A DNA stretch of 64,000 nucleotides, taken from IMG/VR virus record IMGVR_UViG_3300027708_000021. One strand, 5' to 3'. Positions 1 through 64,000 of the stretch are shown one piece after another. The DNA is from a virus. How positions within the stretch are numbered: position 1 is the stretch's first letter; each line of letters begins with the position of its first letter. Below the pieces are notes generated by a model. The model was given only the letters and a program-made list of their open reading frames with translations. It did not search any database and had not been told where the DNA came from. Made by a program: the position numbers and the translations under genes.

Positions 1-1
1 T

Positions 2-727
2 GGAGCAGGTGGACTTGGATCTACAGGTACGGGTGCAGGTGCGCCAGGAAATAATTCAATTTTTTCTAGCTTTACCTCAATCGGTGGCGGTGGTGGTGGC
101 AGTACCCTTTGCGCTCCTGTCATGCCAGGTCAACCCGGCGGTTCAGGTGGCGGAGGCATGGGTTATCAGCCTATGGGCATAGCCATTGGTAGTCCTGGTT
201 ATGGTGTAGCTGGCACTCAAGGATATCCTGGCGGCGCAGGAATTACATTGCCAGGTATTCCTTCTTTTGCTGGCGGTAGTGGCGGCGGCGCTGGGGGTAC
301 AGGAAATTTTAGCACTTGTACTGTTGCTGGCCCTGGCGGCCTTGGTCGTCTTTGGCCATTTAATAATACCACGTATGCCGGCGGTGGTGGTGCTGGACTA
401 GGAGGTCCTGGTAGTGCTAGTGGTCCCAGCCCAGGCGGTGGCGCCAGTGGAGGTCCGTTTAATCCACCGCTTGGCAGCGTTGGATTTAATGCAGGAACCA
501 ATACTGGAGGTGGTGGTGGAGGAGGCTCTCACGGAACCAGCATTGGTAGAGGTGGTGGCAACGGAGCAGCCGGAACAGTTGCCTTAGCAATACCAACGCC
601 ATTTTATCCAGGAGTAGTTGCGCCAGGCGCTGCTGTATCAACACCAGCAAATGCTCCAGGTTATACTGTGTTGACATATACAACCCCAGGACCTACTGTA
701 ACATCACCATTTACATTTACTGCCTAA
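2..727 (+). CDS. Glycine-rich virion/tail-fibre-associated protein (5' truncated by window edge)
   Basis: Frame is open from position 2 (GAGGLGSTGTGAGAPGNNSIFSSFTSIGGGGGG...), so the ORF-track Met at 122 is probably internal; GGGGG tracts, YAGGGG and NTGGGGGG motifs typical of phage Gly-rich domains. Confidence 0.7.
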   Translation, partial: GAGGLGSTGTGAGAPGNNSIFSSFTSIGGGGGGSTLCAPVMPGQPGGSGGGGMGYQPMGIAIGSPGYGVAGTQGYPGGAGITLPGIPSFAGGSGGGAGGTGNFSTCTVAGPGGLGRLWPFNNTTYAGGGGAGLGGPGSASGPSPGGGASGGPFNPPLGSVGFNAGTNTGGGGGGGSHGTSIGRGGGNGAAGTVALAIPTPFYPGVVAPGAAVSTPANAPGYTVLTYTTPGPTVTSPFTFTA

Positions 728-730
728 TAA

Positions 731-754
731 AAAAAGCACCCTAGGGTGCTTTTT
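731..754. terminator. Bidirectional rho-independent terminator
   Basis: Perfect palindrome AAAAAGCACCCTAGGGTGCTTTTT between convergent genes ending at 727 and 756. Confidence 0.85.
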
Positions 755-755
755 G

Positions 756-1907
756 TTATATCTTAAATAATTTTAGATTATTTTCAATCTGTGCTAAGGG
801 TTCGTCCCAAGCACCTATACTAGGTTGGCGGAATATACGACAACTACTGTACCAAGGACTGTCATTGCGTTTCAGCAACCAGCGCCAGTCCTGGCCAAAC
901 TGATTCAATGGCAACCAGAATGGGCGACCCAGAGCTCCAGCTAAGTGACCTACGGCAGTATCTACAGCTATGACCACATCGAGATTCATGATCAATCCTG
1001 CTGTGTCGTTCCAGTCTTTAATCTCACCGTTATATTGTGTTACACCTTGTGCTACTAACTTATCCAGTTCTTCTTGAGTACAGTCTGTTTGTAAATTGAC
1101 CCATTCATATTGGGGATTACGCTGGATCAAGTCAAATATCTTGTCAAAAGGCACAGCTTTGTGCTGATTGATCCAACTGTCTCTGCGCCCGGACCAGCAT
1201 ACACCCACACGCAATTTCATTTTTCTGCCCAGTCGCTCCTGCCATGCCCGTGTGCTCATTGAACTAGGAGCTAGGTACTGTAATTTGTGTGGCAAATTAG
1301 CATAATTTATATTTAAAAATCCAGGCAAACTCATCATGGGGCTCCAATAATCAAAGTGTGGCAGGATATCATCTGAACCTAGTACTGTAACAGGCGATGC
1401 AAATGAATTTACCAATAATGCTTTTAGATTGTTCTCTACACATATGACCACATTAGCCCCTAGCTTGATCAATTGTTCAGCAAAGCGGCAAAATTGTATG
1501 TTATCGCCATGGCCTTGTTCGCCTGTGATTATGATAGTCTTGTCTTTTAAATCCTGACCTTCCCATCGCGGCTGACTCAACTTAGGAAGGGTACCATCTA
1601 AGTGTTCAAACTGCCAGCGTTTTTCATACTGCTTCCATCCACGATCTAGATCTCCAGCTAACAAATATGCCACAGCAAGATTAAATTGGGCCACACTATC
1701 TTTATCATTGATAGCTATGGCATTTAATAAAAATCCAATGGCTCTGTCTGGATAACCCATCTCTCTAACTACATTTCCATAGTTGTTATAAGCTGATCCC
1801 ATGTCAGGATTTTGTATAAATGCTTGGGCATAACAAGCTAGGGCTTTTTCTGGTTCGGAAATTGAGCGAAAATGATTACCATGTGCTAGTAGTTCGTCGT
1901 GTGTCAT
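756..1907 (-). CDS. TPR-containing glycosyltransferase (GT-B, GT9-like)
   Basis: N-terminal TPRs (AYNNYGNV, AQFNLAVAYL); GEQGHGDNIQFCRF, VGVCWSG, LDVVIAVDTAVGHLAGALG and DWRW motifs. Confidence 0.85.
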   Translation of the reverse strand: MTHDELLAHGNHFRSISEPEKALACYAQAFIQNPDMGSAYNNYGNVVREMGYPDRAIGFLLNAIAINDKDSVAQFNLAVAYLLAGDLDRGWKQYEKRWQFEHLDGTLPKLSQPRWEGQDLKDKTIIITGEQGHGDNIQFCRFAEQLIKLGANVVICVENNLKALLVNSFASPVTVLGSDDILPHFDYWSPMMSLPGFLNINYANLPHKLQYLAPSSMSTRAWQERLGRKMKLRVGVCWSGRRDSWINQHKAVPFDKIFDLIQRNPQYEWVNLQTDCTQEELDKLVAQGVTQYNGEIKDWNDTAGLIMNLDVVIAVDTAVGHLAGALGRPFWLPLNQFGQDWRWLLKRNDSPWYSSCRIFRQPSIGAWDEPLAQIENNLKLFKI

Positions 1908-1913
1908 GGGTAA

Positions 1914-1919
1914 TATTTA
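1914..1919 (-). promoter_or_regulatory. T4-like late promoter TAAATA, 6 nt before ATG (probably leaderless)
   Basis: Minus strand reads TAAATA-ttaccc-ATG(1907). Confidence 0.6.
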
Positions 1920-1957
1920 CTTGAAATTAAACACCCACTTTAAAAAACACCTTAATT

Positions 1958-1965
1958 TATAAATA
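1958..1965 (+). promoter_or_regulatory. T4-like late promoter TATAAATA
   Basis: Exact T4 late consensus upstream of the 2059 gene. Confidence 0.75.
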
Positions 1966-2058
1966 CTTGTCAAGGCAATAATGCTTTTTATGCTGAGATT
2001 AAACCCCACAGCGTAGCGGAATAGAACCCGCATCGGACTTCTTTAAGGAGAAAACAAA

Positions 2059-3012
2059 ATGGGTCGTCCACTTAAAATTAAAAAATCAACCACCATTGAT
2101 ATTGGTTTCAATGACTTTGGTAACTTAGATCCTGGTACAGCAGTTATTCCAGTTGGAATGACAAGCACAGAATTCTTGGGTGTAGTTGGTGGTGCCAATA
2201 CCAATATTGCCACTAGCGCATATCCTGTAGTTAAAATTACAGCTAACGTTAATGGTCAACAAGGTGCTGCTTATATTATCACACAAAAAGGCCAAATAAA
2301 ATATTTGGTAGCTGGCGAAGATTCAGTAAATGCTGGCAGTTTCACAGTGGGATATTCATATCAAATTACTAGCCTAGGTGACACTAACTGGACAGCGATT
2401 GGTGCTGGTGTTAACCCACAAATCGGCGGCATTTTTACAGCCACTGGCGTAGGTTCAGGTACAGGTACAGCCACTGATTGCGGTCAATGCTCTTTGGTTA
2501 CTAGCGGAACGCTTGCTAGTGGTCAAATGAACATGGTATTTGATGTCGATGGCGGTGTACAATACGCTAGCCGTTTGACTAACAAATTTATCTGGGATGC
2601 CAACACAACTCCAAATCGTTATGCTGTTAACTTCTTCGTATCTGGAGAAACAACACCAGTAACACTTGGTACTGTAGCTGTTGCTAATACCAGCGGTTGG
2701 TTTACTGCTAACGCTACTACTATTACATCAGGTCAGTTGGTTTCAGTATCTGGAACATTAACTGGTAATGCTACAATTACTGGCTATACAAACCCAACTA
2801 CTTACTATGTAATCGACACTAACGGCACAACAACTTTACAGTTATCCACTACTTATAATGGAGCTAATATTGTTACTGTTGCTGGTAATACTCGTGGCCT
2901 TACATTTAGCCTAGCTAGTTCAACTACAGTTAAATCAGGCGCAGATATTGCTACATTTACCAATGGAACTGGTAATTTAACCTTAGCACAAGTTCAAAGT
3001 TACACATCGTAA
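2059..3012 (+). CDS. Probable virion structural protein (MGRPLKIKK N-terminus)
   Basis: Late promoter, strong AAGGAG SD, own terminator; T/G/N-rich beta-type composition. Confidence 0.55.
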   Translation: MGRPLKIKKSTTIDIGFNDFGNLDPGTAVIPVGMTSTEFLGVVGGANTNIATSAYPVVKITANVNGQQGAAYIITQKGQIKYLVAGEDSVNAGSFTVGYSYQITSLGDTNWTAIGAGVNPQIGGIFTATGVGSGTGTATDCGQCSLVTSGTLASGQMNMVFDVDGGVQYASRLTNKFIWDANTTPNRYAVNFFVSGETTPVTLGTVAVANTSGWFTANATTITSGQLVSVSGTLTGNATITGYTNPTTYYVIDTNGTTTLQLSTTYNGANIVTVAGNTRGLTFSLASSTTVKSGADIATFTNGTGNLTLAQVQSYTS

Positions 3013-3061
3013 TTTATAACTAGCTAAATCCCAAGTAGATATAGCACGTCGAAGTACTTTG

Positions 3062-3089
3062 ATCCCCCACTAACCTGGGGGATTTTTTA
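3062..3089 (+). terminator. Rho-independent terminator
   Basis: ATCCCCCA-ctaacc-TGGGGGAT followed by a T tract. Confidence 0.8.
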
Positions 3090-3114
3090 TGGTTCTAGCA
3101 TTTGTATTTTCACA

Positions 3115-3120
3115 TAAATA
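3115..3120 (+). promoter_or_regulatory. Late promoter TAAATA
   Basis: Motif followed by AAGGA SD and ATG 3140; same motif at 4486, 8336, 12689, 21968, 53118, 55524, 59233, 62441. Confidence 0.7.
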
Positions 3121-3139
3121 ATCAAAAGGATTCTTTCTG

Positions 3140-3757
3140 ATGTCTTCGTACAAAAATGTAAACAGTGATTATACACTAACTTGTGATAACGGCAACGGCC
3201 ATTTTACAGTTAATGCTATAACGGCATTCCAAGGAAATGTAGCTTTTAACGGTAATGTTACTTACATTGTGCCTGCTACGAACGAATCAGCGTTTTATAC
3301 AGCAGCAGCAAATAATACTGGCGCTATTACTGCCATGGGTTTGTTGGGGCAAACAGGACCAAATACTTTTGCTGGTTTAAAATTTGATAGTACAGTTAAT
3401 GCTTGGCAAACAAGTACTAGTGTAACTTCTACTGGAGTACCGATATCTCCTTATGCCAATATTGGAGGAAGCGGATCTACAGCGGCAGGATCTAATACAC
3501 AGATACAGTTTAATCAGGCAGGCGCATTTGGAGCCAGTGCCAACTTAGTCTACGATTATGCCAATAGTAGACTAACACTACAAGGTACTGAAATATTTGG
3601 CAACATTGGCGCTACACCGAGCTATTCAGGAAATGGTGTGGCAGTTTATAACAACACCGTAGGTGGAGGTGGCACAGGTCTTTATGTCAAAAATGCCACT
3701 GTTAACGACGAATTAGTAAGCAAAAGCAAAGCGATTGTTTACGCAATTATATTTTAA
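3140..3757 (+). CDS. Virion structural protein (fibre-associated)
   Basis: GSNTQIQFNQAGAFGASANL motif common in large-phage fibre proteins; late promoter. Confidence 0.55.
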   Translation: MSSYKNVNSDYTLTCDNGNGHFTVNAITAFQGNVAFNGNVTYIVPATNESAFYTAAANNTGAITAMGLLGQTGPNTFAGLKFDSTVNAWQTSTSVTSTGVPISPYANIGGSGSTAAGSNTQIQFNQAGAFGASANLVYDYANSRLTLQGTEIFGNIGATPSYSGNGVAVYNNTVGGGGTGLYVKNATVNDELVSKSKAIVYAIIF

Positions 3758-3766
3758 GGAATAAAA

Positions 3767-4078
3767 ATGACTATAGCATTAGCCCAATTAACAGATTCAG
3801 CAGATGCCATTTATACTAGTTCAGGTAATACGGCTATTACCTCATTAACTATGTGTAATTGGGGACCATCTCCAGTTACCGCCAATTTATATGTAGTACC
3901 CAATGGACAATTACCTGGCACTACTAACATTGCGTTATCGAGTGTACTAATTACTTCATCAGAAACTGCTCAACTGTATATGTTTGCAGAAAAATTATTA
4001 TTAGGACCCGGCGATACTATTTGTGCTAACACATCTGCTAATACTGTAACAGCGATAACTTCATATACTTCACTTTAA
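3767..4078 (+). CDS. Small virion structural protein
   Basis: AAGGA SD; beta-rich 103 aa; coupled by TAATG to next gene. Confidence 0.5.
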   Translation: MTIALAQLTDSADAIYTSSGNTAITSLTMCNWGPSPVTANLYVVPNGQLPGTTNIALSSVLITSSETAQLYMFAEKLLLGPGDTICANTSANTVTAITSYTSL

Positions 4079-4488
4079 TGCCAAACTTTTATAAAAATCG
4101 TCTCTTGTTATCTGGAAGTACTGCTACTGTGTTGCCGGTTGGTGACGATGGTGACAGACCAGATTATCCGTTAACAGGCGCAATCAGATATAATACAGAT
4201 CTGTCTGGTATAGAATTTTATAACGGCAGTACTTGGATAAATGCAAGTGCTGGCGCAACTACATATACAATAGATAGTTTTGTTGGTGATGGAACTCAAA
4301 CACAATTTACATTGACATCGACTCCTAGTAATGCTTCGCAAATTATTGTGTTTGTTGGATCAGTTTATCAAGCACCATTTGTTCAAGGTGGCGGAATATC
4401 AGCGTATACTGTAGCTGGCGCTCAAATTGAATTTACTAGTGCGCCACCAAACAATGCCACAGTAAACGTCATACTTACAGCTAACTAA
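4078..4488 (+). CDS. Small tail/baseplate-associated adaptor protein
   Basis: LPVG..DRP...GAIRYNT..EFYNG.W module plus FVGDGTQTQFTL...VYQAP...FTSAP module, both shared with 6917 and 8366. Confidence 0.55.
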   Translation: MPNFYKNRLLLSGSTATVLPVGDDGDRPDYPLTGAIRYNTDLSGIEFYNGSTWINASAGATTYTIDSFVGDGTQTQFTLTSTPSNASQIIVFVGSVYQAPFVQGGGISAYTVAGAQIEFTSAPPNNATVNVILTAN

Positions 4489-4511
4489 ATATTAAATTAT
4501 CAGGATACTAA

Positions 4512-6917
4512 ATGTCAATTAATCAAATACCAGGACAACTATTACAAGGCAATCTTGAAAGAGATGGTAATAGCCTGGCCTTTGTCAATACAGCTAACAG
4601 CACACCTACATTATTTTTAGATATTGCTAATAGCAATGTTGGTATTAATACTGCCACACCGCAAACAGCGTTAGACATTGTAGGTACTTTAAGTGTTGAC
4701 ACTATCAATGCTCATACTTCTAGTGGCAATATTGCAATTAATACCAACGCTAATGTAAGTGGCAATATTTCTGCCACTGGAAATATCACTGGCGACTTCT
4801 TTTTTGGTAACGGCAGTCAATTAACAGGCATTGCGGCTTCGAGTGTTAATGCTAATAATTTAATTGGCAATACATTAAGTTCAAATGTAACAACTAGTAG
4901 TTTAACTGCGGTTGGAACATTGGCCTCATTAAGTGTAACAGGCAACACAACTAGTGGTAATTTATTAACTGCTGGATTAATTTCAGCTACTGGCAATGCT
5001 CAAGCTGCAAATATTACAACAGCTGGGTTGATCAGCGCCGCAGGAAATGTTGCGACTGGCGGTTTCTTCATAGGCGATGGCAGTTTGATTAGCAATATCA
5101 ATGCCAATGTAAATACTCAAACTCTTTATGTAGATAATATCATTTCATATACTAGTGGCGCTAACATCAATGTCATGCCATCGGGCAATGGAGTGTTTAC
5201 TATCGCGAATACCTACGGTGGCGCAACTGGAATACAACTAGGATCAAACACACAAGGCACATTTGTCAGTAATGCCACAGTATTAACTTCTAATACCAGT
5301 GTTACTAATGGGTTGGCATTATTAAATCAAGTATTAGGAAAATTAGTTCCTACCGCGCCGCCAAATTTTCCAGCTAATACAACATTAACTATTACTACAT
5401 CTAGTACTTCTGCTAGAATGTGTTCAGGTTTTACACAGCCAAATAATACAACAACAGGTAATAAAGCGGTGGCAGCGGGTACATTAGTCAGTGCTATTCG
5501 TTCGTCAACTTATACAACTAATACTATCAGTAATGCTGGTCCTGGTGATTCAGGAACATTACGGGTTTATCTAAATAGTGTGAATGCTGGCAATGTTACT
5601 TTTAACACAGCCGCTACTCCAACCGGTAACGGCGTATACAGTAATTTAGTAGTGACTAATAATTATGATTATCATAACGCTAATGCTAACGTTTTAGCAG
5701 GATTTTGGTATGTGTTTACATCGCAAGCTACCGGAACTGTGCCTTCGGGTTGGAATGAAGTTTATATGTCTGACACACAGACAGGAAATACAAACACACT
5801 GGGTTGGTATTATGATGCTAGTACAGCATCTGCTCCGGTATTTTCATCAAAAACATTTACAGCCTGTGCTAGTCCAAGTTTAACATATTCAAGCACTATT
5901 CCCCACTATAATTCAGGAACAAATTTTCTCATTGGATTTAGTGTAAACAATCTTAGTGGTAACATGTACCCAAACAATGGAAATTTACTAACAAACACAA
6001 CAACTGCTGGCGGTGCATTCCAAGCACCAGCCACTGTAAGTTATTCATCAGCGGGCATTACTGTTCCACTAGCACAAAATTTGTATGTAGGATCTGGCAA
6101 CGCTAATGCGGCAACTACTGCTGCTATTGTTACTGGATTCGGTAGTAGTGCCTCTGGTCCGCAAATCACAGTGACCAATAGTTACAATTCAACTGCCAGC
6201 ACATTTACACCATCTGGTACAGTATTGTATAAAACTGGAACATCAACAGCCATCGACGAATCCAATATTGTTATCGGATCAACTATTGGTTCAGGTTCCG
6301 GCAACGCTTATCGTATTGTAAATCCTGGCACAGGCAACACTCCAGTTTTCACAGGATCCGAAGCGCAGTTTAACAGTATAACAGGACCTTTTTATTCATA
6401 TGACGCTACAGTAGTTGGGTCAGGCTCACAAGGTGTTCTTAAATTTGATCAAACCAATTATGCCAGCGGATCATATTTACCCGCTGGACCAAATCTAACA
6501 GCACAAGGTTCGTCACAATGGTTTACATTTAAATTTGTACGCACGGCCACAAGTAAATTTGATATTCAGATAGCAGGAACTGTAGGCGGTATATGGGTAG
6601 CGTTACCTGGCAGCGTATTCGATACAAACGTCGGCGGCATTGGTCCAACATCAGATTTAAATGGTTGGTTGAATATGAGTTTACCTTATGGCGGTTCTGG
6701 AAGGCCAGGAGCCAGCACCGCTAACGGCGGAAATGGATCAAATGGCTGTGCGTTAAGTGGAGTGATACCAATAAACACCGCTATTAACGGAAGATATACT
6801 TGTACGTTTGGAACCGTTTCTAGTTCTTCCACTAGCGCAAATGAAATTTATGTACGCATTAGACTGACTAGTGGTCAAAGCGTTACAACGTTAGCATTAC
6901 AATCAGCGAGCAATTAA
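4512..6917 (+). CDS. Virion structural / tail-fibre-like protein
   Basis: GNxT repeats and GNGSQLTG motif in N-terminal part, globular S/T/G-rich C-terminus; TAAATA at 4486. Confidence 0.6.
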   Translation: MSINQIPGQLLQGNLERDGNSLAFVNTANSTPTLFLDIANSNVGINTATPQTALDIVGTLSVDTINAHTSSGNIAINTNANVSGNISATGNITGDFFFGNGSQLTGIAASSVNANNLIGNTLSSNVTTSSLTAVGTLASLSVTGNTTSGNLLTAGLISATGNAQAANITTAGLISAAGNVATGGFFIGDGSLISNINANVNTQTLYVDNIISYTSGANINVMPSGNGVFTIANTYGGATGIQLGSNTQGTFVSNATVLTSNTSVTNGLALLNQVLGKLVPTAPPNFPANTTLTITTSSTSARMCSGFTQPNNTTTGNKAVAAGTLVSAIRSSTYTTNTISNAGPGDSGTLRVYLNSVNAGNVTFNTAATPTGNGVYSNLVVTNNYDYHNANANVLAGFWYVFTSQATGTVPSGWNEVYMSDTQTGNTNTLGWYYDASTASAPVFSSKTFTACASPSLTYSSTIPHYNSGTNFLIGFSVNNLSGNMYPNNGNLLTNTTTAGGAFQAPATVSYSSAGITVPLAQNLYVGSGNANAATTAAIVTGFGSSASGPQITVTNSYNSTASTFTPSGTVLYKTGTSTAIDESNIVIGSTIGSGSGNAYRIVNPGTGNTPVFTGSEAQFNSITGPFYSYDATVVGSGSQGVLKFDQTNYASGSYLPAGPNLTAQGSSQWFTFKFVRTATSKFDIQIAGTVGGIWVALPGSVFDTNVGGIGPTSDLNGWLNMSLPYGGSGRPGASTANGGNGSNGCALSGVIPINTAINGRYTCTFGTVSSSSTSANEIYVRIRLTSGQSVTTLALQSASN

Positions 6918-8266
6918 TGACAATATCACAAGCACAATATGTTGATTTATTAGTTAAGAAACTTTCCGGCGTTGCTACAACCGATAACGCTGAAAATAAA
7001 AGCCCTTCTAACGAATCTATACCATCACCAGCACTTAATCGAGGCGACACCGTATGGACTCAAGCTGATCAAATTCCAAGCCTAGCTGCTAATGTAGCAA
7101 ATTTATCATTTCAGTATGCTAATTCAAATCCTATACAATGTACTGCTGATACAACATCGGTACCAATTAGAAACAGCCAAAGCCAATTAATTTATCCGAC
7201 TTGGTTAACTAGTGTACCAGAATGGATCCCACCAGAATTTGGCAGTGGGTATAGTGTTAAGGCTTATGTTGGTCCGGCAAATATTGGTAATTTAACTGGC
7301 GCAAATGTAACTCTTATTTCAGCTACTGGCCAAGGCGGATCATACCCCGGAGAATTCTTTTTTGATTACCAAGCTGGATTGTTATATTTTATCGGTGAAA
7401 CGATTCCTAATGTTTTAACCACAGGCAACGTAGTTTATATTACTGGCTACAGTTATGCAGGTTTAACCGGTGTTACTAATTTGCCCGGCAATACCAATAT
7501 TGGCAATATTAATATCACAGCTACCTCATTATCGTCGGTAGATATCAACGGAAATTTAATCGCATTCAGTGGCAATAGCGGCATTGTGCTGCCATCAGGA
7601 AATACTGCCCAGCAACCAAGCAATGCTGTGACGGGTACTACTCGATTTAACACAACCCTAAGTTCTATTGAAACATGGAGCGGCACAGCTTGGGTAACTG
7701 GCAGCGGTGGTGGCGGTAATGTTACTCCAGGCACAATCACTGACCAACAAATTACTCCCGACGGAATCTCAAATACTTACACTTTAAATCAATCTACATC
7801 AAGTGCTGGTGTTTTAGTGTCTATCAACGGTGTAGCCCAAATGCCAACTACGGCATATAGTGTAACTGGTAATTCTATAACATTTACACAAACACCGTTA
7901 ACACAAGATTTAATTGATATCCGATTTATTTCATATTCTAATACTGTGTCATCCTTAACAAATAGTTCTGGCAATGCGACAGTAACAGTCAGTGACGCGG
8001 GAAATGTTTCATTTACAGCCAACGGTAATCTAGTAACTACCATGTCAGCCAATCTAGTTTCCGTGACAGGCAATATTTACACTTCCGGTATAATACAGGG
8101 CAATGTATATACTGTAGCAACTTTGCCCTTGGCCAATGTCGCAGGCTCTGGATCTCGAACCTTTGTTAATAATTCAAATACTACAGTATTTTATAATATA
8201 GCAAACGCCGGCGGCAGCAATACAGTACCTGTATTTTCAGACGGAAATAACTGGCGTATAGGATAA
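6917..8266 (+). CDS. Virion structural / fibre adaptor protein
   Basis: LPSGNTAQQP...RFNT..ETWSGTAW and PDGISNTYTL..VSINGVAQMP modules; TAATG-coupled. Confidence 0.55.
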   Translation: MTISQAQYVDLLVKKLSGVATTDNAENKSPSNESIPSPALNRGDTVWTQADQIPSLAANVANLSFQYANSNPIQCTADTTSVPIRNSQSQLIYPTWLTSVPEWIPPEFGSGYSVKAYVGPANIGNLTGANVTLISATGQGGSYPGEFFFDYQAGLLYFIGETIPNVLTTGNVVYITGYSYAGLTGVTNLPGNTNIGNINITATSLSSVDINGNLIAFSGNSGIVLPSGNTAQQPSNAVTGTTRFNTTLSSIETWSGTAWVTGSGGGGNVTPGTITDQQITPDGISNTYTLNQSTSSAGVLVSINGVAQMPTTAYSVTGNSITFTQTPLTQDLIDIRFISYSNTVSSLTNSSGNATVTVSDAGNVSFTANGNLVTTMSANLVSVTGNIYTSGIIQGNVYTVATLPLANVAGSGSRTFVNNSNTTVFYNIANAGGSNTVPVFSDGNNWRIG

Positions 8267-8365
8267 TGTATACAGTTAATTCAAAAATAAAACAAGGCTT
8301 TTAATACCGTAAAACCAAATTTTTCCCAAAGCGAATAAATAACTTTATAACAGGAGACTATTACC

Positions 8366-11300
8366 GTGCCCGGGAATCTAACAAGAATTAATAATAATCA
8401 AATCACTGATGCTGTCAGTGGTAATACGCAATTTGGTATTAACGCTAATACCAAAGTCCAACCCTATTCCATTACATCAACACTACTGGCTAATAACTTT
8501 ACCTACGGTAATAATTTTACAATTACAGGTAACTTAACTGTTCAGGGAAATTCCACAGCGATCGATACAACAAATACAACGATCGAGGATCCACTATTAC
8601 TGTTAGCCAGTACACAAGCAGGAAGCCCAACGGTAGATATTGGCTTTATTGGTCAACGCGGCTCATCGAATAATATAGCATTTGTTTGGGATGAAAGTTC
8701 ATCAACATTCGTCACAGTTTTCACAGATTCTGGCGCTACCGACAACACAGTTGTTAATATTTTAAGTTATGCTGACTTTGCTACAGCTAACGCAAATGTT
8801 ACTGGCAATTTAATTGCTGGCAATGTATCTCTCCTTGGCAATGTAACCAGCGCATTAAATGTAACTGGTAATATCGCAGCCGGAAATATTGCGGCTGTTG
8901 GATTAATCAGTGCTACAGGTAATATCGCAACTGGTAATTTTATCATTGGTAACGGTTATTATATCACTGGTATTAATCCCGGCAACGTAGCAGTTACTAA
9001 AATTGTAAATGGCGGAAGTTATGGTAATATTGCTAGTTCAGACGGCAATTTAGTTATTGCTATTGGTGCTACGTCAAATGTTGCGGCTACATTCTACGAC
9101 ACTGGTGTAAATTTTGGTGGTAATATTAGTGTCAACGGTAATGTTACTGGCGCTAACTTTGTTGGTAATTTAAGTGGCGGCCTAGGTAGCAATTTAACTG
9201 TTAACAACTATGTTATTAAAGGCGGCAACTACGACGGCATTACACTAGCAATGCCAGTAGGCTTTGGCGCAAACTTATCATCAGCATACGAAGGTGGTGT
9301 AACACTAGCTGCTGGAGCTGGTGGCACTACAGCGGGTACTTTACTCCTTGATTCAACTGGTAACATAAGTATTAGCGGCAATGTTTATGCTGCAGGCAAT
9401 TTAAGTGTAGTTGGTACTGCTATAACAGGAAATATTATTCCTAGTACTAGCAATACATATTCATTAGGTAATGCTACTAATGTATTTTCGTCACTTTATC
9501 TCAGCCCAGATACATTATATCTTGGCACAACAAAAGTAGGCGCTAATACTACTTCCAATACATTGACAGTTAACAATGCTATTGCTGTTACATATAGTAA
9601 TGGCAATGCCGATATCACTGCTACTGGTAATGTTATCAGTGGCAATGTAAACACAGGCAATCTCAGTCTAACCGGCAATGTTATTAGTGCTTTAAATGTA
9701 ACATTAAATGCCACGGCTGGTAATGTTATTGCCGTAGGTAATGTAAGTGCTGGCGGTAATGTAGTTGCTTTTGACGCAGTCAATGCAGCTAATTTAAGTT
9801 TAACCGGCAATGTTATTTCAACATTAAATGTAACTGGTAATACCAATTCTAACAATGTTAATACAGTAAATGATGTAAGGGCTACAGGTAATGTTCACGG
9901 TGCTAATTTTATAACTGGTGGATTGATTACTGCTACTGGTAATGTAACTGCAGGTAATATTATAACAGGTGGTTTGATTAGTGCAACAGGTAATGTCAAC
10001 TCTGCCAATGTAATTGCTAGTGCTAATATTAGTGCTACTGGCAATATAAGCACTCAAGATACTTTTGTTGGCAATGCTTTATATGGTAATAATTTAACAA
10101 TTACTTCGACATACGATGGATTGAAATTTAGTGTAACTGGCAACATTAATTCTGGCAATACATATATCACTAATTTAATTAATCCAGAAAATCCACAAGA
10201 TGCTGCTACTAAATCATACGTTGATGCTATTGCCAACGGTTTACAAGTTAAAGCATCTAGTAACACAGCCACAACTGGTTCAATTTTAGCTACTACTACT
10301 CAGTCATACACATATAGCAATGGTACAGCTGGCGTAGGCGCAACTATCACATTTGGCGCAGTAGGCAATGTTACAATTGACACAGTATTACTTACAAGTG
10401 GTATGCGTGTTCTTATTAAGGACGAGCCATTGGTTGCTCCAACAGACGGAACAACTCCTAGTGCGGCCTACAATGGTATCTATACTGTAACAACAGCTGG
10501 TAGTCCAAGTGCTGCATTGGTACTGACTCGTGCCACAGACGACGACACCCCAAGTGAAATGTATAGTGCTTACACATTTATTACTTCGCCTATCATTGCT
10601 GATAATTCTAATTCTGGCTGGGCAAGCACAAATACTCCAACGAATCCTGGTCCAATCACAGTTGGAACCACGTTTTATATTTGGAGCCAGTTCTCATCAG
10701 TCGCTGAATACACCGGCGCTAATGGTATCAATATTACTGGTACATTAATCACTACAGTATATGACGGCAACACTATCGGTATAAATGGTTCTGGCCAATT
10801 ACACGTTCCAGCATACGCACTATTTACAACACCAAATATTGGTAGTGCTACTGGTGCTAATTTAAGCATACTAGGAAGTGTAATAGGTAATATATTCCAA
10901 GCTAACACAGTAAGTGTTATTGGTAACGCACAGATTGGTAATATTTCAACTGGAAATATCAGCCTTTCTGGTAATGTATTAACTGACCTAAACGTAACAA
11001 CTAGTGTATATGCCGGTAATTTGGTAACTAACGGGAATGTAACTGCTGTTGGCAATGTATATGGCGGTAATATTAGTTCAGCTAATATCTATGGTACAAA
11101 TATTGGCACAGAACAAATCGTATTTGGTAATGCTACCATTAATGGTTTATTAACCAGTGTTTCAACATTAACCACAGACGGTAACAATGTTACTGCTGGT
11201 GGAAATATCAATGCCAGCGGTAATGTAATAGCTGGTAATTTCCAGACTATTGGCTCTGGCGGCAATATTTCTGGTGCTAATTATATCAAAGGTAATATAT

Positions 11301-12637
11301 TATCTGTTACTGGTAATGTTTACGGCGCTAATGTTACAACTGTTGGAAATATCAGTGCTACAGGTAATATTGCGACTGGCAATTATTTTGTTGGTAATGG
11401 TTATTATATCACTGGTATTAATCCCGGCAACGTAGCAGTTACTAAAATTGTAAATGGCGGAAGTTATGGTAATATTGCTAGTTCAGACGGCAATTTAGTT
11501 ATTGCTATTGGTGCTACTTCAAATACAGTAGCAACATTCTACGACACTGGTGTTGACTTTGCTGGCAATCTCAGTGTTGCTGGCAATGTTATTGGTGGAA
11601 ACATAACTACAATTGGCCTAGTAACAGCAACAGGAAATGTAACTGGTGGAAATATCTTAACAGGTGGACTTGTTAGTGCTACTGGTGATATCAATACTAG
11701 CGGTAATGTCAGCGCAGTTGGCAATGTAATAGCTGGAAACATTTCAACATCGGGCGCAAGTGGCAATATCACAGGTGCTAACATAGTTAGTGCTGTAACA
11801 TTTACAGCTACTGGCAATGTTTACGCTGTTAATGTGTTTGCTTCTACAGATGTAAGTGCTACTGGTAATGTACTAGCCACTGCTAATATAACAGGCGGCA
11901 ATATTTTAACTGCTAATATTGTTAGTGCTGGCGGTAATATCCAATCTGGCACAACAATGCTTGTTGATACTACTACAGGATCTGTAACACTTGGCGCTAA
12001 CGTAACACTAACAGCAGGCGCAACTCTAGCCATTAACGCTACTGACAGTATGTTAATTCCAGTTGGTACCACAGGCGATCGGCCAGGTACACCAGCTACT
12101 GGTATGTTACGTTACAACAGCACGTTATCATCTTGCGAAATATGGAATGGCGCAGCTTGGGTAGCAGTAGGTGGATCTAGCTATACAGTTATTACAAACG
12201 AGCAATTTAACGGTGACGGCTCAACAGTAGCATTTACTTTAGGATCAAGTCAAACCACTGATAGCTGTATCGTTACTATCAACGGTGTGGTACAAATCCC
12301 AACTACAGCATATTCTGTAAGCGGAATATACCCAACTTGCGTATTAACATTTACTGAAGCTCCAGCAATTAGTGATATAATCGATGTTCGTGAAATTACT
12401 AGTACTTCAACTGTAACAGCTATTTCTAATAGTCCTGGTAATGCTATAGTTTCTGTATCTTCAACAATTGGACAAGTTAATATTGCTGGTAACTTAGTGG
12501 CACAAGTTAACGCTACGGCTCCAAGTTTAACTGGTAATTCAACAATGTCATTCCAGTTAATTAGCAATACAAGTTTAGCTATATTAGTTCGTGGTACAGA
12601 CGGTGTTACAAGAAGCACAACCCTTACACTATCTTAA
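8366..12637 (+). CDS. Long tail-fibre protein (GNxT repeats, COG5301-like domain)
   Basis: GTG start with AGGAG SD; DAATKSYVD..VKAS..RVLIKD..NGIY..LTRATD module; extensive SATGNV repeats. Confidence 0.75.
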   Translation: MPGNLTRINNNQITDAVSGNTQFGINANTKVQPYSITSTLLANNFTYGNNFTITGNLTVQGNSTAIDTTNTTIEDPLLLLASTQAGSPTVDIGFIGQRGSSNNIAFVWDESSSTFVTVFTDSGATDNTVVNILSYADFATANANVTGNLIAGNVSLLGNVTSALNVTGNIAAGNIAAVGLISATGNIATGNFIIGNGYYITGINPGNVAVTKIVNGGSYGNIASSDGNLVIAIGATSNVAATFYDTGVNFGGNISVNGNVTGANFVGNLSGGLGSNLTVNNYVIKGGNYDGITLAMPVGFGANLSSAYEGGVTLAAGAGGTTAGTLLLDSTGNISISGNVYAAGNLSVVGTAITGNIIPSTSNTYSLGNATNVFSSLYLSPDTLYLGTTKVGANTTSNTLTVNNAIAVTYSNGNADITATGNVISGNVNTGNLSLTGNVISALNVTLNATAGNVIAVGNVSAGGNVVAFDAVNAANLSLTGNVISTLNVTGNTNSNNVNTVNDVRATGNVHGANFITGGLITATGNVTAGNIITGGLISATGNVNSANVIASANISATGNISTQDTFVGNALYGNNLTITSTYDGLKFSVTGNINSGNTYITNLINPENPQDAATKSYVDAIANGLQVKASSNTATTGSILATTTQSYTYSNGTAGVGATITFGAVGNVTIDTVLLTSGMRVLIKDEPLVAPTDGTTPSAAYNGIYTVTTAGSPSAALVLTRATDDDTPSEMYSAYTFITSPIIADNSNSGWASTNTPTNPGPITVGTTFYIWSQFSSVAEYTGANGINITGTLITTVYDGNTIGINGSGQLHVPAYALFTTPNIGSATGANLSILGSVIGNIFQANTVSVIGNAQIGNISTGNISLSGNVLTDLNVTTSVYAGNLVTNGNVTAVGNVYGGNISSANIYGTNIGTEQIVFGNATINGLLTSVSTLTTDGNNVTAGGNINASGNVIAGNFQTIGSGGNISGANYIKGNILSVTGNVYGANVTTVGNISATGNIATGNYFVGNGYYITGINPGNVAVTKIVNGGSYGNIASSDGNLVIAIGATSNTVATFYDTGVDFAGNLSVAGNVIGGNITTIGLVTATGNVTGGNILTGGLVSATGDINTSGNVSAVGNVIAGNISTSGASGNITGANIVSAVTFTATGNVYAVNVFASTDVSATGNVLATANITGGNILTANIVSAGGNIQSGTTMLVDTTTGSVTLGANVTLTAGATLAINATDSMLIPVGTTGDRPGTPATGMLRYNSTLSSCEIWNGAAWVAVGGSSYTVITNEQFNGDGSTVAFTLGSSQTTDSCIVTINGVVQIPTTAYSVSGIYPTCVLTFTEAPAISDIIDVREITSTSTVTAISNSPGNAIVSVSSTIGQVNIAGNLVAQVNATAPSLTGNSTMSFQLISNTSLAILVRGTDGVTRSTTLTLS
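8954..9072 (+). repeat. 119-bp exact direct repeat, copy 1 (copy 2 at 11399-11517)
   Basis: ggttattatatcactggtattaatcccggc...gctattggtgctac is identical at both positions, encoding GYYITGINPGNVAVTKIVNGGSYGNIASSDGNLVIAIGAT. Confidence 0.9.
11399..11517 (+). repeat. 119-bp exact direct repeat, copy 2
   Basis: Identical to 8954-9072; flanks are diverged. Confidence 0.9.
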
Positions 12638-12657
12638 AAATTAAGATAAAGTGAGAA

Positions 12658-12685
12658 AACAGGACCCTTGTGGTCCTGTTGTTTT
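12658..12685 (+). terminator. Rho-independent terminator
   Basis: AACAGGACC-cttgt-GGTCCTGTT followed by GTTTT, just upstream of late promoter 12689. Confidence 0.7.
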
Positions 12686-12716
12686 GACTAAATAATACTA
12701 ATATATTGGAAAAACA

Positions 12717-15700
12717 ATGGGCTTAACACGAATCCGCGCAGAGCAAATATCAGACATTGATTATAAACAAGCAGTTAGAGTCATCTCAACTTCTGACGTT
12801 AATTTAACCGGCGGAGCTCCCAGTCAAGTCGACGGTGTATCTCTTAATGTCAAAGATAGAATCCTAGTAACAGGACAAAGTACTGCTAGCCAAAACGGAC
12901 TATATGATGTAACTGTAGTTGGTAGTGGATCAAATGGCACTTGGGTAAGAACGTCAGATTCTAATGCCACTGGTGAAATCAATGCCGGTATGATTGTCAT
13001 GGTTACCGAAGGTAACACCTACGCAGATACCTCCTGGAAATTAATCACAGATGATCCTATTGTAATAGGTATTACAGCATTAACATTCTTACAAAATACT
13101 GGTAATTCTTTCAGTATTATCGATATCGTAGGCAGCGCAAATGTTGTAGCCAATGCTGTAAGTAGTACAGTATCATTTGCCAGTGGAAACAATTTTTCAA
13201 TTACCGGCAATGCTGCGGCCGACACAATCACATTCAATGTCGTTCAGAATCCAAGTTTCACTGGTAATGTCTACGGCGGCAATCTACTAACTGCTGGTTT
13301 AATAAGTGCCACTGGCAATGCTATAGTTGGTAATTTATCAGCAACAGGTAATATCGCTGGCAATTACTTTATTGGTAACGGAGCATTTTTAACAGGTATA
13401 TCAGGTGGTAACAGTGGTGGTAGTGGCAGTAATATTTCTAATGGCACAAGTAATATAACAGTAGTAGGCGCCAACGATAATATCACGGTGGGTGTAAGTG
13501 GAGTGGGCAATGTTGTAGTATTTGCCCCTACAGGAGAATATGTTACTGGTTTAATAAGTGCTACAGGCAACGTTACTGGTAATTACATCTTAGGCAACGG
13601 TAGTCAATTAACTAATACAAGCATTTCGGTCAGTAATTGGTATACTGGTAATGTAATATCGAATAGTATTTCCAATATAGAATTTTTAAGATTTAATGCT
13701 AACTCAGGTATTTCAGTCAGTGACCTGGGCAATAATTCTGCATTGGTTACTCTAGGTAGCTCATTTAAAACTTGGGAAGTAGCTGGCCAAGCTAACTTAG
13801 TTGCTGTTGGCGAAGATGTTGTTCAATTTGTAGCTGGTAATAATATTGTTATCACTACTAATGCTAATGTTATACCACAACAAATTTCTTTTGCAGTTAA
13901 TAGTAATTTAACTGGAATAAGTGTAAGTGTAACAGGCAATGTTACCGGTGGCAATTTACTGACAGGTGGATTAATTTCAGCTACTGGAAATATCTATGGA
14001 ACAAATTTTATTGGTAACCTAAGTAATGGTAATAGTAAAATTAGCGTGGCCAACAATGGCAATGTCACAGTTGGAATAGGACCGTTTGATACAACTTATG
14101 TAACCATTGCCCCGGCGTTGCTCAGTGTAACTGGTAACATTATTGCCAGCGGCAACATAACTGTTGTTGGTAATATCTCAGCTAATAATAGTATAATTAC
14201 TGGATTTGAATCAGTAACTGGCAATGTTTATGGTGGTAATATATTAACAGCTGGGTTAATTTCAGCAACATCAACTATAACAAGTGCTGCTAATATTAGC
14301 GGCGGTAATATATTGACAGCTGGATTAATTTCAGCAACATCGACTATAACAAGTGCTGCTAATATTAGCGGTGGTAATATATTAACAGCTGGATTAATTT
14401 CAGCAACATCGACTATAACAAGTGCCGCTAATATTAGCGGTGGTAATATATTAACAGCTGGACAGTTAAGTGCGGTGGGCAACGCGATAGCTGGCAATCT
14501 AGCAACAGCAGGCATAGTAACAGCAACTGGTAATGTTATTGCCGGTAATATCTTAACTGGCGGGCTAGCATCGATAACTGGAAATATTACAACTGCCGGC
14601 AATATTAATACAGCTAATATATATGGAGCTACGGGCGTAACTATTGCTACAGGCGGTAATAATAATATTAATTTATATCCAGGCGGTACTGGTAATATTG
14701 TATTACCATCTGGTAATGCCACTTATATTAATAATTTACCGCTAACCCCGGTACAAGATAACGATGCGGCATCCAAATATTATGTTGATATATTAGCGTC
14801 ATCGGGTCTTGCGTATCATACGCCAGTTTATGTGGCCACCACAACAACTTTGGCTACAACTACCGGTGGCACAATTACATACGCTCAGCCTAACGGAGCT
14901 GGCAACGGTATTGGAGCAACAATTACTACAACTGGGTCGTTTAATTTAATCGATACCGGTAATGTACAAACTGTAGGTACCCGCATCTTAGTTAAAGACG
15001 AAGCTAATGCTGTTCTTAACGGAATATACACTTGGTCCAATGCTACTGCGATTGTTCGTAGTACTGACGCAGATGAATATGGTCCAGATAGTGCTAATGC
15101 TTTAAGTCTTAATGATTATTTCTTTACAACTAACGGTAATGTCAACATTGGTACCGCATTTATTGTTAATGCGCCACCTGGTGTCATTACTTTTGGCACA
15201 AGCAACATTACCTTTGCGACATTTAGTACAAATCAAACTTATACCAGCGGCAACGGTATCAGTATTGCTGGTACTGTAATTAACGCTAGAGTCGATAATG
15301 TTACAACAGCATTTGATCTTGGCGGCAATATTAGTGTAAAAGCCGGTGCTAATTTAACGACTCCAAATATTGGCGCTGCCACTGGTACAAGTTTAAGTGC
15401 TACTGGAGCATTACAAGCTGGAACAACGATCAGTGCCGCTGGTAATGTCACTGGCGGTAATATATTAACAGGTGGATTAGTAAGTGCTACCGGCAATGTT
15501 ACTGGTAATTATATACTAGGTAACGGAGCATTATTAACTGGTGTTACTACATCAAGTAATACGATATTCAACGCTAATAGTAATGTAGCAATAGCCACAG
15601 CCAATGCCAATGTCACAGTATCAGTAAGCACGGTAGGTAACGTGGTAGTTATAACTCCAACTGGATTGAGTGTCACAGGTACAATAACTTCTACTGGCAA

Positions 15701-18320
15701 CGCAACAGCCGGTAATATTCTAACTGCTGGATTAATGTCAAGTACTGGCAATGCTATTCATGGTAATATTTTAACTGCTGGACTAATAACAGCTACAGGC
15801 AATATTACTGGTGGTAATATTCTAACTACTGGATTAATGTCAAGTACTGGCAATGCTATTCATGGTAATATTTTAACTGCTGGACTAGTAAGTGCTACTG
15901 GCAACGCAACAGCCGGTAATATTCTAACTACTGGATTAATTTCTGCTACTTCAACTATAATAAGTGCCGCTAATATTAGTGGTGGTAATATTTCAACAGC
16001 TGGACTAATAACAGCTACAGGCAATGTTACTGGTGGAAATATATTAACTGCTGGATTAATCTCAGCTACAGGTAATGCCACTAGCGGTAATATTTCAACA
16101 GCCGGACTAATAACAGCTACAGGCAATGTTACTGGTGGCAATTTATTAACTGGTGGCAATATCACTGCTACTGGTAATGTAACAGCATTAGGGTTTGTAT
16201 CCACGGGCGGTACTGGCGTAATTTCTGGCACTGGTAATGTTATTGCTGGAAATATTTTAACAGGTGGAGTAGTTTCAGCCACCGGTAATGTAACCGGTAA
16301 CTACTTTATTGGTAATGGCAGTCAATTAACTGGAGTTGCTGCGTCAAGTGTTAACGCTAACGCTTTGGTTGGTACAACATTAAGTTCAAATGTATTGATT
16401 AGTAGTCTAACAGCCGTTGGCACATTGTCTATATTAAGTGTAGCAGGTAATACAACTAGTGGAAATTTATTAACTCCTGGACTACTAAGTGCTACTGGTA
16501 ATCTTACTGGTAATTATATCCTGGGTAACGGAGCATTTTTAACTGGGGTCTCTACATCATACAATACGATATATAACGGCAATAGTAATGTAACAATAGA
16601 TAGTGCTAATGCTAATATTACTTTGGCAGTAAGCACAGTAGGAAATGTGGCAGTATTTACTACAACTGGATTGAGTGTTACAGGTACTGTAACTTCTAAT
16701 GGTAATATCACTGGCGGTAATATAACAACAGCTGGACTACTTAGTGCTACTGGCAATGTCATTGGCGGTAATATAACAACAGCTGGATTAATCAGTGCTA
16801 CTGGTAATGCTCAAGCAGGTAATATATTAACAGCTGGATTAATTTCAGCGACCTCAACAATTACAAGTGCTGCTAATATTAGTGGTGGCAATATACTAAC
16901 GACTGGATTGATCAGTGCTACTGGTAATATAATTTCTCCAGACTTTATTGGTAATCTAAGCAATGGTAATAGTAAAATTAGTGTGGCTACTGACGGTAAT
17001 GTTACAGTCGGCCTAGGCGCAAATAATACAACATATCTAACTGTTTCTCCAGGATTACTTAGTGTAACTGGTAATATTAAAGCTAGTGGTTTTGTCAGTG
17101 CTGTTGGTAACGTCATTGGTAATTACTTTGTTGGTAATGGTAGCCAATTAACTGGAATTATAGCCAGTGCTGGAGCGGCTATTACTAATGGTAATAGTAA
17201 TGTAACTGTAAATGAGAATGGTAATGTAACAGTAGGAGTCACTGGAGTCAGCAATGTTCTAGTTATATCACCAGACGTAGTAAGTGCTACTGGAAATCTT
17301 GCTGGTAATTATATACTGGGTAACGGAGCATTATTAACGGGCGTTACTACATCAAGCAGTACCATATTCAACGGCAATAGTAATGTAGCAATAGCCACAG
17401 CTAACGCAAATATCACAGTATCAGTAAGCACAGTAGGTAATGTAGCAGTATTCACTCCAACTGGATTAAGCGTTACAGGCAATGTATATGGTAATTTATT
17501 TGTATCTTCAGGTAGCGGCGGTGGAATATCTGCTCCAGGTAATATCGTTGGCGGAAACCTCATTACAGCCGGTAATGTTACAGGTAATTATTTTATAGGT
17601 GACGGTAGTCAATTAACGGGTATTGTTTCCACAGCGGCAAATCTTAGTAATGGTTTAAGTAACGTTACTATAGCTAGTGCCAATGCCAATGTTACAGTTT
17701 CAGTAAGCGGTACTGGTAATATTGCGGTGTTCACTCCATCCAGTATCAATATCACTGGCAATATTACCGCAACTGGTAATATAGTAGCTGGTGGTGTTAG
17801 ATCTACTTCCAGTGCTAGTGCCCCAACAAATCCTACTACTGGCGATTTCTGGTATGATACCAGCACTAATACACAGTATAGATTTACCTTTGACGGTACT
17901 AATTATTACTGGATAGATGATTTTGGTGCTACTGCTGCAACACAGCCGTTGTTCACAGGGCCGGTGTTATTTAACGATGTTTCGACCCAGACCAACGGCC
18001 AAAAAGGTGTATTTGCCCTGAAAAATAATCAGGCCAATGTTGCTGGCGTGGCTAATAGTAAACAGTTACAAGTTGTTTTAAACGGGGCAGTACAAACCCC
18101 ATTTGTCAAGACTTGGGTATGGCCTTTCTGGTGTGTAGATGTTAGTTTTAAAGGATTTAAAGTAACTACTCTAGGATATAGTGCTACAGCTAATTCCGTA
18201 GTTCTTTATAGACCTCCTGCCAAAGGAACTCAAGTGAGCATAACTCAGGTAAATACAGCTACAGATTCGCAGTTGTTAAGATACCCATATTCAGCAACTA
18301 CTATAGCGATTTCAGATTAA
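12717..18320 (+). CDS. Giant tail-fibre protein with two COG5301-like domains and GNIxTAGLISAT repeats
   Basis: DYKQAVRV..VDGV..DRILV..QNGLY domain at N-terminus; second DAASKYYVD..RILVKDE..NGIY domain; 17- and 23-aa repeats. Confidence 0.75.
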   Translation: MGLTRIRAEQISDIDYKQAVRVISTSDVNLTGGAPSQVDGVSLNVKDRILVTGQSTASQNGLYDVTVVGSGSNGTWVRTSDSNATGEINAGMIVMVTEGNTYADTSWKLITDDPIVIGITALTFLQNTGNSFSIIDIVGSANVVANAVSSTVSFASGNNFSITGNAAADTITFNVVQNPSFTGNVYGGNLLTAGLISATGNAIVGNLSATGNIAGNYFIGNGAFLTGISGGNSGGSGSNISNGTSNITVVGANDNITVGVSGVGNVVVFAPTGEYVTGLISATGNVTGNYILGNGSQLTNTSISVSNWYTGNVISNSISNIEFLRFNANSGISVSDLGNNSALVTLGSSFKTWEVAGQANLVAVGEDVVQFVAGNNIVITTNANVIPQQISFAVNSNLTGISVSVTGNVTGGNLLTGGLISATGNIYGTNFIGNLSNGNSKISVANNGNVTVGIGPFDTTYVTIAPALLSVTGNIIASGNITVVGNISANNSIITGFESVTGNVYGGNILTAGLISATSTITSAANISGGNILTAGLISATSTITSAANISGGNILTAGLISATSTITSAANISGGNILTAGQLSAVGNAIAGNLATAGIVTATGNVIAGNILTGGLASITGNITTAGNINTANIYGATGVTIATGGNNNINLYPGGTGNIVLPSGNATYINNLPLTPVQDNDAASKYYVDILASSGLAYHTPVYVATTTTLATTTGGTITYAQPNGAGNGIGATITTTGSFNLIDTGNVQTVGTRILVKDEANAVLNGIYTWSNATAIVRSTDADEYGPDSANALSLNDYFFTTNGNVNIGTAFIVNAPPGVITFGTSNITFATFSTNQTYTSGNGISIAGTVINARVDNVTTAFDLGGNISVKAGANLTTPNIGAATGTSLSATGALQAGTTISAAGNVTGGNILTGGLVSATGNVTGNYILGNGALLTGVTTSSNTIFNANSNVAIATANANVTVSVSTVGNVVVITPTGLSVTGTITSTGNATAGNILTAGLMSSTGNAIHGNILTAGLITATGNITGGNILTTGLMSSTGNAIHGNILTAGLVSATGNATAGNILTTGLISATSTIISAANISGGNISTAGLITATGNVTGGNILTAGLISATGNATSGNISTAGLITATGNVTGGNLLTGGNITATGNVTALGFVSTGGTGVISGTGNVIAGNILTGGVVSATGNVTGNYFIGNGSQLTGVAASSVNANALVGTTLSSNVLISSLTAVGTLSILSVAGNTTSGNLLTPGLLSATGNLTGNYILGNGAFLTGVSTSYNTIYNGNSNVTIDSANANITLAVSTVGNVAVFTTTGLSVTGTVTSNGNITGGNITTAGLLSATGNVIGGNITTAGLISATGNAQAGNILTAGLISATSTITSAANISGGNILTTGLISATGNIISPDFIGNLSNGNSKISVATDGNVTVGLGANNTTYLTVSPGLLSVTGNIKASGFVSAVGNVIGNYFVGNGSQLTGIIASAGAAITNGNSNVTVNENGNVTVGVTGVSNVLVISPDVVSATGNLAGNYILGNGALLTGVTTSSSTIFNGNSNVAIATANANITVSVSTVGNVAVFTPTGLSVTGNVYGNLFVSSGSGGGISAPGNIVGGNLITAGNVTGNYFIGDGSQLTGIVSTAANLSNGLSNVTIASANANVTVSVSGTGNIAVFTPSSINITGNITATGNIVAGGVRSTSSASAPTNPTTGDFWYDTSTNTQYRFTFDGTNYYWIDDFGATAATQPLFTGPVLFNDVSTQTNGQKGVFALKNNQANVAGVANSKQLQVVLNGAVQTPFVKTWVWPFWCVDVSFKGFKVTTLGYSATANSVVLYRPPAKGTQVSITQVNTATDSQLLRYPYSATTIAISD
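14232..14462 (+). repeat. 69-nt tandem repeat (GGNILTAGLISATSTITSAANIS), about 3.3 copies
   Basis: Units start at 14232, 14301, 14370 and 14439 (partial); near-identical DNA. Confidence 0.9.
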
Positions 18321-18329
18321 GGAAAAAAG

Positions 18330-21188
18330 ATGCGACATGTAATTATAGAAAACTACACATTTACCCCAAGTTCCAATCAGGTATTTGTAAACGGAAAAAA
18401 TCTCCGCCCCGAACAACTATTGCTAATCACAGATGTGACAGCAGGCGTAGTACTTTATAATTTTAGCGATCCTAGTCTAGGATATACAAATATTAATAAT
18501 CAGGTATCTAATGTAAGTGGATTAGAAACTACTACTGTTACTTTAGCATATAACTGCTCAGGCCTCAGCTCAACTGATAAAATCTCTATCCTGTACGAAG
18601 AATCTTACGATTTAATCACCCCAAATGAAACCATGCGCGATCCTGTGGATAAATTGCGTGTATCAAACCCACAGGGTTTGATTGACACTGACTTTGAATA
18701 TGGTACACAGCCAGGTAAATGGGAAAATCTTTGTTTATTAAATAATCGTCCTAGTATGTTCTATAACATACAAAATCCTATTAGCAATACAGCAACTAAC
18801 CTAAGCTTCTGGGCTAATGGTGGTAATTCTCAAGGAAGCTCATATACATTAACCAATGTGGCAGCTAGTGGAAATACTGTAACAGTCAGTTTGAATAATA
18901 CCACAGGTATAGCCAACGGCACACCAATTTTTATCCAAGGTACGCTTGACATGGGTAATGCTGATGGTTTCTATCTAGCTAACAGCGTAGTAGCCAATAC
19001 AAGTTTTACTTATACTACAACTGGTACCCCAGCCACTACACTATTCATTCCTAATAGAACCTATCTTTTTCCAGGTTATTGGTTTAGTGGATCAGCTATT
19101 CCAGCAGGAACTAATGCTATTGTATTAAACGGAACTATAGCTACAGTTACTACAACTAACGATCATGGATTACGAGTTGGCAATGGTATATACATTACTG
19201 GCGGCTCGGGTCAGACTGGGCAAGTCAATGGTTCATGGATAGTAGCAAGCACTCCAACTAACAATACATTTACATTTGCTTGTACAGCTACAGGTACAAC
19301 TACTCTCGCGTTAAATGCTTCGATATACCCGCGTCAATTGGGTTATGTGGAAAGTCGTCCACAACTTGGTGGAATAGCATTTAGTAATCAGACAGCGGCA
19401 CATGGTTATCAGACCATTCGCGCGACTCGTCGTAATTTTAGATATCAGTCTGGTAAAGGTATTCAGTTCTCGACTGGTAGTAGTATGAAACCAATTATCT
19501 ATGTTAATAGTATAACTAGTAGTGGTACTACCTGTACAGTAAGCACATTATTCCCACATGGATTAAATCCAGGCGCCCAAGTATTAATAGCAGGTGCTAC
19601 ACAAACTGCTTATAACGGAACATTCACTGTTGTTACTGCTGCATCGCCTAGTACTTTTACATATACAGCATTGACCGCACCAAGTGCTAGTCCAGCCACA
19701 GGTTCAATAACAGCCAATCCATACAGCTGGTATGGTGCTAAAAATCGTATAGGCATGTTTACCGAACAAAATGGCATGTTCTTTGAATTCGATGGTCAAA
19801 CATTATACGCAGTTCGAAGATCAGCTTCTACTTATGCTTCTGGAACTATAGCAGTAAGTACCGGCAGTCAAACTGTAACAGGAACTAATACTTTATTCAG
19901 CAGTCAGCTAACACCAGGGCAAAGTGTTGTAATTGCTGGTCAGACTTATTTTGTACAACAGATTACTAGTAATACAACAATGTATATCTATCCTGAATAT
20001 CGCGGCGCAAACAATATTACCAGCGATTTCCTCTCACTAGTAGTTGATACAAAATATCCGCAATCACAATGGAACATTGATCCATGTAACGGGACAGGTG
20101 CTAGTTTGTTCAATTTAGATTTGACTAAAATGCAAATGTTCTACATGGACTATAGCTGGTACGGCGCCGGCGCTATCCGTTTTGGATTTAAGAATAATCG
20201 CGGCGAAGTTATCTACTGCCATCGTGTGCCAAACAACAACTTAAATCAGGTAGCATTCTTGCGTTCTGGTAACTTGCCAGGTAGATATGAAACTAATACT
20301 CAGCCACCCATAACAACGTTAGCAGCTACATTAGCTAACTCGGCTACTACCGGAGCTAGTATTTCAGTAGCCAACGTATCAGGATTCCCAAGTTCAGGAA
20401 CTGTGGTATTGACTCAAGCGGCAGCTACAGCAGCAGCTATTGAGTATATTTCATATAGTGCCGTAGTTGGAAATACATTTACTATTACCAGTCGTGCCCA
20501 AACGGGCGGCAATGGTACAGCGCAGACATTTACATATTCAGCTACTGCTCCTATTAAAGTTGAGCTATATAGTCCGCAGGCAAGTAGTACTATCAATCAC
20601 TGGGGTACTAGTGTGATTATTGACGGCGGACAATCTGACGACAATCAATATGTATTCAGTGCTGGTATGGCAACTACCTTGACCAATCAAGCGGGTAATG
20701 TGCGTAGTGCTCTACTGAGTATGCGACTAGCACCAAGTACTGATAGTGGTACTACTGGAATATTGGGTGTTAGAGAAATTATCACTCGTATGCAGGTACA
20801 GCCAGTTCAAATTGACGCTTATACAACAGGTAACACTTCCTTCCGTATTGACTTGGTATTGAACGGTGTGCCAAGTGGTGGAACATTTACTCCAGTGGGC
20901 GGATCTAGTTTGACCCAGTTGAGTCTGCATGCTGCTAACACCACTGTATTTGGCGGCGAAACTATATACAGCTTCTTTACCAGTCCAAACAGCGCGACAT
21001 CACAACCTTTGAACCAGATTAGAGATATTGGAACTAGTATATTGAGTGGTGGTACTACATACAACGTTCCAACAAACCCTACTAATTTGTATCCTGATGG
21101 ACCTGATATTTTAACTGTTTGTGCTACCCCGTTGAATGGTACAAATTCAGTTAATGCTCGTTTTAGTTGGACTGAGAACCAGTCTTAA
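18330..21188 (+). CDS. Virion structural protein of T4-like phages
   Basis: DKLRVSNPQGLIDTDFEYG, RNFRYQSGKG and DYSWYGAG motifs; repeated HGL..G..V.I.G...NG beta modules. Confidence 0.65.
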   Translation: MRHVIIENYTFTPSSNQVFVNGKNLRPEQLLLITDVTAGVVLYNFSDPSLGYTNINNQVSNVSGLETTTVTLAYNCSGLSSTDKISILYEESYDLITPNETMRDPVDKLRVSNPQGLIDTDFEYGTQPGKWENLCLLNNRPSMFYNIQNPISNTATNLSFWANGGNSQGSSYTLTNVAASGNTVTVSLNNTTGIANGTPIFIQGTLDMGNADGFYLANSVVANTSFTYTTTGTPATTLFIPNRTYLFPGYWFSGSAIPAGTNAIVLNGTIATVTTTNDHGLRVGNGIYITGGSGQTGQVNGSWIVASTPTNNTFTFACTATGTTTLALNASIYPRQLGYVESRPQLGGIAFSNQTAAHGYQTIRATRRNFRYQSGKGIQFSTGSSMKPIIYVNSITSSGTTCTVSTLFPHGLNPGAQVLIAGATQTAYNGTFTVVTAASPSTFTYTALTAPSASPATGSITANPYSWYGAKNRIGMFTEQNGMFFEFDGQTLYAVRRSASTYASGTIAVSTGSQTVTGTNTLFSSQLTPGQSVVIAGQTYFVQQITSNTTMYIYPEYRGANNITSDFLSLVVDTKYPQSQWNIDPCNGTGASLFNLDLTKMQMFYMDYSWYGAGAIRFGFKNNRGEVIYCHRVPNNNLNQVAFLRSGNLPGRYETNTQPPITTLAATLANSATTGASISVANVSGFPSSGTVVLTQAAATAAAIEYISYSAVVGNTFTITSRAQTGGNGTAQTFTYSATAPIKVELYSPQASSTINHWGTSVIIDGGQSDDNQYVFSAGMATTLTNQAGNVRSALLSMRLAPSTDSGTTGILGVREIITRMQVQPVQIDAYTTGNTSFRIDLVLNGVPSGGTFTPVGGSSLTQLSLHAANTTVFGGETIYSFFTSPNSATSQPLNQIRDIGTSILSGGTTYNVPTNPTNLYPDGPDILTVCATPLNGTNSVNARFSWTENQS

Positions 21189-21197
21189 TCTACTGAT

Positions 21198-21893
21198 ATG
21201 ACAGCATCTACCAATCTAGTACACATTGTAAGTACTACTCAGCCAACAGGTTTGAATTTAGGGGACGAATGGTATAATCCTACGACCAACACTCTATACA
21301 AAAATCTGTTGGTCAATGGTACTACCACACTGGTAAATCAGTTGCCGGCATCAGCCAATTCAACAAGCAATATTTCCATGCCAACAGGCACAGGAGCAGC
21401 AGCTGTTCAAGGCTTATCTACTAATATTGCCAGCGGAAATGTTACGCCTTCCACATCGGGAACCAGTATTGACTTTACTGGCATTCCTAGTTGGGTAAAA
21501 CGTATAACTATAGTGTTTAATGGAGTTTCTGAAAACTCTGCAAGTCAAAATCTTATAATACAGATAGGAAATGGCAATATTGTTACAACAGGTTATGCTT
21601 CAAGCGCGGCTTATGCTGGAGCAAGTCCGGCAGGAGCCACTAGTACTGCTGGTTTAATTGTTGCTAATACAGTGAATTCCGCCAACATCTTGTCCGGCAC
21701 AATAACACTTACAACTTTAGGTCAAAATATTTGGGTGTCTTCAGGAACCATATCTATAACAAACGGCGCTTTTGTTTTCTTAGCCGGTGGAAATTCTCCT
21801 ACTCTTACCAGTGCTTTAGATAGAGTCCGTATTACTACAGAAGGCGGCACAGCTACATTTACCGCTGGTAGAATCGGCATTCTTTACGAATAA
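21198..21893 (+). CDS. Tail-fibre-related protein
   Basis: P..GDEWYN N-terminal motif; SIDFTGIPSWVKRITI...LDRVRITT...ILYE C-terminal domain typical of phage fibre tips. Confidence 0.55.
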   Translation: MTASTNLVHIVSTTQPTGLNLGDEWYNPTTNTLYKNLLVNGTTTLVNQLPASANSTSNISMPTGTGAAAVQGLSTNIASGNVTPSTSGTSIDFTGIPSWVKRITIVFNGVSENSASQNLIIQIGNGNIVTTGYASSAAYAGASPAGATSTAGLIVANTVNSANILSGTITLTTLGQNIWVSSGTISITNGAFVFLAGGNSPTLTSALDRVRITTEGGTATFTAGRIGILYE

Positions 21894-22003
21894 TCACCCG
21901 GCAGTAATCCTACATTTTCTCTAGTAAAATTCTAGCTCGAACATTGGCTATATCAAATTGTTTTGACTAAATATACTAATAATCGAGGACGCGATAAACA
22001 AAG

Positions 22004-24622
22004 ATGGCATTCCCTAGCTCACCAACAAACGGTCAACAGACCACTATAAACGGTATAACTTATCAGTATTCCAGTACTAGTAATTCGTGGACTAGAGTAA
22101 TATTACCATTTGCTAATATAGCGGCCAACGGTTATATTACTGCTACCAGTTATATCAGTGCAGCTGGCAATGTCCTTGGCAATAATATCATTGCCACTGG
22201 CAATATAGTTGGTAACTTAACTACTTCTGGCGCCGTATCTACTACGGGTAATATCTACGGTGGCAATGCGCTAATTTCTGGAAATGAATCAGTAACAGGT
22301 AATGTTATAGCCGGTAATATCTCTACAGGCACTTTCAGTGCCACTGGTAATATCACATCAAATAGTTATATTATCGGTAACGGAGCATTCTTATCCGGCA
22401 TACTTGTCAGCAGCTCAGGCAATATTTCTAGTGGTCAAAGTAATGTATCTATAAATGCTGCCAATGCCAATGTGACAGTTGGCGTAAGCACAGTGGGTAA
22501 TGTAGCAGTATTCACTCCTCTAGGATTAAATGTCACCGGCGCTATTAGTGCCAGTGGTAATGTAACAGGATTAGGATTTTTAAGTACAGGCGGTGCTGGA
22601 GTTATTTCTGGTTCTGGTAACATTATCGCAGGTAATTTCTTTTCTACTGGTAATATAAGTGTAGCAGGTAATGTAACAGGGGTGGGGCTTATATCCACAG
22701 GTGGCGCTGGTACTGTCAGTGCTAGTGGTAATGTAACTGGCGGAAATTTATTAACACCTAATAATGTTAGTGCTGGCGGTAATATAACCAGTGCAATATT
22801 TGTTACTACTGGAGCTAACGGTATAATATCTGGTGCTGGTAATATCTATGCTGGTAATATAAGTGCTACTGGCAATATCCTGGCTAATTTTGCAAGTGTC
22901 GTAGGTAACATATACGGCGCCAATATTATTGTAAATAATTTTGCTATCCTCTCAAGTTTTAGTGTTACTGGTAATATCACTGGAGGGAATCTACTTACTC
23001 CTAACAATGTTAGTGCTGGCGGCAATGTAACAAGCGCGGCTCTTGTTACCAGCGGAGCTGGTGGCATACTATCTGGTACAGGTAATATCTTTGCCGGTAA
23101 TATAAGTGCTAGTGGTAATATTTTTACCGGCACTAATTTAAGTGCTAGTGGCAATGTCTTAACAAGCGGCCTAATCAGCGCCGCTGGTAATGTTCTTGGT
23201 AATAATGTTTCGGCTAATATCTTAAATGCTACCAATTATATCAGTACCGTTGGTAATATATACGGAGCCGCTGCTACCATAGGTAATATAACCGTTACTG
23301 GAAGTTACAGCCTTACTGGTAATGTTGTTGGCGGAAATTTATTAACTAGTGGCTATGTCAGTGCTACTGGTAATGTAACGAGTTCAGCACTAATCACTAG
23401 CGGAGCTGGTGGTTTAATATCTGGTACAGGTAATATCTTTGCCGGTAATATAAGTGCTAGTGGTAATATTGTAGCCAACATTAGTTCAGCTAATACCATC
23501 AGTGCTGTCGGTAACATATTCAGTGCTAATGCAAACATAGGAAATTTATTTACAACATCGAGTTTCAGTACCGCCGGCAATCTAACAGGAAATACTATCC
23601 TTACTTCAGGTACTGCGGGCAACATTTCCGGTTCAGGTAACATCATTGCTGGTGCGTTGATTACAATCGGAACAGGTGGTATCATATCTGGTACTGGCAA
23701 CATTATTGCCGGTAATATACTTTCTACGGGTAATCTCGTCACAGCATCGGGTACAGGTGGTAATATTACTGGCGCCAATGTTATCTCTTCTAATACATTT
23801 AATGCAGTCACAGTCAGTGCTACTGGTAACGTATACGGTGCCAATGCTATTATAGGTAATATATCTATTACTGGAAATTACAGCGTTACAGGTAATGTAA
23901 CCGGTAATAATATTACTACTCTAGGTAGTGCGGGTAATATCTCCGGTTCAGGTAATATCATCGCTGGTGCTTTGATTACTACTGGCGCTGGCGGCATACT
24001 ATCTGGTACTGGTAACATCTATGCTGGCAATATAATTTCTGCGGGTAATCTCGTCACAGCATCGGGCACTGGTGGAAATATTACTGGGGCCAACGTTATC
24101 TCTGCTAATACATTTAGTGCTGTGGTAGTAAGTGCCACGGGTAATATACAAACAAGTAATTATTTCGTTGGCAATGGTTTTTACATAACAGGAGTTGGCG
24201 GACTCAATATCACTGATCAGCTAGCATCAGCTAATGTATTCTATCCGTTATTAGGCAACACTTCATCTGGTACACTAAATGCTGTTAACACTAGCAGTAC
24301 TAAATTAAACTATGTACCCAGTACCGGTACACTAAGCTCTACGGTATTTAATACTACATCTGATGCTGATAAAAAATCAAATATTGAAATTATAGCCAAC
24401 GCACTAGATATCGTTAACAATTTACGCGGGGTGACATTTGAATTCACTGACACTGGCGCACAGTCAGCTGGCTTGATAGCACAGGATGTGGAAAAATATT
24501 TGCCCCAGCTGGTAACAGCGTCAGACAACGGCAAGGCATTAAACTATAATGGAGTGATTGGCATACTGGTCGAGGCAGTGAAAACCCTGTCTGAGCAAGT
24601 CAAGAAATTGGAGGGCAAGTAA
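22004..24622 (+). CDS. Tail fibre with C-terminal peptidase S74 intramolecular chaperone
   Basis: MAFPSSPTNGQ N-terminus; GNIxA repeats; TSDADKKSNI...GLIAQDVE..LP.LV...LNYNGVIGILVEAVKTL plus coiled coil. Confidence 0.85.
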   Translation: MAFPSSPTNGQQTTINGITYQYSSTSNSWTRVILPFANIAANGYITATSYISAAGNVLGNNIIATGNIVGNLTTSGAVSTTGNIYGGNALISGNESVTGNVIAGNISTGTFSATGNITSNSYIIGNGAFLSGILVSSSGNISSGQSNVSINAANANVTVGVSTVGNVAVFTPLGLNVTGAISASGNVTGLGFLSTGGAGVISGSGNIIAGNFFSTGNISVAGNVTGVGLISTGGAGTVSASGNVTGGNLLTPNNVSAGGNITSAIFVTTGANGIISGAGNIYAGNISATGNILANFASVVGNIYGANIIVNNFAILSSFSVTGNITGGNLLTPNNVSAGGNVTSAALVTSGAGGILSGTGNIFAGNISASGNIFTGTNLSASGNVLTSGLISAAGNVLGNNVSANILNATNYISTVGNIYGAAATIGNITVTGSYSLTGNVVGGNLLTSGYVSATGNVTSSALITSGAGGLISGTGNIFAGNISASGNIVANISSANTISAVGNIFSANANIGNLFTTSSFSTAGNLTGNTILTSGTAGNISGSGNIIAGALITIGTGGIISGTGNIIAGNILSTGNLVTASGTGGNITGANVISSNTFNAVTVSATGNVYGANAIIGNISITGNYSVTGNVTGNNITTLGSAGNISGSGNIIAGALITTGAGGILSGTGNIYAGNIISAGNLVTASGTGGNITGANVISANTFSAVVVSATGNIQTSNYFVGNGFYITGVGGLNITDQLASANVFYPLLGNTSSGTLNAVNTSSTKLNYVPSTGTLSSTVFNTTSDADKKSNIEIIANALDIVNNLRGVTFEFTDTGAQSAGLIAQDVEKYLPQLVTASDNGKALNYNGVIGILVEAVKTLSEQVKKLEGK

Positions 24623-27600
24623 TGCCTTTTAATCAAGACAATTCAGATATATCTACATATTTTTCCAAGATAACGGATTATAGCGGGTGGACCAACTATT
24701 CCAGTGCCCAAGTAATTGGCAATAACAGTTATGGGCAGTTGGGTCTCAACACTAGAACTAACTATAGTAGCCCAGTGGTGGTAACACAAAGTACTAATCC
24801 CACTTGGCTAGATGCCGCGTATGTTAGATCTGGCCTTGGTCTAGCTTTAGTAAATCAAAATAATCAACCATTCTATTCTGGAGTAGCATTTTCAGATACC
24901 ACTAACAGAAGTAGTCCAGTACAAGTTAGCGCAGTAAGCAACTGGACACAAGTTGCTTGCGGATATGCTCACACCGCAGCTCTACAAAATAATGGCACAT
25001 GGTGGACTTGGGGAATAAATAGTTACGGACAACTAGGCCTTAGTAATACAACTAATAGATCAAGCCCGATTCAAGTAGGCACATTAAATAGCTGGACACA
25101 AGTCTCGTGTGGGTATATGTACACTACAGCTATAATAAGTCCTGGCATCTTATATGCCTGTGGATATAATAGCAGCGGTCAACTAGGCCTTAATACGAGT
25201 ACAACAGCCATCTCCAGTCCAGTTCAATTAGGTTTAGGACTGGCAGCTTTGTGGAATCAAGTTTCTGCTGGAGTGCAGTCCGCATTAGCTATACAAAGCA
25301 ATGGTACACTATGGTCATGGGGCAATAACAGTTATGGTCAATTAGGTCTTAGTAATATAACTCATAGAAGTAGTCCAGTACAAGTAGGCGCAATAAATTA
25401 TTGGACACAAGTTGCTGCTGGGTATTATCATGTTGCGGCCATACAAAGCCCTGGCACCTTATGGACCTGGGGACAAAATAATTTTGGTCAATTGGGTAAT
25501 AATAGTATAACTAATCAATCAAGTCCAATACAAATATCATATCCATTGCTAGGGTTAGCATCATGGCGAAGTCTTGGGTCGTTTTTCGGGTGGCATCAAT
25601 TAGGTATACAAACCAATGGCACGTTGTGGGCTTGGGGATGGAATGTCACTGGCCAGTTAGGACTTAGTAATACAACTGCTAGAAGTAGTCCAGTACAAGT
25701 TGGCACATTAAGTACCTGGACTCAGGTTGCTGGTGGTGGCCTCAATAATGGTTTTACCATAGCTATACAAACACCAGGCACACTTTGGGCATGGGGTAAT
25801 GATGGGTATGGGCAATTAGGTCTTAACACTACAACAAATTATTCTAGTCCAGTACAAGTAGGCGCACTAACTAATTGGACTCGAATTGCTGTCGGAGCAG
25901 CATATTATACTACAGTAATCCAAAGCAATGGTACACTATGGTCGTGGGGTAATAATAGTTTTGGTCAATTAGGTGTAAGTAATAGTACCCACTATTCTAG
26001 CCCAGTACAAGTAGGAGCATTGAGTGTTTGGACTCAAGTGGCATGTGGTTATAGCCATACTGTAGCTATACAAACTAATGGTACACTTTGGAGTTGGGGA
26101 GCTAATACTCGTGGACAATTAGGACTTAATACTACTACCATAAATTTATATAGTCCAGTTCAAGTGGGCGCACTAAGCACATGGACTCAAATCTCATGTG
26201 GATATTACCATACACTAGCATTACAAACACCAGGCACATTATGGGCCTGGGGACTTGGCCTAACCGGCCAATTAGGAAATAATAGTACAATAATTCAGAT
26301 TAGTCCAGTACAAATAGGCGCTCTAAGTAATTGGACTCGGGTATCTGGTGTGGCTACGGCCTCTTTCGCTATACAAACGCCAGGCACATTATGGGCATGG
26401 GGAGCAAATAGTACTGGCCAATTAGGTCTCAATACCACAGTAGGAGTGTTTAGTCCAGTACAAGTAGGATCACTAAGTAATTGGACTCAAGCAGGTGGTA
26501 TATCATTGCTCAGTGCGTGGGGTTTAGTAAGCCCGGGTGTGTTATATGAATGGGGTAATAATAGTTATGGTCAATTAGGAGCCAATACCGCAGCAACTAA
26601 TCCGGTATCAAGTCCAGTATTAATATATTCGGCTACAATTCCTGGTACTTGGAATCGTGTAGCATGTGGATATGGCCATACTGTTGCTATACAAAGCAAT
26701 GGCTCATTATGGTCGTGGGGAATAAATAATTACGGACAACTAGGCCTTGGCGATACAGTTAATAGAAGTAGTCTAATACAAATAGGATCAGCAAGTGCAT
26801 GGACCCAAGTCTCCGCTGGCGTCAATCAGATCTATGCGCTACAAAGTCCAGGAACATTATGGGCATGTGGTTACAATGGCTTTGGTCAGTTGGGTAATAA
26901 TAGTGTATTTAATGTATCAAGTCTAGTACAAGTGGGCACAATTAACTACTGGACACAAGTGGTCGGTGGCGGTGATTCTGCGTTTGGAATACAAAGTCCT
27001 GGAACATTATGGGCTTGGGGCAATAATAGTTATGGCCAATTAGGGTTTAGTGATCAAACAAATCGTTCTAGTCCAGTACAAGTAGGTCCTCTGAGTATAT
27101 GGACTCAAGTCTCTGCTGGGAATAACTTTGCTATTGCTGCACAGAGTAATGGTACGCTATGGGCGTGGGGTCTAAACAGTCAAGGCCAATTGGGTCTCAA
27201 TACCACAGTTGGTGTATCTAGCCCAGTACAGGTAGGCACGTTAAGCATATGGACTCGAGTGGCAGCTGGATTTTATTCTTCTTACAGTATCCAAACGTCA
27301 GGTACATTATACTCATACGGATTTAACTCGCTTGGAGAATTAGGACAAGGCGATACTACTAATCGTTCCAGTCCATTACAAATAGGTTCTGGACTATGGA
27401 CTCAGGTATCAGCTGGTTATCAGCATGCCGCAGCTATACAAAGTCCAGGCACATTATGGTCCTGGGGTAATGATGGGTATGGCCAATTAGGCCTTGGCAC
27501 TATAATTAATAGAAGTAGTCCAACACAAATTGGTGCGTCGAGTATATGGACTCAAGTTTCTTGTGGTCAATTAAATACTGTAGCTATACAAAGATACGGG

Positions 27601-29982
27601 GCTACATCATCAGGTACATTATGGACTTGGGGTAATAATAGTTTTGGGCAATTAGGACTTAATGATACCACACACCGTTCAAGCCCAGTTCAAGTAGGTG
27701 CGTTGACCACTTGGACACAAGTCTCCTGTGGATATTATGTTACAGCGGCTATACAAAACAACAGTACATTATGGATTTGGGGTTATAATAATCTTGGCCA
27801 ATTAGGACTTAATGATCTTACCAATAGAAGTAGTCCAGTACAGATAGGCGCACTTAGTACATGGACTCAAGTTTCTGCTGGATATCGTGTTACTGCTGGA
27901 CTAACAGCGCCAGGAATACTATATGCGTGGGGTAATAATAACAACGGGCAATTGGGACTTAACACTACTATTGGTGTATCAACACCTGTACAAGTAGGAA
28001 CATCAAGTACATGGACTAGTGTTACTAGCTCGTCGCAAGAGACATTGGCTATACAAAATAATGGCACATTATATGCGTGGGGATTGAATAGTTTTGGTCA
28101 GTTAGGCTTGTATAATCCGGCAGCATATTCAATTACCAATTACCCTAGTCAGTTCAGCACAGGAAATTATAAAAAAGTTACTACCAGCTATACCCAGAGC
28201 TATTTCCAAAAAACCGCGGATAATACCATAGTTCAGACTGGCACAGCAGATATACCCACTATAGATACCACTAACAGTATAGCTTGGTCAAGTTATGATA
28301 CAGGAGCTTATCATTTTGTTGGAGTACAAACCAATGGTACCGCTTGGAGTATAGGCGACAATAGTTATGGTCAACTGGGCCTTAATACTACAACAAGTAG
28401 TTACTCATCATTGACTCAGATCGGGTCTGGTTCCAACTGGGCAAGAGCCATAGCCGCTGATTACGGAAGTATGTTGATTGACAACAGCAATAATGCTTGG
28501 GTGTTTGGCAATAACAGTCAGTATCAACTGGGGTTAAGCGATCAAACCAACAGATCAAGTCCAGTACAGATTGCCTATATCACTGGTATTAGAAATGCAG
28601 CCATGGACAACAGTAACGTTTGGATGATCGATGGCAACAATAATCTCTGGGGCGGTGGTGCGTATAATGTCAGAGTAGCTATTAATACTTTACCAAATGT
28701 ATCAACACCTAGCCAAGCACCATTGAGTAACTGGACTACAGTGGTTGCCACGCAATATTCCACTCTTGGCATACAAAGCAATGGTACACTATGGTCATGG
28801 GGCAATAACAGTTATGGTCAATTAGGACAAGGAAATTTAACAAATCTTTCTACTCCTGTACAAGTTGGTGCCCTGAGTACCTGGACTAAGATTTCTGGTG
28901 TGGTTTCCACTGTTGCTATACAAACCAATGGCACATTATGGTCTTGGGGATTGAATAACGTTGGCCAATTAGGCAGTAGCAATACAACTAATAGAAGCAG
29001 TCCAGTACAGGTAGGAGCATTGAGTGTTTGGACACAAATTGCCTGCGGATATGCTCATACCGCATCTGTACAAACTAATGGTACGTTGTGGAGTTGGGGA
29101 GCCAATTCGTTTGGTCAATTAGGACTTAACGACGTGACAATTCGTTTAAGTCCAGTACAAGTGGGCGCATTGAGTGTATGGACTCGAGTGGCTAGTGGAG
29201 CTGCGCAAACTGCGGCATTACAGACTAATGGTACATTATGGGCCTGGGGTAATAACAGTTTTGGTCAGTTAGGTCTCAACGATGTGACACATCGTTCTAG
29301 TCCGGTACAAGTAGGTTCGTTAAGCACATGGACTCAAATTTCTTCTGCGCTTTCAGGTTATGCCACTGCAGCCATACAAACTCCTGGCACATTATGGATG
29401 TGGGGACTTAACACTTATGGACAATTAGGTTTAAATGATATAACCAATCGTTCTAGTCCAGTACAGGTAGGCGCACTTAGTACATGGGCCCGTGTTGCCT
29501 GCGGATATCAACACACTTTATCTGCGCTGAGTGATGGTACATTATATGTGTGGGGTAATAACAGCTACGGACAATTAGGTCTTAGTAATTCGACTAACAG
29601 AAGTAGTCCGGTACAATTAGGATCAACAAGTACATGGGCTCAGATCTCTGGTGGATATTTTCACACTACCGGAATACAAACTCCAGGTACATTGTACACT
29701 TGGGGTTATAATTTATTTGGGCAATTAGGTTTACCTGCTGTTCAATTTCCAAGACAACAGTTTGCCAGCAACTTATGGAACAATGCGGCTACCAATCAGG
29801 ATACTACATTATTAGTTTCTGTGAATAGTATAGTATATGGATTTGGAGTTAACAGCTATGGACAGTTAGGCATCAATACTTCTGGAGCTCCTTATCAATC
29901 TAGCCCCATACAAATTGGCTTTATAAATACTACAACAAAGGTAGAGACCAAAGCTGGTTCTTCTATAATATTATTTAAATGA
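24622..29982 (+). CDS. Giant RCC1/BLIP-II repeat beta-propeller protein (about 35 blades)
   Basis: About 50-aa repeat WTQVACG..HT.AIQ.NGTLWSWG.N..GQLG.....RSSPVQVG; TAATG-coupled to the S74 fibre gene. Confidence 0.9.
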   Translation: MPFNQDNSDISTYFSKITDYSGWTNYSSAQVIGNNSYGQLGLNTRTNYSSPVVVTQSTNPTWLDAAYVRSGLGLALVNQNNQPFYSGVAFSDTTNRSSPVQVSAVSNWTQVACGYAHTAALQNNGTWWTWGINSYGQLGLSNTTNRSSPIQVGTLNSWTQVSCGYMYTTAIISPGILYACGYNSSGQLGLNTSTTAISSPVQLGLGLAALWNQVSAGVQSALAIQSNGTLWSWGNNSYGQLGLSNITHRSSPVQVGAINYWTQVAAGYYHVAAIQSPGTLWTWGQNNFGQLGNNSITNQSSPIQISYPLLGLASWRSLGSFFGWHQLGIQTNGTLWAWGWNVTGQLGLSNTTARSSPVQVGTLSTWTQVAGGGLNNGFTIAIQTPGTLWAWGNDGYGQLGLNTTTNYSSPVQVGALTNWTRIAVGAAYYTTVIQSNGTLWSWGNNSFGQLGVSNSTHYSSPVQVGALSVWTQVACGYSHTVAIQTNGTLWSWGANTRGQLGLNTTTINLYSPVQVGALSTWTQISCGYYHTLALQTPGTLWAWGLGLTGQLGNNSTIIQISPVQIGALSNWTRVSGVATASFAIQTPGTLWAWGANSTGQLGLNTTVGVFSPVQVGSLSNWTQAGGISLLSAWGLVSPGVLYEWGNNSYGQLGANTAATNPVSSPVLIYSATIPGTWNRVACGYGHTVAIQSNGSLWSWGINNYGQLGLGDTVNRSSLIQIGSASAWTQVSAGVNQIYALQSPGTLWACGYNGFGQLGNNSVFNVSSLVQVGTINYWTQVVGGGDSAFGIQSPGTLWAWGNNSYGQLGFSDQTNRSSPVQVGPLSIWTQVSAGNNFAIAAQSNGTLWAWGLNSQGQLGLNTTVGVSSPVQVGTLSIWTRVAAGFYSSYSIQTSGTLYSYGFNSLGELGQGDTTNRSSPLQIGSGLWTQVSAGYQHAAAIQSPGTLWSWGNDGYGQLGLGTIINRSSPTQIGASSIWTQVSCGQLNTVAIQRYGATSSGTLWTWGNNSFGQLGLNDTTHRSSPVQVGALTTWTQVSCGYYVTAAIQNNSTLWIWGYNNLGQLGLNDLTNRSSPVQIGALSTWTQVSAGYRVTAGLTAPGILYAWGNNNNGQLGLNTTIGVSTPVQVGTSSTWTSVTSSSQETLAIQNNGTLYAWGLNSFGQLGLYNPAAYSITNYPSQFSTGNYKKVTTSYTQSYFQKTADNTIVQTGTADIPTIDTTNSIAWSSYDTGAYHFVGVQTNGTAWSIGDNSYGQLGLNTTTSSYSSLTQIGSGSNWARAIAADYGSMLIDNSNNAWVFGNNSQYQLGLSDQTNRSSPVQIAYITGIRNAAMDNSNVWMIDGNNNLWGGGAYNVRVAINTLPNVSTPSQAPLSNWTTVVATQYSTLGIQSNGTLWSWGNNSYGQLGQGNLTNLSTPVQVGALSTWTKISGVVSTVAIQTNGTLWSWGLNNVGQLGSSNTTNRSSPVQVGALSVWTQIACGYAHTASVQTNGTLWSWGANSFGQLGLNDVTIRLSPVQVGALSVWTRVASGAAQTAALQTNGTLWAWGNNSFGQLGLNDVTHRSSPVQVGSLSTWTQISSALSGYATAAIQTPGTLWMWGLNTYGQLGLNDITNRSSPVQVGALSTWARVACGYQHTLSALSDGTLYVWGNNSYGQLGLSNSTNRSSPVQLGSTSTWAQISGGYFHTTGIQTPGTLYTWGYNLFGQLGLPAVQFPRQQFASNLWNNAATNQDTTLLVSVNSIVYGFGVNSYGQLGINTSGAPYQSSPIQIGFINTTTKVETKAGSSIILFK

Positions 29983-31472
29983 CCTCAAGCAATTATCTTA
30001 ATAATGCTGTTGATCTGGACAGCACATACATAGTTAACAATGATCCTAACTATCAAGGTATCCAGTCGGCGGTTACAAGTAGAAAGACTGTGATGTTTGG
30101 TCAGCAGATATTATCACAGACATATCCCATAGGCAATCTTAATAATGCTATCAACTATGCTCAATCTATACCCAGTCCAATAGTTGACCAAGACTCTGTT
30201 AATATTACTGGAGTAACACCTACTGCTGTATTTTATCGAAGTCGCGCCAACACCAGTCAAAGCACAGTAAGAGGAAATTTTAATCTACTAGAAAATATTC
30301 CGCAGACTACACCCTGGCAGACCACTCCCTCGCTGGGAAATTCCAGTACGCCAGTACAGTCAGGTTCTACGGCCAGTAACTGGAGTCAAATTGCATCTAA
30401 TTACCAGAGCGGCAGTGGCGGCGCCCCGGGGCTGGCTCCTGCGCTTGCACTTCAAAGCAATGGCACATTATGGGGTAGCGGATATAATAGCCGAGGCGCA
30501 TTGGGAAATAATTCTACTTCTGATTCAACTTTTTTCCAGCAAGTAATTGGACCCAACGCAACAGGTCCGATTAATTCTTGGTCTCAGGTTGTTGGTAGTA
30601 AGTGGGTATTGGCCATACAAAGTAATGGCACACTATGGTCATGGGGCTATAATCTTGCCGGCGAGTGCGGCCTCGGTACTGCCAATAATTCTTTCTCCAG
30701 TCCAGTACAAATAGGCACATCGCTTTGGTCTAAAATTGCTTGTGGTTACTCGTCTAATTTGGCCATACAAACTAATGGCACATTGTGGGCTTGGGGTCAG
30801 CAAAGATACGGACAATTGGGAAATGGGTCAACTGTTATAGGTAGTCTTAGTAGTCCAGTACAAATAGGCATTCAAAGTTATTGGGTCAATGTGGCCAATG
30901 GAAGTAGAAATAGTTTTATGTTTCAAAACAATGGCGTACTATGGGGTTCGGGAGATAATATTTTTGGAGCATTGGGAAATAATACCACTACCAGTTTTTC
31001 TACCCCCGTACAGGTAAGCACAATTAGTAATTGGAGTCAAGCAGCTTGCGGGTATAACTTTAGTGTAGCATTGCAAAGTAATGGCACGCTGTGGACGTGG
31101 GGTAATAATAGTTTTGGTCAGTTGGGTCAAAGCGATCTAATAAATCGCTCCAGTACAACACAAGTAGGCTCACTGAGTACATGGGTACAGATTGCCTGCG
31201 GCTATAGTCATGCTGTGGCTGTTCAAAGCAATGGCACAATATGGGCATGGGGCAATAATAGTTTTGGTCAGTTGGGTCTAAGTGATGTGACGCATCGTTC
31301 AAGTCCAGTACAGGTGGGTGCGCTGAGTGCGTGGACTCGTGTTGCTTGTGGAGGATATTATACTCTAGCTGTAAACAATGGTGTAATATATGGGTGGGGG
31401 AATAACTCTGCTGGTCAGTTTGGGCTTACTCCCACGGCAAATTCAGTAACTAAAGTAACATATGGATTATAA
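29979..31472 (+). CDS. RCC1 repeat protein (one 7-blade propeller plus divergent N-terminus)
   Basis: Seven canonical repeats from about aa 135; ATGA-coupled. Confidence 0.88.
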   Translation: MTSSNYLNNAVDLDSTYIVNNDPNYQGIQSAVTSRKTVMFGQQILSQTYPIGNLNNAINYAQSIPSPIVDQDSVNITGVTPTAVFYRSRANTSQSTVRGNFNLLENIPQTTPWQTTPSLGNSSTPVQSGSTASNWSQIASNYQSGSGGAPGLAPALALQSNGTLWGSGYNSRGALGNNSTSDSTFFQQVIGPNATGPINSWSQVVGSKWVLAIQSNGTLWSWGYNLAGECGLGTANNSFSSPVQIGTSLWSKIACGYSSNLAIQTNGTLWAWGQQRYGQLGNGSTVIGSLSSPVQIGIQSYWVNVANGSRNSFMFQNNGVLWGSGDNIFGALGNNTTTSFSTPVQVSTISNWSQAACGYNFSVALQSNGTLWTWGNNSFGQLGQSDLINRSSTTQVGSLSTWVQIACGYSHAVAVQSNGTIWAWGNNSFGQLGLSDVTHRSSPVQVGALSAWTRVACGGYYTLAVNNGVIYGWGNNSAGQFGLTPTANSVTKVTYGL

Positions 31473-31476
31473 TTAA

Positions 31477-34400
31477 ATGGCAGATTTCGCATACGGCTTT
31501 AGACAAAATACCAATTATGTTATCACAAGTAACACGATGTATGAGATTGGTCGCAATTATAGATTTAATCAATCTGTGCCCTGCCAGACAGCTAATCAGG
31601 CAAATTACTGGACTCAGGTTTCCACCGGCAGTCAATATGCTTTAGGAATAGAAAGTCCAGGAACATTGTGGTCTTGGGGAAATAACAGTTTTGGTCAATT
31701 AGGGTTAAACACATCAACAGGTAACTTTTCTACTCCTATACAAGTGGGTACATCGAGTCTATGGACACAAATTTCAGCTGGCCCTCAGTTTGCTCTAGCT
31801 ATCCAAACACCTGGCACATTGTGGTCGTGGGGGAATAATACCCAAGGACAGTTAGGGCAGAGTAACACTACTAACTATAGTAGCCCAATCCAAGTAGGTA
31901 CGACATCAACTTGGACTAGAGTGGCTTGTGGATATTATCACGCTGTAGCTTTACAAGCGAATGGTTCATTATGGACTTGGGGTAATAACAGTTACGGTCA
32001 ACTAGGACTCAGTGATCAGACAAATCGTTCTAGTCCAGTACAGGTAGGAGTATTAAGCACATGGACTAGTGTAGGGGCCGGTGGTTACTTTACTGTTGCC
32101 ACGCAAACATCTGGTACATTATGGGCCTGGGGTAATAACAGTTTTGGTCAATTAGGCCTCAATACTTTGACTAATATTTCTAGTCCAGTACAACTGACTC
32201 CTTTGGCTTTGTGGAGTAAGATAGCTACATCTAATGGATCTACCACTTCTGTAATAGGAATACAAAGCAATGGCACACTATGGGCTTGGGGCAATAACAC
32301 TTTGGGTCAGTTAGGGGTCAATACTACAACAACTAGCTATTCTAGTCCAGTACAAGTTACTACACTAAATGGGTGGACACAAGTTGCTAGCGGACTTTAT
32401 TTCACTGCGGCACTACAAACTCCTGGCACACTATATGCTTGGGGTAGTAACAGTTACGGCCAACTAGGAATTAATACTGCAGTAGCCCAAACGCGATCGA
32501 GCCCAACATTAATAGGATTGCCGCCAACAGGTTTATGGAGTAAAGTATTGGCATCTTGTGGCTATTCTACAGCATCAATTCAAAGCGATGGCACACTATG
32601 GACATGGGGTAATAATCCTAACGGTCAATTAGGCCTTGGCGATCTAACAAATCGTTCCATCCCAATACAAGTAGGTACATTGAACACGTGGAGCCAACTT
32701 GCTGGCGGGCAATTTGGTTTTATGCTAGCTATCCAGACACCAGGAACATTATGGTCCTGGGGTGTAAATAACTTTGGTCAATTGGGTCTTAACACATCAA
32801 CTAACTACTCTAGTCCCATACAAGTGGGCACACTGAACTATTGGACTCGAGTTTCCAGCGGATATTTTCATACAGCGGCCATATTAAGCCCAGGTACATT
32901 GTGGACATGGGGTTTTAATGCTTATGGTCAAAATGGTCTCAATACTTCGACTAGCTACTCTAGTCCGGTACAAGTGGGAGCATTGAACTATTGGACTCAA
33001 GTTGCTTGCGGATATAATCATACTGCGTCTATTCAGAGCCCCGGTACACTATGGACCTGGGGTAGTAACAGTTACGGCCAACTGGGCATTAACACTGCAA
33101 TAGCCCAAACCCGATCAAGTCCAGTACAAGTGGGTACGCTGAGTACATGGACCCAAGTTGCCTGCGGATATAATTATACTGCGGCCATACAAAGCCCGGG
33201 CACATTGTGGATGTGGGGAAATAACAGTTTTGGCCAATTAGGACAAAGCAACACTACTAACAGAAGTAGTCCAGTACAAGTAGGAGCATTATCTATATGG
33301 ACCAATGTGTCGACTGCTACTAGTAGTAGTAATTCTTTTACTGCAGCCATACAAACGCCAGGAACATTATGGACTTGGGGTAATAATAGTTTTGGTCAAC
33401 TAGGGCTTAATACTTCCACATTAAGTAATATTTTCAGTCCAGTGCAAGTTGGTGCTCTGAGTACGTGGACCCAAATCTCTGCCGGAGTAGCGTATACCGC
33501 AGCTATACTGAGTAATGGAATATTGTATGAATGGGGTCAGAATAATGCTGGACAATTGGGGCAAAATAATACATCTAATCGTTCCAGCCCAACACAAATA
33601 GGTGGGCCATCGTGGACACAGGTCGCTTGCGGATATTATCATAGCACAGCCATACAAAGCAATGGTACATTGTGGTCATGGGGAGCAAATAGTTTTGGTC
33701 AATTAGGGCTTAATACTTCAATATTAAGTAATATTTCAAGTCCAGTACAAGTTGGAGCATTAAGTGTATGGACTCGCGTAGCTCTCGGCAATTATCACAC
33801 TCTAGGTATACAAACCCCGGGTACATTATATGCTTGGGGATTGAATAGTTTTGGTCAATTAGGTACAGGTAATCAAACAAATCTTTCAAGTCCATTACAA
33901 GTTGGCGCACTATCAATCTGGACACAGATTGCTTGCGGATATAGTCATACACTTGCTATACAAACGCCAGGCACACTATGGTCATGGGGTAATAATAGTT
34001 TTGGTCAGTTAGGTCTTAGCGATCAGACAAATAGAAGTAGCCCAGTACAATTAGGTTCATTAAGCACATGGACTCAAGTCTCATGTGGAGCATATTGGTC
34101 TATGGCACTGCAAAACAATGGTACATTATGGTCTTGGGGACTAAACTCATTTGGCCAATTAGGCACCAGCAATCAAGTAAATTATTCTAGTCCAGTACAA
34201 GTAGGCATACTAAGTATCTGGTCTCAAATTGGTAGCCAAGGCAATGCCGCCGCAGTTATACAAAGTAACGGTACATTGTGGTCATGGGGAAGTAATAGTT
34301 TTGGCCAGTTAGGTCTCAATACTAGTACTAATTGGTCTAGTCCAGTACTAATAAACGGAATAAGTAATTGGATACAAGTCACATGTGGCTACTCAAACAC

Positions 34401-37400
34401 ACTGGCATTACTGAGCAATGGCTCATTATGGGCTTGGGGCAATAATGTTCAGGGTCAATTAGGTCTTAACACTTCAACTAACTACTCTAGTCCAATACAA
34501 GTAGGCTTATTAAGTTTATGGTCACAAGTATCCAGCGCAGGGTCTTCCACTACAGCTATACAAACACCGGGTACCTTATGGTCTTGGGGATTGAATAGTT
34601 ACGGCGCTTTAGGTCTCAATACTTTAACCAATTACTCTAGCCCAGTACAAATAGGCAATCAATCTTATTGGACTCAACTGGCTGTTAACAATTTTGGAAG
34701 TAGTGCGGTCAGTCAAGGTTTCATGGCTGCCATACAAAGCCCAGGTACACTATGGCTTTGGGGTAATAACAGTTATAATCAATTAGGCTATAGTCCGATA
34801 TCTTATAGAAGTTTTGCCACTCAGATAGGTACATCAGGAGCGTGGACAGGATTCCCCACAGGATCACAGAATAGTATATGGGGCGCCGCAATAAATTCCA
34901 ATAACAATTTATATGTCTGGGGTGTTAATTCCAATAGAATATTAAATTCTAATTATTATATCTATGATACCGTTGATACCATAGCACAAGGTTCAGTTAT
35001 AGTAAATCCAGTGCCGTTAGATCCTACATTAAGCACACCTATTAAATCAGTGTCGATCGGTGATCAGTTTGGTGTATATGTACAGACTAATGGCACATTA
35101 TGGTCTTGGGGCAATGTAAGTTTTGGTCAAGTGCCCGTAGGAATTCGATCAGTGCCAAGTGCGACTTATATGTCAGGCTGGACTAGAGTGGCTTCTGGGC
35201 CCAGCATCAGTTATCAAAGCATAGCTATACAAAGTCCAGGGACACTATGGTCGTGGGGAAATAATGCAAATGGAGCGTTGGGACTTAGTGACACATCAAC
35301 TCGATCAAGCCCAGTACAAGTGGGCACAACAAGTACTTGGACGCAAATTGCCTGCGGGTATAATTTTAGTACAGCCCTACAAAGCAATGGGTCATTATGG
35401 TCATGGGGTTATAATGCTCATGGAGAATTAGGCCTGAGCGACACAGCAAATCGTTCTAGCCCAGTACAAGTGGGGGCATTAACTAGTTGGACGCAGGTTG
35501 CCAACGGTTATATATATTCAGTAGCTTTACAAACTAATGGTACATTATGGTCATGGGGTTACAATGGTAATGGTCAATTAGGCACTAACAGTCTAACTAA
35601 TGTTTCTAGTCCAGTAGTAGTGGCCTCTAGTGCGTATACGGCTGTATGGGCTAGTACAAATGGTGGTGGTGGTGGTTCCAGTTTTACAGCAGCAATACAA
35701 AGCAATGGTACACTATGGACATGGGGGTCAAATGCTGTTGGTGGGCAATTAGGTCTCGGCGATACAAATAATAGAAGTATTCCAACACAAGTGGGTTTAT
35801 CGAGCACATGGACCCAAATTTCTAGTGGAAATTATTTCACTGTAGCCCTACAAACTCCTGGCACATTATGGGCATGGGGGAATAACAGTCAAGGGCAATT
35901 GGGTCTTAACACATTAACTAACTACTCTAGTCCCGTACAAATGGGTGCGGTAAACTATTGGACGCAAGTATCCTGTGGTTATCAGCATACTGTTGCTCTA
36001 CAAACTCCAGGAACATTATGGTCCTGGGGAAATAACAGTTTTGGTCAGTTAGGCCTCAGCGATACGGTAACTCGTTCTAGTCCAACGCAAGTAGGTGTAC
36101 TGAACTATTGGACACAAGTCTCAAATGGACATAATTTCACAGCAGCCATACTAAGCCCTGGCACATTATGGGCATGGGGCGGTAACGGGGATGGTCAATT
36201 GGGTCAAAGTAATACCACTGATCGATCAAGTCCAGTACAAGTAGGCGCACTGAGTATATGGACTCAGGTTGCCTCCGGAGTTAGATTCATGCTAGCATTA
36301 CAAAGCAACGGCACACTATGGGGTTGTGGATACAATTTTTTAGGTCAATTAGGAAATAATAGTACAACTAATCAATTAAGTCTAGTACAAGTGGGCTCGT
36401 TGAGTGTATGGACTAGAGTATCTGCTAGTACTTACCAGTCTATTGGATTACAAAGCAACGGCACACTATGGGCCTGGGGGTTTAATAGTAGTGGTCAATT
36501 GGGAGTCAGTAATACAACTAATAGATCCAGTCCAACACAAGTAGGCACTCTAAGCTCATGGACTCGAGTCTCTGCTTTAAACAGCTTTTCAAATGCTATA
36601 CAAAACGATGGTACATTATACATCTGGGGCACCAATGGCGGCAATGGACAATTAGGAAATAATAGTACAATTAATCAATCAAGTCCTATACAAGTGTCAT
36701 TAGTAGTTGGAGTACCTAGTACCGCATGGAATAAAATTTCCTGCGGATATGGTCAGACAGCAGCACTACAAAGCGATGGTACATTATGGGCTTGGGGTTA
36801 TAATAATTTTGGACAATTAGGAGTCGGTGATACCGTAAGTCGTTCTAGTCCAGGTCAAATAGGACAATCACCAGGTATTGGGCTATGGAACAAGATCAGT
36901 GGCGGCGGCGCATACTTTGCAGGAATTCAAAGCAACGGAACGCTATGGTCGTGGGGCAGTAATTTTTTGGGTGCGTTGGGACTTAATGACCAAAACAATC
37001 GGTCTAGTCCAGTGCAGATAGGCGCATTGAATATCTGGAGTCAAATCTTTTGCGGTCTAGACGCCAGTACACTAGCTATACAAAGCCCTGGTACATTATG
37101 GGCCTGGGGGCGCAATGATCTAGGCCAATTAGGTATTAGTACTATAACAAATCGTTCAAGTCCAACACAAGTAGGCGCAGTAAATTATTGGACAACTGCC
37201 GCTGTAGGAGCAGAGCATGCCTTAGCAATACAAAGCCCAGGTACACTATGGTCTTGGGGTTTTAATAATAATGGACAATTAGGTAATAATAGTAACTCTA
37301 ATAGAAGTAGCCCAGTACAAATTGGCCTATCAAGTACTTGGACTCGAGTGGCCTGCGGATCTTATTATACCGTAGCTATCCAAACACCAGGTACATTGTG

Positions 37401-38736
37401 GGCATGGGGAGATAATAGTTGGGGACAATTAGGCACCAGCAATCAATTTAATCGTTCTAGTCCAGTACAAATAGGCGCATTAAGTGTATGGACTCAAATT
37501 GCCTGCGGATACTCCAGCACAATAGCATTACAAAGCAACGGCACACTATGGACTTGGGGCAATAATAGTTATGGTCAACTAGGGCTCGGCGATCAAATAC
37601 ATCGATCTAGTCCAGTACAAGTGGGTCTATTAAGTCAATGGTCTCAGATCTCTTGCGGATATTATTTTAGTTCAGCTATACAAAATAATGGCACACTATG
37701 GTCATGGGGACTTAACAGTTATGGTCAACTAGGCCTAAGCGATGCAACAAATAGATCTAGCCCAGTTCAAATAGGCTCACTAAGTGTATGGGCTCAACTT
37801 GCACCCACTGGTGATTATAATATGGGGGCTATACAAAGTAATGGAACATTATGGACTTGGGGTAGAAATGACTCTGGTCAATTGGGTCAGAATAATATAG
37901 TTGCTGCTCAATCTAGTCCTGTACAATTAGGCGGTGGACCAACCTGGACTCAATTATCTGCTGGGTATTACTACACCGCAGCTATACAAACACCAGGTAC
38001 ACTATGGACTTGGGGTAATAATAGTTTTGGTCAACTGGGCAGTAGTAACACAACACATAGATCTAGTCCAGCACAAGTTGGTGCGTTGACCACATGGACA
38101 CAAGTTAGTTGTGGATACTATAGTACACTGGCAACACAAAGCAATGGCACACTATGGACTTGGGGTAATAACAGTTATGGTCAATTAGGTCAAAATGATA
38201 GTACTAACCGTTTTAGTCCAGTACAAGTAGGCACATTGAGTAATTGGTCTCAACTTAGTAACGGAGCCGCATTCTTAGCAGCCATACAAAGCAACGGAGT
38301 ATTATCACTATGGGGTAATAATAGTTATGGTCAACTAGGTTATGCTGCTGTGGTCGCTCCGCTTCAGGTGTCTACACAATCAATTTGGTCGCAAGTGGCT
38401 TGCGGTGTAAATCATGCCTTGGGTGTTCAAAGTAATGGCAGTCTTTGGGCATGGGGTAATAATAGTTTTGGCCAGTTGGGCACCAGCGATGTAACACATC
38501 GTAGTAGCATAACACAAGTAGGCACATTATCCAGCTGGAGTCGCGTGGCCTGCGGATTAGCGCACTCTGCGGCATTACAAAGTAATGGAACATTGTGGGC
38601 TTGGGGCAATAATAGTTGGGGTCAATTGGGACAAGGTAACATTACTAACACATCAAGTCCTGTACAAGTTGGCTCCTTGAGCAGATATGTATCAGTATAT
38701 GCTATGAATTATACTACCTTGGCAGAAACACAATGA
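31477..38736 (+). CDS. Giant RCC1/BLIP-II repeat protein (about 47 blades)
   Basis: Two blocks of 21 canonical repeats plus flanking core blades. Confidence 0.9.
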   Translation: MADFAYGFRQNTNYVITSNTMYEIGRNYRFNQSVPCQTANQANYWTQVSTGSQYALGIESPGTLWSWGNNSFGQLGLNTSTGNFSTPIQVGTSSLWTQISAGPQFALAIQTPGTLWSWGNNTQGQLGQSNTTNYSSPIQVGTTSTWTRVACGYYHAVALQANGSLWTWGNNSYGQLGLSDQTNRSSPVQVGVLSTWTSVGAGGYFTVATQTSGTLWAWGNNSFGQLGLNTLTNISSPVQLTPLALWSKIATSNGSTTSVIGIQSNGTLWAWGNNTLGQLGVNTTTTSYSSPVQVTTLNGWTQVASGLYFTAALQTPGTLYAWGSNSYGQLGINTAVAQTRSSPTLIGLPPTGLWSKVLASCGYSTASIQSDGTLWTWGNNPNGQLGLGDLTNRSIPIQVGTLNTWSQLAGGQFGFMLAIQTPGTLWSWGVNNFGQLGLNTSTNYSSPIQVGTLNYWTRVSSGYFHTAAILSPGTLWTWGFNAYGQNGLNTSTSYSSPVQVGALNYWTQVACGYNHTASIQSPGTLWTWGSNSYGQLGINTAIAQTRSSPVQVGTLSTWTQVACGYNYTAAIQSPGTLWMWGNNSFGQLGQSNTTNRSSPVQVGALSIWTNVSTATSSSNSFTAAIQTPGTLWTWGNNSFGQLGLNTSTLSNIFSPVQVGALSTWTQISAGVAYTAAILSNGILYEWGQNNAGQLGQNNTSNRSSPTQIGGPSWTQVACGYYHSTAIQSNGTLWSWGANSFGQLGLNTSILSNISSPVQVGALSVWTRVALGNYHTLGIQTPGTLYAWGLNSFGQLGTGNQTNLSSPLQVGALSIWTQIACGYSHTLAIQTPGTLWSWGNNSFGQLGLSDQTNRSSPVQLGSLSTWTQVSCGAYWSMALQNNGTLWSWGLNSFGQLGTSNQVNYSSPVQVGILSIWSQIGSQGNAAAVIQSNGTLWSWGSNSFGQLGLNTSTNWSSPVLINGISNWIQVTCGYSNTLALLSNGSLWAWGNNVQGQLGLNTSTNYSSPIQVGLLSLWSQVSSAGSSTTAIQTPGTLWSWGLNSYGALGLNTLTNYSSPVQIGNQSYWTQLAVNNFGSSAVSQGFMAAIQSPGTLWLWGNNSYNQLGYSPISYRSFATQIGTSGAWTGFPTGSQNSIWGAAINSNNNLYVWGVNSNRILNSNYYIYDTVDTIAQGSVIVNPVPLDPTLSTPIKSVSIGDQFGVYVQTNGTLWSWGNVSFGQVPVGIRSVPSATYMSGWTRVASGPSISYQSIAIQSPGTLWSWGNNANGALGLSDTSTRSSPVQVGTTSTWTQIACGYNFSTALQSNGSLWSWGYNAHGELGLSDTANRSSPVQVGALTSWTQVANGYIYSVALQTNGTLWSWGYNGNGQLGTNSLTNVSSPVVVASSAYTAVWASTNGGGGGSSFTAAIQSNGTLWTWGSNAVGGQLGLGDTNNRSIPTQVGLSSTWTQISSGNYFTVALQTPGTLWAWGNNSQGQLGLNTLTNYSSPVQMGAVNYWTQVSCGYQHTVALQTPGTLWSWGNNSFGQLGLSDTVTRSSPTQVGVLNYWTQVSNGHNFTAAILSPGTLWAWGGNGDGQLGQSNTTDRSSPVQVGALSIWTQVASGVRFMLALQSNGTLWGCGYNFLGQLGNNSTTNQLSLVQVGSLSVWTRVSASTYQSIGLQSNGTLWAWGFNSSGQLGVSNTTNRSSPTQVGTLSSWTRVSALNSFSNAIQNDGTLYIWGTNGGNGQLGNNSTINQSSPIQVSLVVGVPSTAWNKISCGYGQTAALQSDGTLWAWGYNNFGQLGVGDTVSRSSPGQIGQSPGIGLWNKISGGGAYFAGIQSNGTLWSWGSNFLGALGLNDQNNRSSPVQIGALNIWSQIFCGLDASTLAIQSPGTLWAWGRNDLGQLGISTITNRSSPTQVGAVNYWTTAAVGAEHALAIQSPGTLWSWGFNNNGQLGNNSNSNRSSPVQIGLSSTWTRVACGSYYTVAIQTPGTLWAWGDNSWGQLGTSNQFNRSSPVQIGALSVWTQIACGYSSTIALQSNGTLWTWGNNSYGQLGLGDQIHRSSPVQVGLLSQWSQISCGYYFSSAIQNNGTLWSWGLNSYGQLGLSDATNRSSPVQIGSLSVWAQLAPTGDYNMGAIQSNGTLWTWGRNDSGQLGQNNIVAAQSSPVQLGGGPTWTQLSAGYYYTAAIQTPGTLWTWGNNSFGQLGSSNTTHRSSPAQVGALTTWTQVSCGYYSTLATQSNGTLWTWGNNSYGQLGQNDSTNRFSPVQVGTLSNWSQLSNGAAFLAAIQSNGVLSLWGNNSYGQLGYAAVVAPLQVSTQSIWSQVACGVNHALGVQSNGSLWAWGNNSFGQLGTSDVTHRSSITQVGTLSSWSRVACGLAHSAALQSNGTLWAWGNNSWGQLGQGNITNTSSPVQVGSLSRYVSVYAMNYTTLAETQ

Positions 38737-39869
38737 CCTATAATATAAACAGTAGCCAAGTACTCAATAATAGATATTTTAGTAATTCTACATTTTCCGC
38801 AAACAATGCATTGTATGCCTGGGGTAATAACACTTTTGGTCAATTAGGCCTCAGCGATACAACTAACAGATCAAGTCCAGCGCAAGTTGGCACCTTGAAC
38901 TACTGGACCCAAGTATCCTGCGGATATAATTATTTCTCTCTAGCACTACAAAGTCCAGGAACATTATGGTCCTGGGGAAGCAATTCTTTTGGTCAGTTGG
39001 GTGTTAATACCGCGCCTACAAACAATACCTCTAGCCCAGTACGTGTAGGCTCACTAAGCAACTGGCTACAAATAGCAGCTGGTAACGCCCACTGGTTAGC
39101 TATCCAAAGCCCAGGCACATTATGGAGTTGTGGATATAATGGATACGGTCAGTTAGGTCTTAATACTTCAACAAATTATTCTAGTCCTGTACAGATTGGC
39201 GCTTTGAACACTTGGACACAAGTAGCAGCTGGTAATTACTCTAGTTATGCTATACAGAATACCGGAACACTATGGTCTTGGGGAGTTAATACCTATGGAC
39301 AGTTGGGTCAAATTAATACTACAAACTATTCTAGTCCAGTACAAGTAGGTACATTGAGCACTTGGACACAGATATCCGTGAATTCTACATCTGCTACTGC
39401 TCTAGCAATACAAAGCAATGGTACATTATGGTCGTGGGGCATCAATAATTATGGTCAAATAGGCAATAGCAATACTGTTAATCAATCTAGTCCAGCGCAG
39501 ATAGGCACTTTATCTCTTTGGACCAGAATCGCCAACGGTGGATATTCAAGCTATGCTATACAAAGCAATGGTACACTATGGGCATGGGGATTGAACAGCC
39601 AAGGTCAACTAGGTCTTAACACCACTGTAGGAGTATCTAGTCCGGTACAAGTGGGTACAGCTAGTACTTGGTCGCAGGTAGGCGCCGGCGCACTACAGTT
39701 GATAGCTATACAAAACAATGGCACGTTATGGATGTGTGGCTATAACGCCCAAGGTCAATTAGGAAACAATTCAACTACCAACATTTCTACACTCACCCAA
39801 GTAGGGTCACTAAATAAATGGAACTTTGCTACAGGTGCTTGGCAGATTTTGGCACAGCAAATTCCTTAA
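38733..39869 (+). CDS. RCC1 repeat protein (single 7-blade propeller)
   Basis: Half + six + half repeats, the usual velcro closure; ATGA-coupled. Confidence 0.88.
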   Translation: MTYNINSSQVLNNRYFSNSTFSANNALYAWGNNTFGQLGLSDTTNRSSPAQVGTLNYWTQVSCGYNYFSLALQSPGTLWSWGSNSFGQLGVNTAPTNNTSSPVRVGSLSNWLQIAAGNAHWLAIQSPGTLWSCGYNGYGQLGLNTSTNYSSPVQIGALNTWTQVAAGNYSSYAIQNTGTLWSWGVNTYGQLGQINTTNYSSPVQVGTLSTWTQISVNSTSATALAIQSNGTLWSWGINNYGQIGNSNTVNQSSPAQIGTLSLWTRIANGGYSSYAIQSNGTLWAWGLNSQGQLGLNTTVGVSSPVQVGTASTWSQVGAGALQLIAIQNNGTLWMCGYNAQGQLGNNSTTNISTLTQVGSLNKWNFATGAWQILAQQIP

Positions 39870-39885
39870 TTTAGACAGGTGATTA

Positions 39886-40536
39886 ATGAAACAACTTATT
39901 ATTGACAGCGGGTTTTACAACGATCCCGAGCAAATGAAGACACTCTTCGTGAATCTTGACTTTGTAAAGAATGAAAACATGTTACAAGGCAAGATATGTC
40001 CCATGCAGTTTGCCAATGATGACATGTTACGGCATATCCAGAATATCATTGGAGTACCAGACAATATCTCCGCATTTGAATTTGTTGCAGGATCCGGCAC
40101 ATTTATCAGTAACCAAGCAGATGAATTGCCGGCCAGATCAGTTTGTATCCAATATCCGGAGCCTAACACACAATGGGTAGGCGTTGTATCTCTAAACAAG
40201 TCTGAAAAACCGCATTATTTGAAATTCTACAAACACAAGCGTACAGGTTGGGACCATGTTTCCATGGATCCAGAAGAGTTGTCCAAAGAGAAATTGTATT
40301 CCTATGAGCACATCGAAGCATTCATGGCTTTTGAAAATAATAATTGGGAAGATAAATGGGAAGAAACTAGCCGCGTTGAGTTAAAACCTAACGAATTGGT
40401 GTTGTTTAGACCTTGGATGTTCCATTCTTACAATGATGTTTTTGGTGATAGCCAGCAGACAGCCAGACTTCTCCAATTCTTCTTCTTAAAACCTACACAA
40501 GACTTGACAACTAGCCAAGAACCAAGTACAATCTAA
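39886..40536 (+). CDS. 2OG-Fe(II) oxygenase-like protein (DUF6445-like), catalytic motif degenerate
   Basis: IIDSGFYNDP start, WVGVVSL, FYKHKRTG, NELVLFRPWMFHS, FGD...RLLQFFF. Confidence 0.65.
   Translation: MKQLIIDSGFYNDPEQMKTLFVNLDFVKNENMLQGKICPMQFANDDMLRHIQNIIGVPDNISAFEFVAGSGTFISNQADELPARSVCIQYPEPNTQWVGVVSLNKSEKPHYLKFYKHKRTGWDHVSMDPEELSKEKLYSYEHIEAFMAFENNNWEDKWEETSRVELKPNELVLFRPWMFHSYNDVFGDSQQTARLLQFFFLKPTQDLTTSQEPSTI
40504..40532 (+). promoter_or_regulatory. Sigma70-type promoter upstream of the sulfotransferase operon
   Basis: TTGACA (40504)-17 nt-TACAAT (40527). Confidence 0.65.
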
Positions 40537-40564
40537 TTAGAAGTATCTAAACGGAAAAATTATC

Positions 40565-41344
40565 ATGGAAAATATTCATTTCATCTCTGGCCTTCCACGT
40601 GCGGGCACAACATTATTATCTTCAATCCTTAAACAGAATCCAAAATTTAATAGTTCGATCTCAGGACCACTTGCTCGGTTTTATAGAGCTATCATCGAAG
40701 AATCACAATCACAAGGCGGATATCGTTTTCAATGCCCCAAAGAAAAACGCAAAGAGTTGATACACTCTGTTACAGACACATATTATAAAGATAGTGCGCC
40801 AACAGTATTTGATACTAATCGGGGTTGGACATATCTAACTCCAATGCTAGCTGATTTATATCCCAAGGCCAAGACTATTGTTTGTATCCGTAGTATTCCT
40901 TGGATCATCGACAGCTTTGAAACATTGTTTGCCAAAAATCCATATGATGTTCCCCTTATGTTTCCACAAGGTGCTGGCGTTAGTGTTTATAGTCGTGCCA
41001 AGTACTTGACAGATCCTTCGGCATTCGTAGGATTTGCCTATGACGGTGTCAAGCAAGCCATGTTTGGACCTAACAAAGAAAACATCATGGTTGTACAATA
41101 CGACCAGCTGGCTAAAAATCCTAAACTAGTAATGAAGAAGATCTATGAATTTATTGGCGAGCCGTGGTATGAACACGACTTTGACAATGTTCAAGGCGAC
41201 TACGACGAGTTCGACACTGACATGAATATCAATGGATTACATCATGTACGCCAGAAGGTACAGTATAAAGAGCGTCAGACTATATTGCCAGGAGACTTAT
41301 TCAATCATCTCGAGCAGATGGATTTCTGGAAACATCTTAAATGA
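40565..41344 (+). CDS. Sulfotransferase (PAPS-dependent)
   Basis: FISGLPRAGTTLLSSILKQNP 5'-phosphosulfate-binding loop; IR..PWIIDSFE; VQYDQLAKNP..VMKKIYEFIG. Confidence 0.88.
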   Translation: MENIHFISGLPRAGTTLLSSILKQNPKFNSSISGPLARFYRAIIEESQSQGGYRFQCPKEKRKELIHSVTDTYYKDSAPTVFDTNRGWTYLTPMLADLYPKAKTIVCIRSIPWIIDSFETLFAKNPYDVPLMFPQGAGVSVYSRAKYLTDPSAFVGFAYDGVKQAMFGPNKENIMVVQYDQLAKNPKLVMKKIYEFIGEPWYEHDFDNVQGDYDEFDTDMNINGLHHVRQKVQYKERQTILPGDLFNHLEQMDFWKHLK

Positions 41345-42123
41345 TAGGTAAGCCCCGTAGGAATGTGTTGGTATCTGCAGAATGTGGCACACTATTAGTC
41401 AATAGATTTGATTACAATCCAGCAAATAACTTTGGGGTAGGGCAGTTTATACTAGACAAAGGGATCGACTGTATGGTCCCTGCTTACATATTAAAAAGAT
41501 ATTTTACAGACATAGCTAATCCCGTAGTAATAGATGTAGGATCTAATATAGGTGTATTTGCTCTCCAAGCAGCACAACATGTGGAACAATTTAACGGCTA
41601 TGTCTATGCCTTTGAACCACAGGAACAACCATTCTATCTTAACTGTGCTAACTATGCCTTGAACAATATCGACAATGCTAGAGTAGAACGATTAGCAGTT
41701 GGCGATACAACCAAGCCAATCACCATACCCAAAATTAATTACTATCAACCTTCTAGCTTTGGTAGTGTGGGATTGACTGGCGAATATGACGGAGATGTAG
41801 GACAAGAATTAGATTTTGGCAATGGTGATCAGGTACCCCAGATCATCATCGATGAATATTTTAAAGATATCGGTAATATTGTATTCGTAAAAATAGATGT
41901 AGAAGGCATGGAGATGAATGTCTTAAAAGGCTCCATGGAAACTATCAAACGGAATCGTCCTTTCTTATTTGTAGAATATACTAAACAACCAAATAACGGC
42001 AACGACTTGAAAGAATTTATTGAGGCCTTGGATTATACAATATATATTACACATCAAGATTTTGTTTGTATTCCAAACGAAAGAGTTGATACAAAAATAC
42101 AAGAGATATTAAACGAATTATGA
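41341..42123 (+). CDS. FkbM-family SAM methyltransferase
   Basis: VIDVGSNIG, VYAFEPQ, KIDVEGMEMNVLKG..TI...RP.LFVE. Confidence 0.9.
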   Translation: MIGKPRRNVLVSAECGTLLVNRFDYNPANNFGVGQFILDKGIDCMVPAYILKRYFTDIANPVVIDVGSNIGVFALQAAQHVEQFNGYVYAFEPQEQPFYLNCANYALNNIDNARVERLAVGDTTKPITIPKINYYQPSSFGSVGLTGEYDGDVGQELDFGNGDQVPQIIIDEYFKDIGNIVFVKIDVEGMEMNVLKGSMETIKRNRPFLFVEYTKQPNNGNDLKEFIEALDYTIYITHQDFVCIPNERVDTKIQEILNEL

Positions 42124-43493
42124 TGACTGATCATGACGCTGTAAAACAAACTATAGAAATCTTCACCCGCACTGATTTATTAGATGAGATAGTCACTCTC
42201 TTAGAGACTTTTGAAAAACACAAAGTAGTACCAAACGATTTACTGGGCAATGATTTATATTGTTTTGGGTATAACAAAGCCAAAAAATTCCTTAAATCCA
42301 TCGAATATGGAGAAAGGGCGTTAGAGCAGGCCAAGTCTATTGAAGAAAAACTAGCAGTATCAGCAAACTTGGCCAAAGTATATCTATCGGCTAACAAGCC
42401 TACCAAGGCGGTGTCAGCATTTAAGTTTATGTCTAATAATATAGACATGGGTGCTGAAGGCATGTTAGATCTTTCAGCGGCATTATTTGCCTGTAATAGA
42501 AAAGATGAATCCTATGAGATACTGAAAAATATAGAAAAAGATCTATGGAAGTATGATGGTACCATGGCCGATTCTATATTATTCAACATGGGTGTACACT
42601 ATATAGCTCAAGGTGATTTTAAAACAGGCATGGAACATCTCTCAATAGGCCGTAAATTAAAAGTATTCGGATCATATTCTAAGGTCACAGATGGATTACC
42701 AGAGTGGGATGGCAAGCCACGCCCAGGCAAACATTTATTATTTGTAGCAGAGGGTGGCATCGGTGACGAAATTATCAATGTAAGATTTGTTAAAAATATC
42801 TTAGCCATGGGTATGACCTGTTCTATAATGTCAGTACATGGCATTACCAGCGTTTATAGTCATCTTGGATTTACTAAGATGATCAATACTAGCCAATACA
42901 ACAAACGAGATTTTGACTACTGGACTCCAATGATGGATTTACCAAAGACATTGAATCTTGACGCTGATCAATTATGGACTGGTCCTTACTTAGAAGCCAA
43001 ACCAGAATATATAGAAAAGTACAAAAATTCTATCACTGGTGATTATAAAGTAGGATTACGCTGGGCAGGCAATGCCAGATATGACCATGAACTACATCGA
43101 ACATTAAATCTACAGAGCATGATAAATGCCATGCCAAAAGACAATGCGTGGTCCTTGTACTCCATACAGCGTGATGTGGGCATGGACCAATTAAAACAGA
43201 ATCCCCGTGTCAAAGATCTCAGTTTGGAACTCAAAACATTTGACGACTTGTTGGGAATCATGTATAATTTAGACTTAATCATCACAAGTTGTACCTCTGT
43301 GGCACATGCCGCTTGTGCCATGGGCAAGAAAACTATTATCCTAGTACCAATTATGGAATATTATACTTGGGCAGAAGGTAAGCCAACAGCTAGTTGGTAT
43401 GGCGACAATTTAAGATTGATTAGACAGGTAACTCCAGAAATTTGGAAAGAAGCATACGCAGAATTAAAAGAAGTACTCAAGGACATCGAATGA
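42120..43493 (+). CDS. TPR-containing glycosyltransferase (GT-B, GT9-like), paralog of 756-1907
   Basis: TPR-like helices; AEGGIGDEIINVRF, VGLRWAGN, LDLIITSCTSVAHAACAMG, WY..LRLIRQ. Confidence 0.82.
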   Translation: MMTDHDAVKQTIEIFTRTDLLDEIVTLLETFEKHKVVPNDLLGNDLYCFGYNKAKKFLKSIEYGERALEQAKSIEEKLAVSANLAKVYLSANKPTKAVSAFKFMSNNIDMGAEGMLDLSAALFACNRKDESYEILKNIEKDLWKYDGTMADSILFNMGVHYIAQGDFKTGMEHLSIGRKLKVFGSYSKVTDGLPEWDGKPRPGKHLLFVAEGGIGDEIINVRFVKNILAMGMTCSIMSVHGITSVYSHLGFTKMINTSQYNKRDFDYWTPMMDLPKTLNLDADQLWTGPYLEAKPEYIEKYKNSITGDYKVGLRWAGNARYDHELHRTLNLQSMINAMPKDNAWSLYSIQRDVGMDQLKQNPRVKDLSLELKTFDDLLGIMYNLDLIITSCTSVAHAACAMGKKTIILVPIMEYYTWAEGKPTASWYGDNLRLIRQVTPEIWKEAYAELKEVLKDIE

Positions 43494-46309
43494 AAAAAAC
43501 TATTGGATTCGTAACATCGGGATTAAAATTTAACGGACATACTGTTAATGAAAAAGCATTAGGCGGATCTGAATCAGCACTGATCTACATGGCTAGAGAA
43601 ATGTTCAAGCTGGGCAATGATGTAGTAGTATATTGCGAATGCGATGTCCCAGGTTGGTACGATGGCGTGGAATATCGCACAGTAGATCAATACACCAACG
43701 ATAACAAAGCACAGTTTGATACATTAATTGTAAGTAGATTTACAGATTTCCTAGCACTACCAGTTGACAGTAAGATGAATATCCTGTGGTGTCATGATAT
43801 CGATACTAATAATTTTAGAGATGCAATAGGTTGTACTGACAGAGTATTTTGTCTTAGCGAGTTCCATAAGTCTTTATTTGTTAAAAACTATGACATTGAT
43901 CCGACAAATTATGTATGGAAGACTTCTAATGGATATGATCAAGAGATTGTTACAGAGTATGTACCATACGAACAGAAGAAAAATAACTATATCTATGCTA
44001 GCCGTCCTGAGCGTGGCTTAAAATTATTACTGGAAAAGATATGGCCCGAGATCATCGAGCGTAATCCCGATGCGACCTTACATATCTGTACCTACGAACA
44101 TTCATTATCACTACCAGAGGATGTTAAAAAGATACACAAAGAAGTAGAAGACCTATTAGAGTACAGTCGTAATATTAAACAGATTGGTCACTTGCCCAAG
44201 CGTGAGTTTTATGAATTATTGTCTAATTGTGCTTACATGGTATATCCAACGAACTTCCCGGAGATTTCTTGTATCAGTGCCATAGAAGCACAATACAACG
44301 GATGCTTGGTCATCACCACAGATGAATTTGCCATGTCAGAGACCGTAAAGACTGACACTAAAGTCAAGGTCACGGACGACTACGGAACCGTAGACTATGT
44401 AACAAAATTCTTAGCACATTTGGACAAGTACCAAGATGATGTATATGAAGCTGAAGTAGCTAAGGCTAAAAAAGCCATACTACCATATGCTTGGGAGAGA
44501 GTGGCAAAATCCTGGAACTCCGAGATAGATTTCATGTTCAACAAGAGACATGAAAAATACAAAGACAAAATCCTTGACCAATTGGTTTATAATTCTGACA
44601 TTGTAGCCGCTTGGAAATTAACAGGTGACCAGAAATATCGCGATATGTTGGATCAAGGCGAAAAAGATAACTTAACTATTTCCGATTTTACTCCTGTAGC
44701 CAAAGATGAAGATGCTTATCTTAGCGGTCGGGGAATGAAATTAATCGAGCTAGTCCAGAATGAAATTGAGATGTTCCCTAGCAAAAAGTTAAAAATCCTT
44801 GATTTAGGCAGTAATGACGGCATACTTTCGTTACCACTCATGAAGAGATTCGCTGATAATATTGAAGTATTGACTATGTATGATTCGTCTCAGGGTGTAT
44901 TGGACCATGTAAAATCACAGTACAAAACAAAATACCCGCAGATAAATTATATCGTAGATGATGTAAGAAATGTATTGACTTATGACTTACAACCTGACAT
45001 CGTACTCGTTGGCGAATTATTAGAACACATCGAAGACACACAACAGTTCCTTGATTTCTTAATGAAACTTGCTAATAAGAATACATTATTTTATTTTACT
45101 GTACCCATGGGCCCTTGGGAACACATGGTCAAGAGAAAAAAATTAGAAATACATCATGTACATCACTTTGAATTGAATGACTTACATGCTATATTTAAAA
45201 ATGTTGACTTGTCTATAGCTAAAAACGCACACAGTACCAAAGGTCGTAAGGGTGAAATGTGTAGCAACTGGATGTTCTGGTTTACAGCTAGCAAGGATGA
45301 CGACATCGAGTTTGGCTATGTTGACTACGAAGACAAATGGCTCAAGACCAGACCATATAAAACTATATCTACTTGTATGATCGTATGCAACGAAGAAGAT
45401 AATCTCAGTCGTTGTTTGAAAACTGTTACTGATTTTTCTGATGAGATCATTATTGTAGACACAGGATCAACCGATGATACCAAGTATATCGCAGGTAAAT
45501 TCACTGACAAGATCTATGATTTAAAGTGGGAAGAAGAGGATGGCCTTGGCAACTTTGCCAGAGCTAGAAACTACTCTATCAGCCTTGCTACAGGGGATTA
45601 TATCTTTTGGATTGACGCGGATGAACAACTAGAAAATAGTATGGCCCTACAAAAATATATTATCAGCGATTATTACGACGGTATCTTATTGCGTCAAGTA
45701 CAGGCCATGAGTAAGAAAGCGCATGACAACGGAGTCAATGTGGATGTTATGCATGATAGATTTTTTAGAAACAATATAGGCATTAAGTTCACTGGTGTCA
45801 TACATGAATATCCTAGTAGAGATGACGAACATTTCCTAGGTTATAAGATGTTCTGGCAGGATCATATCTATGTCACCCACTACGGTCTGGCAAATCAGGA
45901 GACATTAAAGCGCAAAGCCATAGGAAGAAACGCTAATCTGATATATAAGAATGTAAGAACATACCCTAAACGAGTATTTGCTAGACACTATATCATGGTG
46001 GATTACTGGAGTCAGTTTATCACAGGACATCCAACTCCAGACATGACATGGTTAGAAAAAGGTATGGACATATGGCATAATGACTTGAAGAAATGCGGTG
46101 ATGATTGGACTATCCGATTGTCGCTGGGAGTACTACAGCATTTCTATAGCTATTGTGCCGCAAATGGTATCGCCTTCAAAGGTAAATTGCCCGAGAAGGT
46201 AGCTTTCCAGAATGGAGAAAACGGCGAGATGATAGATTTCTTTGTTGTTGATCCTGAAGAAGAAAGTGATTTTTTCTTGAAATATCTCGCAAATTTCAAG
46301 AGACCTTAA
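43490..46309 (+). CDS. Trifunctional GT4 glycosyltransferase / class I SAM methyltransferase / GT2 glycosyltransferase
   Basis: GGSESALIYMA, YASRPERGL and YPTNFPEISCISAIEAQ (GT4); ILDLGSNDG and ELLEHIED (MTase); CMIVCNEE, VDTGSTD, FARARN and WIDADE (GT2). Start moved to ATG 43490 (ATGA overlap, AAGGA SD). Confidence 0.88.
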   Translation: MKKTIGFVTSGLKFNGHTVNEKALGGSESALIYMAREMFKLGNDVVVYCECDVPGWYDGVEYRTVDQYTNDNKAQFDTLIVSRFTDFLALPVDSKMNILWCHDIDTNNFRDAIGCTDRVFCLSEFHKSLFVKNYDIDPTNYVWKTSNGYDQEIVTEYVPYEQKKNNYIYASRPERGLKLLLEKIWPEIIERNPDATLHICTYEHSLSLPEDVKKIHKEVEDLLEYSRNIKQIGHLPKREFYELLSNCAYMVYPTNFPEISCISAIEAQYNGCLVITTDEFAMSETVKTDTKVKVTDDYGTVDYVTKFLAHLDKYQDDVYEAEVAKAKKAILPYAWERVAKSWNSEIDFMFNKRHEKYKDKILDQLVYNSDIVAAWKLTGDQKYRDMLDQGEKDNLTISDFTPVAKDEDAYLSGRGMKLIELVQNEIEMFPSKKLKILDLGSNDGILSLPLMKRFADNIEVLTMYDSSQGVLDHVKSQYKTKYPQINYIVDDVRNVLTYDLQPDIVLVGELLEHIEDTQQFLDFLMKLANKNTLFYFTVPMGPWEHMVKRKKLEIHHVHHFELNDLHAIFKNVDLSIAKNAHSTKGRKGEMCSNWMFWFTASKDDDIEFGYVDYEDKWLKTRPYKTISTCMIVCNEEDNLSRCLKTVTDFSDEIIIVDTGSTDDTKYIAGKFTDKIYDLKWEEEDGLGNFARARNYSISLATGDYIFWIDADEQLENSMALQKYIISDYYDGILLRQVQAMSKKAHDNGVNVDVMHDRFFRNNIGIKFTGVIHEYPSRDDEHFLGYKMFWQDHIYVTHYGLANQETLKRKAIGRNANLIYKNVRTYPKRVFARHYIMVDYWSQFITGHPTPDMTWLEKGMDIWHNDLKKCGDDWTIRLSLGVLQHFYSYCAANGIAFKGKLPEKVAFQNGENGEMIDFFVVDPEEESDFFLKYLANFKRP

Positions 46310-46326
46310 TTAAAAAGGAAATAAAC

Positions 46327-46581
46327 ATGTATTATGCAAAAATAGTTGATGGACAATTTTTAGGTAGAGTTAATGTAGCTGATGAAACACCTGGTGTACA
46401 TTTTGCCACAGAGCCTACTCCTGAGCAGTTAGCACCATATAATTTAGTAATTGTTTTTGATGCGCCTATACTGCCAACTTACGACCCAGAAACACAAACA
46501 CTAGCTGAAGTCAATCCTACAGTAGGCGGGGATGGACACTGGTATGCTACTTACGAAGTCGTTGATAAAACAACACCTTAA
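46327..46581 (+). CDS. Small hypothetical protein, possibly tail-fibre-assembly-like
   Basis: AAGGA SD; acidic 84 aa with P.YDP..Q.L.E..P....G.W motif seen near phage fibre genes. Confidence 0.45.
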   Translation: MYYAKIVDGQFLGRVNVADETPGVHFATEPTPEQLAPYNLVIVFDAPILPTYDPETQTLAEVNPTVGGDGHWYATYEVVDKTTP

Positions 46582-46598
46582 TATTATAAAGGAAAACA

Positions 46599-47438
46599 AT
46601 GTCACAGCGTATATTAATCATGGGCCTACCTGGCTCAGGTAAAACTACCTTAGCAGGAGAACTTAAAACGTACTTGGAAAAGCACGGTGATATGAGTTAC
46701 GGTCGTGCTCTTAATGAACACATTGGTAGTTTTGGCTGCGAAGTAAATTGGTTTAATGCCGATGACATCCGCAGAAAATACAACGACTGGGATTTTTCTA
46801 ATGATGGCCGTATCCGTCAAAGTATCCGTATGTTCCAGTTTAGTATGGAATCGGGCGGTGATTATGTAATCTGTGACTTTGTAGCTCCTTTAGTTGAAAT
46901 GCGTAACAACTTCAAGGCCGACTGGACTATCTGGGTAGACACTATCCGCGAAGGTCGTTATGCTGATACCAATGCGGCATTTGTTGAACCTGAACAATAT
47001 GATTTTAGAATCACAGAACAAAACGCAGAAAAATGGGCAGAGTTTATCGGTCAACACATTATTGATAATCGCCGCCGTCCTCGATTTGACTGGCAGAAAG
47101 AAACAGTACAGATGCTAGGCAGGTGGCAACCGTTTCACGATGGACATAAGGCGTTATTTGAAAGATTAATTGCTCGAACAGGACAAGTAGTGATACAAAT
47201 CCGTGACTGTCAAGGTTGGCAAGGATCTAACCCATTCGCTATAGAACAAGTTAAAAAATTTATCCGTAGAGAGTTAGATCCTGTATATCAAGGGCAGTAT
47301 GAAATACAAGTAGTGCCTAATATTGTACACATTGGATACGGGCGTGGGGTAGGGTACACTATAGAACAGGAAGTGTTTGATGACGAAACACACGATATCA
47401 GTGCTACAAAGATTCGTAAAGAGCTGGGCCTTAAATAA
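46599..47438 (+). CDS. Adenylylsulfate (APS) kinase-like P-loop domain fused to HxGH nucleotidyltransferase
   Basis: ILIMGLPGSGKTT, NADDIR, DFS..GRIRQ, ICDFVAP (CysC-like); MLGRWQPFHDGH (cytidylyltransferase-like). Confidence 0.8.
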   Translation: MSQRILIMGLPGSGKTTLAGELKTYLEKHGDMSYGRALNEHIGSFGCEVNWFNADDIRRKYNDWDFSNDGRIRQSIRMFQFSMESGGDYVICDFVAPLVEMRNNFKADWTIWVDTIREGRYADTNAAFVEPEQYDFRITEQNAEKWAEFIGQHIIDNRRRPRFDWQKETVQMLGRWQPFHDGHKALFERLIARTGQVVIQIRDCQGWQGSNPFAIEQVKKFIRRELDPVYQGQYEIQVVPNIVHIGYGRGVGYTIEQEVFDDETHDISATKIRKELGLK

Positions 47439-47643
47439 TAGCGAGACTGCTTGGCGTAGTCTTGTTAAGGCCTATTCTTATCGTTGTTGCGGAACCGTAA
47501 CTACAATCGTAATTTCTTATGTGATCACTGGCGAATTTATTCTTAGTCTAGGTATAGGTGCTACAGAAATGATTATTAAACCGTTTATTTACTGGTCCCA
47601 TGAAAGAGTCTGGAGCCGTATTAAATGGGGCAAAAACAATTAA
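47380..47643 (+). CDS. DUF2061 small membrane protein
   Basis: ET..RSLVKA.SYR..GT..T....Y..HERVW..I.WG; start uncertain. Confidence 0.7.
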   Translation: MTKHTISVLQRFVKSWALNNSETAWRSLVKAYSYRCCGTVTTIVISYVITGEFILSLGIGATEMIIKPFIYWSHERVWSRIKWGKNN

Positions 47644-47671
47644 CTGGGCATATAATTAACTAAGTAAATTT

Positions 47672-47760
47672 AACTCCTGACTCGATGGAGTATAAAATCG
47701 AGCTGGTGGGTCGGCAAACTCGGTATAATAAAAACAATCAAGCACATTATGTGCTTTTTT
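47672..47760 (+). ncRNA. Candidate small structured (pseudoknotted) RNA
   Basis: ACTCC/GGAGT stem, ATAAA linker, ATCGAG able to pair with CTCGAT or CTCGGT; TAAGTA late-like box at 47661; terminator at 3' end. Confidence 0.4.
47740..47760 (+). terminator. Rho-independent terminator
   Basis: AAGCACA-tta-TGTGCTT followed by TTTT. Confidence 0.7.
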
Positions 47761-47788
47761 GTTGACAAACATTTCGCTAAATATAGAT

Positions 47789-48451
47789 ATGGAAGCTAGA
47801 TATAGAAAAGATTACCCGGGCGAATTTGTTATTTTAGAATCCAAATGGGCCGGTGGTAAAAAACACGAAAAACGCGAATGGATTGAAAATCCTATCATAA
47901 ATCAACACCTATCTGGTAGAGCCGCAGTTATCGGTAGTAGTGAAAGCAGAGATAGATTTGATTATAAAGTATTAGAAGGTCATCGTGGCGGCTTGTTGGG
48001 TTCGTTAAAATTACAAACATACGGCACAGCAAAAATTGCTTTAGATATGCGTTTAGATTTTGCTGTAGATACTGATTACAATAATCTTATTCCTTTGGTC
48101 GAAAGCAAATATACAGAAAATAATATTGTATATACAACTAGTAAGAACTGTCTTAAACAGCCAGGCGAATTTTATTTAACACCATTAAATCCACATTTAT
48201 GTACAGCCGTACTGCCAATATATCTTGCTGCATTCGATGGACATAAAGAAATTTACATGTTAGGTTACGATAAAGAAACAGAGGCTGGACAGTCTGATTG
48301 GATTGATCAAGTTACCAGATTAATGAATGCTTATGCTGGCACACTTTTTATTATGGTTGGTAATAAACTGAATATGCCAGATGCTTGGTTGTCTTGCCCT
48401 AATACTAAAAACTTAGATTTTAGAGACTTTGTAACTCACTGCGATGTTTGA
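47789..48451 (+). CDS. Maf/DUF115 (sialyltransferase-fold) putative glycosyltransferase
   Basis: RAAVIGSSESR and IYLAAFDGHKEIYMLGYD motifs; start placed at ATG 47789, 5 nt after TAAATA (47778). Confidence 0.55.
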   Translation: MEARYRKDYPGEFVILESKWAGGKKHEKREWIENPIINQHLSGRAAVIGSSESRDRFDYKVLEGHRGGLLGSLKLQTYGTAKIALDMRLDFAVDTDYNNLIPLVESKYTENNIVYTTSKNCLKQPGEFYLTPLNPHLCTAVLPIYLAAFDGHKEIYMLGYDKETEAGQSDWIDQVTRLMNAYAGTLFIMVGNKLNMPDAWLSCPNTKNLDFRDFVTHCDV

Positions 48452-48885
48452 AGCTGTTGTTGTATAATAGAAATTTTATTTTGTACTGCTTCAAAATTTA
48501 TAGTTGACCATAACCCCGGATGTAGTGGTTTAGGCCAAGTTCCTGAATCAATCCAAGCATACCCTGAATGTTCGTCATTTAATCTAGGACTAAATTCAGT
48601 CGCCACAACACAGAAAAAAGTGTTATAAGCAAATCCACCGTCAGCACTTGTAAATTTCTCCAATGGTATTAATTTAATATAATCGGGCATACTGCCAATT
48701 TCTTCTTCGCACTCGCGAACCATGGCCGCCATAATGCTTTCTCCTGATTCCATTTTGCCACCTGGAAGACCCCACGAGTCTGGATGTTTTGGATCATTGC
48801 GAACCAAGTACAAATAACGATTGGTCGATTGACTATAGAACCAAATCCCAACAGCGTTGACTATTTTTAGATTATTAGCGACCAT
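48436..48885 (-). CDS. Nudix hydrolase
   Basis: Nudix box GGKMESGESIMAAMVRECEEEIG; LNDEHSGYAW. Confidence 0.92.
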   Translation of the reverse strand: MVANNLKIVNAVGIWFYSQSTNRYLYLVRNDPKHPDSWGLPGGKMESGESIMAAMVRECEEEIGSMPDYIKLIPLEKFTSADGGFAYNTFFCVVATEFSPRLNDEHSGYAWIDSGTWPKPLHPGLWSTINFEAVQNKISIIQQQLQTSQ

Positions 48886-50267
48886 TGGCCACCTGGATAG
48901 AGACCTTGATATGATTTAACCCAAGTGTCACCTGTCCACTTGTATTGAATTTCGGTTGTGATATTTGTAACATATTGTGTATTTACAGGACTAGATTCAG
49001 CACTAAAAGAAACTAGCCATTGACTGCCATCGTACTGAATAATATCATTACGATGTGCTACTAATACCTGGCCACTGGTACCAGTCCATGCTTGTGCGTA
49101 ACCATTGTCGCTGCCAGTATCGTCGGTTAGCAAATAGCGTTGCCCTACAGCGGCCGCTGGCAATCCATATCCTGGTCCGCTTACTAATGGATTGATAACC
49201 GAGCCCACTGGTGACAATGTGTTAGGCGGAATAGATTCTTCGATGATAGTAAACAATAAAAATTGATCATTCGTTGGGTCAAATGCCACAGTACCAAATA
49301 CTTGGTTGCCATCTTCTTGATTAAGAGCAATCATACTAATACCTGAACGCAATGTTCCATACATGTTGACCACTGGCGTCCAATTTAGATTGCTTGGCTC
49401 TACTGGATCAGGCGGCGGTAATTCATTATTTGATTCGTCTACAACTGCTGATCTAGCTAGAATTTGTAATTTGTTTCCAATTAATACAACTTGGTATCCG
49501 TATGGAGTGATATACTGACGAGTGCCCAATAACAAATCGTTATTGCGAATAGCATTGACCATGTCACCTTTACCGTCGTAGATGCTGGCAATGATAGTTT
49601 CTACAACACCAAGTTTCTTAACTTTAGCAGGTAATGATAACCATACAGGCAAGGCAAATTTAATGGTAGCAATATCAATAGGATCTTCTGTGCCCATGGG
49701 AATACTACGACTGCTCCAACCTGTAGATACTAGTTCTACTATACTTAAACTAGTCCAGTCCATAAAACTATCTGAACTTTGTATTTCTAAACTTGGGTTA
49801 AACAATGGTAATATTTGTTCTAATAACTGCATTTTTTGATTGGTGTTGCTGGTCCAAATATCTAAGTTAATTGATAATTTATACGGCGCCGGCATATAAC
49901 GCTCAATTTGAAAAGCGTTACCTTGTGTAGTTTCATATGTTCCTGTGGCCTGATCATACTCACGCTGGCGGATAGATTTATTATCAACATAAGTTGGATT
50001 CTGCATGCGTGGACGATCAAAGTCTAGGCCTGTGATATAAAATGTCATCAATGGGGTACTGGGCATATTACTAGCACTATTTTCTTGTAGGATGACTTGT
50101 GCTTGTCGAGTAGCATCTCCATAACGCACAGGCACACGATATAATGTGTCGCCGGTGTTAGCAGCTCCTGCTTCGTTGCGACCAAACTCTACTTGAAAGC
50201 CTGAAAACATACGAGCAAATTGAATTAGGTAGCGACGTATCTGTTCGTCGAAAAAATATTGTTGCAT
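48867..50267 (-). CDS. gp15: Tail terminator / tail completion protein (T4 gp15-like) with C-terminal extension
   Basis: YFFDEQIRRYLIQFARMFS, VPVRYGD, MPAPYKL...DIW, LEQILPLFNP. Confidence 0.75.
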   Translation of the reverse strand: MQQYFFDEQIRRYLIQFARMFSGFQVEFGRNEAGAANTGDTLYRVPVRYGDATRQAQVILQENSASNMPSTPLMTFYITGLDFDRPRMQNPTYVDNKSIRQREYDQATGTYETTQGNAFQIERYMPAPYKLSINLDIWTSNTNQKMQLLEQILPLFNPSLEIQSSDSFMDWTSLSIVELVSTGWSSRSIPMGTEDPIDIATIKFALPVWLSLPAKVKKLGVVETIIASIYDGKGDMVNAIRNNDLLLGTRQYITPYGYQVVLIGNKLQILARSAVVDESNNELPPPDPVEPSNLNWTPVVNMYGTLRSGISMIALNQEDGNQVFGTVAFDPTNDQFLLFTIIEESIPPNTLSPVGSVINPLVSGPGYGLPAAAVGQRYLLTDDTGSDNGYAQAWTGTSGQVLVAHRNDIIQYDGSQWLVSFSAESSPVNTQYVTNITTEIQYKWTGDTWVKSYQGLYPGGQWSLII

Positions 50268-50269
50268 TA

Positions 50270-51619
50270 TTATCCTGGGGGTCTTGTTTTGCGCGGTAAA
50301 TTGCCGCCTTGGTTACCATTGTCGGCTTCTGGTTTAAGTAATTCAGACAATGATTGACGGCTTGGTATATTACCTTGATCTGATGTGGATACAGTATATG
50401 GATTATTAACAAAGGAACTACGCTGAGTTTTATTCTCGAGTCCCCAGTCGATAGGTGTACGAACATCATCGGATATAGCGGTCCACATTACACCACTGTA
50501 ACGGAATAAACGATTTGGAAAATAATCTAAACGCAAGCAATAATCTCCTGTATTTGGTCTTGGCGGAAAACTAACACCTGGGGTCACTGGTAATCCATTT
50601 GGCGCCATCTTATCGCCAGTTAAGTAGCCCATGGTATAGCCAAATGACTTGGGAGTTTCGCCCTCGCCTTGTTGTGTGTTGTCTACTGTAGGACCTGCTG
50701 TATCGGTAAATAATCCTTCGCTACTAGGCTGACCTTCTGGCGTAGTTGGTAAGATATAAAAACTAACATTATCATAACCTGACAATGGGACATCTGCGTT
50801 AGCTTGTACTACTAGCGCATCATTGATTGCTAAATCTTTGTTACGGGTACTATTAGCATCGCCTAATGTAGTTGGTTTTACAATTAACGCCCAATAGTTT
50901 GGATCAGTGATATCTGTACCAGGCGGAACATTAGCTTTAGCTTCGTAGTATTGATCGCCTGACTTAACTACATCGCCGCGAGGATAAAAATTACCATTGT
51001 CCCAGATGTTATCAGGCATGAATGGTTGATCCATGATCTGTTTATATTCTTGAGCATTAACCATTGGGGTGGCTTTGACTCGCCAAGTATGTGGAAGCCA
51101 AGTTTGACTGAACCCTTCTGTGGCGTAGCTAGCATCTTGAATTACATAATATTTAGGTAATGCTCTGGTAATATTACTATTCAATGGATAATAATCTTTG
51201 AGATTGGGTAATTCAAGAACATCGCCAGCCATCAATTTACGGCCATAAGTATCGATCATATCATTATAATGAAATGTAATGTATAATGTATCATTGTTTA
51301 AAAATAAGCCAAATTGTGTTAAATTAAAATCAATATCGTTCTGGGTGTAAACGCCACGCATGATATAAATGTTAGGATCATAAGCACGATCACGATTTTC
51401 TAATAACAATAAATCTTCAATAAACAAAGGATTTTCCGAAGTATAAACCGGTAAGGTAGCATCTTTGTTTCCTGGATTATCGGTAGTATCTACGATAGGC
51501 CCCATGTATTTGTGTACAAAGACATCCAGTCCGCCCACAGTATAGCGTTCGGAAATTGTGCGATCCAAAAATTGGTAATCTGCGGTTCTATTAGGTCTGT
51601 AAAGTGACAATCTAGGCAT
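50270..51619 (-). CDS. gp14: Neck / head-closure protein (T4 gp14-like) with carbohydrate-binding insert
   Basis: LTQFGLFL.ND, GRKLMAGDVLELP, EGFS.TW.PH.WR; adjacent to gp15; late promoter at 51626-51631. Confidence 0.65.
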   Translation of the reverse strand: MPRLSLYRPNRTADYQFLDRTISERYTVGGLDVFVHKYMGPIVDTTDNPGNKDATLPVYTSENPLFIEDLLLLENRDRAYDPNIYIMRGVYTQNDIDFNLTQFGLFLNNDTLYITFHYNDMIDTYGRKLMAGDVLELPNLKDYYPLNSNITRALPKYYVIQDASYATEGFSQTWLPHTWRVKATPMVNAQEYKQIMDQPFMPDNIWDNGNFYPRGDVVKSGDQYYEAKANVPPGTDITDPNYWALIVKPTTLGDANSTRNKDLAINDALVVQANADVPLSGYDNVSFYILPTTPEGQPSSEGLFTDTAGPTVDNTQQGEGETPKSFGYTMGYLTGDKMAPNGLPVTPGVSFPPRPNTGDYCLRLDYFPNRLFRYSGVMWTAISDDVRTPIDWGLENKTQRSSFVNNPYTVSTSDQGNIPSRQSLSELLKPEADNGNQGGNLPRKTRPPG

Positions 51620-51643
51620 AATAAGTATTTAGTTCGCCAAAGG

Positions 51644-51672
51644 TTGACTAGTAATTCCCAATACTATATAAT
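51644..51672 (+). promoter_or_regulatory. Sigma70 (early) promoter
   Basis: TTGACT-17 nt-TATAAT, 7 nt before ATG 51680. Confidence 0.75.
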
Positions 51673-51679
51673 TACTGTT

Positions 51680-51931
51680 ATGGATGACATTTTAGACAGG
51701 GTAAATCACGCAGAAAAACAAATATCTGCTGTAAAAAACAAGGTAGCATATCGTGATTTACGCAAAATGTTGACTAATGTAGATCGAGCAATTACAGCCC
51801 TTAGTCAAGAATCTGTAGAATGCCGTAGACTCAAACGAGACACATCAAAATTTATTGAATTGAAAAAACAAGTAAACGGATTATTAGATAATTTGGAACA
51901 ACACATTACCTTTGCAGCCTTGATAGGTTGA
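51680..51931 (+). CDS. Hypothetical helical early protein
   Basis: The ORF-track TTG start at 51644 is the -35 box; ATG 51680 fits better. Confidence 0.6.
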   Translation: MDDILDRVNHAEKQISAVKNKVAYRDLRKMLTNVDRAITALSQESVECRRLKRDTSKFIELKKQVNGLLDNLEQHITFAALIG

Positions 51932-51956
51932 CATTTACTTAGACAGACATTACACT
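51928..51956 (+). promoter_or_regulatory. Sigma70 (early) promoter
   Basis: TTGACA-17 nt-TACACT, 9 nt before ATG 51966, no SD. Confidence 0.65.
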
Positions 51957-51965
51957 ATTAAAACT

Positions 51966-53111
51966 ATGGCAAAAAACGAAATTACTATCAAGCGACTAAA
52001 CCCCAAGGGTGCCGAAACCAAATATGTTGGCTTTGAACCAGAGTGGCGTATTCAACCAGACGAAACTAATCGTATTAGTTCGTTTGCTAATGCGTTCCAA
52101 TGGTATAACTATCACTATGGTAAAAAAGATGCCAAAGATATGATTGCTATGTATTTGGAAATTAATAATCGTAAAGCTGATGCTCGTCTAATTCGCGGAA
52201 TTCCAGACAGTCAAATACGTGTAACACCAGCATGGGTATGTCGTATGAGTGTGTTAGGATTAATGCTCAACGAACACGAACAATGTATTTTAGATGAGCA
52301 AATTTCATTAATGCTTAAATCTAAACAGGAAATCAAAAAAGCCGCGGCCACTGACGAAGAAACAGCCCAAGTAAAACTAACTATTCAAGATCATCTTCGA
52401 GAAAAAGCAAGCGAGTGTGCTGGTGAGCTCGAAGGAATGTTTGATGATTTTATTGTAGCCGGCGCAAAAATGTCAGCTGACTTTAAACCTATCGCATTAA
52501 TTCGCGGTATGAATATTAGCCCGCAGATGATTCCTAACATTACTCGAGTATGGGATTTGCGACTACAAGAATTTAACGAAGTGTTAGAAGGTGCCGACGA
52601 ACAATTAGTAGAAGGCTACAGTCATTTGTCTAAAGCACAACTAAAACAATGCGTAAAATTTTGTGAAGCTGTATTAGCAGATTGTTCGTCCTATATTAGT
52701 ATTAAGAAAGTAGAACGTAAGCCCCGTGCTAAGAAAGCAGTAAGTCCAGAAAGACAGTCAAGCAAATTTAAGTATCTTAAAGAATTTTCAGAGTTTAATC
52801 TTAAGTCTGAAAACCCAGCAAAACTTGTGGGCGCAAGCGAAGCTTGGTTGTATGATACGGCAAAGCGCAAATTAATCCATGTCATGGCCGACGCACACTT
52901 GGGCACATTTACTGTCAAGGGTTCTGCTATTATTGCTTTTGATGCTATGACAACTGTACAGAAAACATTACGCAAACCAGCTGAACAACTTAAAGCAGTT
53001 ATGTCGGGCGGAAAGCCAGCGATGCGTAAATCGTTTGGGGATATTAAAGCTACGGAAACTAAGTTTACAGGGCGTGGTAACGAGAATATAATCATTCTAA
53101 AAGCCTGGTAA
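51966..53111 (+). CDS. Hypothetical early protein of T4-like phages
   Basis: 381-aa ORF, basic C-terminal domain (KTLRKP, GRGNEN.IILK); function not recognised. Confidence 0.6.
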   Translation: MAKNEITIKRLNPKGAETKYVGFEPEWRIQPDETNRISSFANAFQWYNYHYGKKDAKDMIAMYLEINNRKADARLIRGIPDSQIRVTPAWVCRMSVLGLMLNEHEQCILDEQISLMLKSKQEIKKAAATDEETAQVKLTIQDHLREKASECAGELEGMFDDFIVAGAKMSADFKPIALIRGMNISPQMIPNITRVWDLRLQEFNEVLEGADEQLVEGYSHLSKAQLKQCVKFCEAVLADCSSYISIKKVERKPRAKKAVSPERQSSKFKYLKEFSEFNLKSENPAKLVGASEAWLYDTAKRKLIHVMADAHLGTFTVKGSAIIAFDAMTTVQKTLRKPAEQLKAVMSGGKPAMRKSFGDIKATETKFTGRGNENIIILKAW

Positions 53112-53117
53112 TCTTGC

Positions 53118-53144
53118 TAAATATATGGACACGGAGTCCATATG
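53118..53144 (+). promoter_or_regulatory. Late promoter overlapping a start-codon-sequestering hairpin
   Basis: TAAATA at 53118-53123; ATATGGAC-acgga-GTCCATAT (53123-53143) covers the GGAG SD and the AT of ATG. Confidence 0.75.
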
Positions 53145-53912
53145 GCATTGCAATCTGAATCTACATTAGAAACCCTTAAACAACAACTAATTGAATATGT
53201 TCGGCTTCAATTAGCCGACGAAATCATTGATATTGAGCTAGACGCTAGTCATTTTGAAGCGGCTTACCGCGGTACAATAGGCACTTATCGTCAGCGGGCA
53301 CAAAACGCTTATGAAGAAAGTTATACCTTCATGGAGCTCGTAACTAATGTAAACATCTATGATTTGCCGGAAGAAGTTATTCAAGTTCGTCAGATTTTCC
53401 GCAGAACATTTGGCGATTCAACCGGCCCATATGCCTCCAACTTTGACCCATTTAGTCAAGCAACGCTAAATGTTTATTTGATGAATTTTAATGTAGCGGG
53501 TGGCCTTGCTACCTATGATTTCTACTCACAATATGTCGAACTTGCTGGCCGTATGTTTGGTGCTTACATGAACTACACTTGGAATCCAGTCACCAAAAAA
53601 TTACAATTAATCCGTGATCCAAAAGGTGTAGGCGAGAATGTTTTACTATGGACTTACAACTTAAAACCAGAAGTAAATTTACTTTCTGATTTCCAAATTC
53701 GTCAGTGGATCCGTGATTATATGTACGGAAATTGTAAATTAATTATCGGCGAAGCTCGTGAAAAGTTTGGTACTATATCCGGACCGCAAGGCGGCACAAC
53801 CCTGAATGGAGCCGCCATGAAAGCCGAAGGTATGGCAATTATGGCAAAATGTATCGAAGATTTGAAAAATTATGTAGATGGCTCACAGCCACTTACTTGG
53901 GTAATTGGCTAA
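53142..53912 (+). CDS. gp13: Neck protein / head-tail adaptor (T4 gp13-like)
   Basis: LADEIIDIELD, WIRDY...K..IGEAREKF..I.GPQGGTTLNG..MKAEG. Confidence 0.8.
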   Translation: MALQSESTLETLKQQLIEYVRLQLADEIIDIELDASHFEAAYRGTIGTYRQRAQNAYEESYTFMELVTNVNIYDLPEEVIQVRQIFRRTFGDSTGPYASNFDPFSQATLNVYLMNFNVAGGLATYDFYSQYVELAGRMFGAYMNYTWNPVTKKLQLIRDPKGVGENVLLWTYNLKPEVNLLSDFQIRQWIRDYMYGNCKLIIGEAREKFGTISGPQGGTTLNGAAMKAEGMAIMAKCIEDLKNYVDGSQPLTWVIG

Positions 53913-53919
53913 AAAATAC

Positions 53920-53948
53920 TTGTAATCTAGGTTAATCTATGCTATACT
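53920..53948 (+). promoter_or_regulatory. Sigma70 promoter with extended -10
   Basis: TTGTAA-17 nt-TATACT preceded by TGn, 6 nt before ATG 53955. Confidence 0.65.
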
Positions 53949-53954
53949 TACAGC

Positions 53955-54479
53955 ATGGCACAACACATAATGATCGACATAGAAGGTTTGGCAACCACGC
54001 CAGATGCTACTATTTTAACAATCGCAGCACAATCTTTTGATCCATTTGGTCTAGGCTACGGATTAAATCATTTTTATGCTCGAGTCACTTTAGAAAGTCA
54101 AGAAGGTCGTGCTATCACCGATGATACTATTGCTTGGTGGGCCACCCAACCCGAAGCAAGCGCAGAAGCATTTAACGAAGAAGGCAGGATTTCTCTAAGT
54201 GATGCCTTAGATGGCCTGCACAAACTAACATGGCATGCCGACTTTGTATGGGCTAACGGTCCAACTTACGACATGAATATCCTGGAACACGCTTACAAAT
54301 CTTTAGGTAGAGTTCAGCCTTGGCAGTTTTATAAAGTGCGCGATGCTAGAACTATATATTCCTTATGGCCCAACTGCCCTCGTCCGCCTACTTCACATCA
54401 TGCTCTAGAGGATTGTAAGCGTCAGATTGATATGCTACAAGCAACATTTAGACACTTGAACATCAAAGAAATTAAGTAA
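53955..54479 (+). CDS. DEDD 3'-5' exonuclease (DexA/Rv2179c-like)
   Basis: HIMIDIEGL, VWANGPTYD, RDART, HHALEDC. Confidence 0.85.
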   Translation: MAQHIMIDIEGLATTPDATILTIAAQSFDPFGLGYGLNHFYARVTLESQEGRAITDDTIAWWATQPEASAEAFNEEGRISLSDALDGLHKLTWHADFVWANGPTYDMNILEHAYKSLGRVQPWQFYKVRDARTIYSLWPNCPRPPTSHHALEDCKRQIDMLQATFRHLNIKEIK

Positions 54480-54498
54480 TTTAGAAAAAGGATAGATT

Positions 54499-55164
54499 AT
54501 GATTATTGGAATTTGTGGATTGATCGGGTCAGGCAAAGATACTATTGCTGACTACTTACAGAATATACACCAATTCCGACGAGAATCATTTGCCCATACA
54601 CTTAAAGATGCTGTGTCATCAGTATTCGGTTGGGATCGAGAATTATTAGAAGGTCGTACTCGCGAAAGTAGAGAATGGCGCGAACAAGTAGACCCGTGGT
54701 GGGCAGAACGCTTGGGTATGCCTAACCTTACACCACGCTATGTATTACAGTTTTGGGGCACAGAAGTAGCTAGAAAGAGTTTCCACGACGACATCTGGAT
54801 TGCTAGCTTAGAAAATAAATTACGCAAGACACACGACGATGTTGTAATTTCAGATTGTCGGTTTCCTAATGAAATTCAAGCAATTAAACGTGCCGGCGGC
54901 ATTGTTATCCGTGTTGTCCGTGGCCCCGAACCTGTGTGGTTTGAGCTGGCTCGAATTGTAAATGCTGGCCCGTCGAACATTAGTTGGAGTCGTGCCAAGA
55001 CTGAGCTTGAAAAATACAAAATTCATGCTAGTGAAACTGCTTGGATTGGTACTGAGTTTGATTATGTAGTCGATAACAACGCAGACGGGCTAGACAATTT
55101 ATATGGCCAAATTAAGCATCTGGTTCTAAATCTCCGGCCTTCCACGGAAGATCTGCTTTCTTAA
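54499..55164 (+). CDS. Deoxynucleoside monophosphate kinase (T4 gp1-like)
   Basis: IIGICGLIGSGKDT, SFA..LKD, PR.VLQ.WGTEV.R, ISDCRFPNE, HASE. Confidence 0.9.
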   Translation: MIIGICGLIGSGKDTIADYLQNIHQFRRESFAHTLKDAVSSVFGWDRELLEGRTRESREWREQVDPWWAERLGMPNLTPRYVLQFWGTEVARKSFHDDIWIASLENKLRKTHDDVVISDCRFPNEIQAIKRAGGIVIRVVRGPEPVWFELARIVNAGPSNISWSRAKTELEKYKIHASETAWIGTEFDYVVDNNADGLDNLYGQIKHLVLNLRPSTEDLLS

Positions 55165-55456
55165 CATCTATTACACAGTTTTGACATATAGTTTTTAAAT
55201 TCCTTACGCCGTTGTTATTTAAATTGCCATCTATATGAAATACTAGTAGTTGAGCAGCCCATCTAGATCTAAACCCGCAGCGATCGCAAACAGTCTTCTT
55301 TTTATAACCCTTGGATTCCCATAGCGGAGTCTGCGGTTTTTCTTTTCGTTTCTTACGAATACACGACGAACACCTACTACGATAATAAATTTTATCATTT
55401 CTATGATAGGCTACAGCTCTTGGACGCTGGTTACAGGCTGGACAAATAGGGCGCAT
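55112..55456 (-). CDS. Zn-binding HNH-like protein
   Basis: CxxC pairs; CDRCGF..QLLVFHIDGNLNNN..NLKTICQNC; TAAATA 5 nt before ATG. Confidence 0.7.
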   Translation of the reverse strand: MRPICPACNQRPRAVAYHRNDKIYYRSRCSSCIRKKRKEKPQTPLWESKGYKKKTVCDRCGFRSRWAAQLLVFHIDGNLNNNGVRNLKTICQNCVIDVKKADLPWKAGDLEPDA

Positions 55457-55556
55457 ACGGGTATTTAGCTGGGCAAACCTACTATATAGGCCGCGATTAT
55501 TGGAGTCTTTTTGATTAAAATGCTAAATATTAATAATTAATAAAAAGGATTTTGCA

Positions 55557-58500
55557 ATGGCAAACACATTAGTATCCCCAGGCGTACAAGTTACAGTAGT
55601 TGACGAAAGTCAATACTTACCGGCTGCTACTAACTCAGTCCCGCTAGTAGTTATCGCTACAGCGTCAAATAAATTATCTGGTGATGGTCAAGGAATTGCT
55701 CCTGGCACATTAACTGCAAATGCTGATCAGCTTTACCTTGCGACTAGCCAAAGAGCCCTTAGTGCTCATTACGGTGTTCCGTTCTTTTATACAACTACAA
55801 ACGGCACTCCTATCAATGGCTATGAGCTCAACGAATACGGCTTATTAGCCGCTTATTCCGCGTTAGGTGTTACTAATCAGTGCTATGTAATTCGTGCTAA
55901 TATTGATTTAGCTGCGCTTACCGCATCGTTGACACGCCCAATTGGCAATCCTAATAATGGTACATATTGGTTAGATACTACAACCAGCCAATGGGGATTG
56001 TTCCAGTGGAGCCAAACAAAGCGTACATTTACTAACGTGATCCCTTCAGTAATTACTAATTCTGAATATTTAAATTCAAGTTCTTCAGTTCCATTAGAAA
56101 GTTACGGCAGTATTGGACAGTATGCTGTTACAGCAACATATACATCAAACCCAATTTATTTTAAGCGTGGAGGTCCTACATCAGATCAGACTCCCGATAC
56201 AGAAATCAGTAATCTTTATAATACTTGGGTTCAGATTGGTAGTAATGAGTGGCAAACTTCTTGGGCAACGGTTCAAGGAAATACAACTCCAAGTAGTTTA
56301 TCCGCCGGTTCATTTACAATTAATGGTCAAACTATTCCAGTAGGCAATGGTAATAGTGTAACCAATGTAGTTTCCAGTATTACATCAGTAGGTCTTGCCG
56401 GCGTATACGCAGCTAATATTGGCGGATCGTTAACTTTATATTGTGATAGTACTGCTACAGCAGCTCCTATATCTATCACAGGTATCACCAGTAATGCCAA
56501 TGTTGTAACTGCAACATACGCCACACAAGGAAATGTACCATTTACTGTTGGTAGTACTATCGCTATCGGTGGTGTAAATCCTTCTATCTATAACGGAGAA
56601 TATGTTGTTTCGAATTGCACACTTACTACAGTAAGTTTTTCTAGTACTATTGCCAATGCTTATGTTAGCGGCGGAACTGTTGGTTCTGAAACTGGAACTA
56701 TCGTACTTGGCCCAAGTGGATCAAATGCCGACCCAACTCTTACTGCGTTAGGTTTATCAGCAGGAACTTACTATGCTCCATACTATCAAAATAGTCCAGG
56801 GTATACTGTACCATCTTGGAGCACCGGTGGGGCAAATGCCACTGGAGTTACCGGTTCTATCTGGCAGAAATCTACTAGTGCAAATCATGGCACATCATTA
56901 GTAATGAAAGAATATAACTCAACATTAGGTGTATATGTAATCAAATCAGTACCAGTTTATTCTACTGATAACAATGCACTTTATGGGCTAGATCCATCAA
57001 ACGGTGGTCAAACTATTCCAGCGGGCTCGTTATTTGCCAAGAGTTATCCATATAACCAAGGCACGGCAGGATATACAATTCTTGAGCGTTATACAACTGG
57101 CGAAACCATTGTAACTGGTAGTAATACAACTCCATCATTTACAACAGGTAATCAGTTCACTATTGGAGCAAGCCAGCCTGGAACAGCATCTAATACCCAA
57201 GCAACTGTTACACTAGGTGGAAACACAGCCGTTGACTTTGTATCGGCTGTTAGTTCTGCTGATATTCCTTATGTAAGTGCTAGTATTGCTAGCACAGGCG
57301 CTATTGTAATGACACATAGTGCTGGCGGCGACATTGAACTTACTAATGTAACTGGCACTCCTGTAACAGATGCTGGATTTATTCCAGGAACAACTTTCTT
57401 AGTTCGTCAGCGTTATATCGATGGTGTTCCTATCGGTAGTTTATTGAGTAACTGGGTAGGTAGTCCAACATTTACATATACAGCATCAGATGTTGCTCCA
57501 GATCAAAACCCAACCGATGGCACATATTGGTATTATAGTGATCCTACCCAAGTGGATATTATGATCCAAGATAACGGTGTATGGCAAGGTTATCAAAATG
57601 TAACTTCAGATAGTCGTGGTTACGATTTAACACAGACAAATGCTACTGGTCCTATTATCAGCGCCACAGCTCCAACTACACAAACTGATCAAGCAGAAAG
57701 TCCGTTGGTTTATGGAGATTTATGGCTTAACACAAGTGATTTAGAAAATTATCCGTTGTTATATCGTTGGCAGAGTGTCGACGGAGTCGACCAGTGGGTA
57801 CAAATTGTCAATACAGATCAAACACAATCTAGCGGTATTCTGTTTGCTGACGCTCGTTGGGCTCCAAATGGCACAACAGATCCAGTGTCTGCGGCATTAC
57901 CAACGATTGAAAGTCTATTAACAAGTAACTACTTAGATCCAGATGCGCCAAACGCATTACTATATCCAACAGGTATACTGTTATGGAATACTCGCCGTTC
58001 TGGATTTAATGTTAAAACATATCAATCAAATTATTTTAACAATCAAAGTTATCCAACATATGAGTGGGACGACGCTACATCATACACCATTGGCGAATAT
58101 GTACAATATAATAATTCAGTGTATGCGTGTATTAATAATAATACCAATCAACAGCCCGACACAGCAACAACTTATTGGGCACCACAAGATGTAACTAGTA
58201 CATGGTTAAGTGCTACAGGTAGTCGTCCAGATGGTGCTCCTTATATGGGTCGTCAATCTCAGCGTATACTAATTGTCGAGGCAATGAAAGCTGCTGTTGA
58301 TACTAATACACAGATTCGTGAGGAGCAAAACTCTTATAACTTAATAGCGGCCACTGGTTATCCAGAGTTAGCTCCTAATTTAGAAGCATTAAACAATGAA
58401 ATTAATAACGTAGCATTTGCTATTATTGATACACCATTGCGTTTGACTCCTGAAGATGTAGCTAAGTGGGCCAGCGATAATAATGGATTGGGCTTGCCTA

Positions 58501-59195
58501 CAGGCGATGGCAATTTAGCTGCTGGCGATCCGTATGGAGCAACATTCTATCCAAGTTGTCGTACTACTGATCTTAGTGGGAATTTTTGTGTAACTTATCC
58601 AAGCCATATGATGATTCGTACTATCATTCGCAGCGATGAAGTCGCTTATCCTTGGTTAGCTCCAGCAGGAACACGACGCGGTTTAGTTGATAATGCACAA
58701 CAATTAGGCTACTTAAATGGTATCACTGGTGTATTTGAAACATTGAGTGTTGGCCAATCATTGCGTGATGTACTGTACTCAAATCAAATTAATCCAATTA
58801 CCTATATTCCAGGCGTTGGTATTACTAACTTTGGTAATAAGACATTACAAGCAACGGCAACAGCATTGGATCGTATTAACGTGGCTCGTTTAATATGCTT
58901 TATCCGTGCTAGACTTGAAGCAATTGGCAAGCAGTATTTGTTTGAACCAAATGATCAAATTACCCGTACAGGAATCAGCAATTCAATCACAAGTTTAATG
59001 ATTGATTTAGTATCTAAACGCGGTATTTACGATTATTTGGTAGTATGTGATAGTACAAACAATACACCAACAACAATCGATCAAAATCAGTTATGGGTTG
59101 ATATTGCTATTGAGCCAGTGAAAGCTGTGGAATTCATTTATATTCCTCTGCGTATTGAAAATACTGGAGCGATTGCGGCGCAGGCTGCTGCTTAA
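55557..59195 (+). CDS. gp18: Tail sheath protein with large insertions
   Basis: LVSPGVQVTVVDESQY start; PWLAPAGTRRG, LY..QINPI, FGNKT, ALDRINVARL, LFEPND, IEPVKAVEFIYIP. Confidence 0.95.
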   Translation: MANTLVSPGVQVTVVDESQYLPAATNSVPLVVIATASNKLSGDGQGIAPGTLTANADQLYLATSQRALSAHYGVPFFYTTTNGTPINGYELNEYGLLAAYSALGVTNQCYVIRANIDLAALTASLTRPIGNPNNGTYWLDTTTSQWGLFQWSQTKRTFTNVIPSVITNSEYLNSSSSVPLESYGSIGQYAVTATYTSNPIYFKRGGPTSDQTPDTEISNLYNTWVQIGSNEWQTSWATVQGNTTPSSLSAGSFTINGQTIPVGNGNSVTNVVSSITSVGLAGVYAANIGGSLTLYCDSTATAAPISITGITSNANVVTATYATQGNVPFTVGSTIAIGGVNPSIYNGEYVVSNCTLTTVSFSSTIANAYVSGGTVGSETGTIVLGPSGSNADPTLTALGLSAGTYYAPYYQNSPGYTVPSWSTGGANATGVTGSIWQKSTSANHGTSLVMKEYNSTLGVYVIKSVPVYSTDNNALYGLDPSNGGQTIPAGSLFAKSYPYNQGTAGYTILERYTTGETIVTGSNTTPSFTTGNQFTIGASQPGTASNTQATVTLGGNTAVDFVSAVSSADIPYVSASIASTGAIVMTHSAGGDIELTNVTGTPVTDAGFIPGTTFLVRQRYIDGVPIGSLLSNWVGSPTFTYTASDVAPDQNPTDGTYWYYSDPTQVDIMIQDNGVWQGYQNVTSDSRGYDLTQTNATGPIISATAPTTQTDQAESPLVYGDLWLNTSDLENYPLLYRWQSVDGVDQWVQIVNTDQTQSSGILFADARWAPNGTTDPVSAALPTIESLLTSNYLDPDAPNALLYPTGILLWNTRRSGFNVKTYQSNYFNNQSYPTYEWDDATSYTIGEYVQYNNSVYACINNNTNQQPDTATTYWAPQDVTSTWLSATGSRPDGAPYMGRQSQRILIVEAMKAAVDTNTQIREEQNSYNLIAATGYPELAPNLEALNNEINNVAFAIIDTPLRLTPEDVAKWASDNNGLGLPTGDGNLAAGDPYGATFYPSCRTTDLSGNFCVTYPSHMMIRTIIRSDEVAYPWLAPAGTRRGLVDNAQQLGYLNGITGVFETLSVGQSLRDVLYSNQINPITYIPGVGITNFGNKTLQATATALDRINVARLICFIRARLEAIGKQYLFEPNDQITRTGISNSITSLMIDLVSKRGIYDYLVVCDSTNNTPTTIDQNQLWVDIAIEPVKAVEFIYIPLRIENTGAIAAQAAA

Positions 59196-59197
59196 AG

Positions 59198-59226
59198 AAA
59201 GTTGGGTAATTTTTTTACCCAACTTT
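59198..59226 (+). terminator. Hairpin / terminator between sheath and tube genes
   Basis: AAAGTTGGGTAA-ttttt-TTACCCAACTTT, 12-bp stem. Confidence 0.7.
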
Positions 59227-59259
59227 ATTAACTAAATAAAGTATATCGGAGATTAACAA

Positions 59260-59919
59260 ATGGCAACATCCTCATTAACTAACATGACAGTCCCGCTAGG
59301 GGCAGACGGTCAAAGCGCATCAACACAGGGCTTATTAATGCCTAAACTGGCGTATCGCTTCCGTGTTTTCTTTTCAAACTTTGGTGTAAGTACACCTACA
59401 ACAGAGTTGACAAAACAAGTCATGAAGTTTGATCGTCCACACGTACAATTTGAAGAAATCAAATTACCAATTTATAACAGTACTGTTAAACTTGCTGGTA
59501 AGCACTCGTGGACTGATGTTACTTGCGACTTGCGTGATGATGCTCAAGGAAATGTAAGCAAATTAGTAGGAGAGCAGTTACAGAAGCAATTAGATTTTAT
59601 GGAGCAAAGTTCTGCGGCTGCTGGTATTGACTACAAGTTTACAATACAACTACAAATATTAGACGGCGGTAATGCGAATAATGAACCTACTGTGTTAGAA
59701 GAATGGCAAATTCTTGGTGCCTACTTAAAAGATGTTAATTACAATTCTATGGATTATAATACATCCGATCAAGTTAAGATTGGATTAACAATTACCTATG
59801 ATAATGCCATCCAAGTCAATGGAGCAGGTGTTCCAACAGGCGTAGGACAAGCTGTAGCCTACGCAGGCGGCCAATCTTTAGGTCAAGCTACCGGCGCAGC
59901 TTCAGTACCTAACGTTTAA
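59260..59919 (+). CDS. gp19: Tail tube protein
   Basis: Follows sheath; LMPKLAYRFRV, AGKHSW..V..DLRDD, LTITYDNA. Confidence 0.85.
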   Translation: MATSSLTNMTVPLGADGQSASTQGLLMPKLAYRFRVFFSNFGVSTPTTELTKQVMKFDRPHVQFEEIKLPIYNSTVKLAGKHSWTDVTCDLRDDAQGNVSKLVGEQLQKQLDFMEQSSAAAGIDYKFTIQLQILDGGNANNEPTVLEEWQILGAYLKDVNYNSMDYNTSDQVKIGLTITYDNAIQVNGAGVPTGVGQAVAYAGGQSLGQATGAASVPNV

Positions 59920-59929
59920 TTAATTAATC

Positions 59930-61102
59930 ATGGGTACCGGCTTTTTCGGCCAGGGCGGCGATCTACTACAAGCATTCGGTCAAGGCATTGTTGCATTACC
60001 TGGCGTAAAAGATTACTCACACGCAGCTAAAACATTTGAGACCAACGGCTATCAATTATCACCCCGACTCAAATTTTTATATCATGTCTTTTTTAATATT
60101 AATACTGGACAAATTCCTCAGCTTCAAGCGGCCTATGGTTCTGGCACAGTAGAAACTATTGGCATGATGGTTAAAAGTATTGACTTACCTAAATTTAAAG
60201 TCGACACAACAGTAATGAATCAGTATAATCGTAAAAGAGTTATACAAAGTAAAATGCGCTACGAACCAAGTCGTATTACAATGCATGACGACCAATCTGA
60301 TTTAATTCGTAATCTGTGGTACAATTATTACACATATTATTATAAAGATCCAAGTCAGAAATATCAAAGTGTACCTAACACATCTGGTACATTAGGCATG
60401 TTACAATCGATGAGTAATGGATTTAACTATAATGCCAATGACATTTATAGCCAAGTATTACAAAGTGCTGACTGGGGTTTTATCGGAGAAAGTTATTCCG
60501 ATGGTACTAATACTGGTACTACTAGTTCCGGCAAGCCACCATTTTTCCGTGATATTACTATCTACGGATTGAGTCAAAAGAAATATGCCGCATGGACATT
60601 AATTAATCCTATTATTAGTCAGTGGAACAGCGATAGTTACGATTATTCAGAAGGTGGCGGCACAATGAAAAATGATGTCACAATTGAATATGAAACTGTG
60701 AAATATTATTCAGGCGCTATTGGCAGCCAGCATCCATCCAGCAAGGTTCCAGGCTTTTCTGATCCAGCACACTATGATATTGTGCCTTCTGGTATTACTC
60801 GACCAGGTGGCACACGCTCAGTATTTGGACAAGGCGGATTGTTAGATGCTGTTGGTGGCACTGTAGAAGATTTACAAGCTCTTGCTAGTGGCCAGGGCGG
60901 ATTACAAAATGTTATTGGAGCTGTACAAAAAGCTGGCACAGCATATAATACATTTAAAAATCAAAATATTAATAAAATTTTACAACCAGAATTACAAAAA
61001 GCTGGAGTGCAAGTAGCCCAACAATTAGTGCCACAAGCAGTAAATTCAGTTAACGGATTTGTGTTTCCGAGAGCTCCGATAGTTCCACCTACTGTCCGAT
61101 GA
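59930..61102 (+). CDS. Tube-fold baseplate / tail-tube initiator protein (gp48/gp54-like)
   Basis: VKSIDLPKF...NQYNRKR..Q....Y.P..IT.HDD; LINPII..W..D..DYS; IEYETVKY. Confidence 0.6.
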   Translation: MGTGFFGQGGDLLQAFGQGIVALPGVKDYSHAAKTFETNGYQLSPRLKFLYHVFFNINTGQIPQLQAAYGSGTVETIGMMVKSIDLPKFKVDTTVMNQYNRKRVIQSKMRYEPSRITMHDDQSDLIRNLWYNYYTYYYKDPSQKYQSVPNTSGTLGMLQSMSNGFNYNANDIYSQVLQSADWGFIGESYSDGTNTGTTSSGKPPFFRDITIYGLSQKKYAAWTLINPIISQWNSDSYDYSEGGGTMKNDVTIEYETVKYYSGAIGSQHPSSKVPGFSDPAHYDIVPSGITRPGGTRSVFGQGGLLDAVGGTVEDLQALASGQGGLQNVIGAVQKAGTAYNTFKNQNINKILQPELQKAGVQVAQQLVPQAVNSVNGFVFPRAPIVPPTVR

Positions 61103-61108
61103 TAAATT

Positions 61109-61468
61109 ATGGCTAATATTAATAATACTAATCCTAACATAGATGCGACTGTGCAAATTTTTGATAGATTTTATTCTTATCAACAATCTGTTTCCGGGGT
61201 AGAATACGACGCTGTACATAGTTATTTGTTAAGTGTTTTTAAAACAGAAAAACAAGCAGGCAACTTCACATCAACAATGTTTAGAATGTCTGACGCTTCA
61301 GGAATTCCAGTTATGGAATTATTACAATCCCTACAAGGACTAGCTAAACCGCAGATTACTTTAACTTTTGCATATTATTTAAACACCTTTCAAAGCCCTG
61401 CTACTATGTTGGGACTTCAGCAACAAGTAATTCCTAATTACTACGTTGCCCATAACATCAAACAGTAA
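61109..61468 (+). CDS. Hypothetical protein (tail/baseplate module)
   Basis: 119-aa ORF in the tail operon. Confidence 0.5.
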   Translation: MANINNTNPNIDATVQIFDRFYSYQQSVSGVEYDAVHSYLLSVFKTEKQAGNFTSTMFRMSDASGIPVMELLQSLQGLAKPQITLTFAYYLNTFQSPATMLGLQQQVIPNYYVAHNIKQ

Positions 61469-61473
61469 TTATC

Positions 61474-61905
61474 ATGGCTAACTTTCGCCAAGGCTTCTAT
61501 GAAGTAAAAAATTCTTCAAAATATGTTGGCAATGGTAAACCAAAGTTTCGCTCCGGCTGGGAGATGACTTTCATGATGTTTCTCGACTCTAACGATAACG
61601 TTATAAACTGGGCCAGCGAGCCTGTAAGAATTCCTTATCGCAATCCTCTGACTGGCAAAATGACTATGTATGTTCCAGATTTTATTGTAACTTACCGTGG
61701 TCCAAAAGAAACAGTAAGAGCTGAATTGATCGAGATTAAACCTAAAAAACAAAGTTTAATTGAAAGTAAGATGAAGGATCGGGACAAAGCTATAGTAGCT
61801 GTCAACTATGCTAAGTGGCATGCTGCTACACTATGGGCCAAGCAAAACGGGCTTACTTTTAGAGTTATTACAGAAGAAGATATCTTTAGGCAGGGTAAGA
61901 AGTAA
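61474..61905 (+). CDS. gp4: Head completion nuclease (T4 gp4-like, TnsA-type fold)
   Basis: KYVG...P.FRSGWE..FM.FLD.N..V..WASE...IPY, YVPDF, LIEIKPKKQ, N.AKW.AA, FRVITE. Confidence 0.88.
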   Translation: MANFRQGFYEVKNSSKYVGNGKPKFRSGWEMTFMMFLDSNDNVINWASEPVRIPYRNPLTGKMTMYVPDFIVTYRGPKETVRAELIEIKPKKQSLIESKMKDRDKAIVAVNYAKWHAATLWAKQNGLTFRVITEEDIFRQGKK

Positions 61906-61937
61906 TCTACCCCAGCCAAAATACTGTAAATAACAGT

Positions 61938-62438
61938 ATGACTAAAAAATTAGAAAATTTATTTGGTTTTGATCAGCTTGAAGATCCACAGGATATTCCT
62001 GTTGTTGAAAATATGACCCAAGAAGAGACTCGTCATGCTATTGTAGAGCTAGACGAAAAAATAGATAAAATTGACCATGCTTTGCCTGCTATTCGTGACT
62101 TGGCTGCGAGCGACAAAGAACTTGACGAAATAGCCGATTTAGCCAAACAAAGTTATCAAGATTTATCAGATCTTGGTATGAACGTGGACAGTAGATTTAG
62201 TGCCGAATTATTTGCTGTAGCCAGTAATATGTTGGGGCATGCTCTAACTGCTAAAACTACTAAACTGAATAAAAAATTAAAAATGATTGACTTACAACTT
62301 AAAAAGTTAAAGTTAGATCAAGATGCTGCTAAGAAAGCTGGGGATTTAAACAGTATTCCTACAGCCGAAGGACAGGTACTAACTCGTAACGACCTCTTAG
62401 AACGCTTACTTAGCGATAGAGCACAAAAAGACAATTAG
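61938..62438 (+). CDS. Helical late protein, possibly terminase small subunit-like
   Basis: TAAATA 5 nt before ATG; helical coiled-coil composition; assignment tentative. Confidence 0.35.
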   Translation: MTKKLENLFGFDQLEDPQDIPVVENMTQEETRHAIVELDEKIDKIDHALPAIRDLAASDKELDEIADLAKQSYQDLSDLGMNVDSRFSAELFAVASNMLGHALTAKTTKLNKKLKMIDLQLKKLKLDQDAAKKAGDLNSIPTAEGQVLTRNDLLERLLSDRAQKDN

Positions 62439-62463
62439 TATAAATATAATATAGGAAACAATC

Positions 62464-63072
62464 ATGAAAAATTTTAAAGATTACTTAGCAGAAAGCGAAA
62501 GAACCTACAACTATCGTATTAAAATAGTTGGTGATTTGCCCCAGGGATTTTACAATTCCCTCAAAGGTAAATTAGATCAGTTTGATCCCGTAAAGATTGG
62601 AGCCGAAAAAAGCACTCCGATCCAGGCCAAGCCAGCTGATTTTCCAGCATGTGAAAACGAAAAAGTTACTAGTATCGATGTAGAATTTCGTTACCCAGCT
62701 ATCGAGCCACAGATCAAACAAATCGCTCGTTTACTTGGCTTAGATGAAAATAAAATTATTATGCAAACATCTGTTTACGGAGATAACGAAGCTGATTATA
62801 AAGCAAAACTTGAAGCACAAGCTGATCCAGTTTTAACAGCACCATATCCAGCAGATGATGCCAAACAAAAAGAATTGATTAAAGATTATTCAGCTGATCC
62901 ATATGACCATGCTGTATTAAAAAATTCTTATCGCAGTAACTTTACCGTTGCCGGCGGCAGTCCAAAGCCTGCTGAAACAACAAATGATTTGCCCATGGGC
63001 GATGATAGTCCAATGACACACGCAGAGAAGCGTCCACGCAAGCCAGCAACTGGCGCACAACCAAGAGGATGA
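62464..63072 (+). CDS. Probable internal head / prohead core protein
   Basis: N-terminal MKNFKDYLAE resembles the T4 capsid-targeting sequence MKTYQEFIAE; TATAAATA at 62439. Confidence 0.55.
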   Translation: MKNFKDYLAESERTYNYRIKIVGDLPQGFYNSLKGKLDQFDPVKIGAEKSTPIQAKPADFPACENEKVTSIDVEFRYPAIEPQIKQIARLLGLDENKIIMQTSVYGDNEADYKAKLEAQADPVLTAPYPADDAKQKELIKDYSADPYDHAVLKNSYRSNFTVAGGSPKPAETTNDLPMGDDSPMTHAEKRPRKPATGAQPRG

Positions 63073-63076
63073 TAAG

Positions 63077-63628
63077 ATGAGCACAACCATATTTAGAAAA
63101 TATATTGATCTTATCAATGAGGTCCAACAACTTAATGAACTTAGCCCAGATTTATTGCGTAGAGCATCCGATGCCGCTGGTGCTAAAAGAACAAGTCTAG
63201 CTGGCCCAGAAAACAAAGCCGCTAGACAAAAAGCAAGTGGCCAAGAGGAAAAGTTTTATCAAGGTCAAATAGATAGATCTAATGCTAATCCCGCAGCAGG
63301 AACACAAGCAACAGCAAACGCTTACATTGAAAAATTAAAACAAAATGGGTGGAATCAGATTACTGATCCTCAACAGATAGCACAGGCAGCCGCACGTCTT
63401 GGCTGGGACAAATATAGCCAACCTCCGCAAGGAGTAACATGGTTTACTCACCCGCAAAACGGAGAGTCTGCATACATTGATCCTAAAAATGGTCAACTTG
63501 TTCGCTCTGGAAATGGGCAACAGCGAATAGGTCAGTCATTTGGGAATGCCAAAGCTATGCATCCACAAGCAAGTGATAGCGCAAAGTGGAATGCAAATAA
63601 CCCAAACCAAAATGTTTTTAAACCATAA
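63077..63628 (+). CDS. Probable internal head protein
   Basis: FRKYIDLINE..LNE N-terminus with (I/L)xE prohead-protease-type sites. Confidence 0.45.
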   Translation: MSTTIFRKYIDLINEVQQLNELSPDLLRRASDAAGAKRTSLAGPENKAARQKASGQEEKFYQGQIDRSNANPAAGTQATANAYIEKLKQNGWNQITDPQQIAQAAARLGWDKYSQPPQGVTWFTHPQNGESAYIDPKNGQLVRSGNGQQRIGQSFGNAKAMHPQASDSAKWNANNPNQNVFKP

Positions 63629-63646
63629 TATTATATAGGATCTGAA

Positions 63647-64000
63647 ATGAACAATTTTTTTTACAACTTAAACAAAACACTGGCTAGCATTGGCAATGAA
63701 CAAGAACAAATTGCTAAGGAAGTAGCCAAGGCAGCTGAGAAGTCCCCAGTTCGTAAATCTCTCGAAGAGTCCTTACGCAGTGACATGAAGGCCCTAATGG
63801 AAGATGGCACAGGCGGAATGAACTTTAGTGGCTCAGGCTCATTAGAAGAAAAAGCTGGCTACTCTGCTAAAAAAGCAGCCGCTGGCAAAGACATCGGTAA
63901 GCCTGGCAAGAATTTTTCTAAGATTGCTAAAGATGCTGCTGAGCGTTACGGTAGTAAAGAGCGTGGCGAGAAAGTTGCTGGCGCAGTATTGAATAAATTA
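63647..64000 (+). CDS. Probable prohead core / internal protein (3' truncated)
   Basis: AGGA SD, ATG 63647, frame open to the window end (MNNFFYNLNKTLASIG...SLEESL..LME..LEEKAG...); not in the ORF track. Confidence 0.55.
   Translation, partial: MNNFFYNLNKTLASIGNEQEQIAKEVAKAAEKSPVRKSLEESLRSDMKALMEDGTGGMNFSGSGSLEEKAGYSAKKAAAGKDIGKPGKNFSKIAKDAAERYGSKERGEKVAGAVLNKL

Follow-up and report, generated by a model that had tools for sequence, protein, structure and literature searches.

A conserved enzyme module beside the fibre genes of a giant freshwater T4-like phage and its putative action on the phage's own propeller proteins

Introduction

Why does a phage carry a sulfotransferase, methyltransferases and several glycosyltransferases directly behind its fibre genes? 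The question is raised by a 64,000-nt stretch of DNA (the window) from an uncultured giant phage of fresh water, T4-like and related to the Kyanoviridae. Here the fibre block and these enzymes make up a late fibre module with all genes in one direction. A sequence-only reading of the window had proposed that the phage glycosylates, sulfates and methylates its own appendages, with adhesion, protection or host-surface mimicry as putative purposes, and had taken their richness in N-x-S/T sequons as the premise.

Results

Fibre, propeller and enzyme genes form a same-strand run

The ORFs and domains (Table 1) were mostly found where the sequence-only reading had placed them, in a same-strand run of fibre and RCC1 genes followed by modifying enzymes. 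From 24622 to 46309 all genes lie on a single strand, with neighbours abutting or overlapping. The fibre and RCC1 genes span about 31 kb and encode nine proteins with 1.6-9% charged residues; DEKR make up 9.0% of the protein at 18330-21188 and 1.6-5.6% of each of the other eight, compared with 16-33% of most proteins encoded elsewhere in the window.

The region 8366-24622 holds five fibre-like ORFs, in which no Pfam family was found except the C-terminal Peptidase_S74 chaperone on the 872-aa protein. The 1423-aa protein has homologues within the fibre blocks of relatives, and the 1867-aa protein is 32% identical to an annotated "tail fiber protein" of BUCT-ZZ01. In most related loci the RCC1 genes follow a homologue of the 872-aa fibre, and that of S-SRM01 carries the annotation "long tail fiber protein distal subunit". 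The four RCC1 proteins at 24622-39869 were recognised with Pfam E-values of 1e-55 to 0. In phage GAP32, an RCC1 protein was confirmed in the virion by mass spectrometry (PMC5259590). The RCC1 block is followed by the sulfotransferase, the FkbM methyltransferase, the TPR protein, the GT4-methyltransferase-GT2 fusion, the APS-kinase-like/nucleotidyltransferase and a protein of 220 aa whose fold is Maf/MptE-like.

Table 1. Features of the fibre module and its surroundings in the window
Feature	Position	Strand	Remarks
Second TPR + GT9-like protein, 383 aa	756..1907	-	TPR families; weak Glyco_transf_9 match 302-329
Fibre-like protein, 1423 aa	8366..12637	+	GN(V/I)(T/S) repeats; DEKR 5.3%; no Pfam family
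Fibre-like protein, 1867 aa	12717..18320	+	DEKR 4.4%; no Pfam family
Fibre-like protein, 952 aa	18330..21188	+	DEKR 9.0%; no Pfam family
Small low-charge ORF, 231 aa	21198..21893	+	No family
Fibre with C-terminal intramolecular chaperone (Peptidase_S74), 872 aa	22004..24622	+	PF13884, E 2.4e-12, residues 786-837; DEKR 2.9%
Multi-propeller RCC1 protein, 1786 aa	24622..29982	+	PF00415 in 31 stretches; sequons 2.06x shuffle expectation, z 7.0 (overstated, see text)
RCC1 protein, 497 aa	29979..31472	+	Pfam RCC1
Multi-propeller RCC1 protein, 2419 aa	31477..38736	+	PF00415 in 42 stretches; sequon z 7.8 (overstated, see text)
Single seven-bladed RCC1 propeller, 378 aa	38733..39869	+	DEKR 1.6%; 20 sequons
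DUF6445-family protein, 216 aa	39886..40536	+	Family resembles HxE/D...H dioxygenase; this copy C87, Q89
PAPS-type sulfotransferase, 259 aa	40565..41344	+	PF13469, 59 bits, E 7.8e-16, above cut-off
FkbM-family SAM methyltransferase, 260 aa	41341..42123	+	PF05050, E 3e-19 (70 bits); TIGR01444, 91 bits
TPR (1-190) + GT9-fold glycosyltransferase (200-457)	42120..43493	+	Core enzyme of the module
GT4 (~90-366) - SAM methyltransferase (~433-592) - GT2 (~637-843) fusion, 955 aa	43442..46309	+	Pfam
APS-kinase-like P-loop + NMNAT-like HxGH nucleotidyltransferase, 279 aa	46599..47438	+	Candidate PAPS-supply enzyme
Conserved protein, 220 aa, Maf/MptE-like (PF01973-type) fold	47789..48451	+	Presumed start at 47789
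Nudix hydrolase	48436..48885	-	phrog_1198, E 2e-23; bounds the cassette; conserved neighbour in relatives by synteny

The core enzyme joins a TPR domain to a GT9 fold

The 457-aa protein (TPR-GT9), earlier called a TPR glycosyltransferase, gave a confident structure model (pLDDT 93.6) with a GT9 fold in its C-terminal half. Residues 200-457 matched 3tov, RfaF, WaaC and TibC with Z of 17.7-15.7, and the next GT-B fold had a Z of 12. With the whole protein, the top Foldseek matches were SPY and OGT, and HMW1C was also matched (rank 47). These GT41 enzymes (OGT, SPINDLY, HMW1C/NGT; E 2e-8 to 1e-4) likewise combine a TPR or all-alpha domain with a GT-B fold and use cytoplasmic protein acceptors; however, the TM-scores were low (0.2-0.4), the domain-level Z was 10.4-11.9 against 15.7-17.7 for GT9, and Pfam GT41 was not matched. 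The modelled layout, TPR plus GT-B as in OGT, SPINDLY and FlmG, supports protein-directed features of TPR-GT9. Against a propeller-directed role, the family is also very large in cells (24,930 representatives), and in Bdellovibrio genomes its members were not adjacent to RCC1 genes.

Pfam confirmed the domains of the FkbM methyltransferase and the 955-aa fusion as they had been read. The best PDB matches of the GT2 domain were GmaR (8.6e-26), SunS (2.6e-13) and 7msk (1.9e-10), which we take to be ThuS, and generic GT2 enzymes scored 5.6e-06 or worse. GmaR is the flagellin O-GlcNAc transferase of Listeria, and SunS and ThuS are peptide S-/O-glycosyltransferases; all three use protein or peptide acceptors. 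The phage domain aligned with them over the entire catalytic domain, far better than with polysaccharide GT2s, and its DTGSTDD and DADE motifs are intact. However, it is fused behind GT4 and a methyltransferase and lacks the C-terminal TPR/regulatory parts of GmaR and SunS, and its best NCBIfam match, SunS, reached 60 bits against an equivalog cut-off of 350 bits.

The 220-aa product had been named a Maf/DUF115-like transferase, which holds at the level of the fold and not beyond it. Its model (pLDDT 81.7) matched Maf 5mu5 with a Z of 11.8, nearly tied with the pyrophosphokinase HPPK 8sd5 (MptE kinase, Z 10.1), and the Cst sialyltransferase with a Z of 8.5. It is a highly conserved phage gene (1483 homologues; 57-97% identity among 120 listed) that elsewhere rarely lies within 10 kb of TPR-GT9.

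TPR-GT9 is linked to RCC1 genes across phages

Relatives of TPR-GT9 are encoded in at least 571 phage loci. RCC1 genes were sought in the fetched flank of 48 clusters of such loci, formed at 80% identity. They were present in 38 of the 48 clusters, mostly 0-2.5 kb away, although these clusters are not independent events because a single broad phage clade with conserved synteny accounts for most of the linkage. The core enzyme is thus physically linked to RCC1 genes in many divergent phages and in several gene orders: RCC1 may precede it, follow it, flank it or lie on the other strand. Six of the ten clusters without RCC1 had less than 3 kb of upstream sequence, and the exceptions still pair TPR-GT9 and the sulfotransferase with large low-charge proteins. 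Among cultured phages, all four full-length TPR-GT9 records of the phage collection have RCC1 within a few kb, whereas most of the 51 RCC1-bearing records lack TPR-GT9. Such a distribution would be expected if the enzyme depends on its substrate.

The sulfotransferase has a homologue in 31 of the 48 clusters, the GT4-methyltransferase-GT2 fusion in eight and the FkbM methyltransferase in seven. The module is common to the cultured cyanophages S-SRM01 and BUCT-ZZ01, of which S-SRM01 has an additional NDP-sugar epimerase, and a related phage gene bears the annotation "glycosyltransferase tibC".

The same soluble transferases could instead act on host envelope glycans (LPS core, exopolysaccharide or S-layer glycan) or on nucleotide-sugar or lipid-linked precursors, for instance for superinfection block or release, and stand beside fibre genes only because the region tolerates insertions; we consider this unlikely. 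The textbook substrate of GT9 enzymes is the LPS inner core, which they classically heptosylate, and not protein, and the top fold matches include RfaF and WaaC. PHROGs places the glycosyltransferase domains under "moron/auxiliary metabolic gene", with GtrB-like O-antigen conversion, and the accessory enzymes differ among relatives as in a hyperplastic region. The epimerase of S-SRM01 also favours this reading. However, no flippase, polymerase, ligase, oligosaccharyltransferase or initiating phosphoglycosyltransferase and no lipid-carrier machinery was found in the window, and the cassette enzyme sequences contained no membrane segment. Furthermore, the core enzyme has a protein-binding TPR domain, protein/peptide glycosyltransferases are the closest relatives of the GT2 domain, the RCC1 adjacency persists through inversions and transpositions, and the enzyme genes form a tight same-strand block with the fibre genes.

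The sulfotransferase is tracked by a candidate PAPS-supply enzyme

Both sulfation enzymes of the sequence-only reading stood. The sulfotransferase has the 5'-PSB motif GLPRAGTT, and the 279-aa protein has the motifs GLPGSGKTT and GRWQPFHDGH in its P-loop kinase and HxGH domains, although its APS-kinase match spans little beyond the P-loop. In the Atlas neighbour clusters of the latter, PF01583 occurred in 94-100% of members in nine of ten rows and in 72% in the remaining one; PF01467 occurred in 34-91% of members in the six lower-ranked rows. The sulfotransferase was present in 15 of the 16 clusters with the kinase/nucleotidyltransferase compared with 16 of the 32 without it (p 0.003). This tracking and the APS_kinase family content support a predicted sulfation.

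The DUF6445 protein matched six of seven family members (best E 6.3e-11), and jackhmmer found the family in 65 loci. The triad residues are kept in 47/55, 46/55 and 52/55 sequences; the copy of the window is degenerate and has lost the metal ligands.

Sulfate could also be placed directly on protein (on Tyr, Ser, Thr or a dioxygenase-made hydroxyl, with or without hydroxylation), with glycosylation by TPR-GT9 in parallel, which we regard as rather improbable. The Sulfotransfer_3 family includes tyrosylprotein sulfotransferases, and TPST1/2 were the best PDB matches of the phage enzyme; however, these matches were weak (E ~3e-3) and confined to the PAPS-binding motifs, the motif of the carbohydrate sulfotransferase NoeE also matched, and TPSTs prefer acidic contexts, which are absent from the fibre/RCC1 proteins. 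The sulfotransferase accompanies TPR-GT9 far more often than the glycan-extending glycosyltransferases do, and the DUF6445 family with its HxE/D...H triad belongs to the module, but the window's copy is without metal ligands. Iyer et al. (2010) predicted hydroxylation and then sulfation of tail-collar/collagen-like proteins by hydroxylase-sulfotransferase-PAPS synthetase operons (PMC2938197). Here, too, a dioxygenase-like family stands together with sulfotransferase, methyltransferase and PAPS-related enzymes; however, those operons are bacterial, have other dioxygenase families and contain no TPR-GT9 or RCC1, and the dioxygenase-like copy here is degenerate.

The catalytic signature of TPR-GT9 is invariant

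In 37 sequences, down to 22% identity and with the paralogue included, D216 in GGIGDE and the D385/H396 block were invariant. They belong to the GT9 signature, GD at 215-216 and D385 and H396 within a D...SCTS.AHAAA block. The second TPR glycosyltransferase that had been suggested at 756-1907 is this paralogue, its product sharing 22-27% identity with the C-terminal domain of relatives' 457-aa protein and retaining GHGD and VDTAVGHLA motifs. A 54% homologue in another locus (L014) adjoins a homologue of the 317-aa ORF.

This conservation bears on a reading to which we give little credence, namely that TPR-GT9 is a chaperone or scaffold for RCC1 folding or attachment, with an inactive GT domain and unrelated auxiliary genes around it. 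TPR proteins are commonly chaperones, phage fibres often require dedicated factors encoded alongside, and a chaperone would explain the linkage data no less well than an enzyme. However, an inactive domain does not fit the invariant signature, and TPR-GT9 is regularly accompanied by other transferases.

N-x-S/T richness follows from loss of charge

The fibres contained N-x-S/T at 1.33x the shuffle expectation and the reversed motif S/T-x-N at 1.36x. Since the reversed motif is equally enriched, this excess is no sequon signal and evidently reflects beta-strand periodicity. The RCC1 proteins had 214 N-x-S/T against 109 expected (1.96x) and the reversed motif at 0.58x, thus a real, directional excess. 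It maps to four register positions of a single ~50-aa repeat, and the shuffle z-scores are therefore overstated. In relatives (22 were taken into the alignment of the 378-aa propeller) the four positions read D-x-S/T, and the sum of N-x-S/T and D-x-S/T is about constant, mostly ~4-6 per 100 aa. The sequon-to-shuffle ratios of relatives' propellers were 0.5-1.8, and relatives sharing the cassette enzymes have normally charged, sequon-poor propellers. By this comparison, the RCC1 sequons are D-to-N replacements and belong to a loss of K, D and R that is specific to the lineage. The N-x-S/T richness exists because the propeller and fibre proteins lost charged residues; together with the extreme low charge, it is a separate lineage trait and not a recognition code, and the sequon premise for glycosylation falls.

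N-linked glycosylation, in which a cytoplasmic HMW1C-like enzyme would modify the Asn of the sequons in fibres and propellers, is thus very improbable: the directional RCC1 excess and the HMW1C match favour it, but the fibre signal is symmetric, the RCC1 sequons are inherited repeat positions held by Asp in relatives with the same enzymes, and the catalytic domain is nearer to GT9 than to GT41.

Discussion

The best explanation, at a probability of roughly 0.5, is a putative set of phage enzymes that act in the cytoplasm on propeller and fibre proteins of the phage itself, with O-linkage likelier than N-linkage and sulfation backed by a PAPS-supply enzyme. The original proposal thus keeps the protein-directed features of the enzymes and the RCC1 linkage and loses its sequons. 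The RCC1 propellers, and perhaps the neighbouring fibres, would be modified in the host cytoplasm before assembly. In the 457-aa protein, the TPR half may recruit the substrate, like the TPR domains of FlmG and OGT, and the GT9-fold half, judged by fold and its GD and D...H-A-A-A signature, would transfer the first sugar. If the propellers are glycosylated, a conserved Ser/Thr is the more likely acceptor than a sequon Asn. The GT4-methyltransferase-GT2 fusion, FkbM and possibly the Maf-like protein may extend and methylate the glycan or add protein-linked sugars. The sulfotransferase would put sulfate on the glycan or directly on the protein, and the APS-kinase-like/nucleotidyltransferase protein would supply the PAPS for this or raise its supply. 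To our knowledge, sulfation of a phage virion has not been described.

Several known systems resemble parts of this module. TibC and AAH (BAHT family), soluble enzymes of the cytoplasm that are related to GT9, O-glycosylate Ser residues of the highly repetitive surface adhesins TibA and AIDA-I before export. TibC (4rap; Z 15.7, rmsd 3.1, 241 residues) is among the four best fold matches of the TPR-GT9 C-terminal domain. The likeness is one of fold; however, TibC has no TPR domain and, by the title of its structure paper (cited in PMC7591256), forms an iron-containing dodecamer, LPS heptosyltransferases match equally or better, and the putative substrate here is a virion beta-propeller, not a beta-helix autotransporter. 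Mycobacteriophage-encoded glycosyltransferases reportedly modify the phages' own structural proteins, at capsid and tail-tube C-termini (Freeman and colleagues, in 2023), but those glycosyltransferases are different, and neither TPR-GT9 nor RCC1 propellers, a sulfotransferase or a PAPS enzyme take part. Virion glycosylation in mycobacteriophages is echoed in PMC11256854. In FlmG of Caulobacter and Brevundimonas, the N-terminal TPR binds the acceptor and the C-terminal GT-B sets the donor (PMC7591256; bioRxiv 10.1101/2022.03.25.485807). FlmG is likened by architecture only, as a two-domain soluble enzyme for cytoplasmic modification of a repetitive extracellular appendage protein; it transfers pseudaminic or legionaminic acid, whereas no nonulosonic-acid synthesis genes were seen at this locus.

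Across phages, the conserved core is RCC1 plus TPR-GT9, usually with the DUF6445 protein and the sulfotransferase, and the other enzymes are lineage-variable additions. Many related phages repeat the enzyme-propeller pairing; this phage therefore probably uses the enzymes to decorate its own fibres.

Gene organization of the region

The window belongs to a giant T4-like phage of fresh water that has not been cultured. Genes for sheath, tube, adaptor and sheath-stabiliser proteins flank the region, and the window DNA was found again in the freshwater metagenomes of 12 studies. For the genes studied, the nearest cultured relatives were the Kyanoviridae cyanophages S-SRM01 and BUCT-ZZ01; a megablast search of the cassette against cultured phages gave no match. 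The gene and domain anatomy proposed in a sequence-only reading was found to be largely right when ORFs, Pfam matches and folds were checked. Between 8366 and 46309, the genes on the + strand abut or overlap one another.

Fibre, propeller and modification genes of the phage, with positions in the window
Feature	Coordinates	Strand	Length	Remarks
Fibre-like ORFs (five)	8366-24622	+		no Pfam family, except a Peptidase_S74 intramolecular chaperone on the last
RCC1 propeller proteins (four)	24622-39869	+	1786, 497, 2419 and 378 aa	
DUF6445 protein	39886-40536	+	216 aa	
Sulfotransferase	40565-41344	+		PF13469
FkbM methyltransferase	41341-42123	+		
TPR protein (TPR-GT9)	42120-43493	+	457 aa	
GT4-methyltransferase-GT2 fusion	43442-46309	+	955 aa	
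P-loop kinase/HxGH nucleotidyltransferase	46599-47438	+	279 aa	set off by a short gap
Conserved ORF	47789-48451	+	220 aa	set off by a short gap; true start at 47789
Second TPR protein	756-1907	-		paralogue of the 457-aa TPR protein

An open-ended ORF at 2-727, which adjoins the second TPR-GT9 gene, consists of 33% glycine and 0.8% charged residues, with GGxGG runs and not the G-x-y pattern of collagen. In the related IMG/VR locus L001, whose cassette proteins are 80-97% identical to those of the window, the genes for the kinase/nucleotidyltransferase and the 220-aa protein are separated by about 2.1 kb of additional DNA (15347-17484); the corresponding spacer in the window (47438-47759) is just 320 bp long and contains a hairpin at 47740-47756. 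The T4 late-promoter core TATAAATA was depleted in the whole window (3 copies vs 11.4 expected from shuffles), and the late-promoter motif of this phage probably differs from that of T4.

The TPR protein carries a distant GT9-like domain

The AlphaFold model of the 457-aa protein (pLDDT 93.6) comprises a TPR superhelix at residues 1-190, whose ten helices span residues 4-178, followed by a GT-B domain (residues 200-457). TPR profiles match the protein, and TPR and GT-B are joined in one soluble chain, as in TPR-dependent protein glycosyltransferases. In an exhaustive fold search (VIA), the C-terminal domain matched 3tov (Z 17.7), RfaF (Z 16.9) and WaaC (Z 16.6) over 232-242 residues with an rmsd of 2.7-3.1. 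The adhesin heptosyltransferase TibC (4rap) reached Z 15.7 with 241 residues aligned, not above the LPS heptosyltransferases, and unrelated GT-B folds had a Z of at most 12.2. When the 457-aa model was submitted to Foldseek, SPINDLY, bacterial and human OGT, and HMW1C came out on top with low TM values of 0.2-0.4. By VIA, the GT41 chains scored Z 11.9 and 10.4, compared to at least 15.7 for GT9, and PF13844 (GT41) did not match the TPR-GT9 family.

PF01075, the Pfam GT9 model, gave no match in the 457-aa protein, a score of 19.6 bits in the paralogue (cut-off 22), and weak matches in just 7 of 37 family members. Since the Pfam cut-off was not reached, the 457-aa protein represents a distant GT9-like family and is not a member of Pfam GT9. 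Residues G215, D216, D385 and H396 were invariant in 37 sequences, and the motifs were kept in both paralogues. The G215/D216 and D385/H396 motifs resemble two GT9 signatures, the N-terminal G-D with the catalytic Asp and the C-terminal D..H.AAA for the nucleotide sugar, and their residues are putative equivalents of WaaC D13/D261. In the PDB sequence search, the profile of the TPR-GT9 alignment retrieved TPR matches only, and the 457-aa protein alone retrieved nothing useful.

In cells, 24,930 representatives related to TPR-GT9 were found at E<=1e-3, and multi-copy proteins of 2-3 kaa were among them. Many of the cellular relatives are 1,200-3,100 aa long with 2-6 matched stretches each, one of them from an Oscillatoriales cyanobacterium MAG. 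In 8 loci from one narrow-pattern contig scan, the bacterial TPR-GT9 copies (Bdellovibrio and others) did not lie beside RCC1 genes, a sample too small for a general conclusion.

TPR-GT9 genes are linked to RCC1 genes across related phages

In a scan of IMG/VR, relatives of TPR-GT9 turned up in at least 571 phage loci. The linkage was assessed in 95 loci carrying TPR-GT9, which form 48 clusters at 80% identity. RCC1 genes were present in the fetched flank in 38 of the 48 clusters, mostly 0-2.5 kb away, and these counts are not independent events, as a single broad clade supplied all the loci. Among the 10 clusters without RCC1, six had less than 3 kb of upstream sequence; in the other four, TPR-GT9 (often as a tandem duplicate) and a sulfotransferase lay beside large low-charge proteins. 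In L024, L077, L081 and L107, which are phage and MAG contigs with no RCC1 gene nearby, TPR-GT9 is often in tandem copies and lies with the sulfotransferase beside very large low-charge proteins, one of which, for example, has 1845 aa and 6% charged residues (D, E, K and R; DEKR).

The usual module order was an S74-chaperone fibre, three seven-bladed RCC1 proteins of about 400 aa, TPR-GT9, and variable enzymes. Elsewhere, the RCC1 genes lay downstream, on the opposite strand, or on both sides of TPR-GT9. Homologues of the sulfotransferase were present in 31 of the 48 clusters, those of the kinase/nucleotidyltransferase in 16, those of the GT fusion in 8, and those of the FkbM methyltransferase in 7. 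The sulfotransferase was found in 15 of the 16 clusters with the kinase/nucleotidyltransferase vs 16 of the 32 without it (Fisher p 0.003, an optimistic value because the clusters are phylogenetically related).

In the cultured-phage collection, RCC1 homologues occurred in 51 records and TPR-GT9 in only 5; every full-length TPR-GT9 (4/4) had RCC1 within a few kb. The order in S-SRM01 was long-tail-fibre distal subunit, RCC1, RCC1, TPR protein, five ORFs, RCC1, sulfotransferase, one ORF, GT, one ORF and NDP-sugar epimerase, and that in BUCT-ZZ01 was tail fibre, small ORF, RCC1 and GT9-like. The propellers of relatives with the same enzymes were ordinary, charged and sequon-poor.

Charge loss accounts for the sequon-rich propellers

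As the sequence-only reading had noted, the fibre and RCC1 genes encode nearly uncharged proteins. Eight of these nine proteins contain 1.6-5.6% DEKR and the remaining one 9.0%, compared to 16-33% for most proteins encoded elsewhere in the window. Across 2059-39869, where the baseplate-distal, fibre and RCC1 proteins add up to about 12,000 residues, DEKR was 1.6-9% vs 9-15% in the homologues of same-cassette relatives. At conserved blade positions, K is replaced by Q or T, D by N, and R by N or Y. The charge loss is confined to the close lineage of the phage, with 3.3% in L001 vs 10.6% in another related locus, L019.

The same reading had taken the density of N-x-S/T sequons as its central clue. 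Compared with 500 composition shuffles, the RCC1 proteins had an excess of N-x-S/T with z 3.4-7.8; the excess in the fibres was modest (z 2.2-3.1). In the fibres, the signal was symmetric, as the reversed motif S/T-x-N was enriched 1.36-fold and N-x-S/T 1.33-fold, and N-S/T dipeptides were depleted; the fibre signal thus reflects beta-strand alternation (i,i+2). The RCC1 excess was directional (1.96-fold vs 0.58-fold for the reversed motif) and arises at four register positions of the blade of about 50 residues (NGT, NNS, NT(T) and N-R-S-SP), which some 80 blades inherit from one unit.

In the alignment of the 378-aa propeller with relatives (22 propellers of related phages), the reading of the relatives was KTDGTLW...GQLGDNT...RSSPVQ...TNWKQ and the reading of the window phage was QSNGTLW...GQLGLNT...N.SSPVQ...STWTQ. 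The relatives (35 loci) had 0.6-3.2 N-x-S/T per 100 aa (0.5-1.8 times the shuffle value) and 1.8-4.0 D-x-S/T, and the lineage of the window phage had 4.2 and 0.75, respectively; the sum of both motifs was roughly constant among relatives, mostly about 4-6 per 100 aa. Since the relatives read D at these positions and the sum is roughly constant, the RCC1 sequons are D-to-N exchanges that form part of the loss of K, D and R specific to this lineage. The central clue of that reading is an artefact, produced by the depletion of charge together with the inheritance of the repeat. Sequon-directed N-glycosylation, a rival explanation to which the raised density would have pointed, is very unlikely, since no enrichment withstood the controls for composition, inherited repeats and motif direction taken together, and the positions are D in relatives with the same enzymes.

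Accessory enzymes of the cassette

The GT2 domain of the fusion protein matched GmaR (8.6e-26), SunS (2.6e-13) and a structure taken as ThuS (1.9e-10) in the PDB, with other GT2s of the polysaccharide type far behind (5.6e-06 or worse). GmaR is the flagellin O-GlcNAc transferase of Listeria, and SunS and ThuS are peptide S-glycosyltransferases. The DTGSTDD and DADE motifs are intact, and the domain is not a member of the SunS equivalog TIGR04195 (60 bits, cut-off 350). The sulfotransferase matched PF13469 (Sulfotransfer_3) with 59.4 bits vs a cut-off of 27 and has the 5'-PSB motif GLPRAGTT at residues 9-16.

The 279-aa protein combines an APS-kinase-like P-loop (GLPGSGKTT) with an NMNAT-like GRWQPFHDGH motif. 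It matched PF01583 with 29.6 bits (cut-off 21.1) over an aligned stretch limited to residues 4-33, and TIGR00455 with 22 bits (cut-off 139). Among its Atlas neighbour clusters, PF01583 was found in 94-100% of members in nine of ten rows and in 72% in the tenth; PF01467 appeared in the six lower-ranked rows. NAD salvage of the NadR/NadM type, with GRWQPFHDGH and an adjoining Nudix gene in its favour, is a less likely role than PAPS supply, in view of the APS_kinase signal in the protein's family and of its pairing with the sulfotransferase.

The 220-aa ORF had been labelled a Maf/DUF115-like transferase. The fold agreed with this label, as the Maf flagellin glycosyltransferase 5mu5 ranked first of 48,161 chains against the model (pLDDT 81.7; Z 11.8, 181 residues). 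The sequence did not: no Pfam or NCBIfam family matched, the PDB sequence search gave nothing useful, and the nearest Atlas cluster with a family (score 0.89) has PF01973 in 16% of members. The next folds were the MptE-type pyrophosphokinase 8sd5 (HPPK; Z 10.1) and then sialyltransferases, and the modelled fold alone cannot tell a glycosyltransferase from a pyrophosphokinase. The ORF had 1483 homologues, with 57-97% identity and nearly all of about 220 aa among the 120 matches listed. It is unusually well conserved and, despite its Maf/MptE-like fold, behaves as a core gene of the phage group rather than an accessory transferase.

The DUF6445 family, found in 65 loci by iterative search, is regularly part of the RCC1/TPR-GT9 module, and the HxE/D...H triad typical of 2OG/Fe(II) dioxygenases is kept in about 85-95% of its members; the PDB sequence search gave nothing useful. 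The copies of the window phage and of its near kin have C87 and Q89 where the family has H and E/D, the first two of its ligands. For this reason, the ORF was rejected as a working dioxygenase in the window phage, and its copy is probably inactive.

A proposed system for modifying the propeller and fibre proteins

The reading with the best support is that phage enzymes act in the cytoplasm to modify the propellers and fibres of the phage itself. Folds, motifs and gene linkage are observed; all catalytic steps, and which proteins serve as acceptors, are inferred. The TPR domain may recruit the substrate by analogy with FlmG, in which a TPR domain has this role (PMC7591256). The GT9-like domain would then add the first sugar, the role that TibC has on repetitive adhesins; the accessory glycosyltransferases and methyltransferases would elaborate the glycan, and the sulfotransferase would add sulfate from PAPS supplied by the phage kinase/nucleotidyltransferase. 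O-linkage to conserved Ser/Thr seems more likely than N-glycosylation, because the enzyme-RCC1 linkage holds where the blades carry Asp instead of the sequon Asn. An RCC1 protein was identified by mass spectrometry as a virion component of GAP32 (PMC5259590). The functional proposal made from the sequence alone, that the phage coats its own appendages with a sulfated, methylated glycan, is plausible but unproven.

Direct sulfation of protein is a live alternative, since tail-collar proteins encoded in bacterial operons were predicted by Iyer et al. to be hydroxylated and then sulfated (PMC2938197). Remodelling of the host surface is another rival, as is a chaperone role. No membrane segments were found in any cassette protein; a flippase, polymerase, ligase or oligosaccharyltransferase was not present, and heptose-synthesis genes were not seen within the window. 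DNA glucosylation and secondary-metabolite synthesis are both unlikely because of the TPR and protein-glycosyltransferase affinities.

Taken jointly, we put at roughly one in four the probability that a large aquatic T4-like clade (at least 571 IMG/VR loci, including the Synechococcus phages S-SRM01 and BUCT-ZZ01) places sulfated, methylated O-glycans on RCC1-propeller receptor-binding proteins through a new TPR-GT9 family of protein glycosyltransferases, with help, in most lineages, from a DUF6445 dioxygenase and from a minimal PAPS-supply enzyme encoded by the phage.

Novelty and biological meaning

To our knowledge, experimental cases of a phage modifying its own virion are restricted to self-glycosylation in mycobacteriophages, and we know of no report of virion sulfation. 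As far as our searches show, the TPR-GT9-RCC1 module, its breadth, and its sulfation/PAPS genes are undescribed in the literature searched; the published S-SRM01 paper does not discuss the RCC1, TPR or sulfotransferase genes. Comparative genomics links a widespread uncharacterised TPR and GT9-like family to one class of fibre proteins, the RCC1 propellers, in hundreds of environmental phage contigs, and the idea is directly testable in two cultured cyanophages, one of which grows on the genetically tractable host Synechococcus elongatus PCC 7942.

That fibre proteins of about 12,000 residues in total have lost nearly all their charge is an oddity in its own right, and a glycan or sulfate might be the sole charge on the otherwise uncharged fibres of this lineage. 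If the proposal is true, a sulfated phage virion would be seen here for the first time, and the TPR-GT9 family, very large in cells, would gain its first protein-glycosylating role and first functional hypothesis. Glycan and sulfate coats would then become a variable in host recognition, freshwater stability and particle interactions, and would also affect how host range is read from fibre sequences.

Follow-up and report, generated by a model that had tools for sequence, protein, structure and literature searches.

The window analysed here, 64,000 nucleotides of DNA from a cyanophage-like virus, carries in its tail-fibre region four adjacent genes whose products together contain approximately 96 RCC1 blades of about 50 aa each. 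On the whole of the evidence, these products are best explained, and probably correctly, as virion-fibre-associated RCC1 β-propeller proteins whose architecture comes from recursive domain insertion. A whole seven-blade propeller, with or without another already inserted in it, would sit within a loop of a host propeller, most often in the linker from strand D of one blade to strand A of the next, and the host propeller would close around the inserted excursion. Insertion into a closed core is very likely real, and a deeper, Russian-doll nesting inside the canonical blocks appears likely but unproven. The genes concerned and their neighbours are as follows.

22004..24622, + strand: 872-aa fibre gene; Gly/Asn/Ile-rich repeat shaft and C-terminal intramolecular chaperone
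24622..29982, + strand: 1786-aa RCC1 protein; 7-blade divergent core, 21-blade block and 7-blade cassette
29979..31472, + strand: 497-aa protein; N-terminal domain of ~130 aa without repeats, then one seven-blade RCC1 propeller
31477..38736, + strand: 2419-aa RCC1 protein; 47 recognisable blades, with two 21-blade blocks on conserved unique segments
38733..39869, + strand: 378-aa protein; single seven-blade RCC1 propeller of the velcro type (strands C-D first, strands A-B last)
39886..46309, + strand: modifying-enzyme genes of 216, 259, 260, 457 and 955 aa; conserved context downstream, outside the propeller proteins

The 872-aa fibre protein matches PF13884 (Peptidase_S74) at aa 786-837 in a profile search (E 2.4e-12), and the junction sequence shows that the stop of its gene overlaps the start of the 1786-aa RCC1 gene. 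The four RCC1 ORFs all lie on the + strand, with successive stops and starts overlapping or 4 nt apart. They contain 35 (1786 aa), 7 (497 aa), 47 (2419 aa) and 7 (378 aa) blades. PF00415 matches 41 stretches of the 2419-aa protein, 26 of the 1786-aa protein, and 5 and 6 of the 497- and 378-aa proteins, and all four match PF25390 above the cut-off of 150 bits (1928, 1131, 228 and 251 bits). GQLG-type anchors recur every 49-56 aa throughout, exactly seven of them in the 378-aa protein, and the composition of the RCC1 proteins of the window is nearly devoid of charged residues. A preliminary description of this DNA had estimated about 14 propellers over the four genes; our own count of propeller-sized units is also 14 (5+1+7+1), with the five-blade remainder of the 2419-aa protein counted as one unit.

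Regarding the 1786-aa protein, canonical blades interrupt a divergent core at two points. Linker partitions are written here as runs of blades separated by slashes.

24622..24933, + strand: core piece 1, aa 1-104; core blade c2 preceded by strands C-D of c1 as N-terminal half-blade
24934..28146, + strand: 21 canonical blades after core blade c2; linker partition 2/2/7/5/5
28147..28737, + strand: core piece 2, aa 1176-1372; divergent core blades c3-c6
28738..29742, + strand: seven-blade cassette, aa 1373-1707, following core blade c6; 6.6 blade lengths with 7 anchors
29743..29979, + strand: core piece 3, aa 1708-1786; core blade c7 followed by strands A-B of c1 as C-terminal half-blade

The core, previously put at about seven blades, has exactly seven, which are unique and common to the orthologues, and the extra seven-blade insert claimed for this protein corresponds to the run at aa 1373-1707. 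Core piece 1 is 38-67% identical across 11 orthologues and core piece 2 is 42-71% identical in orthologues. At three fixed core sites, the 12 orthologues carry 0, 7, 14, 21, 28 or 63 inserted canonical blades. Measured in blade lengths, the insert is 6.8, 13.9-14.1, 20.6-21.1, 28.5 or 63.2 at site 1, 0 or 7.1-7.3 at site 2, and 0, 6.5-6.9, 13.9 or 20.9 at site 3. Sites 2 and 3 are continuous in P0102, and the site of the c6 cassette is vacant in P0102 and P0016; other orthologues carry 7, 14 or 21 blades there. In P0016, P0011 and P0008, the site-2 cassette splits core blade c4 itself between the GQLG loop and strand D, and strand D resumes past the seven inserted blades; therefore, the chain must come back to complete c4. 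According to sequence reading, all family members, from 378 to 4655 aa, start with strands C-D and finish with strands A-B. In the 1786-aa protein, the core would close where its N-terminal half-blade (C-D) pairs with the C-terminal one (A-B), with 21 blades looped out after blade 2 and seven after blade 6.

A complex prediction in which aa 1-104, 1176-1372 and 1708-1786 were each supplied as an orthologue alignment bears on this closure. The three pieces reached an ipSAE of 0.88, versus 0.15 for the best of three controls; the mark is passed by 58 of 80 solved complexes and by 2 of 110 mismatched pairs. The runs share at least 85% of contacts, with a partner pLDDT of at least 62. The closest pairs are aa 1780-1783 with aa 30-34 (expected error 0.5-0.7 Å) and aa 1185-1193 with aa 64-77. 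In this model, the last C-terminal strand lies against the first N-terminal strand, residues 26-35 touch the C-terminal strand, and strand A of c3 (aa 1185-1193) touches c2. The separated core pieces are thus predicted to reassemble, a result that likeness to solved RCC1 propellers may explain.

These observations weigh against the plain alternative of a linear propeller array or a continuous blade superhelix with zero nesting, in which sums to seven would merely reflect duplication in seven-blade units. Tandem propellers are common, linear relatives exist, and the AlphaFold2 models described below leave some arcs unclosed, as an open solenoid would. However, a linear arrangement has no place for the complementary terminal half-blades, cannot complete core blade c4 in the three orthologues in which strand D lies past seven inserted blades, and would require the conserved core blades to swap partners between orthologues; moreover, the AlphaFold2 models are without in-phase runs, and the core pieces are predicted to reassemble well above the controls. 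We regard this alternative as very improbable. The claim that propellers are inserted in propellers, not strung linearly, is well supported at the top level by insert sizes that are quantised at fixed core sites across 12 orthologues, the cassette inside a core blade in three, the terminal half-blades and the N-to-C pairing in the complex model; the exact three-deep partition claimed with it was not reproduced by AlphaFold2.

The 2419-aa protein is organised in a similar manner, and a smaller conserved frame would bear two 21-blade excursions.

31609..34815, + strand: block A, aa 45-1113; 21 blades, linker partition 4/2/7/5/3
34816..35172, + strand: unique middle segment, aa 1114-1232; two divergent blades
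35173..38367, + strand: block B, aa 1233-2297; 21 blades, linker partition 3/7/1/7/3
38368..38733, + strand: conserved C-terminal segment, aa 2298-2419; two blades and terminal A-B half-blade

The middle segment is 38-78% identical in 11 orthologues, independently of the sizes of the flanking blocks, and the C-terminal segment is 55-78% identical in orthologues. The blocks of this family measure 7, 14 or 21 blade lengths, with two exceptions near 6: block A has 7, 14 (4/7/3 or 3/7/4) or 21 blades in orthologues, and block B has 7, 14 (3/7/4) or 21. The frame contains only five recognisable blades, a feature that the nested model leaves unexplained.

As for the internal order of the blocks, B-to-C turns are read everywhere as tight two-residue hairpins, so ring boundaries cannot fall inside blades. 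The linker from strand D to strand A was evaluated by a position-specific score. Ordinary linkers score approximately 22-39 bits and outliers -19 to 15 bits, and the outliers sit at the very places where odd inter-blade linkers had been reported in both large proteins.

25216-25260, 25525-25572, 26608-26658 and 27373-27405, + strand: outlier linkers of the 21-blade block of the 1786-aa protein (aa 199-213, 302-317, 663-679 and 918-928); scores -6.6, -12.3, -10.5 and -8.3, all others at least 21.7
32185-32220, 32497-32544, 33589-33621 and 34342-34377, + strand: outlier linkers of block A (aa 237-248, 341-356, 705-715 and 956-967); scores 15.2, -5.5, -4.4 and 13.3, all others at least 22.7
35611-35655, 36685-36735, 36850-36894 and 37915-37953, + strand: outlier linkers of block B (aa 1379-1393, 1737-1753, 1792-1806 and 2147-2159); scores -5.1, strongly atypical, -7.8 and 11.3, all others at least 20.5

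The 2(k-1) lowest-scoring linkers of each block were taken and checked for a valid pure nested parse, the chance of which is 6 of 78 for 14-blade blocks and 51 of 4845 for 21-blade blocks. In this blind test, the four linkers with the lowest scores parse as a valid nest in each of the window's three 21-blade blocks, and, with relatives included, a valid pure nest results in 14 of 18 blocks. Nested parses with other splits are found in relatives, namely 2/3/7/4/5 in the 1097-aa family, 2/7/2/7/2/7/1 in P0012 and 3/7/2/7/2 in P0125. The linker grammar is statistically real and recurs with different splits in relatives. Its most economical reading would be (4+3) containing (2+5) containing 7 for block A, 3,[7],1,[7],3 for block B, and (2+5) containing (2+5) containing 7 for the 21-blade block of the 1786-aa protein. 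This internal partition, exactly as it was first proposed, is somewhat favoured on present evidence.

A different arrangement of the same blocks has to be considered, in which the core is likewise interrupted and the propellers inside the 14- and 21-blade excursions are consecutive or differently split runs, for example 6,[7],1 then 7, or 3,[7],[7],4, the weaker odd linkers being local variants or hinges. Each double nest can also be read as a host carrying a single insert, with a consecutive propeller behind it. Some relatives read 7/7/7/7 or 7/7/6, and block A of P0243 reads 10/7/4, which needs a tandem boundary at a near-ordinary linker (score 26.4). Short linkers also exist within rings; in P0020, linkers one residue short are usual within one cassette. 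The rule that an ordinary linker means the same ring is therefore not strict. On the other hand, consecutive runs leave two outlier linkers per block unexplained and place a domain boundary on a very ordinary linker (score 36.5, after blade 14 of block A). By contrast, given the two strong opening linkers, nesting correctly places the two remaining lowest-scoring linkers in each of the three window blocks. In addition, the linker that follows blade 2 in the 21-blade block of the 1786-aa protein is similar to the boundary linker of P0102 (2/7/5), a complete orthologue of 1082 aa with 14 inserted blades. Looped-out consecutive runs thus appear unlikely, although AlphaFold2 lends them some support.

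AlphaFold2 models of blocks A and B have a pLDDT of 83-85 and a low global confidence (pTM 0.46-0.47). Ring membership was read from the aligned ranges of structural matches, a reading that discontinuous rings could escape, and no ring of discontinuous blades was detected in these ranges in either model. In block A, the only closed rings comprise blades 7-13 and 15-21. The former is the inner seven of the earlier reading, and WD40 chains align to residues 305-697. The latter is consecutive, crosses the linker at aa 956-967, and favours looped-out runs; residues 720-1078 match UVR8 with Z 54.4 and an rmsd of 1.6 Å over 351 residues. There is a phase break at the aa 341-356 linker and no three in-phase consecutive propellers occur, which favours the nested reading; against it, blades 5, 6 and 14 have a pLDDT of 41-64, and structural matching aligned no solved propeller to the first 300 residues. 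In block B, a consecutive ring extends approximately from blade 11/12 to blade 17/18, again as looped-out runs would have it. Here, UVR8 aligns to residues 520-878 (rmsd 1.9 Å; in another alignment, Z 36.0 and 2.2 Å over 362 residues) and HERC2 RLD3 to residues 542-894 (rmsd 1.8 Å). Blades 1-10 make up an oversized arc, to which the nine-bladed eIF2A aligns. The HERC2 alignment had prompted the idea of velcro closure for the inserted rings, their boundaries falling in the B-C turn, an idea ruled out by the tight B-C hairpins and by the atypical sequence sitting in D-A linkers.

Structure prediction, proposed in the preliminary description for overlapping fragments, hence closed consecutive runs across two odd linkers, left other blades unplaced and did not reproduce the nested partition. 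Where the models depart from the nest, they are unsure (pLDDT 41-68), which speaks against looped-out runs. The input alignments consist of out-of-register repeat segments, which would bias the models towards contiguity. Given this bias and the low pTM, the models weigh against the exact partition of the nested reading without settling it.

Comparisons between blades did not separate the two partitions. The mean best-shift excess for blade-position homology in seven-blade units is 9.21 for the nested and 9.25 for the linear partition, and the blade-level phylogeny suggested earlier carries no signal for either. Between 14- and 21-blade orthologues, only blades adjoining the unique segments are recognisably orthologous, and the inner blades appear homogenised or exchanged. 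Removing each seven-blade run from block B in turn and aligning the remainder to the 14-blade P0243 gave a flat plateau from blades 6-12 to 12-18. No near-identical relatives with sharp indel boundaries were found, the best being 53-55% identical. A self-calibrated linker score was abandoned on distant homologues as too noisy, with anchors missed and a differing consensus.

Domain insertion into propellers is already known, and tandem double propellers are consecutive, not inserted, their neighbours not being known to exchange more than one strand. Tandem double propellers (Aip1, 1nr0/1pgu; Utp21, 4nsx; GH74 xyloglucanases) have several seven-blade propellers per chain, as here, and can be superposed on both closed rings of the block A model over ~500 residues with an rmsd of 8-13 Å. 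RCC1-like domains (RCC1, UVR8, HERC2 RLDs, RPGR and BLIP-II) share the blade motif and the seven-blade fold of the window proteins, and single-propeller members of both close by velcro, with N-terminal C-D and C-terminal A-B strands. Known RCC1-like domains are single or separate propellers along the chain, whereas the window proteins have up to seven units per chain with hosts interrupted by guests, and P0126 (4655 aa) has thirteen propeller units in one chain. Unlike RCC1, the window proteins have no link to Ran or GEF activity, and their setting is a phage structural module. The C-terminal domain of phiKZ gp131 (PDB 4gbf) is likewise a seven-blade propeller ending a phage tail/baseplate protein, but it is single and belongs to another sequence family (Z 17.5, rmsd 4.5 Å over 275 residues against the AlphaFold2 model). 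The N-terminal RLD of human UBR5 is a discontinuous seven-blade propeller that is closed despite inserted domains (10.1101/2023.06.06.543850; PDB 8p83, 8d4x), with an insertion of ~270 residues that separates strands three and four of one blade, the position of the site-2 cassette in P0016, P0011 and P0008. The guests of UBR5 are UBA and small β-barrel domains at one level, without recursion or quantised cassettes, whereas the guests in the window are propellers. In integrins, a ligand-binding domain, α-I, is inserted between blades of the α-subunit seven-blade propeller (PMC12422189); this guest is a single Rossmann-like insertion in a eukaryotic receptor, unlike the propeller guests of the window. 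Same-fold recursion (propeller in propeller in propeller), several guests per host and strict seven-blade quantisation over dozens of natural variants were not found in the literature searched.

The RCC1 genes sit in a T4-like cyanophage structural module, directly after the fibre with the S74 chaperone. A virion structural protein upstream in the window is 39-40% identical to those of Synechococcus phages, and the 955-aa downstream protein has PHROG glycosyltransferase and methyltransferase matches; a megablast search with the downstream region found nothing similar among phage records. A related contig, L002, has the same gene order, with counterparts of 487 aa (for the 497-aa protein, as a separate gene) and 380 aa (for the 378-aa protein), and its orthologues of the two large proteins lack 704 and 353 aa, equal to two and one propellers. 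In both L002 and Synechococcus phage S-SRM01, the RCC1 genes are followed by a sulfotransferase, and those of S-SRM01 lie between baseplate wedge/long-tail-fibre genes and sugar-modifying genes. By way of analogy, mass spectrometry of jumbo phage GAP32 virions has revealed a protein with an RCC1 domain (PMC5259590). A literature hit for "RCC1" on prasinoviruses proved to concern culture-collection strain numbers, and one on RcGTA concerned locus tags. On the basis of gene context, a multivalent adhesion array is proposed as the role of the RCC1 proteins. Branched multivalent display of propeller faces would bind host surface structures, and cassettes gained or lost between related phages would vary the specificity.

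A recursive rule may well hold, on balance, for the family as a whole: seven-blade cassettes in propeller loops, with up to three levels and several branches per host, would yield proteins of 378 to 4655 aa with 2 to 13 propellers in a single chain, arranged as branched trees on phage fibres, with whole-cassette gain and loss at fixed sites between related phages. Metagenomes abound in giant RCC1 proteins, with 180,566 cluster representatives matching at E ≤ 0.001 and some of them exceeding 7000 aa, so the rule may apply widely. If confirmed, it would offer protein designers a natural rule for making branched, rigid, multivalent scaffolds from one repeat, and these proteins are a hard test case for structure predictors, since AlphaFold2 failed to settle the nesting here. 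For the phages, cassette gain and loss would, if confirmed, be a candidate mechanism of adhesin variation in freshwater cyanophages, and the family-wide rule, if true, would be an undescribed way of varying host recognition.

The RCC1 genes form a co-directional series, with stops and starts overlapping or 4 nt apart, in a stretch whose gene content resembles a T4-like cyanomyovirus structural module:

22004-24622: fibre gene directly before the RCC1 genes, with a C-terminal S74 intramolecular chaperone
24622-29982, + strand: RCC1 protein of 1786 aa
29979-31472, + strand: RCC1 protein of 497 aa
31477-38736, + strand: RCC1 protein of 2419 aa
38733-39869, + strand: RCC1 protein of 378 aa

PF00415 matched 41 stretches of the 2419-aa protein, 26 of the 1786-aa protein, and 5 and 6 of the two smaller proteins, and the whole-propeller model PF25390 scored above its cut-off in all four. 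GQLG-type anchors are spaced 49-56 aa apart, and the blades number 35, 7, 47 and 7 in gene order. Charged residues are nearly absent (D+E+K+R about 3%; across 24622-39869, D+E 0.3-2.2% and K+R 1.3-2.8%), and Asn, Ser and Thr make up one third of the residues (32-36%). N-x-S/T sequons occur at 4-5 per 100 aa over the same stretch.

The 952-aa upstream protein shares 39-40% identity with virion structural proteins of Synechococcus phages. Two upstream ORFs are very large (8366-12637, 1423 aa; 12717-18320, 1867 aa) and had almost no family match, the sole one being a weak tail-fibre PHROG for the 1423-aa ORF. In the S74 fibre, the chaperone is preceded by a long shaft built of short repeats rich in Gly, Asn and Ile/Val. 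Downstream of the RCC1 genes lie genes for glycosyl-, methyl- and sulfotransferase-like enzymes; the extreme composition of the RCC1 proteins, together with these and an oxygenase-like gene, suggests that the fibres may be modified. In Synechococcus phage S-SRM01, single-propeller RCC1 genes occupy a matching neighbourhood, flanked by baseplate/long-tail-fibre genes on one side and sugar-modifying genes on the other. The JGI metagenome contig L002 (1-14891) has a gene order identical to that of 22004-41344, encoding proteins of 478, 1082, 487, 2066, 380 and 216 aa and then a sulfotransferase, with the RCC1 proteins being those of 1082, 487, 2066 and 380 aa. The 478-aa protein, known by position and length, stands in the place of the S74 fibre. 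The two large RCC1 orthologues are 704 and 353 aa shorter than their counterparts here, corresponding to two and one propellers. The division into a 497-aa and a 2419-aa gene (4-nt spacer) is kept in L002 and is therefore not a recent frameshift.

The strongest result, drawn from sequence, is the comparison of landmarks across orthologues of the 1786-aa protein, whose propellers the preliminary description had hung from a divergent core of about seven blades. Three non-repetitive segments (aa 1-104, 1176-1372 and 1708-1786) are common to eleven metagenomic proteins (1082-4655 aa) at 38-84% identity, and read as strands they give exactly seven divergent blades, c1-c7, between which runs of canonical blades are inserted as cassettes:

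Core blades of the 1786-aa protein and canonical inserts in its orthologues (in blade lengths)
c1: N-terminal C-D half and C-terminal A-B half, split between the chain ends
c2: first piece (aa 1-104)
c3-c6: second piece (aa 1176-1372)
c7: third piece (aa 1708-1786)
Insert after c2 (site 1): 6.8, 13.9-14.1, 20.6-21.1, 28.5, 63.2
Insert within c4 (site 2): 0 or 7.1-7.3
Insert after c6 (site 3): 0, 6.5-6.9, 13.9, 20.9
c4 cassette site in P0016: aa 828-915 and 1205-1290; P0011 and P0008 likewise

In the orthologues P0016, P0011 and P0008, a seven-blade cassette separates the GQLG loop of c4 from strand D, which resumes past the seven inserted blades with its sequence conserved and is followed by the linker into c5, conserved as well. 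Because completion of the blade needs the chain to return, this cassette has to be an excursion that closes. It is very probable that insertion is into a closed core; the proposed core stands, with exactly seven blades and quantised inserts, while reassembly of its ring is a prediction. The orthologue P0126 (4655 aa) shares this seven-blade core; its site 1 carries about 63 blades and its site 3 carries 21, making thirteen propellers on a single chain, and the longest representatives matching the block reach 7235 aa.

For that prediction, the three core pieces were entered as three chains with an orthologue alignment apiece. The complex score (ipSAE) was 0.88 versus 0.15 for the best of three controls, with at least 85% of contacts agreeing between runs and partner pLDDT of at least 62; of 80 solved complexes, 58 reach the mark for this score, as do 2 of 110 mismatched pairs. 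Two pairs are closest: the final strand at the C-terminus (aa 1780-1783) with the initial strand at the N-terminus (aa 30-34), and c3 strand A (aa 1185-1193) with c2 (aa 64-77). These predicted pairs fit the velcro closure and the order of blades that were expected, and the model supports contact of the core pieces, although similarity to solved propellers may explain the pass, as the pieces belong to one RCC1-like domain.

The 2419-aa protein family likewise conserves unique N-terminal, middle and C-terminal segments, and its two blocks hold 7, 14 or 21 blades, except two near six (block B of P0034, 5.8; block A of P0006, 5.9). The frame in the 2419-aa protein (31477-31608, 34816-35172 and 38368-38733) comprises a C-D piece at the N-terminus, two blades in the middle, and two more with an A-B half at the C-terminus. 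Since five blades are recognisable in it, the protein has 47 blades and not 49, with 21 each in block A (aa 45-1113) and block B (aa 1233-2297).

An RCC1 blade consists of strands A, B, C and D. In all blades B turns into C through a tight hairpin of two residues, and the only long, flexible connection links strand D to the following blade's strand A. A position-specific score for D-to-A linkers, trained on 353 regular repeat units, gave 22-39 bits for ordinary linkers versus -19 to 15 bits for outliers, which lie where the preliminary description had placed its odd linkers. The blade counts between them are 4/2/7/5/3 (block A), 3/7/1/7/3 (block B) and 2/2/7/5/5 (21-blade block of the 1786-aa protein). 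In a blind test, the 2(k-1) lowest-scoring linkers in each block of k propellers, the number of boundaries required by a purely nested block, were checked for a valid nest, in which host segments total seven and all guests are valid propellers in their own right. Enumerating the possible choices gives 6 valid ones out of 78 for 14 blades and 51 out of 4845 for 21. All three window blocks passed, as did 14 of 18 overall, including 4/7/3, 3/7/4 and 2/7/5 in orthologues and, elsewhere, 2/3/7/4/5 (1097-aa family), 2/7/2/7/2/7/1 (P0012) and 3/7/2/7/2 (P0125). Compared with enumerated chance, this pass rate indicates that the linker pattern is not chance; it repeats in relatives with other split points.

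Any double nest a/b/7/(7-b)/(7-a) can also be parsed as (a+b),[7],(7-a-b) with a consecutive seven after it. In each 21-blade block the nest uses all four outlier linkers and no ordinary linker, whereas the consecutive parse leaves two outliers per block without explanation and, in block A, sets a boundary after blade 14, on a highly ordinary linker (score 36.5). Once the two strong opening linkers are fixed, the nest places the two remaining lowest scores correctly in all three window blocks. In the 21-blade block of the 1786-aa protein, blade 2 is followed by a linker that looks like the boundary linker in P0102, an orthologue with 14 blades, and the best blade match is the final blade ahead of the closing linker. 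The consecutive parse gains from P0243, an orthologue of the 2419-aa protein whose block A (10/7/4) can be parsed only with a tandem boundary at a linker close to ordinary, and from the relative P0020, where one-residue-short linkers are normal within one cassette; given these counter-examples, a strict linker reading is not upheld.

AlphaFold2 models of block A (aa 41-1118; 80 homologous segments aligned) and block B (aa 1228-2306; 70 segments) also draw roughly the consecutive parse. The block A model (mean pLDDT 85.3, pTM 0.47; low confidence at blades 5-6 and 14) matched UVR8 on residues 720-1078 (Z 54.4, rmsd 1.6 A), which is a single consecutive ring of blades 15-21 crossing the aa 956-967 linker, and WD40 chains on residues 305-697, i.e., blades 7-13, the seven proposed as innermost; its first 300 residues gave no structural alignment. 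The block B model (mean pLDDT 82.7, pTM 0.46; low confidence at the lone blade 11) has one closed ring, from blades 11/12 to 17/18, matching UVR8 on 520-878 (rmsd 1.9 A) and HERC2 RLD3 on 542-894 (1.8 A). Its blades 4-10 aligned no better than about 7 A rmsd, and blades 1-10 resemble the nine-bladed eIF2A propeller. Structural matches revealed no discontinuous ring in either model; in both, the phase is broken at the strong linkers and three in-phase consecutive propellers are not formed. The preliminary description had proposed such modelling and named consecutive rings as evidence against nesting; its exact partition was not reproduced, and the outcome counts at most mildly against it. The outcome is given little weight because pTM is low, confidence drops at the very blades in dispute, and the alignments are out of register: as true in-register orthologues of whole blocks are absent, their rows consist of repeat segments whose register is arbitrary, which would bias the models towards consecutive-blade contacts. 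The nested partition is favoured by outlier linkers forming valid nests but not by the models, and in exactly the proposed form it is slightly more probable than not.

The nearest published case is the RLD of UBR5, a discontinuous RCC1-like propeller bearing inserted UBA and small-barrel domains (10.1101/2023.06.06.543850), with one insert separating a blade's third strand from its fourth. Blade 2 of that RLD carries its UBA-bearing insertion at a site of the same kind as the c4 cassette site. Domain insertion into an RCC1-like propeller is itself already known; the new element here is insertion of the same fold, quantised and, as proposed, recursive, and the literature searched on nested or inserted propellers and on RCC1 in phages and cyanophages yielded no description of such an architecture. 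An RCC1-domain protein has been found in GAP32 virions (PMC5259590). By sequence and analogy, the RCC1 proteins are putative virion fibres or adhesins: their genes follow the S74 fibre within the tail module, their pairing with modifying-enzyme genes is conserved, their composition is fibre-like, and cassette content differs among related phages. If they form a branched tree of rigid discs, many propeller faces would be shown together, and the tree may serve multivalent host binding.
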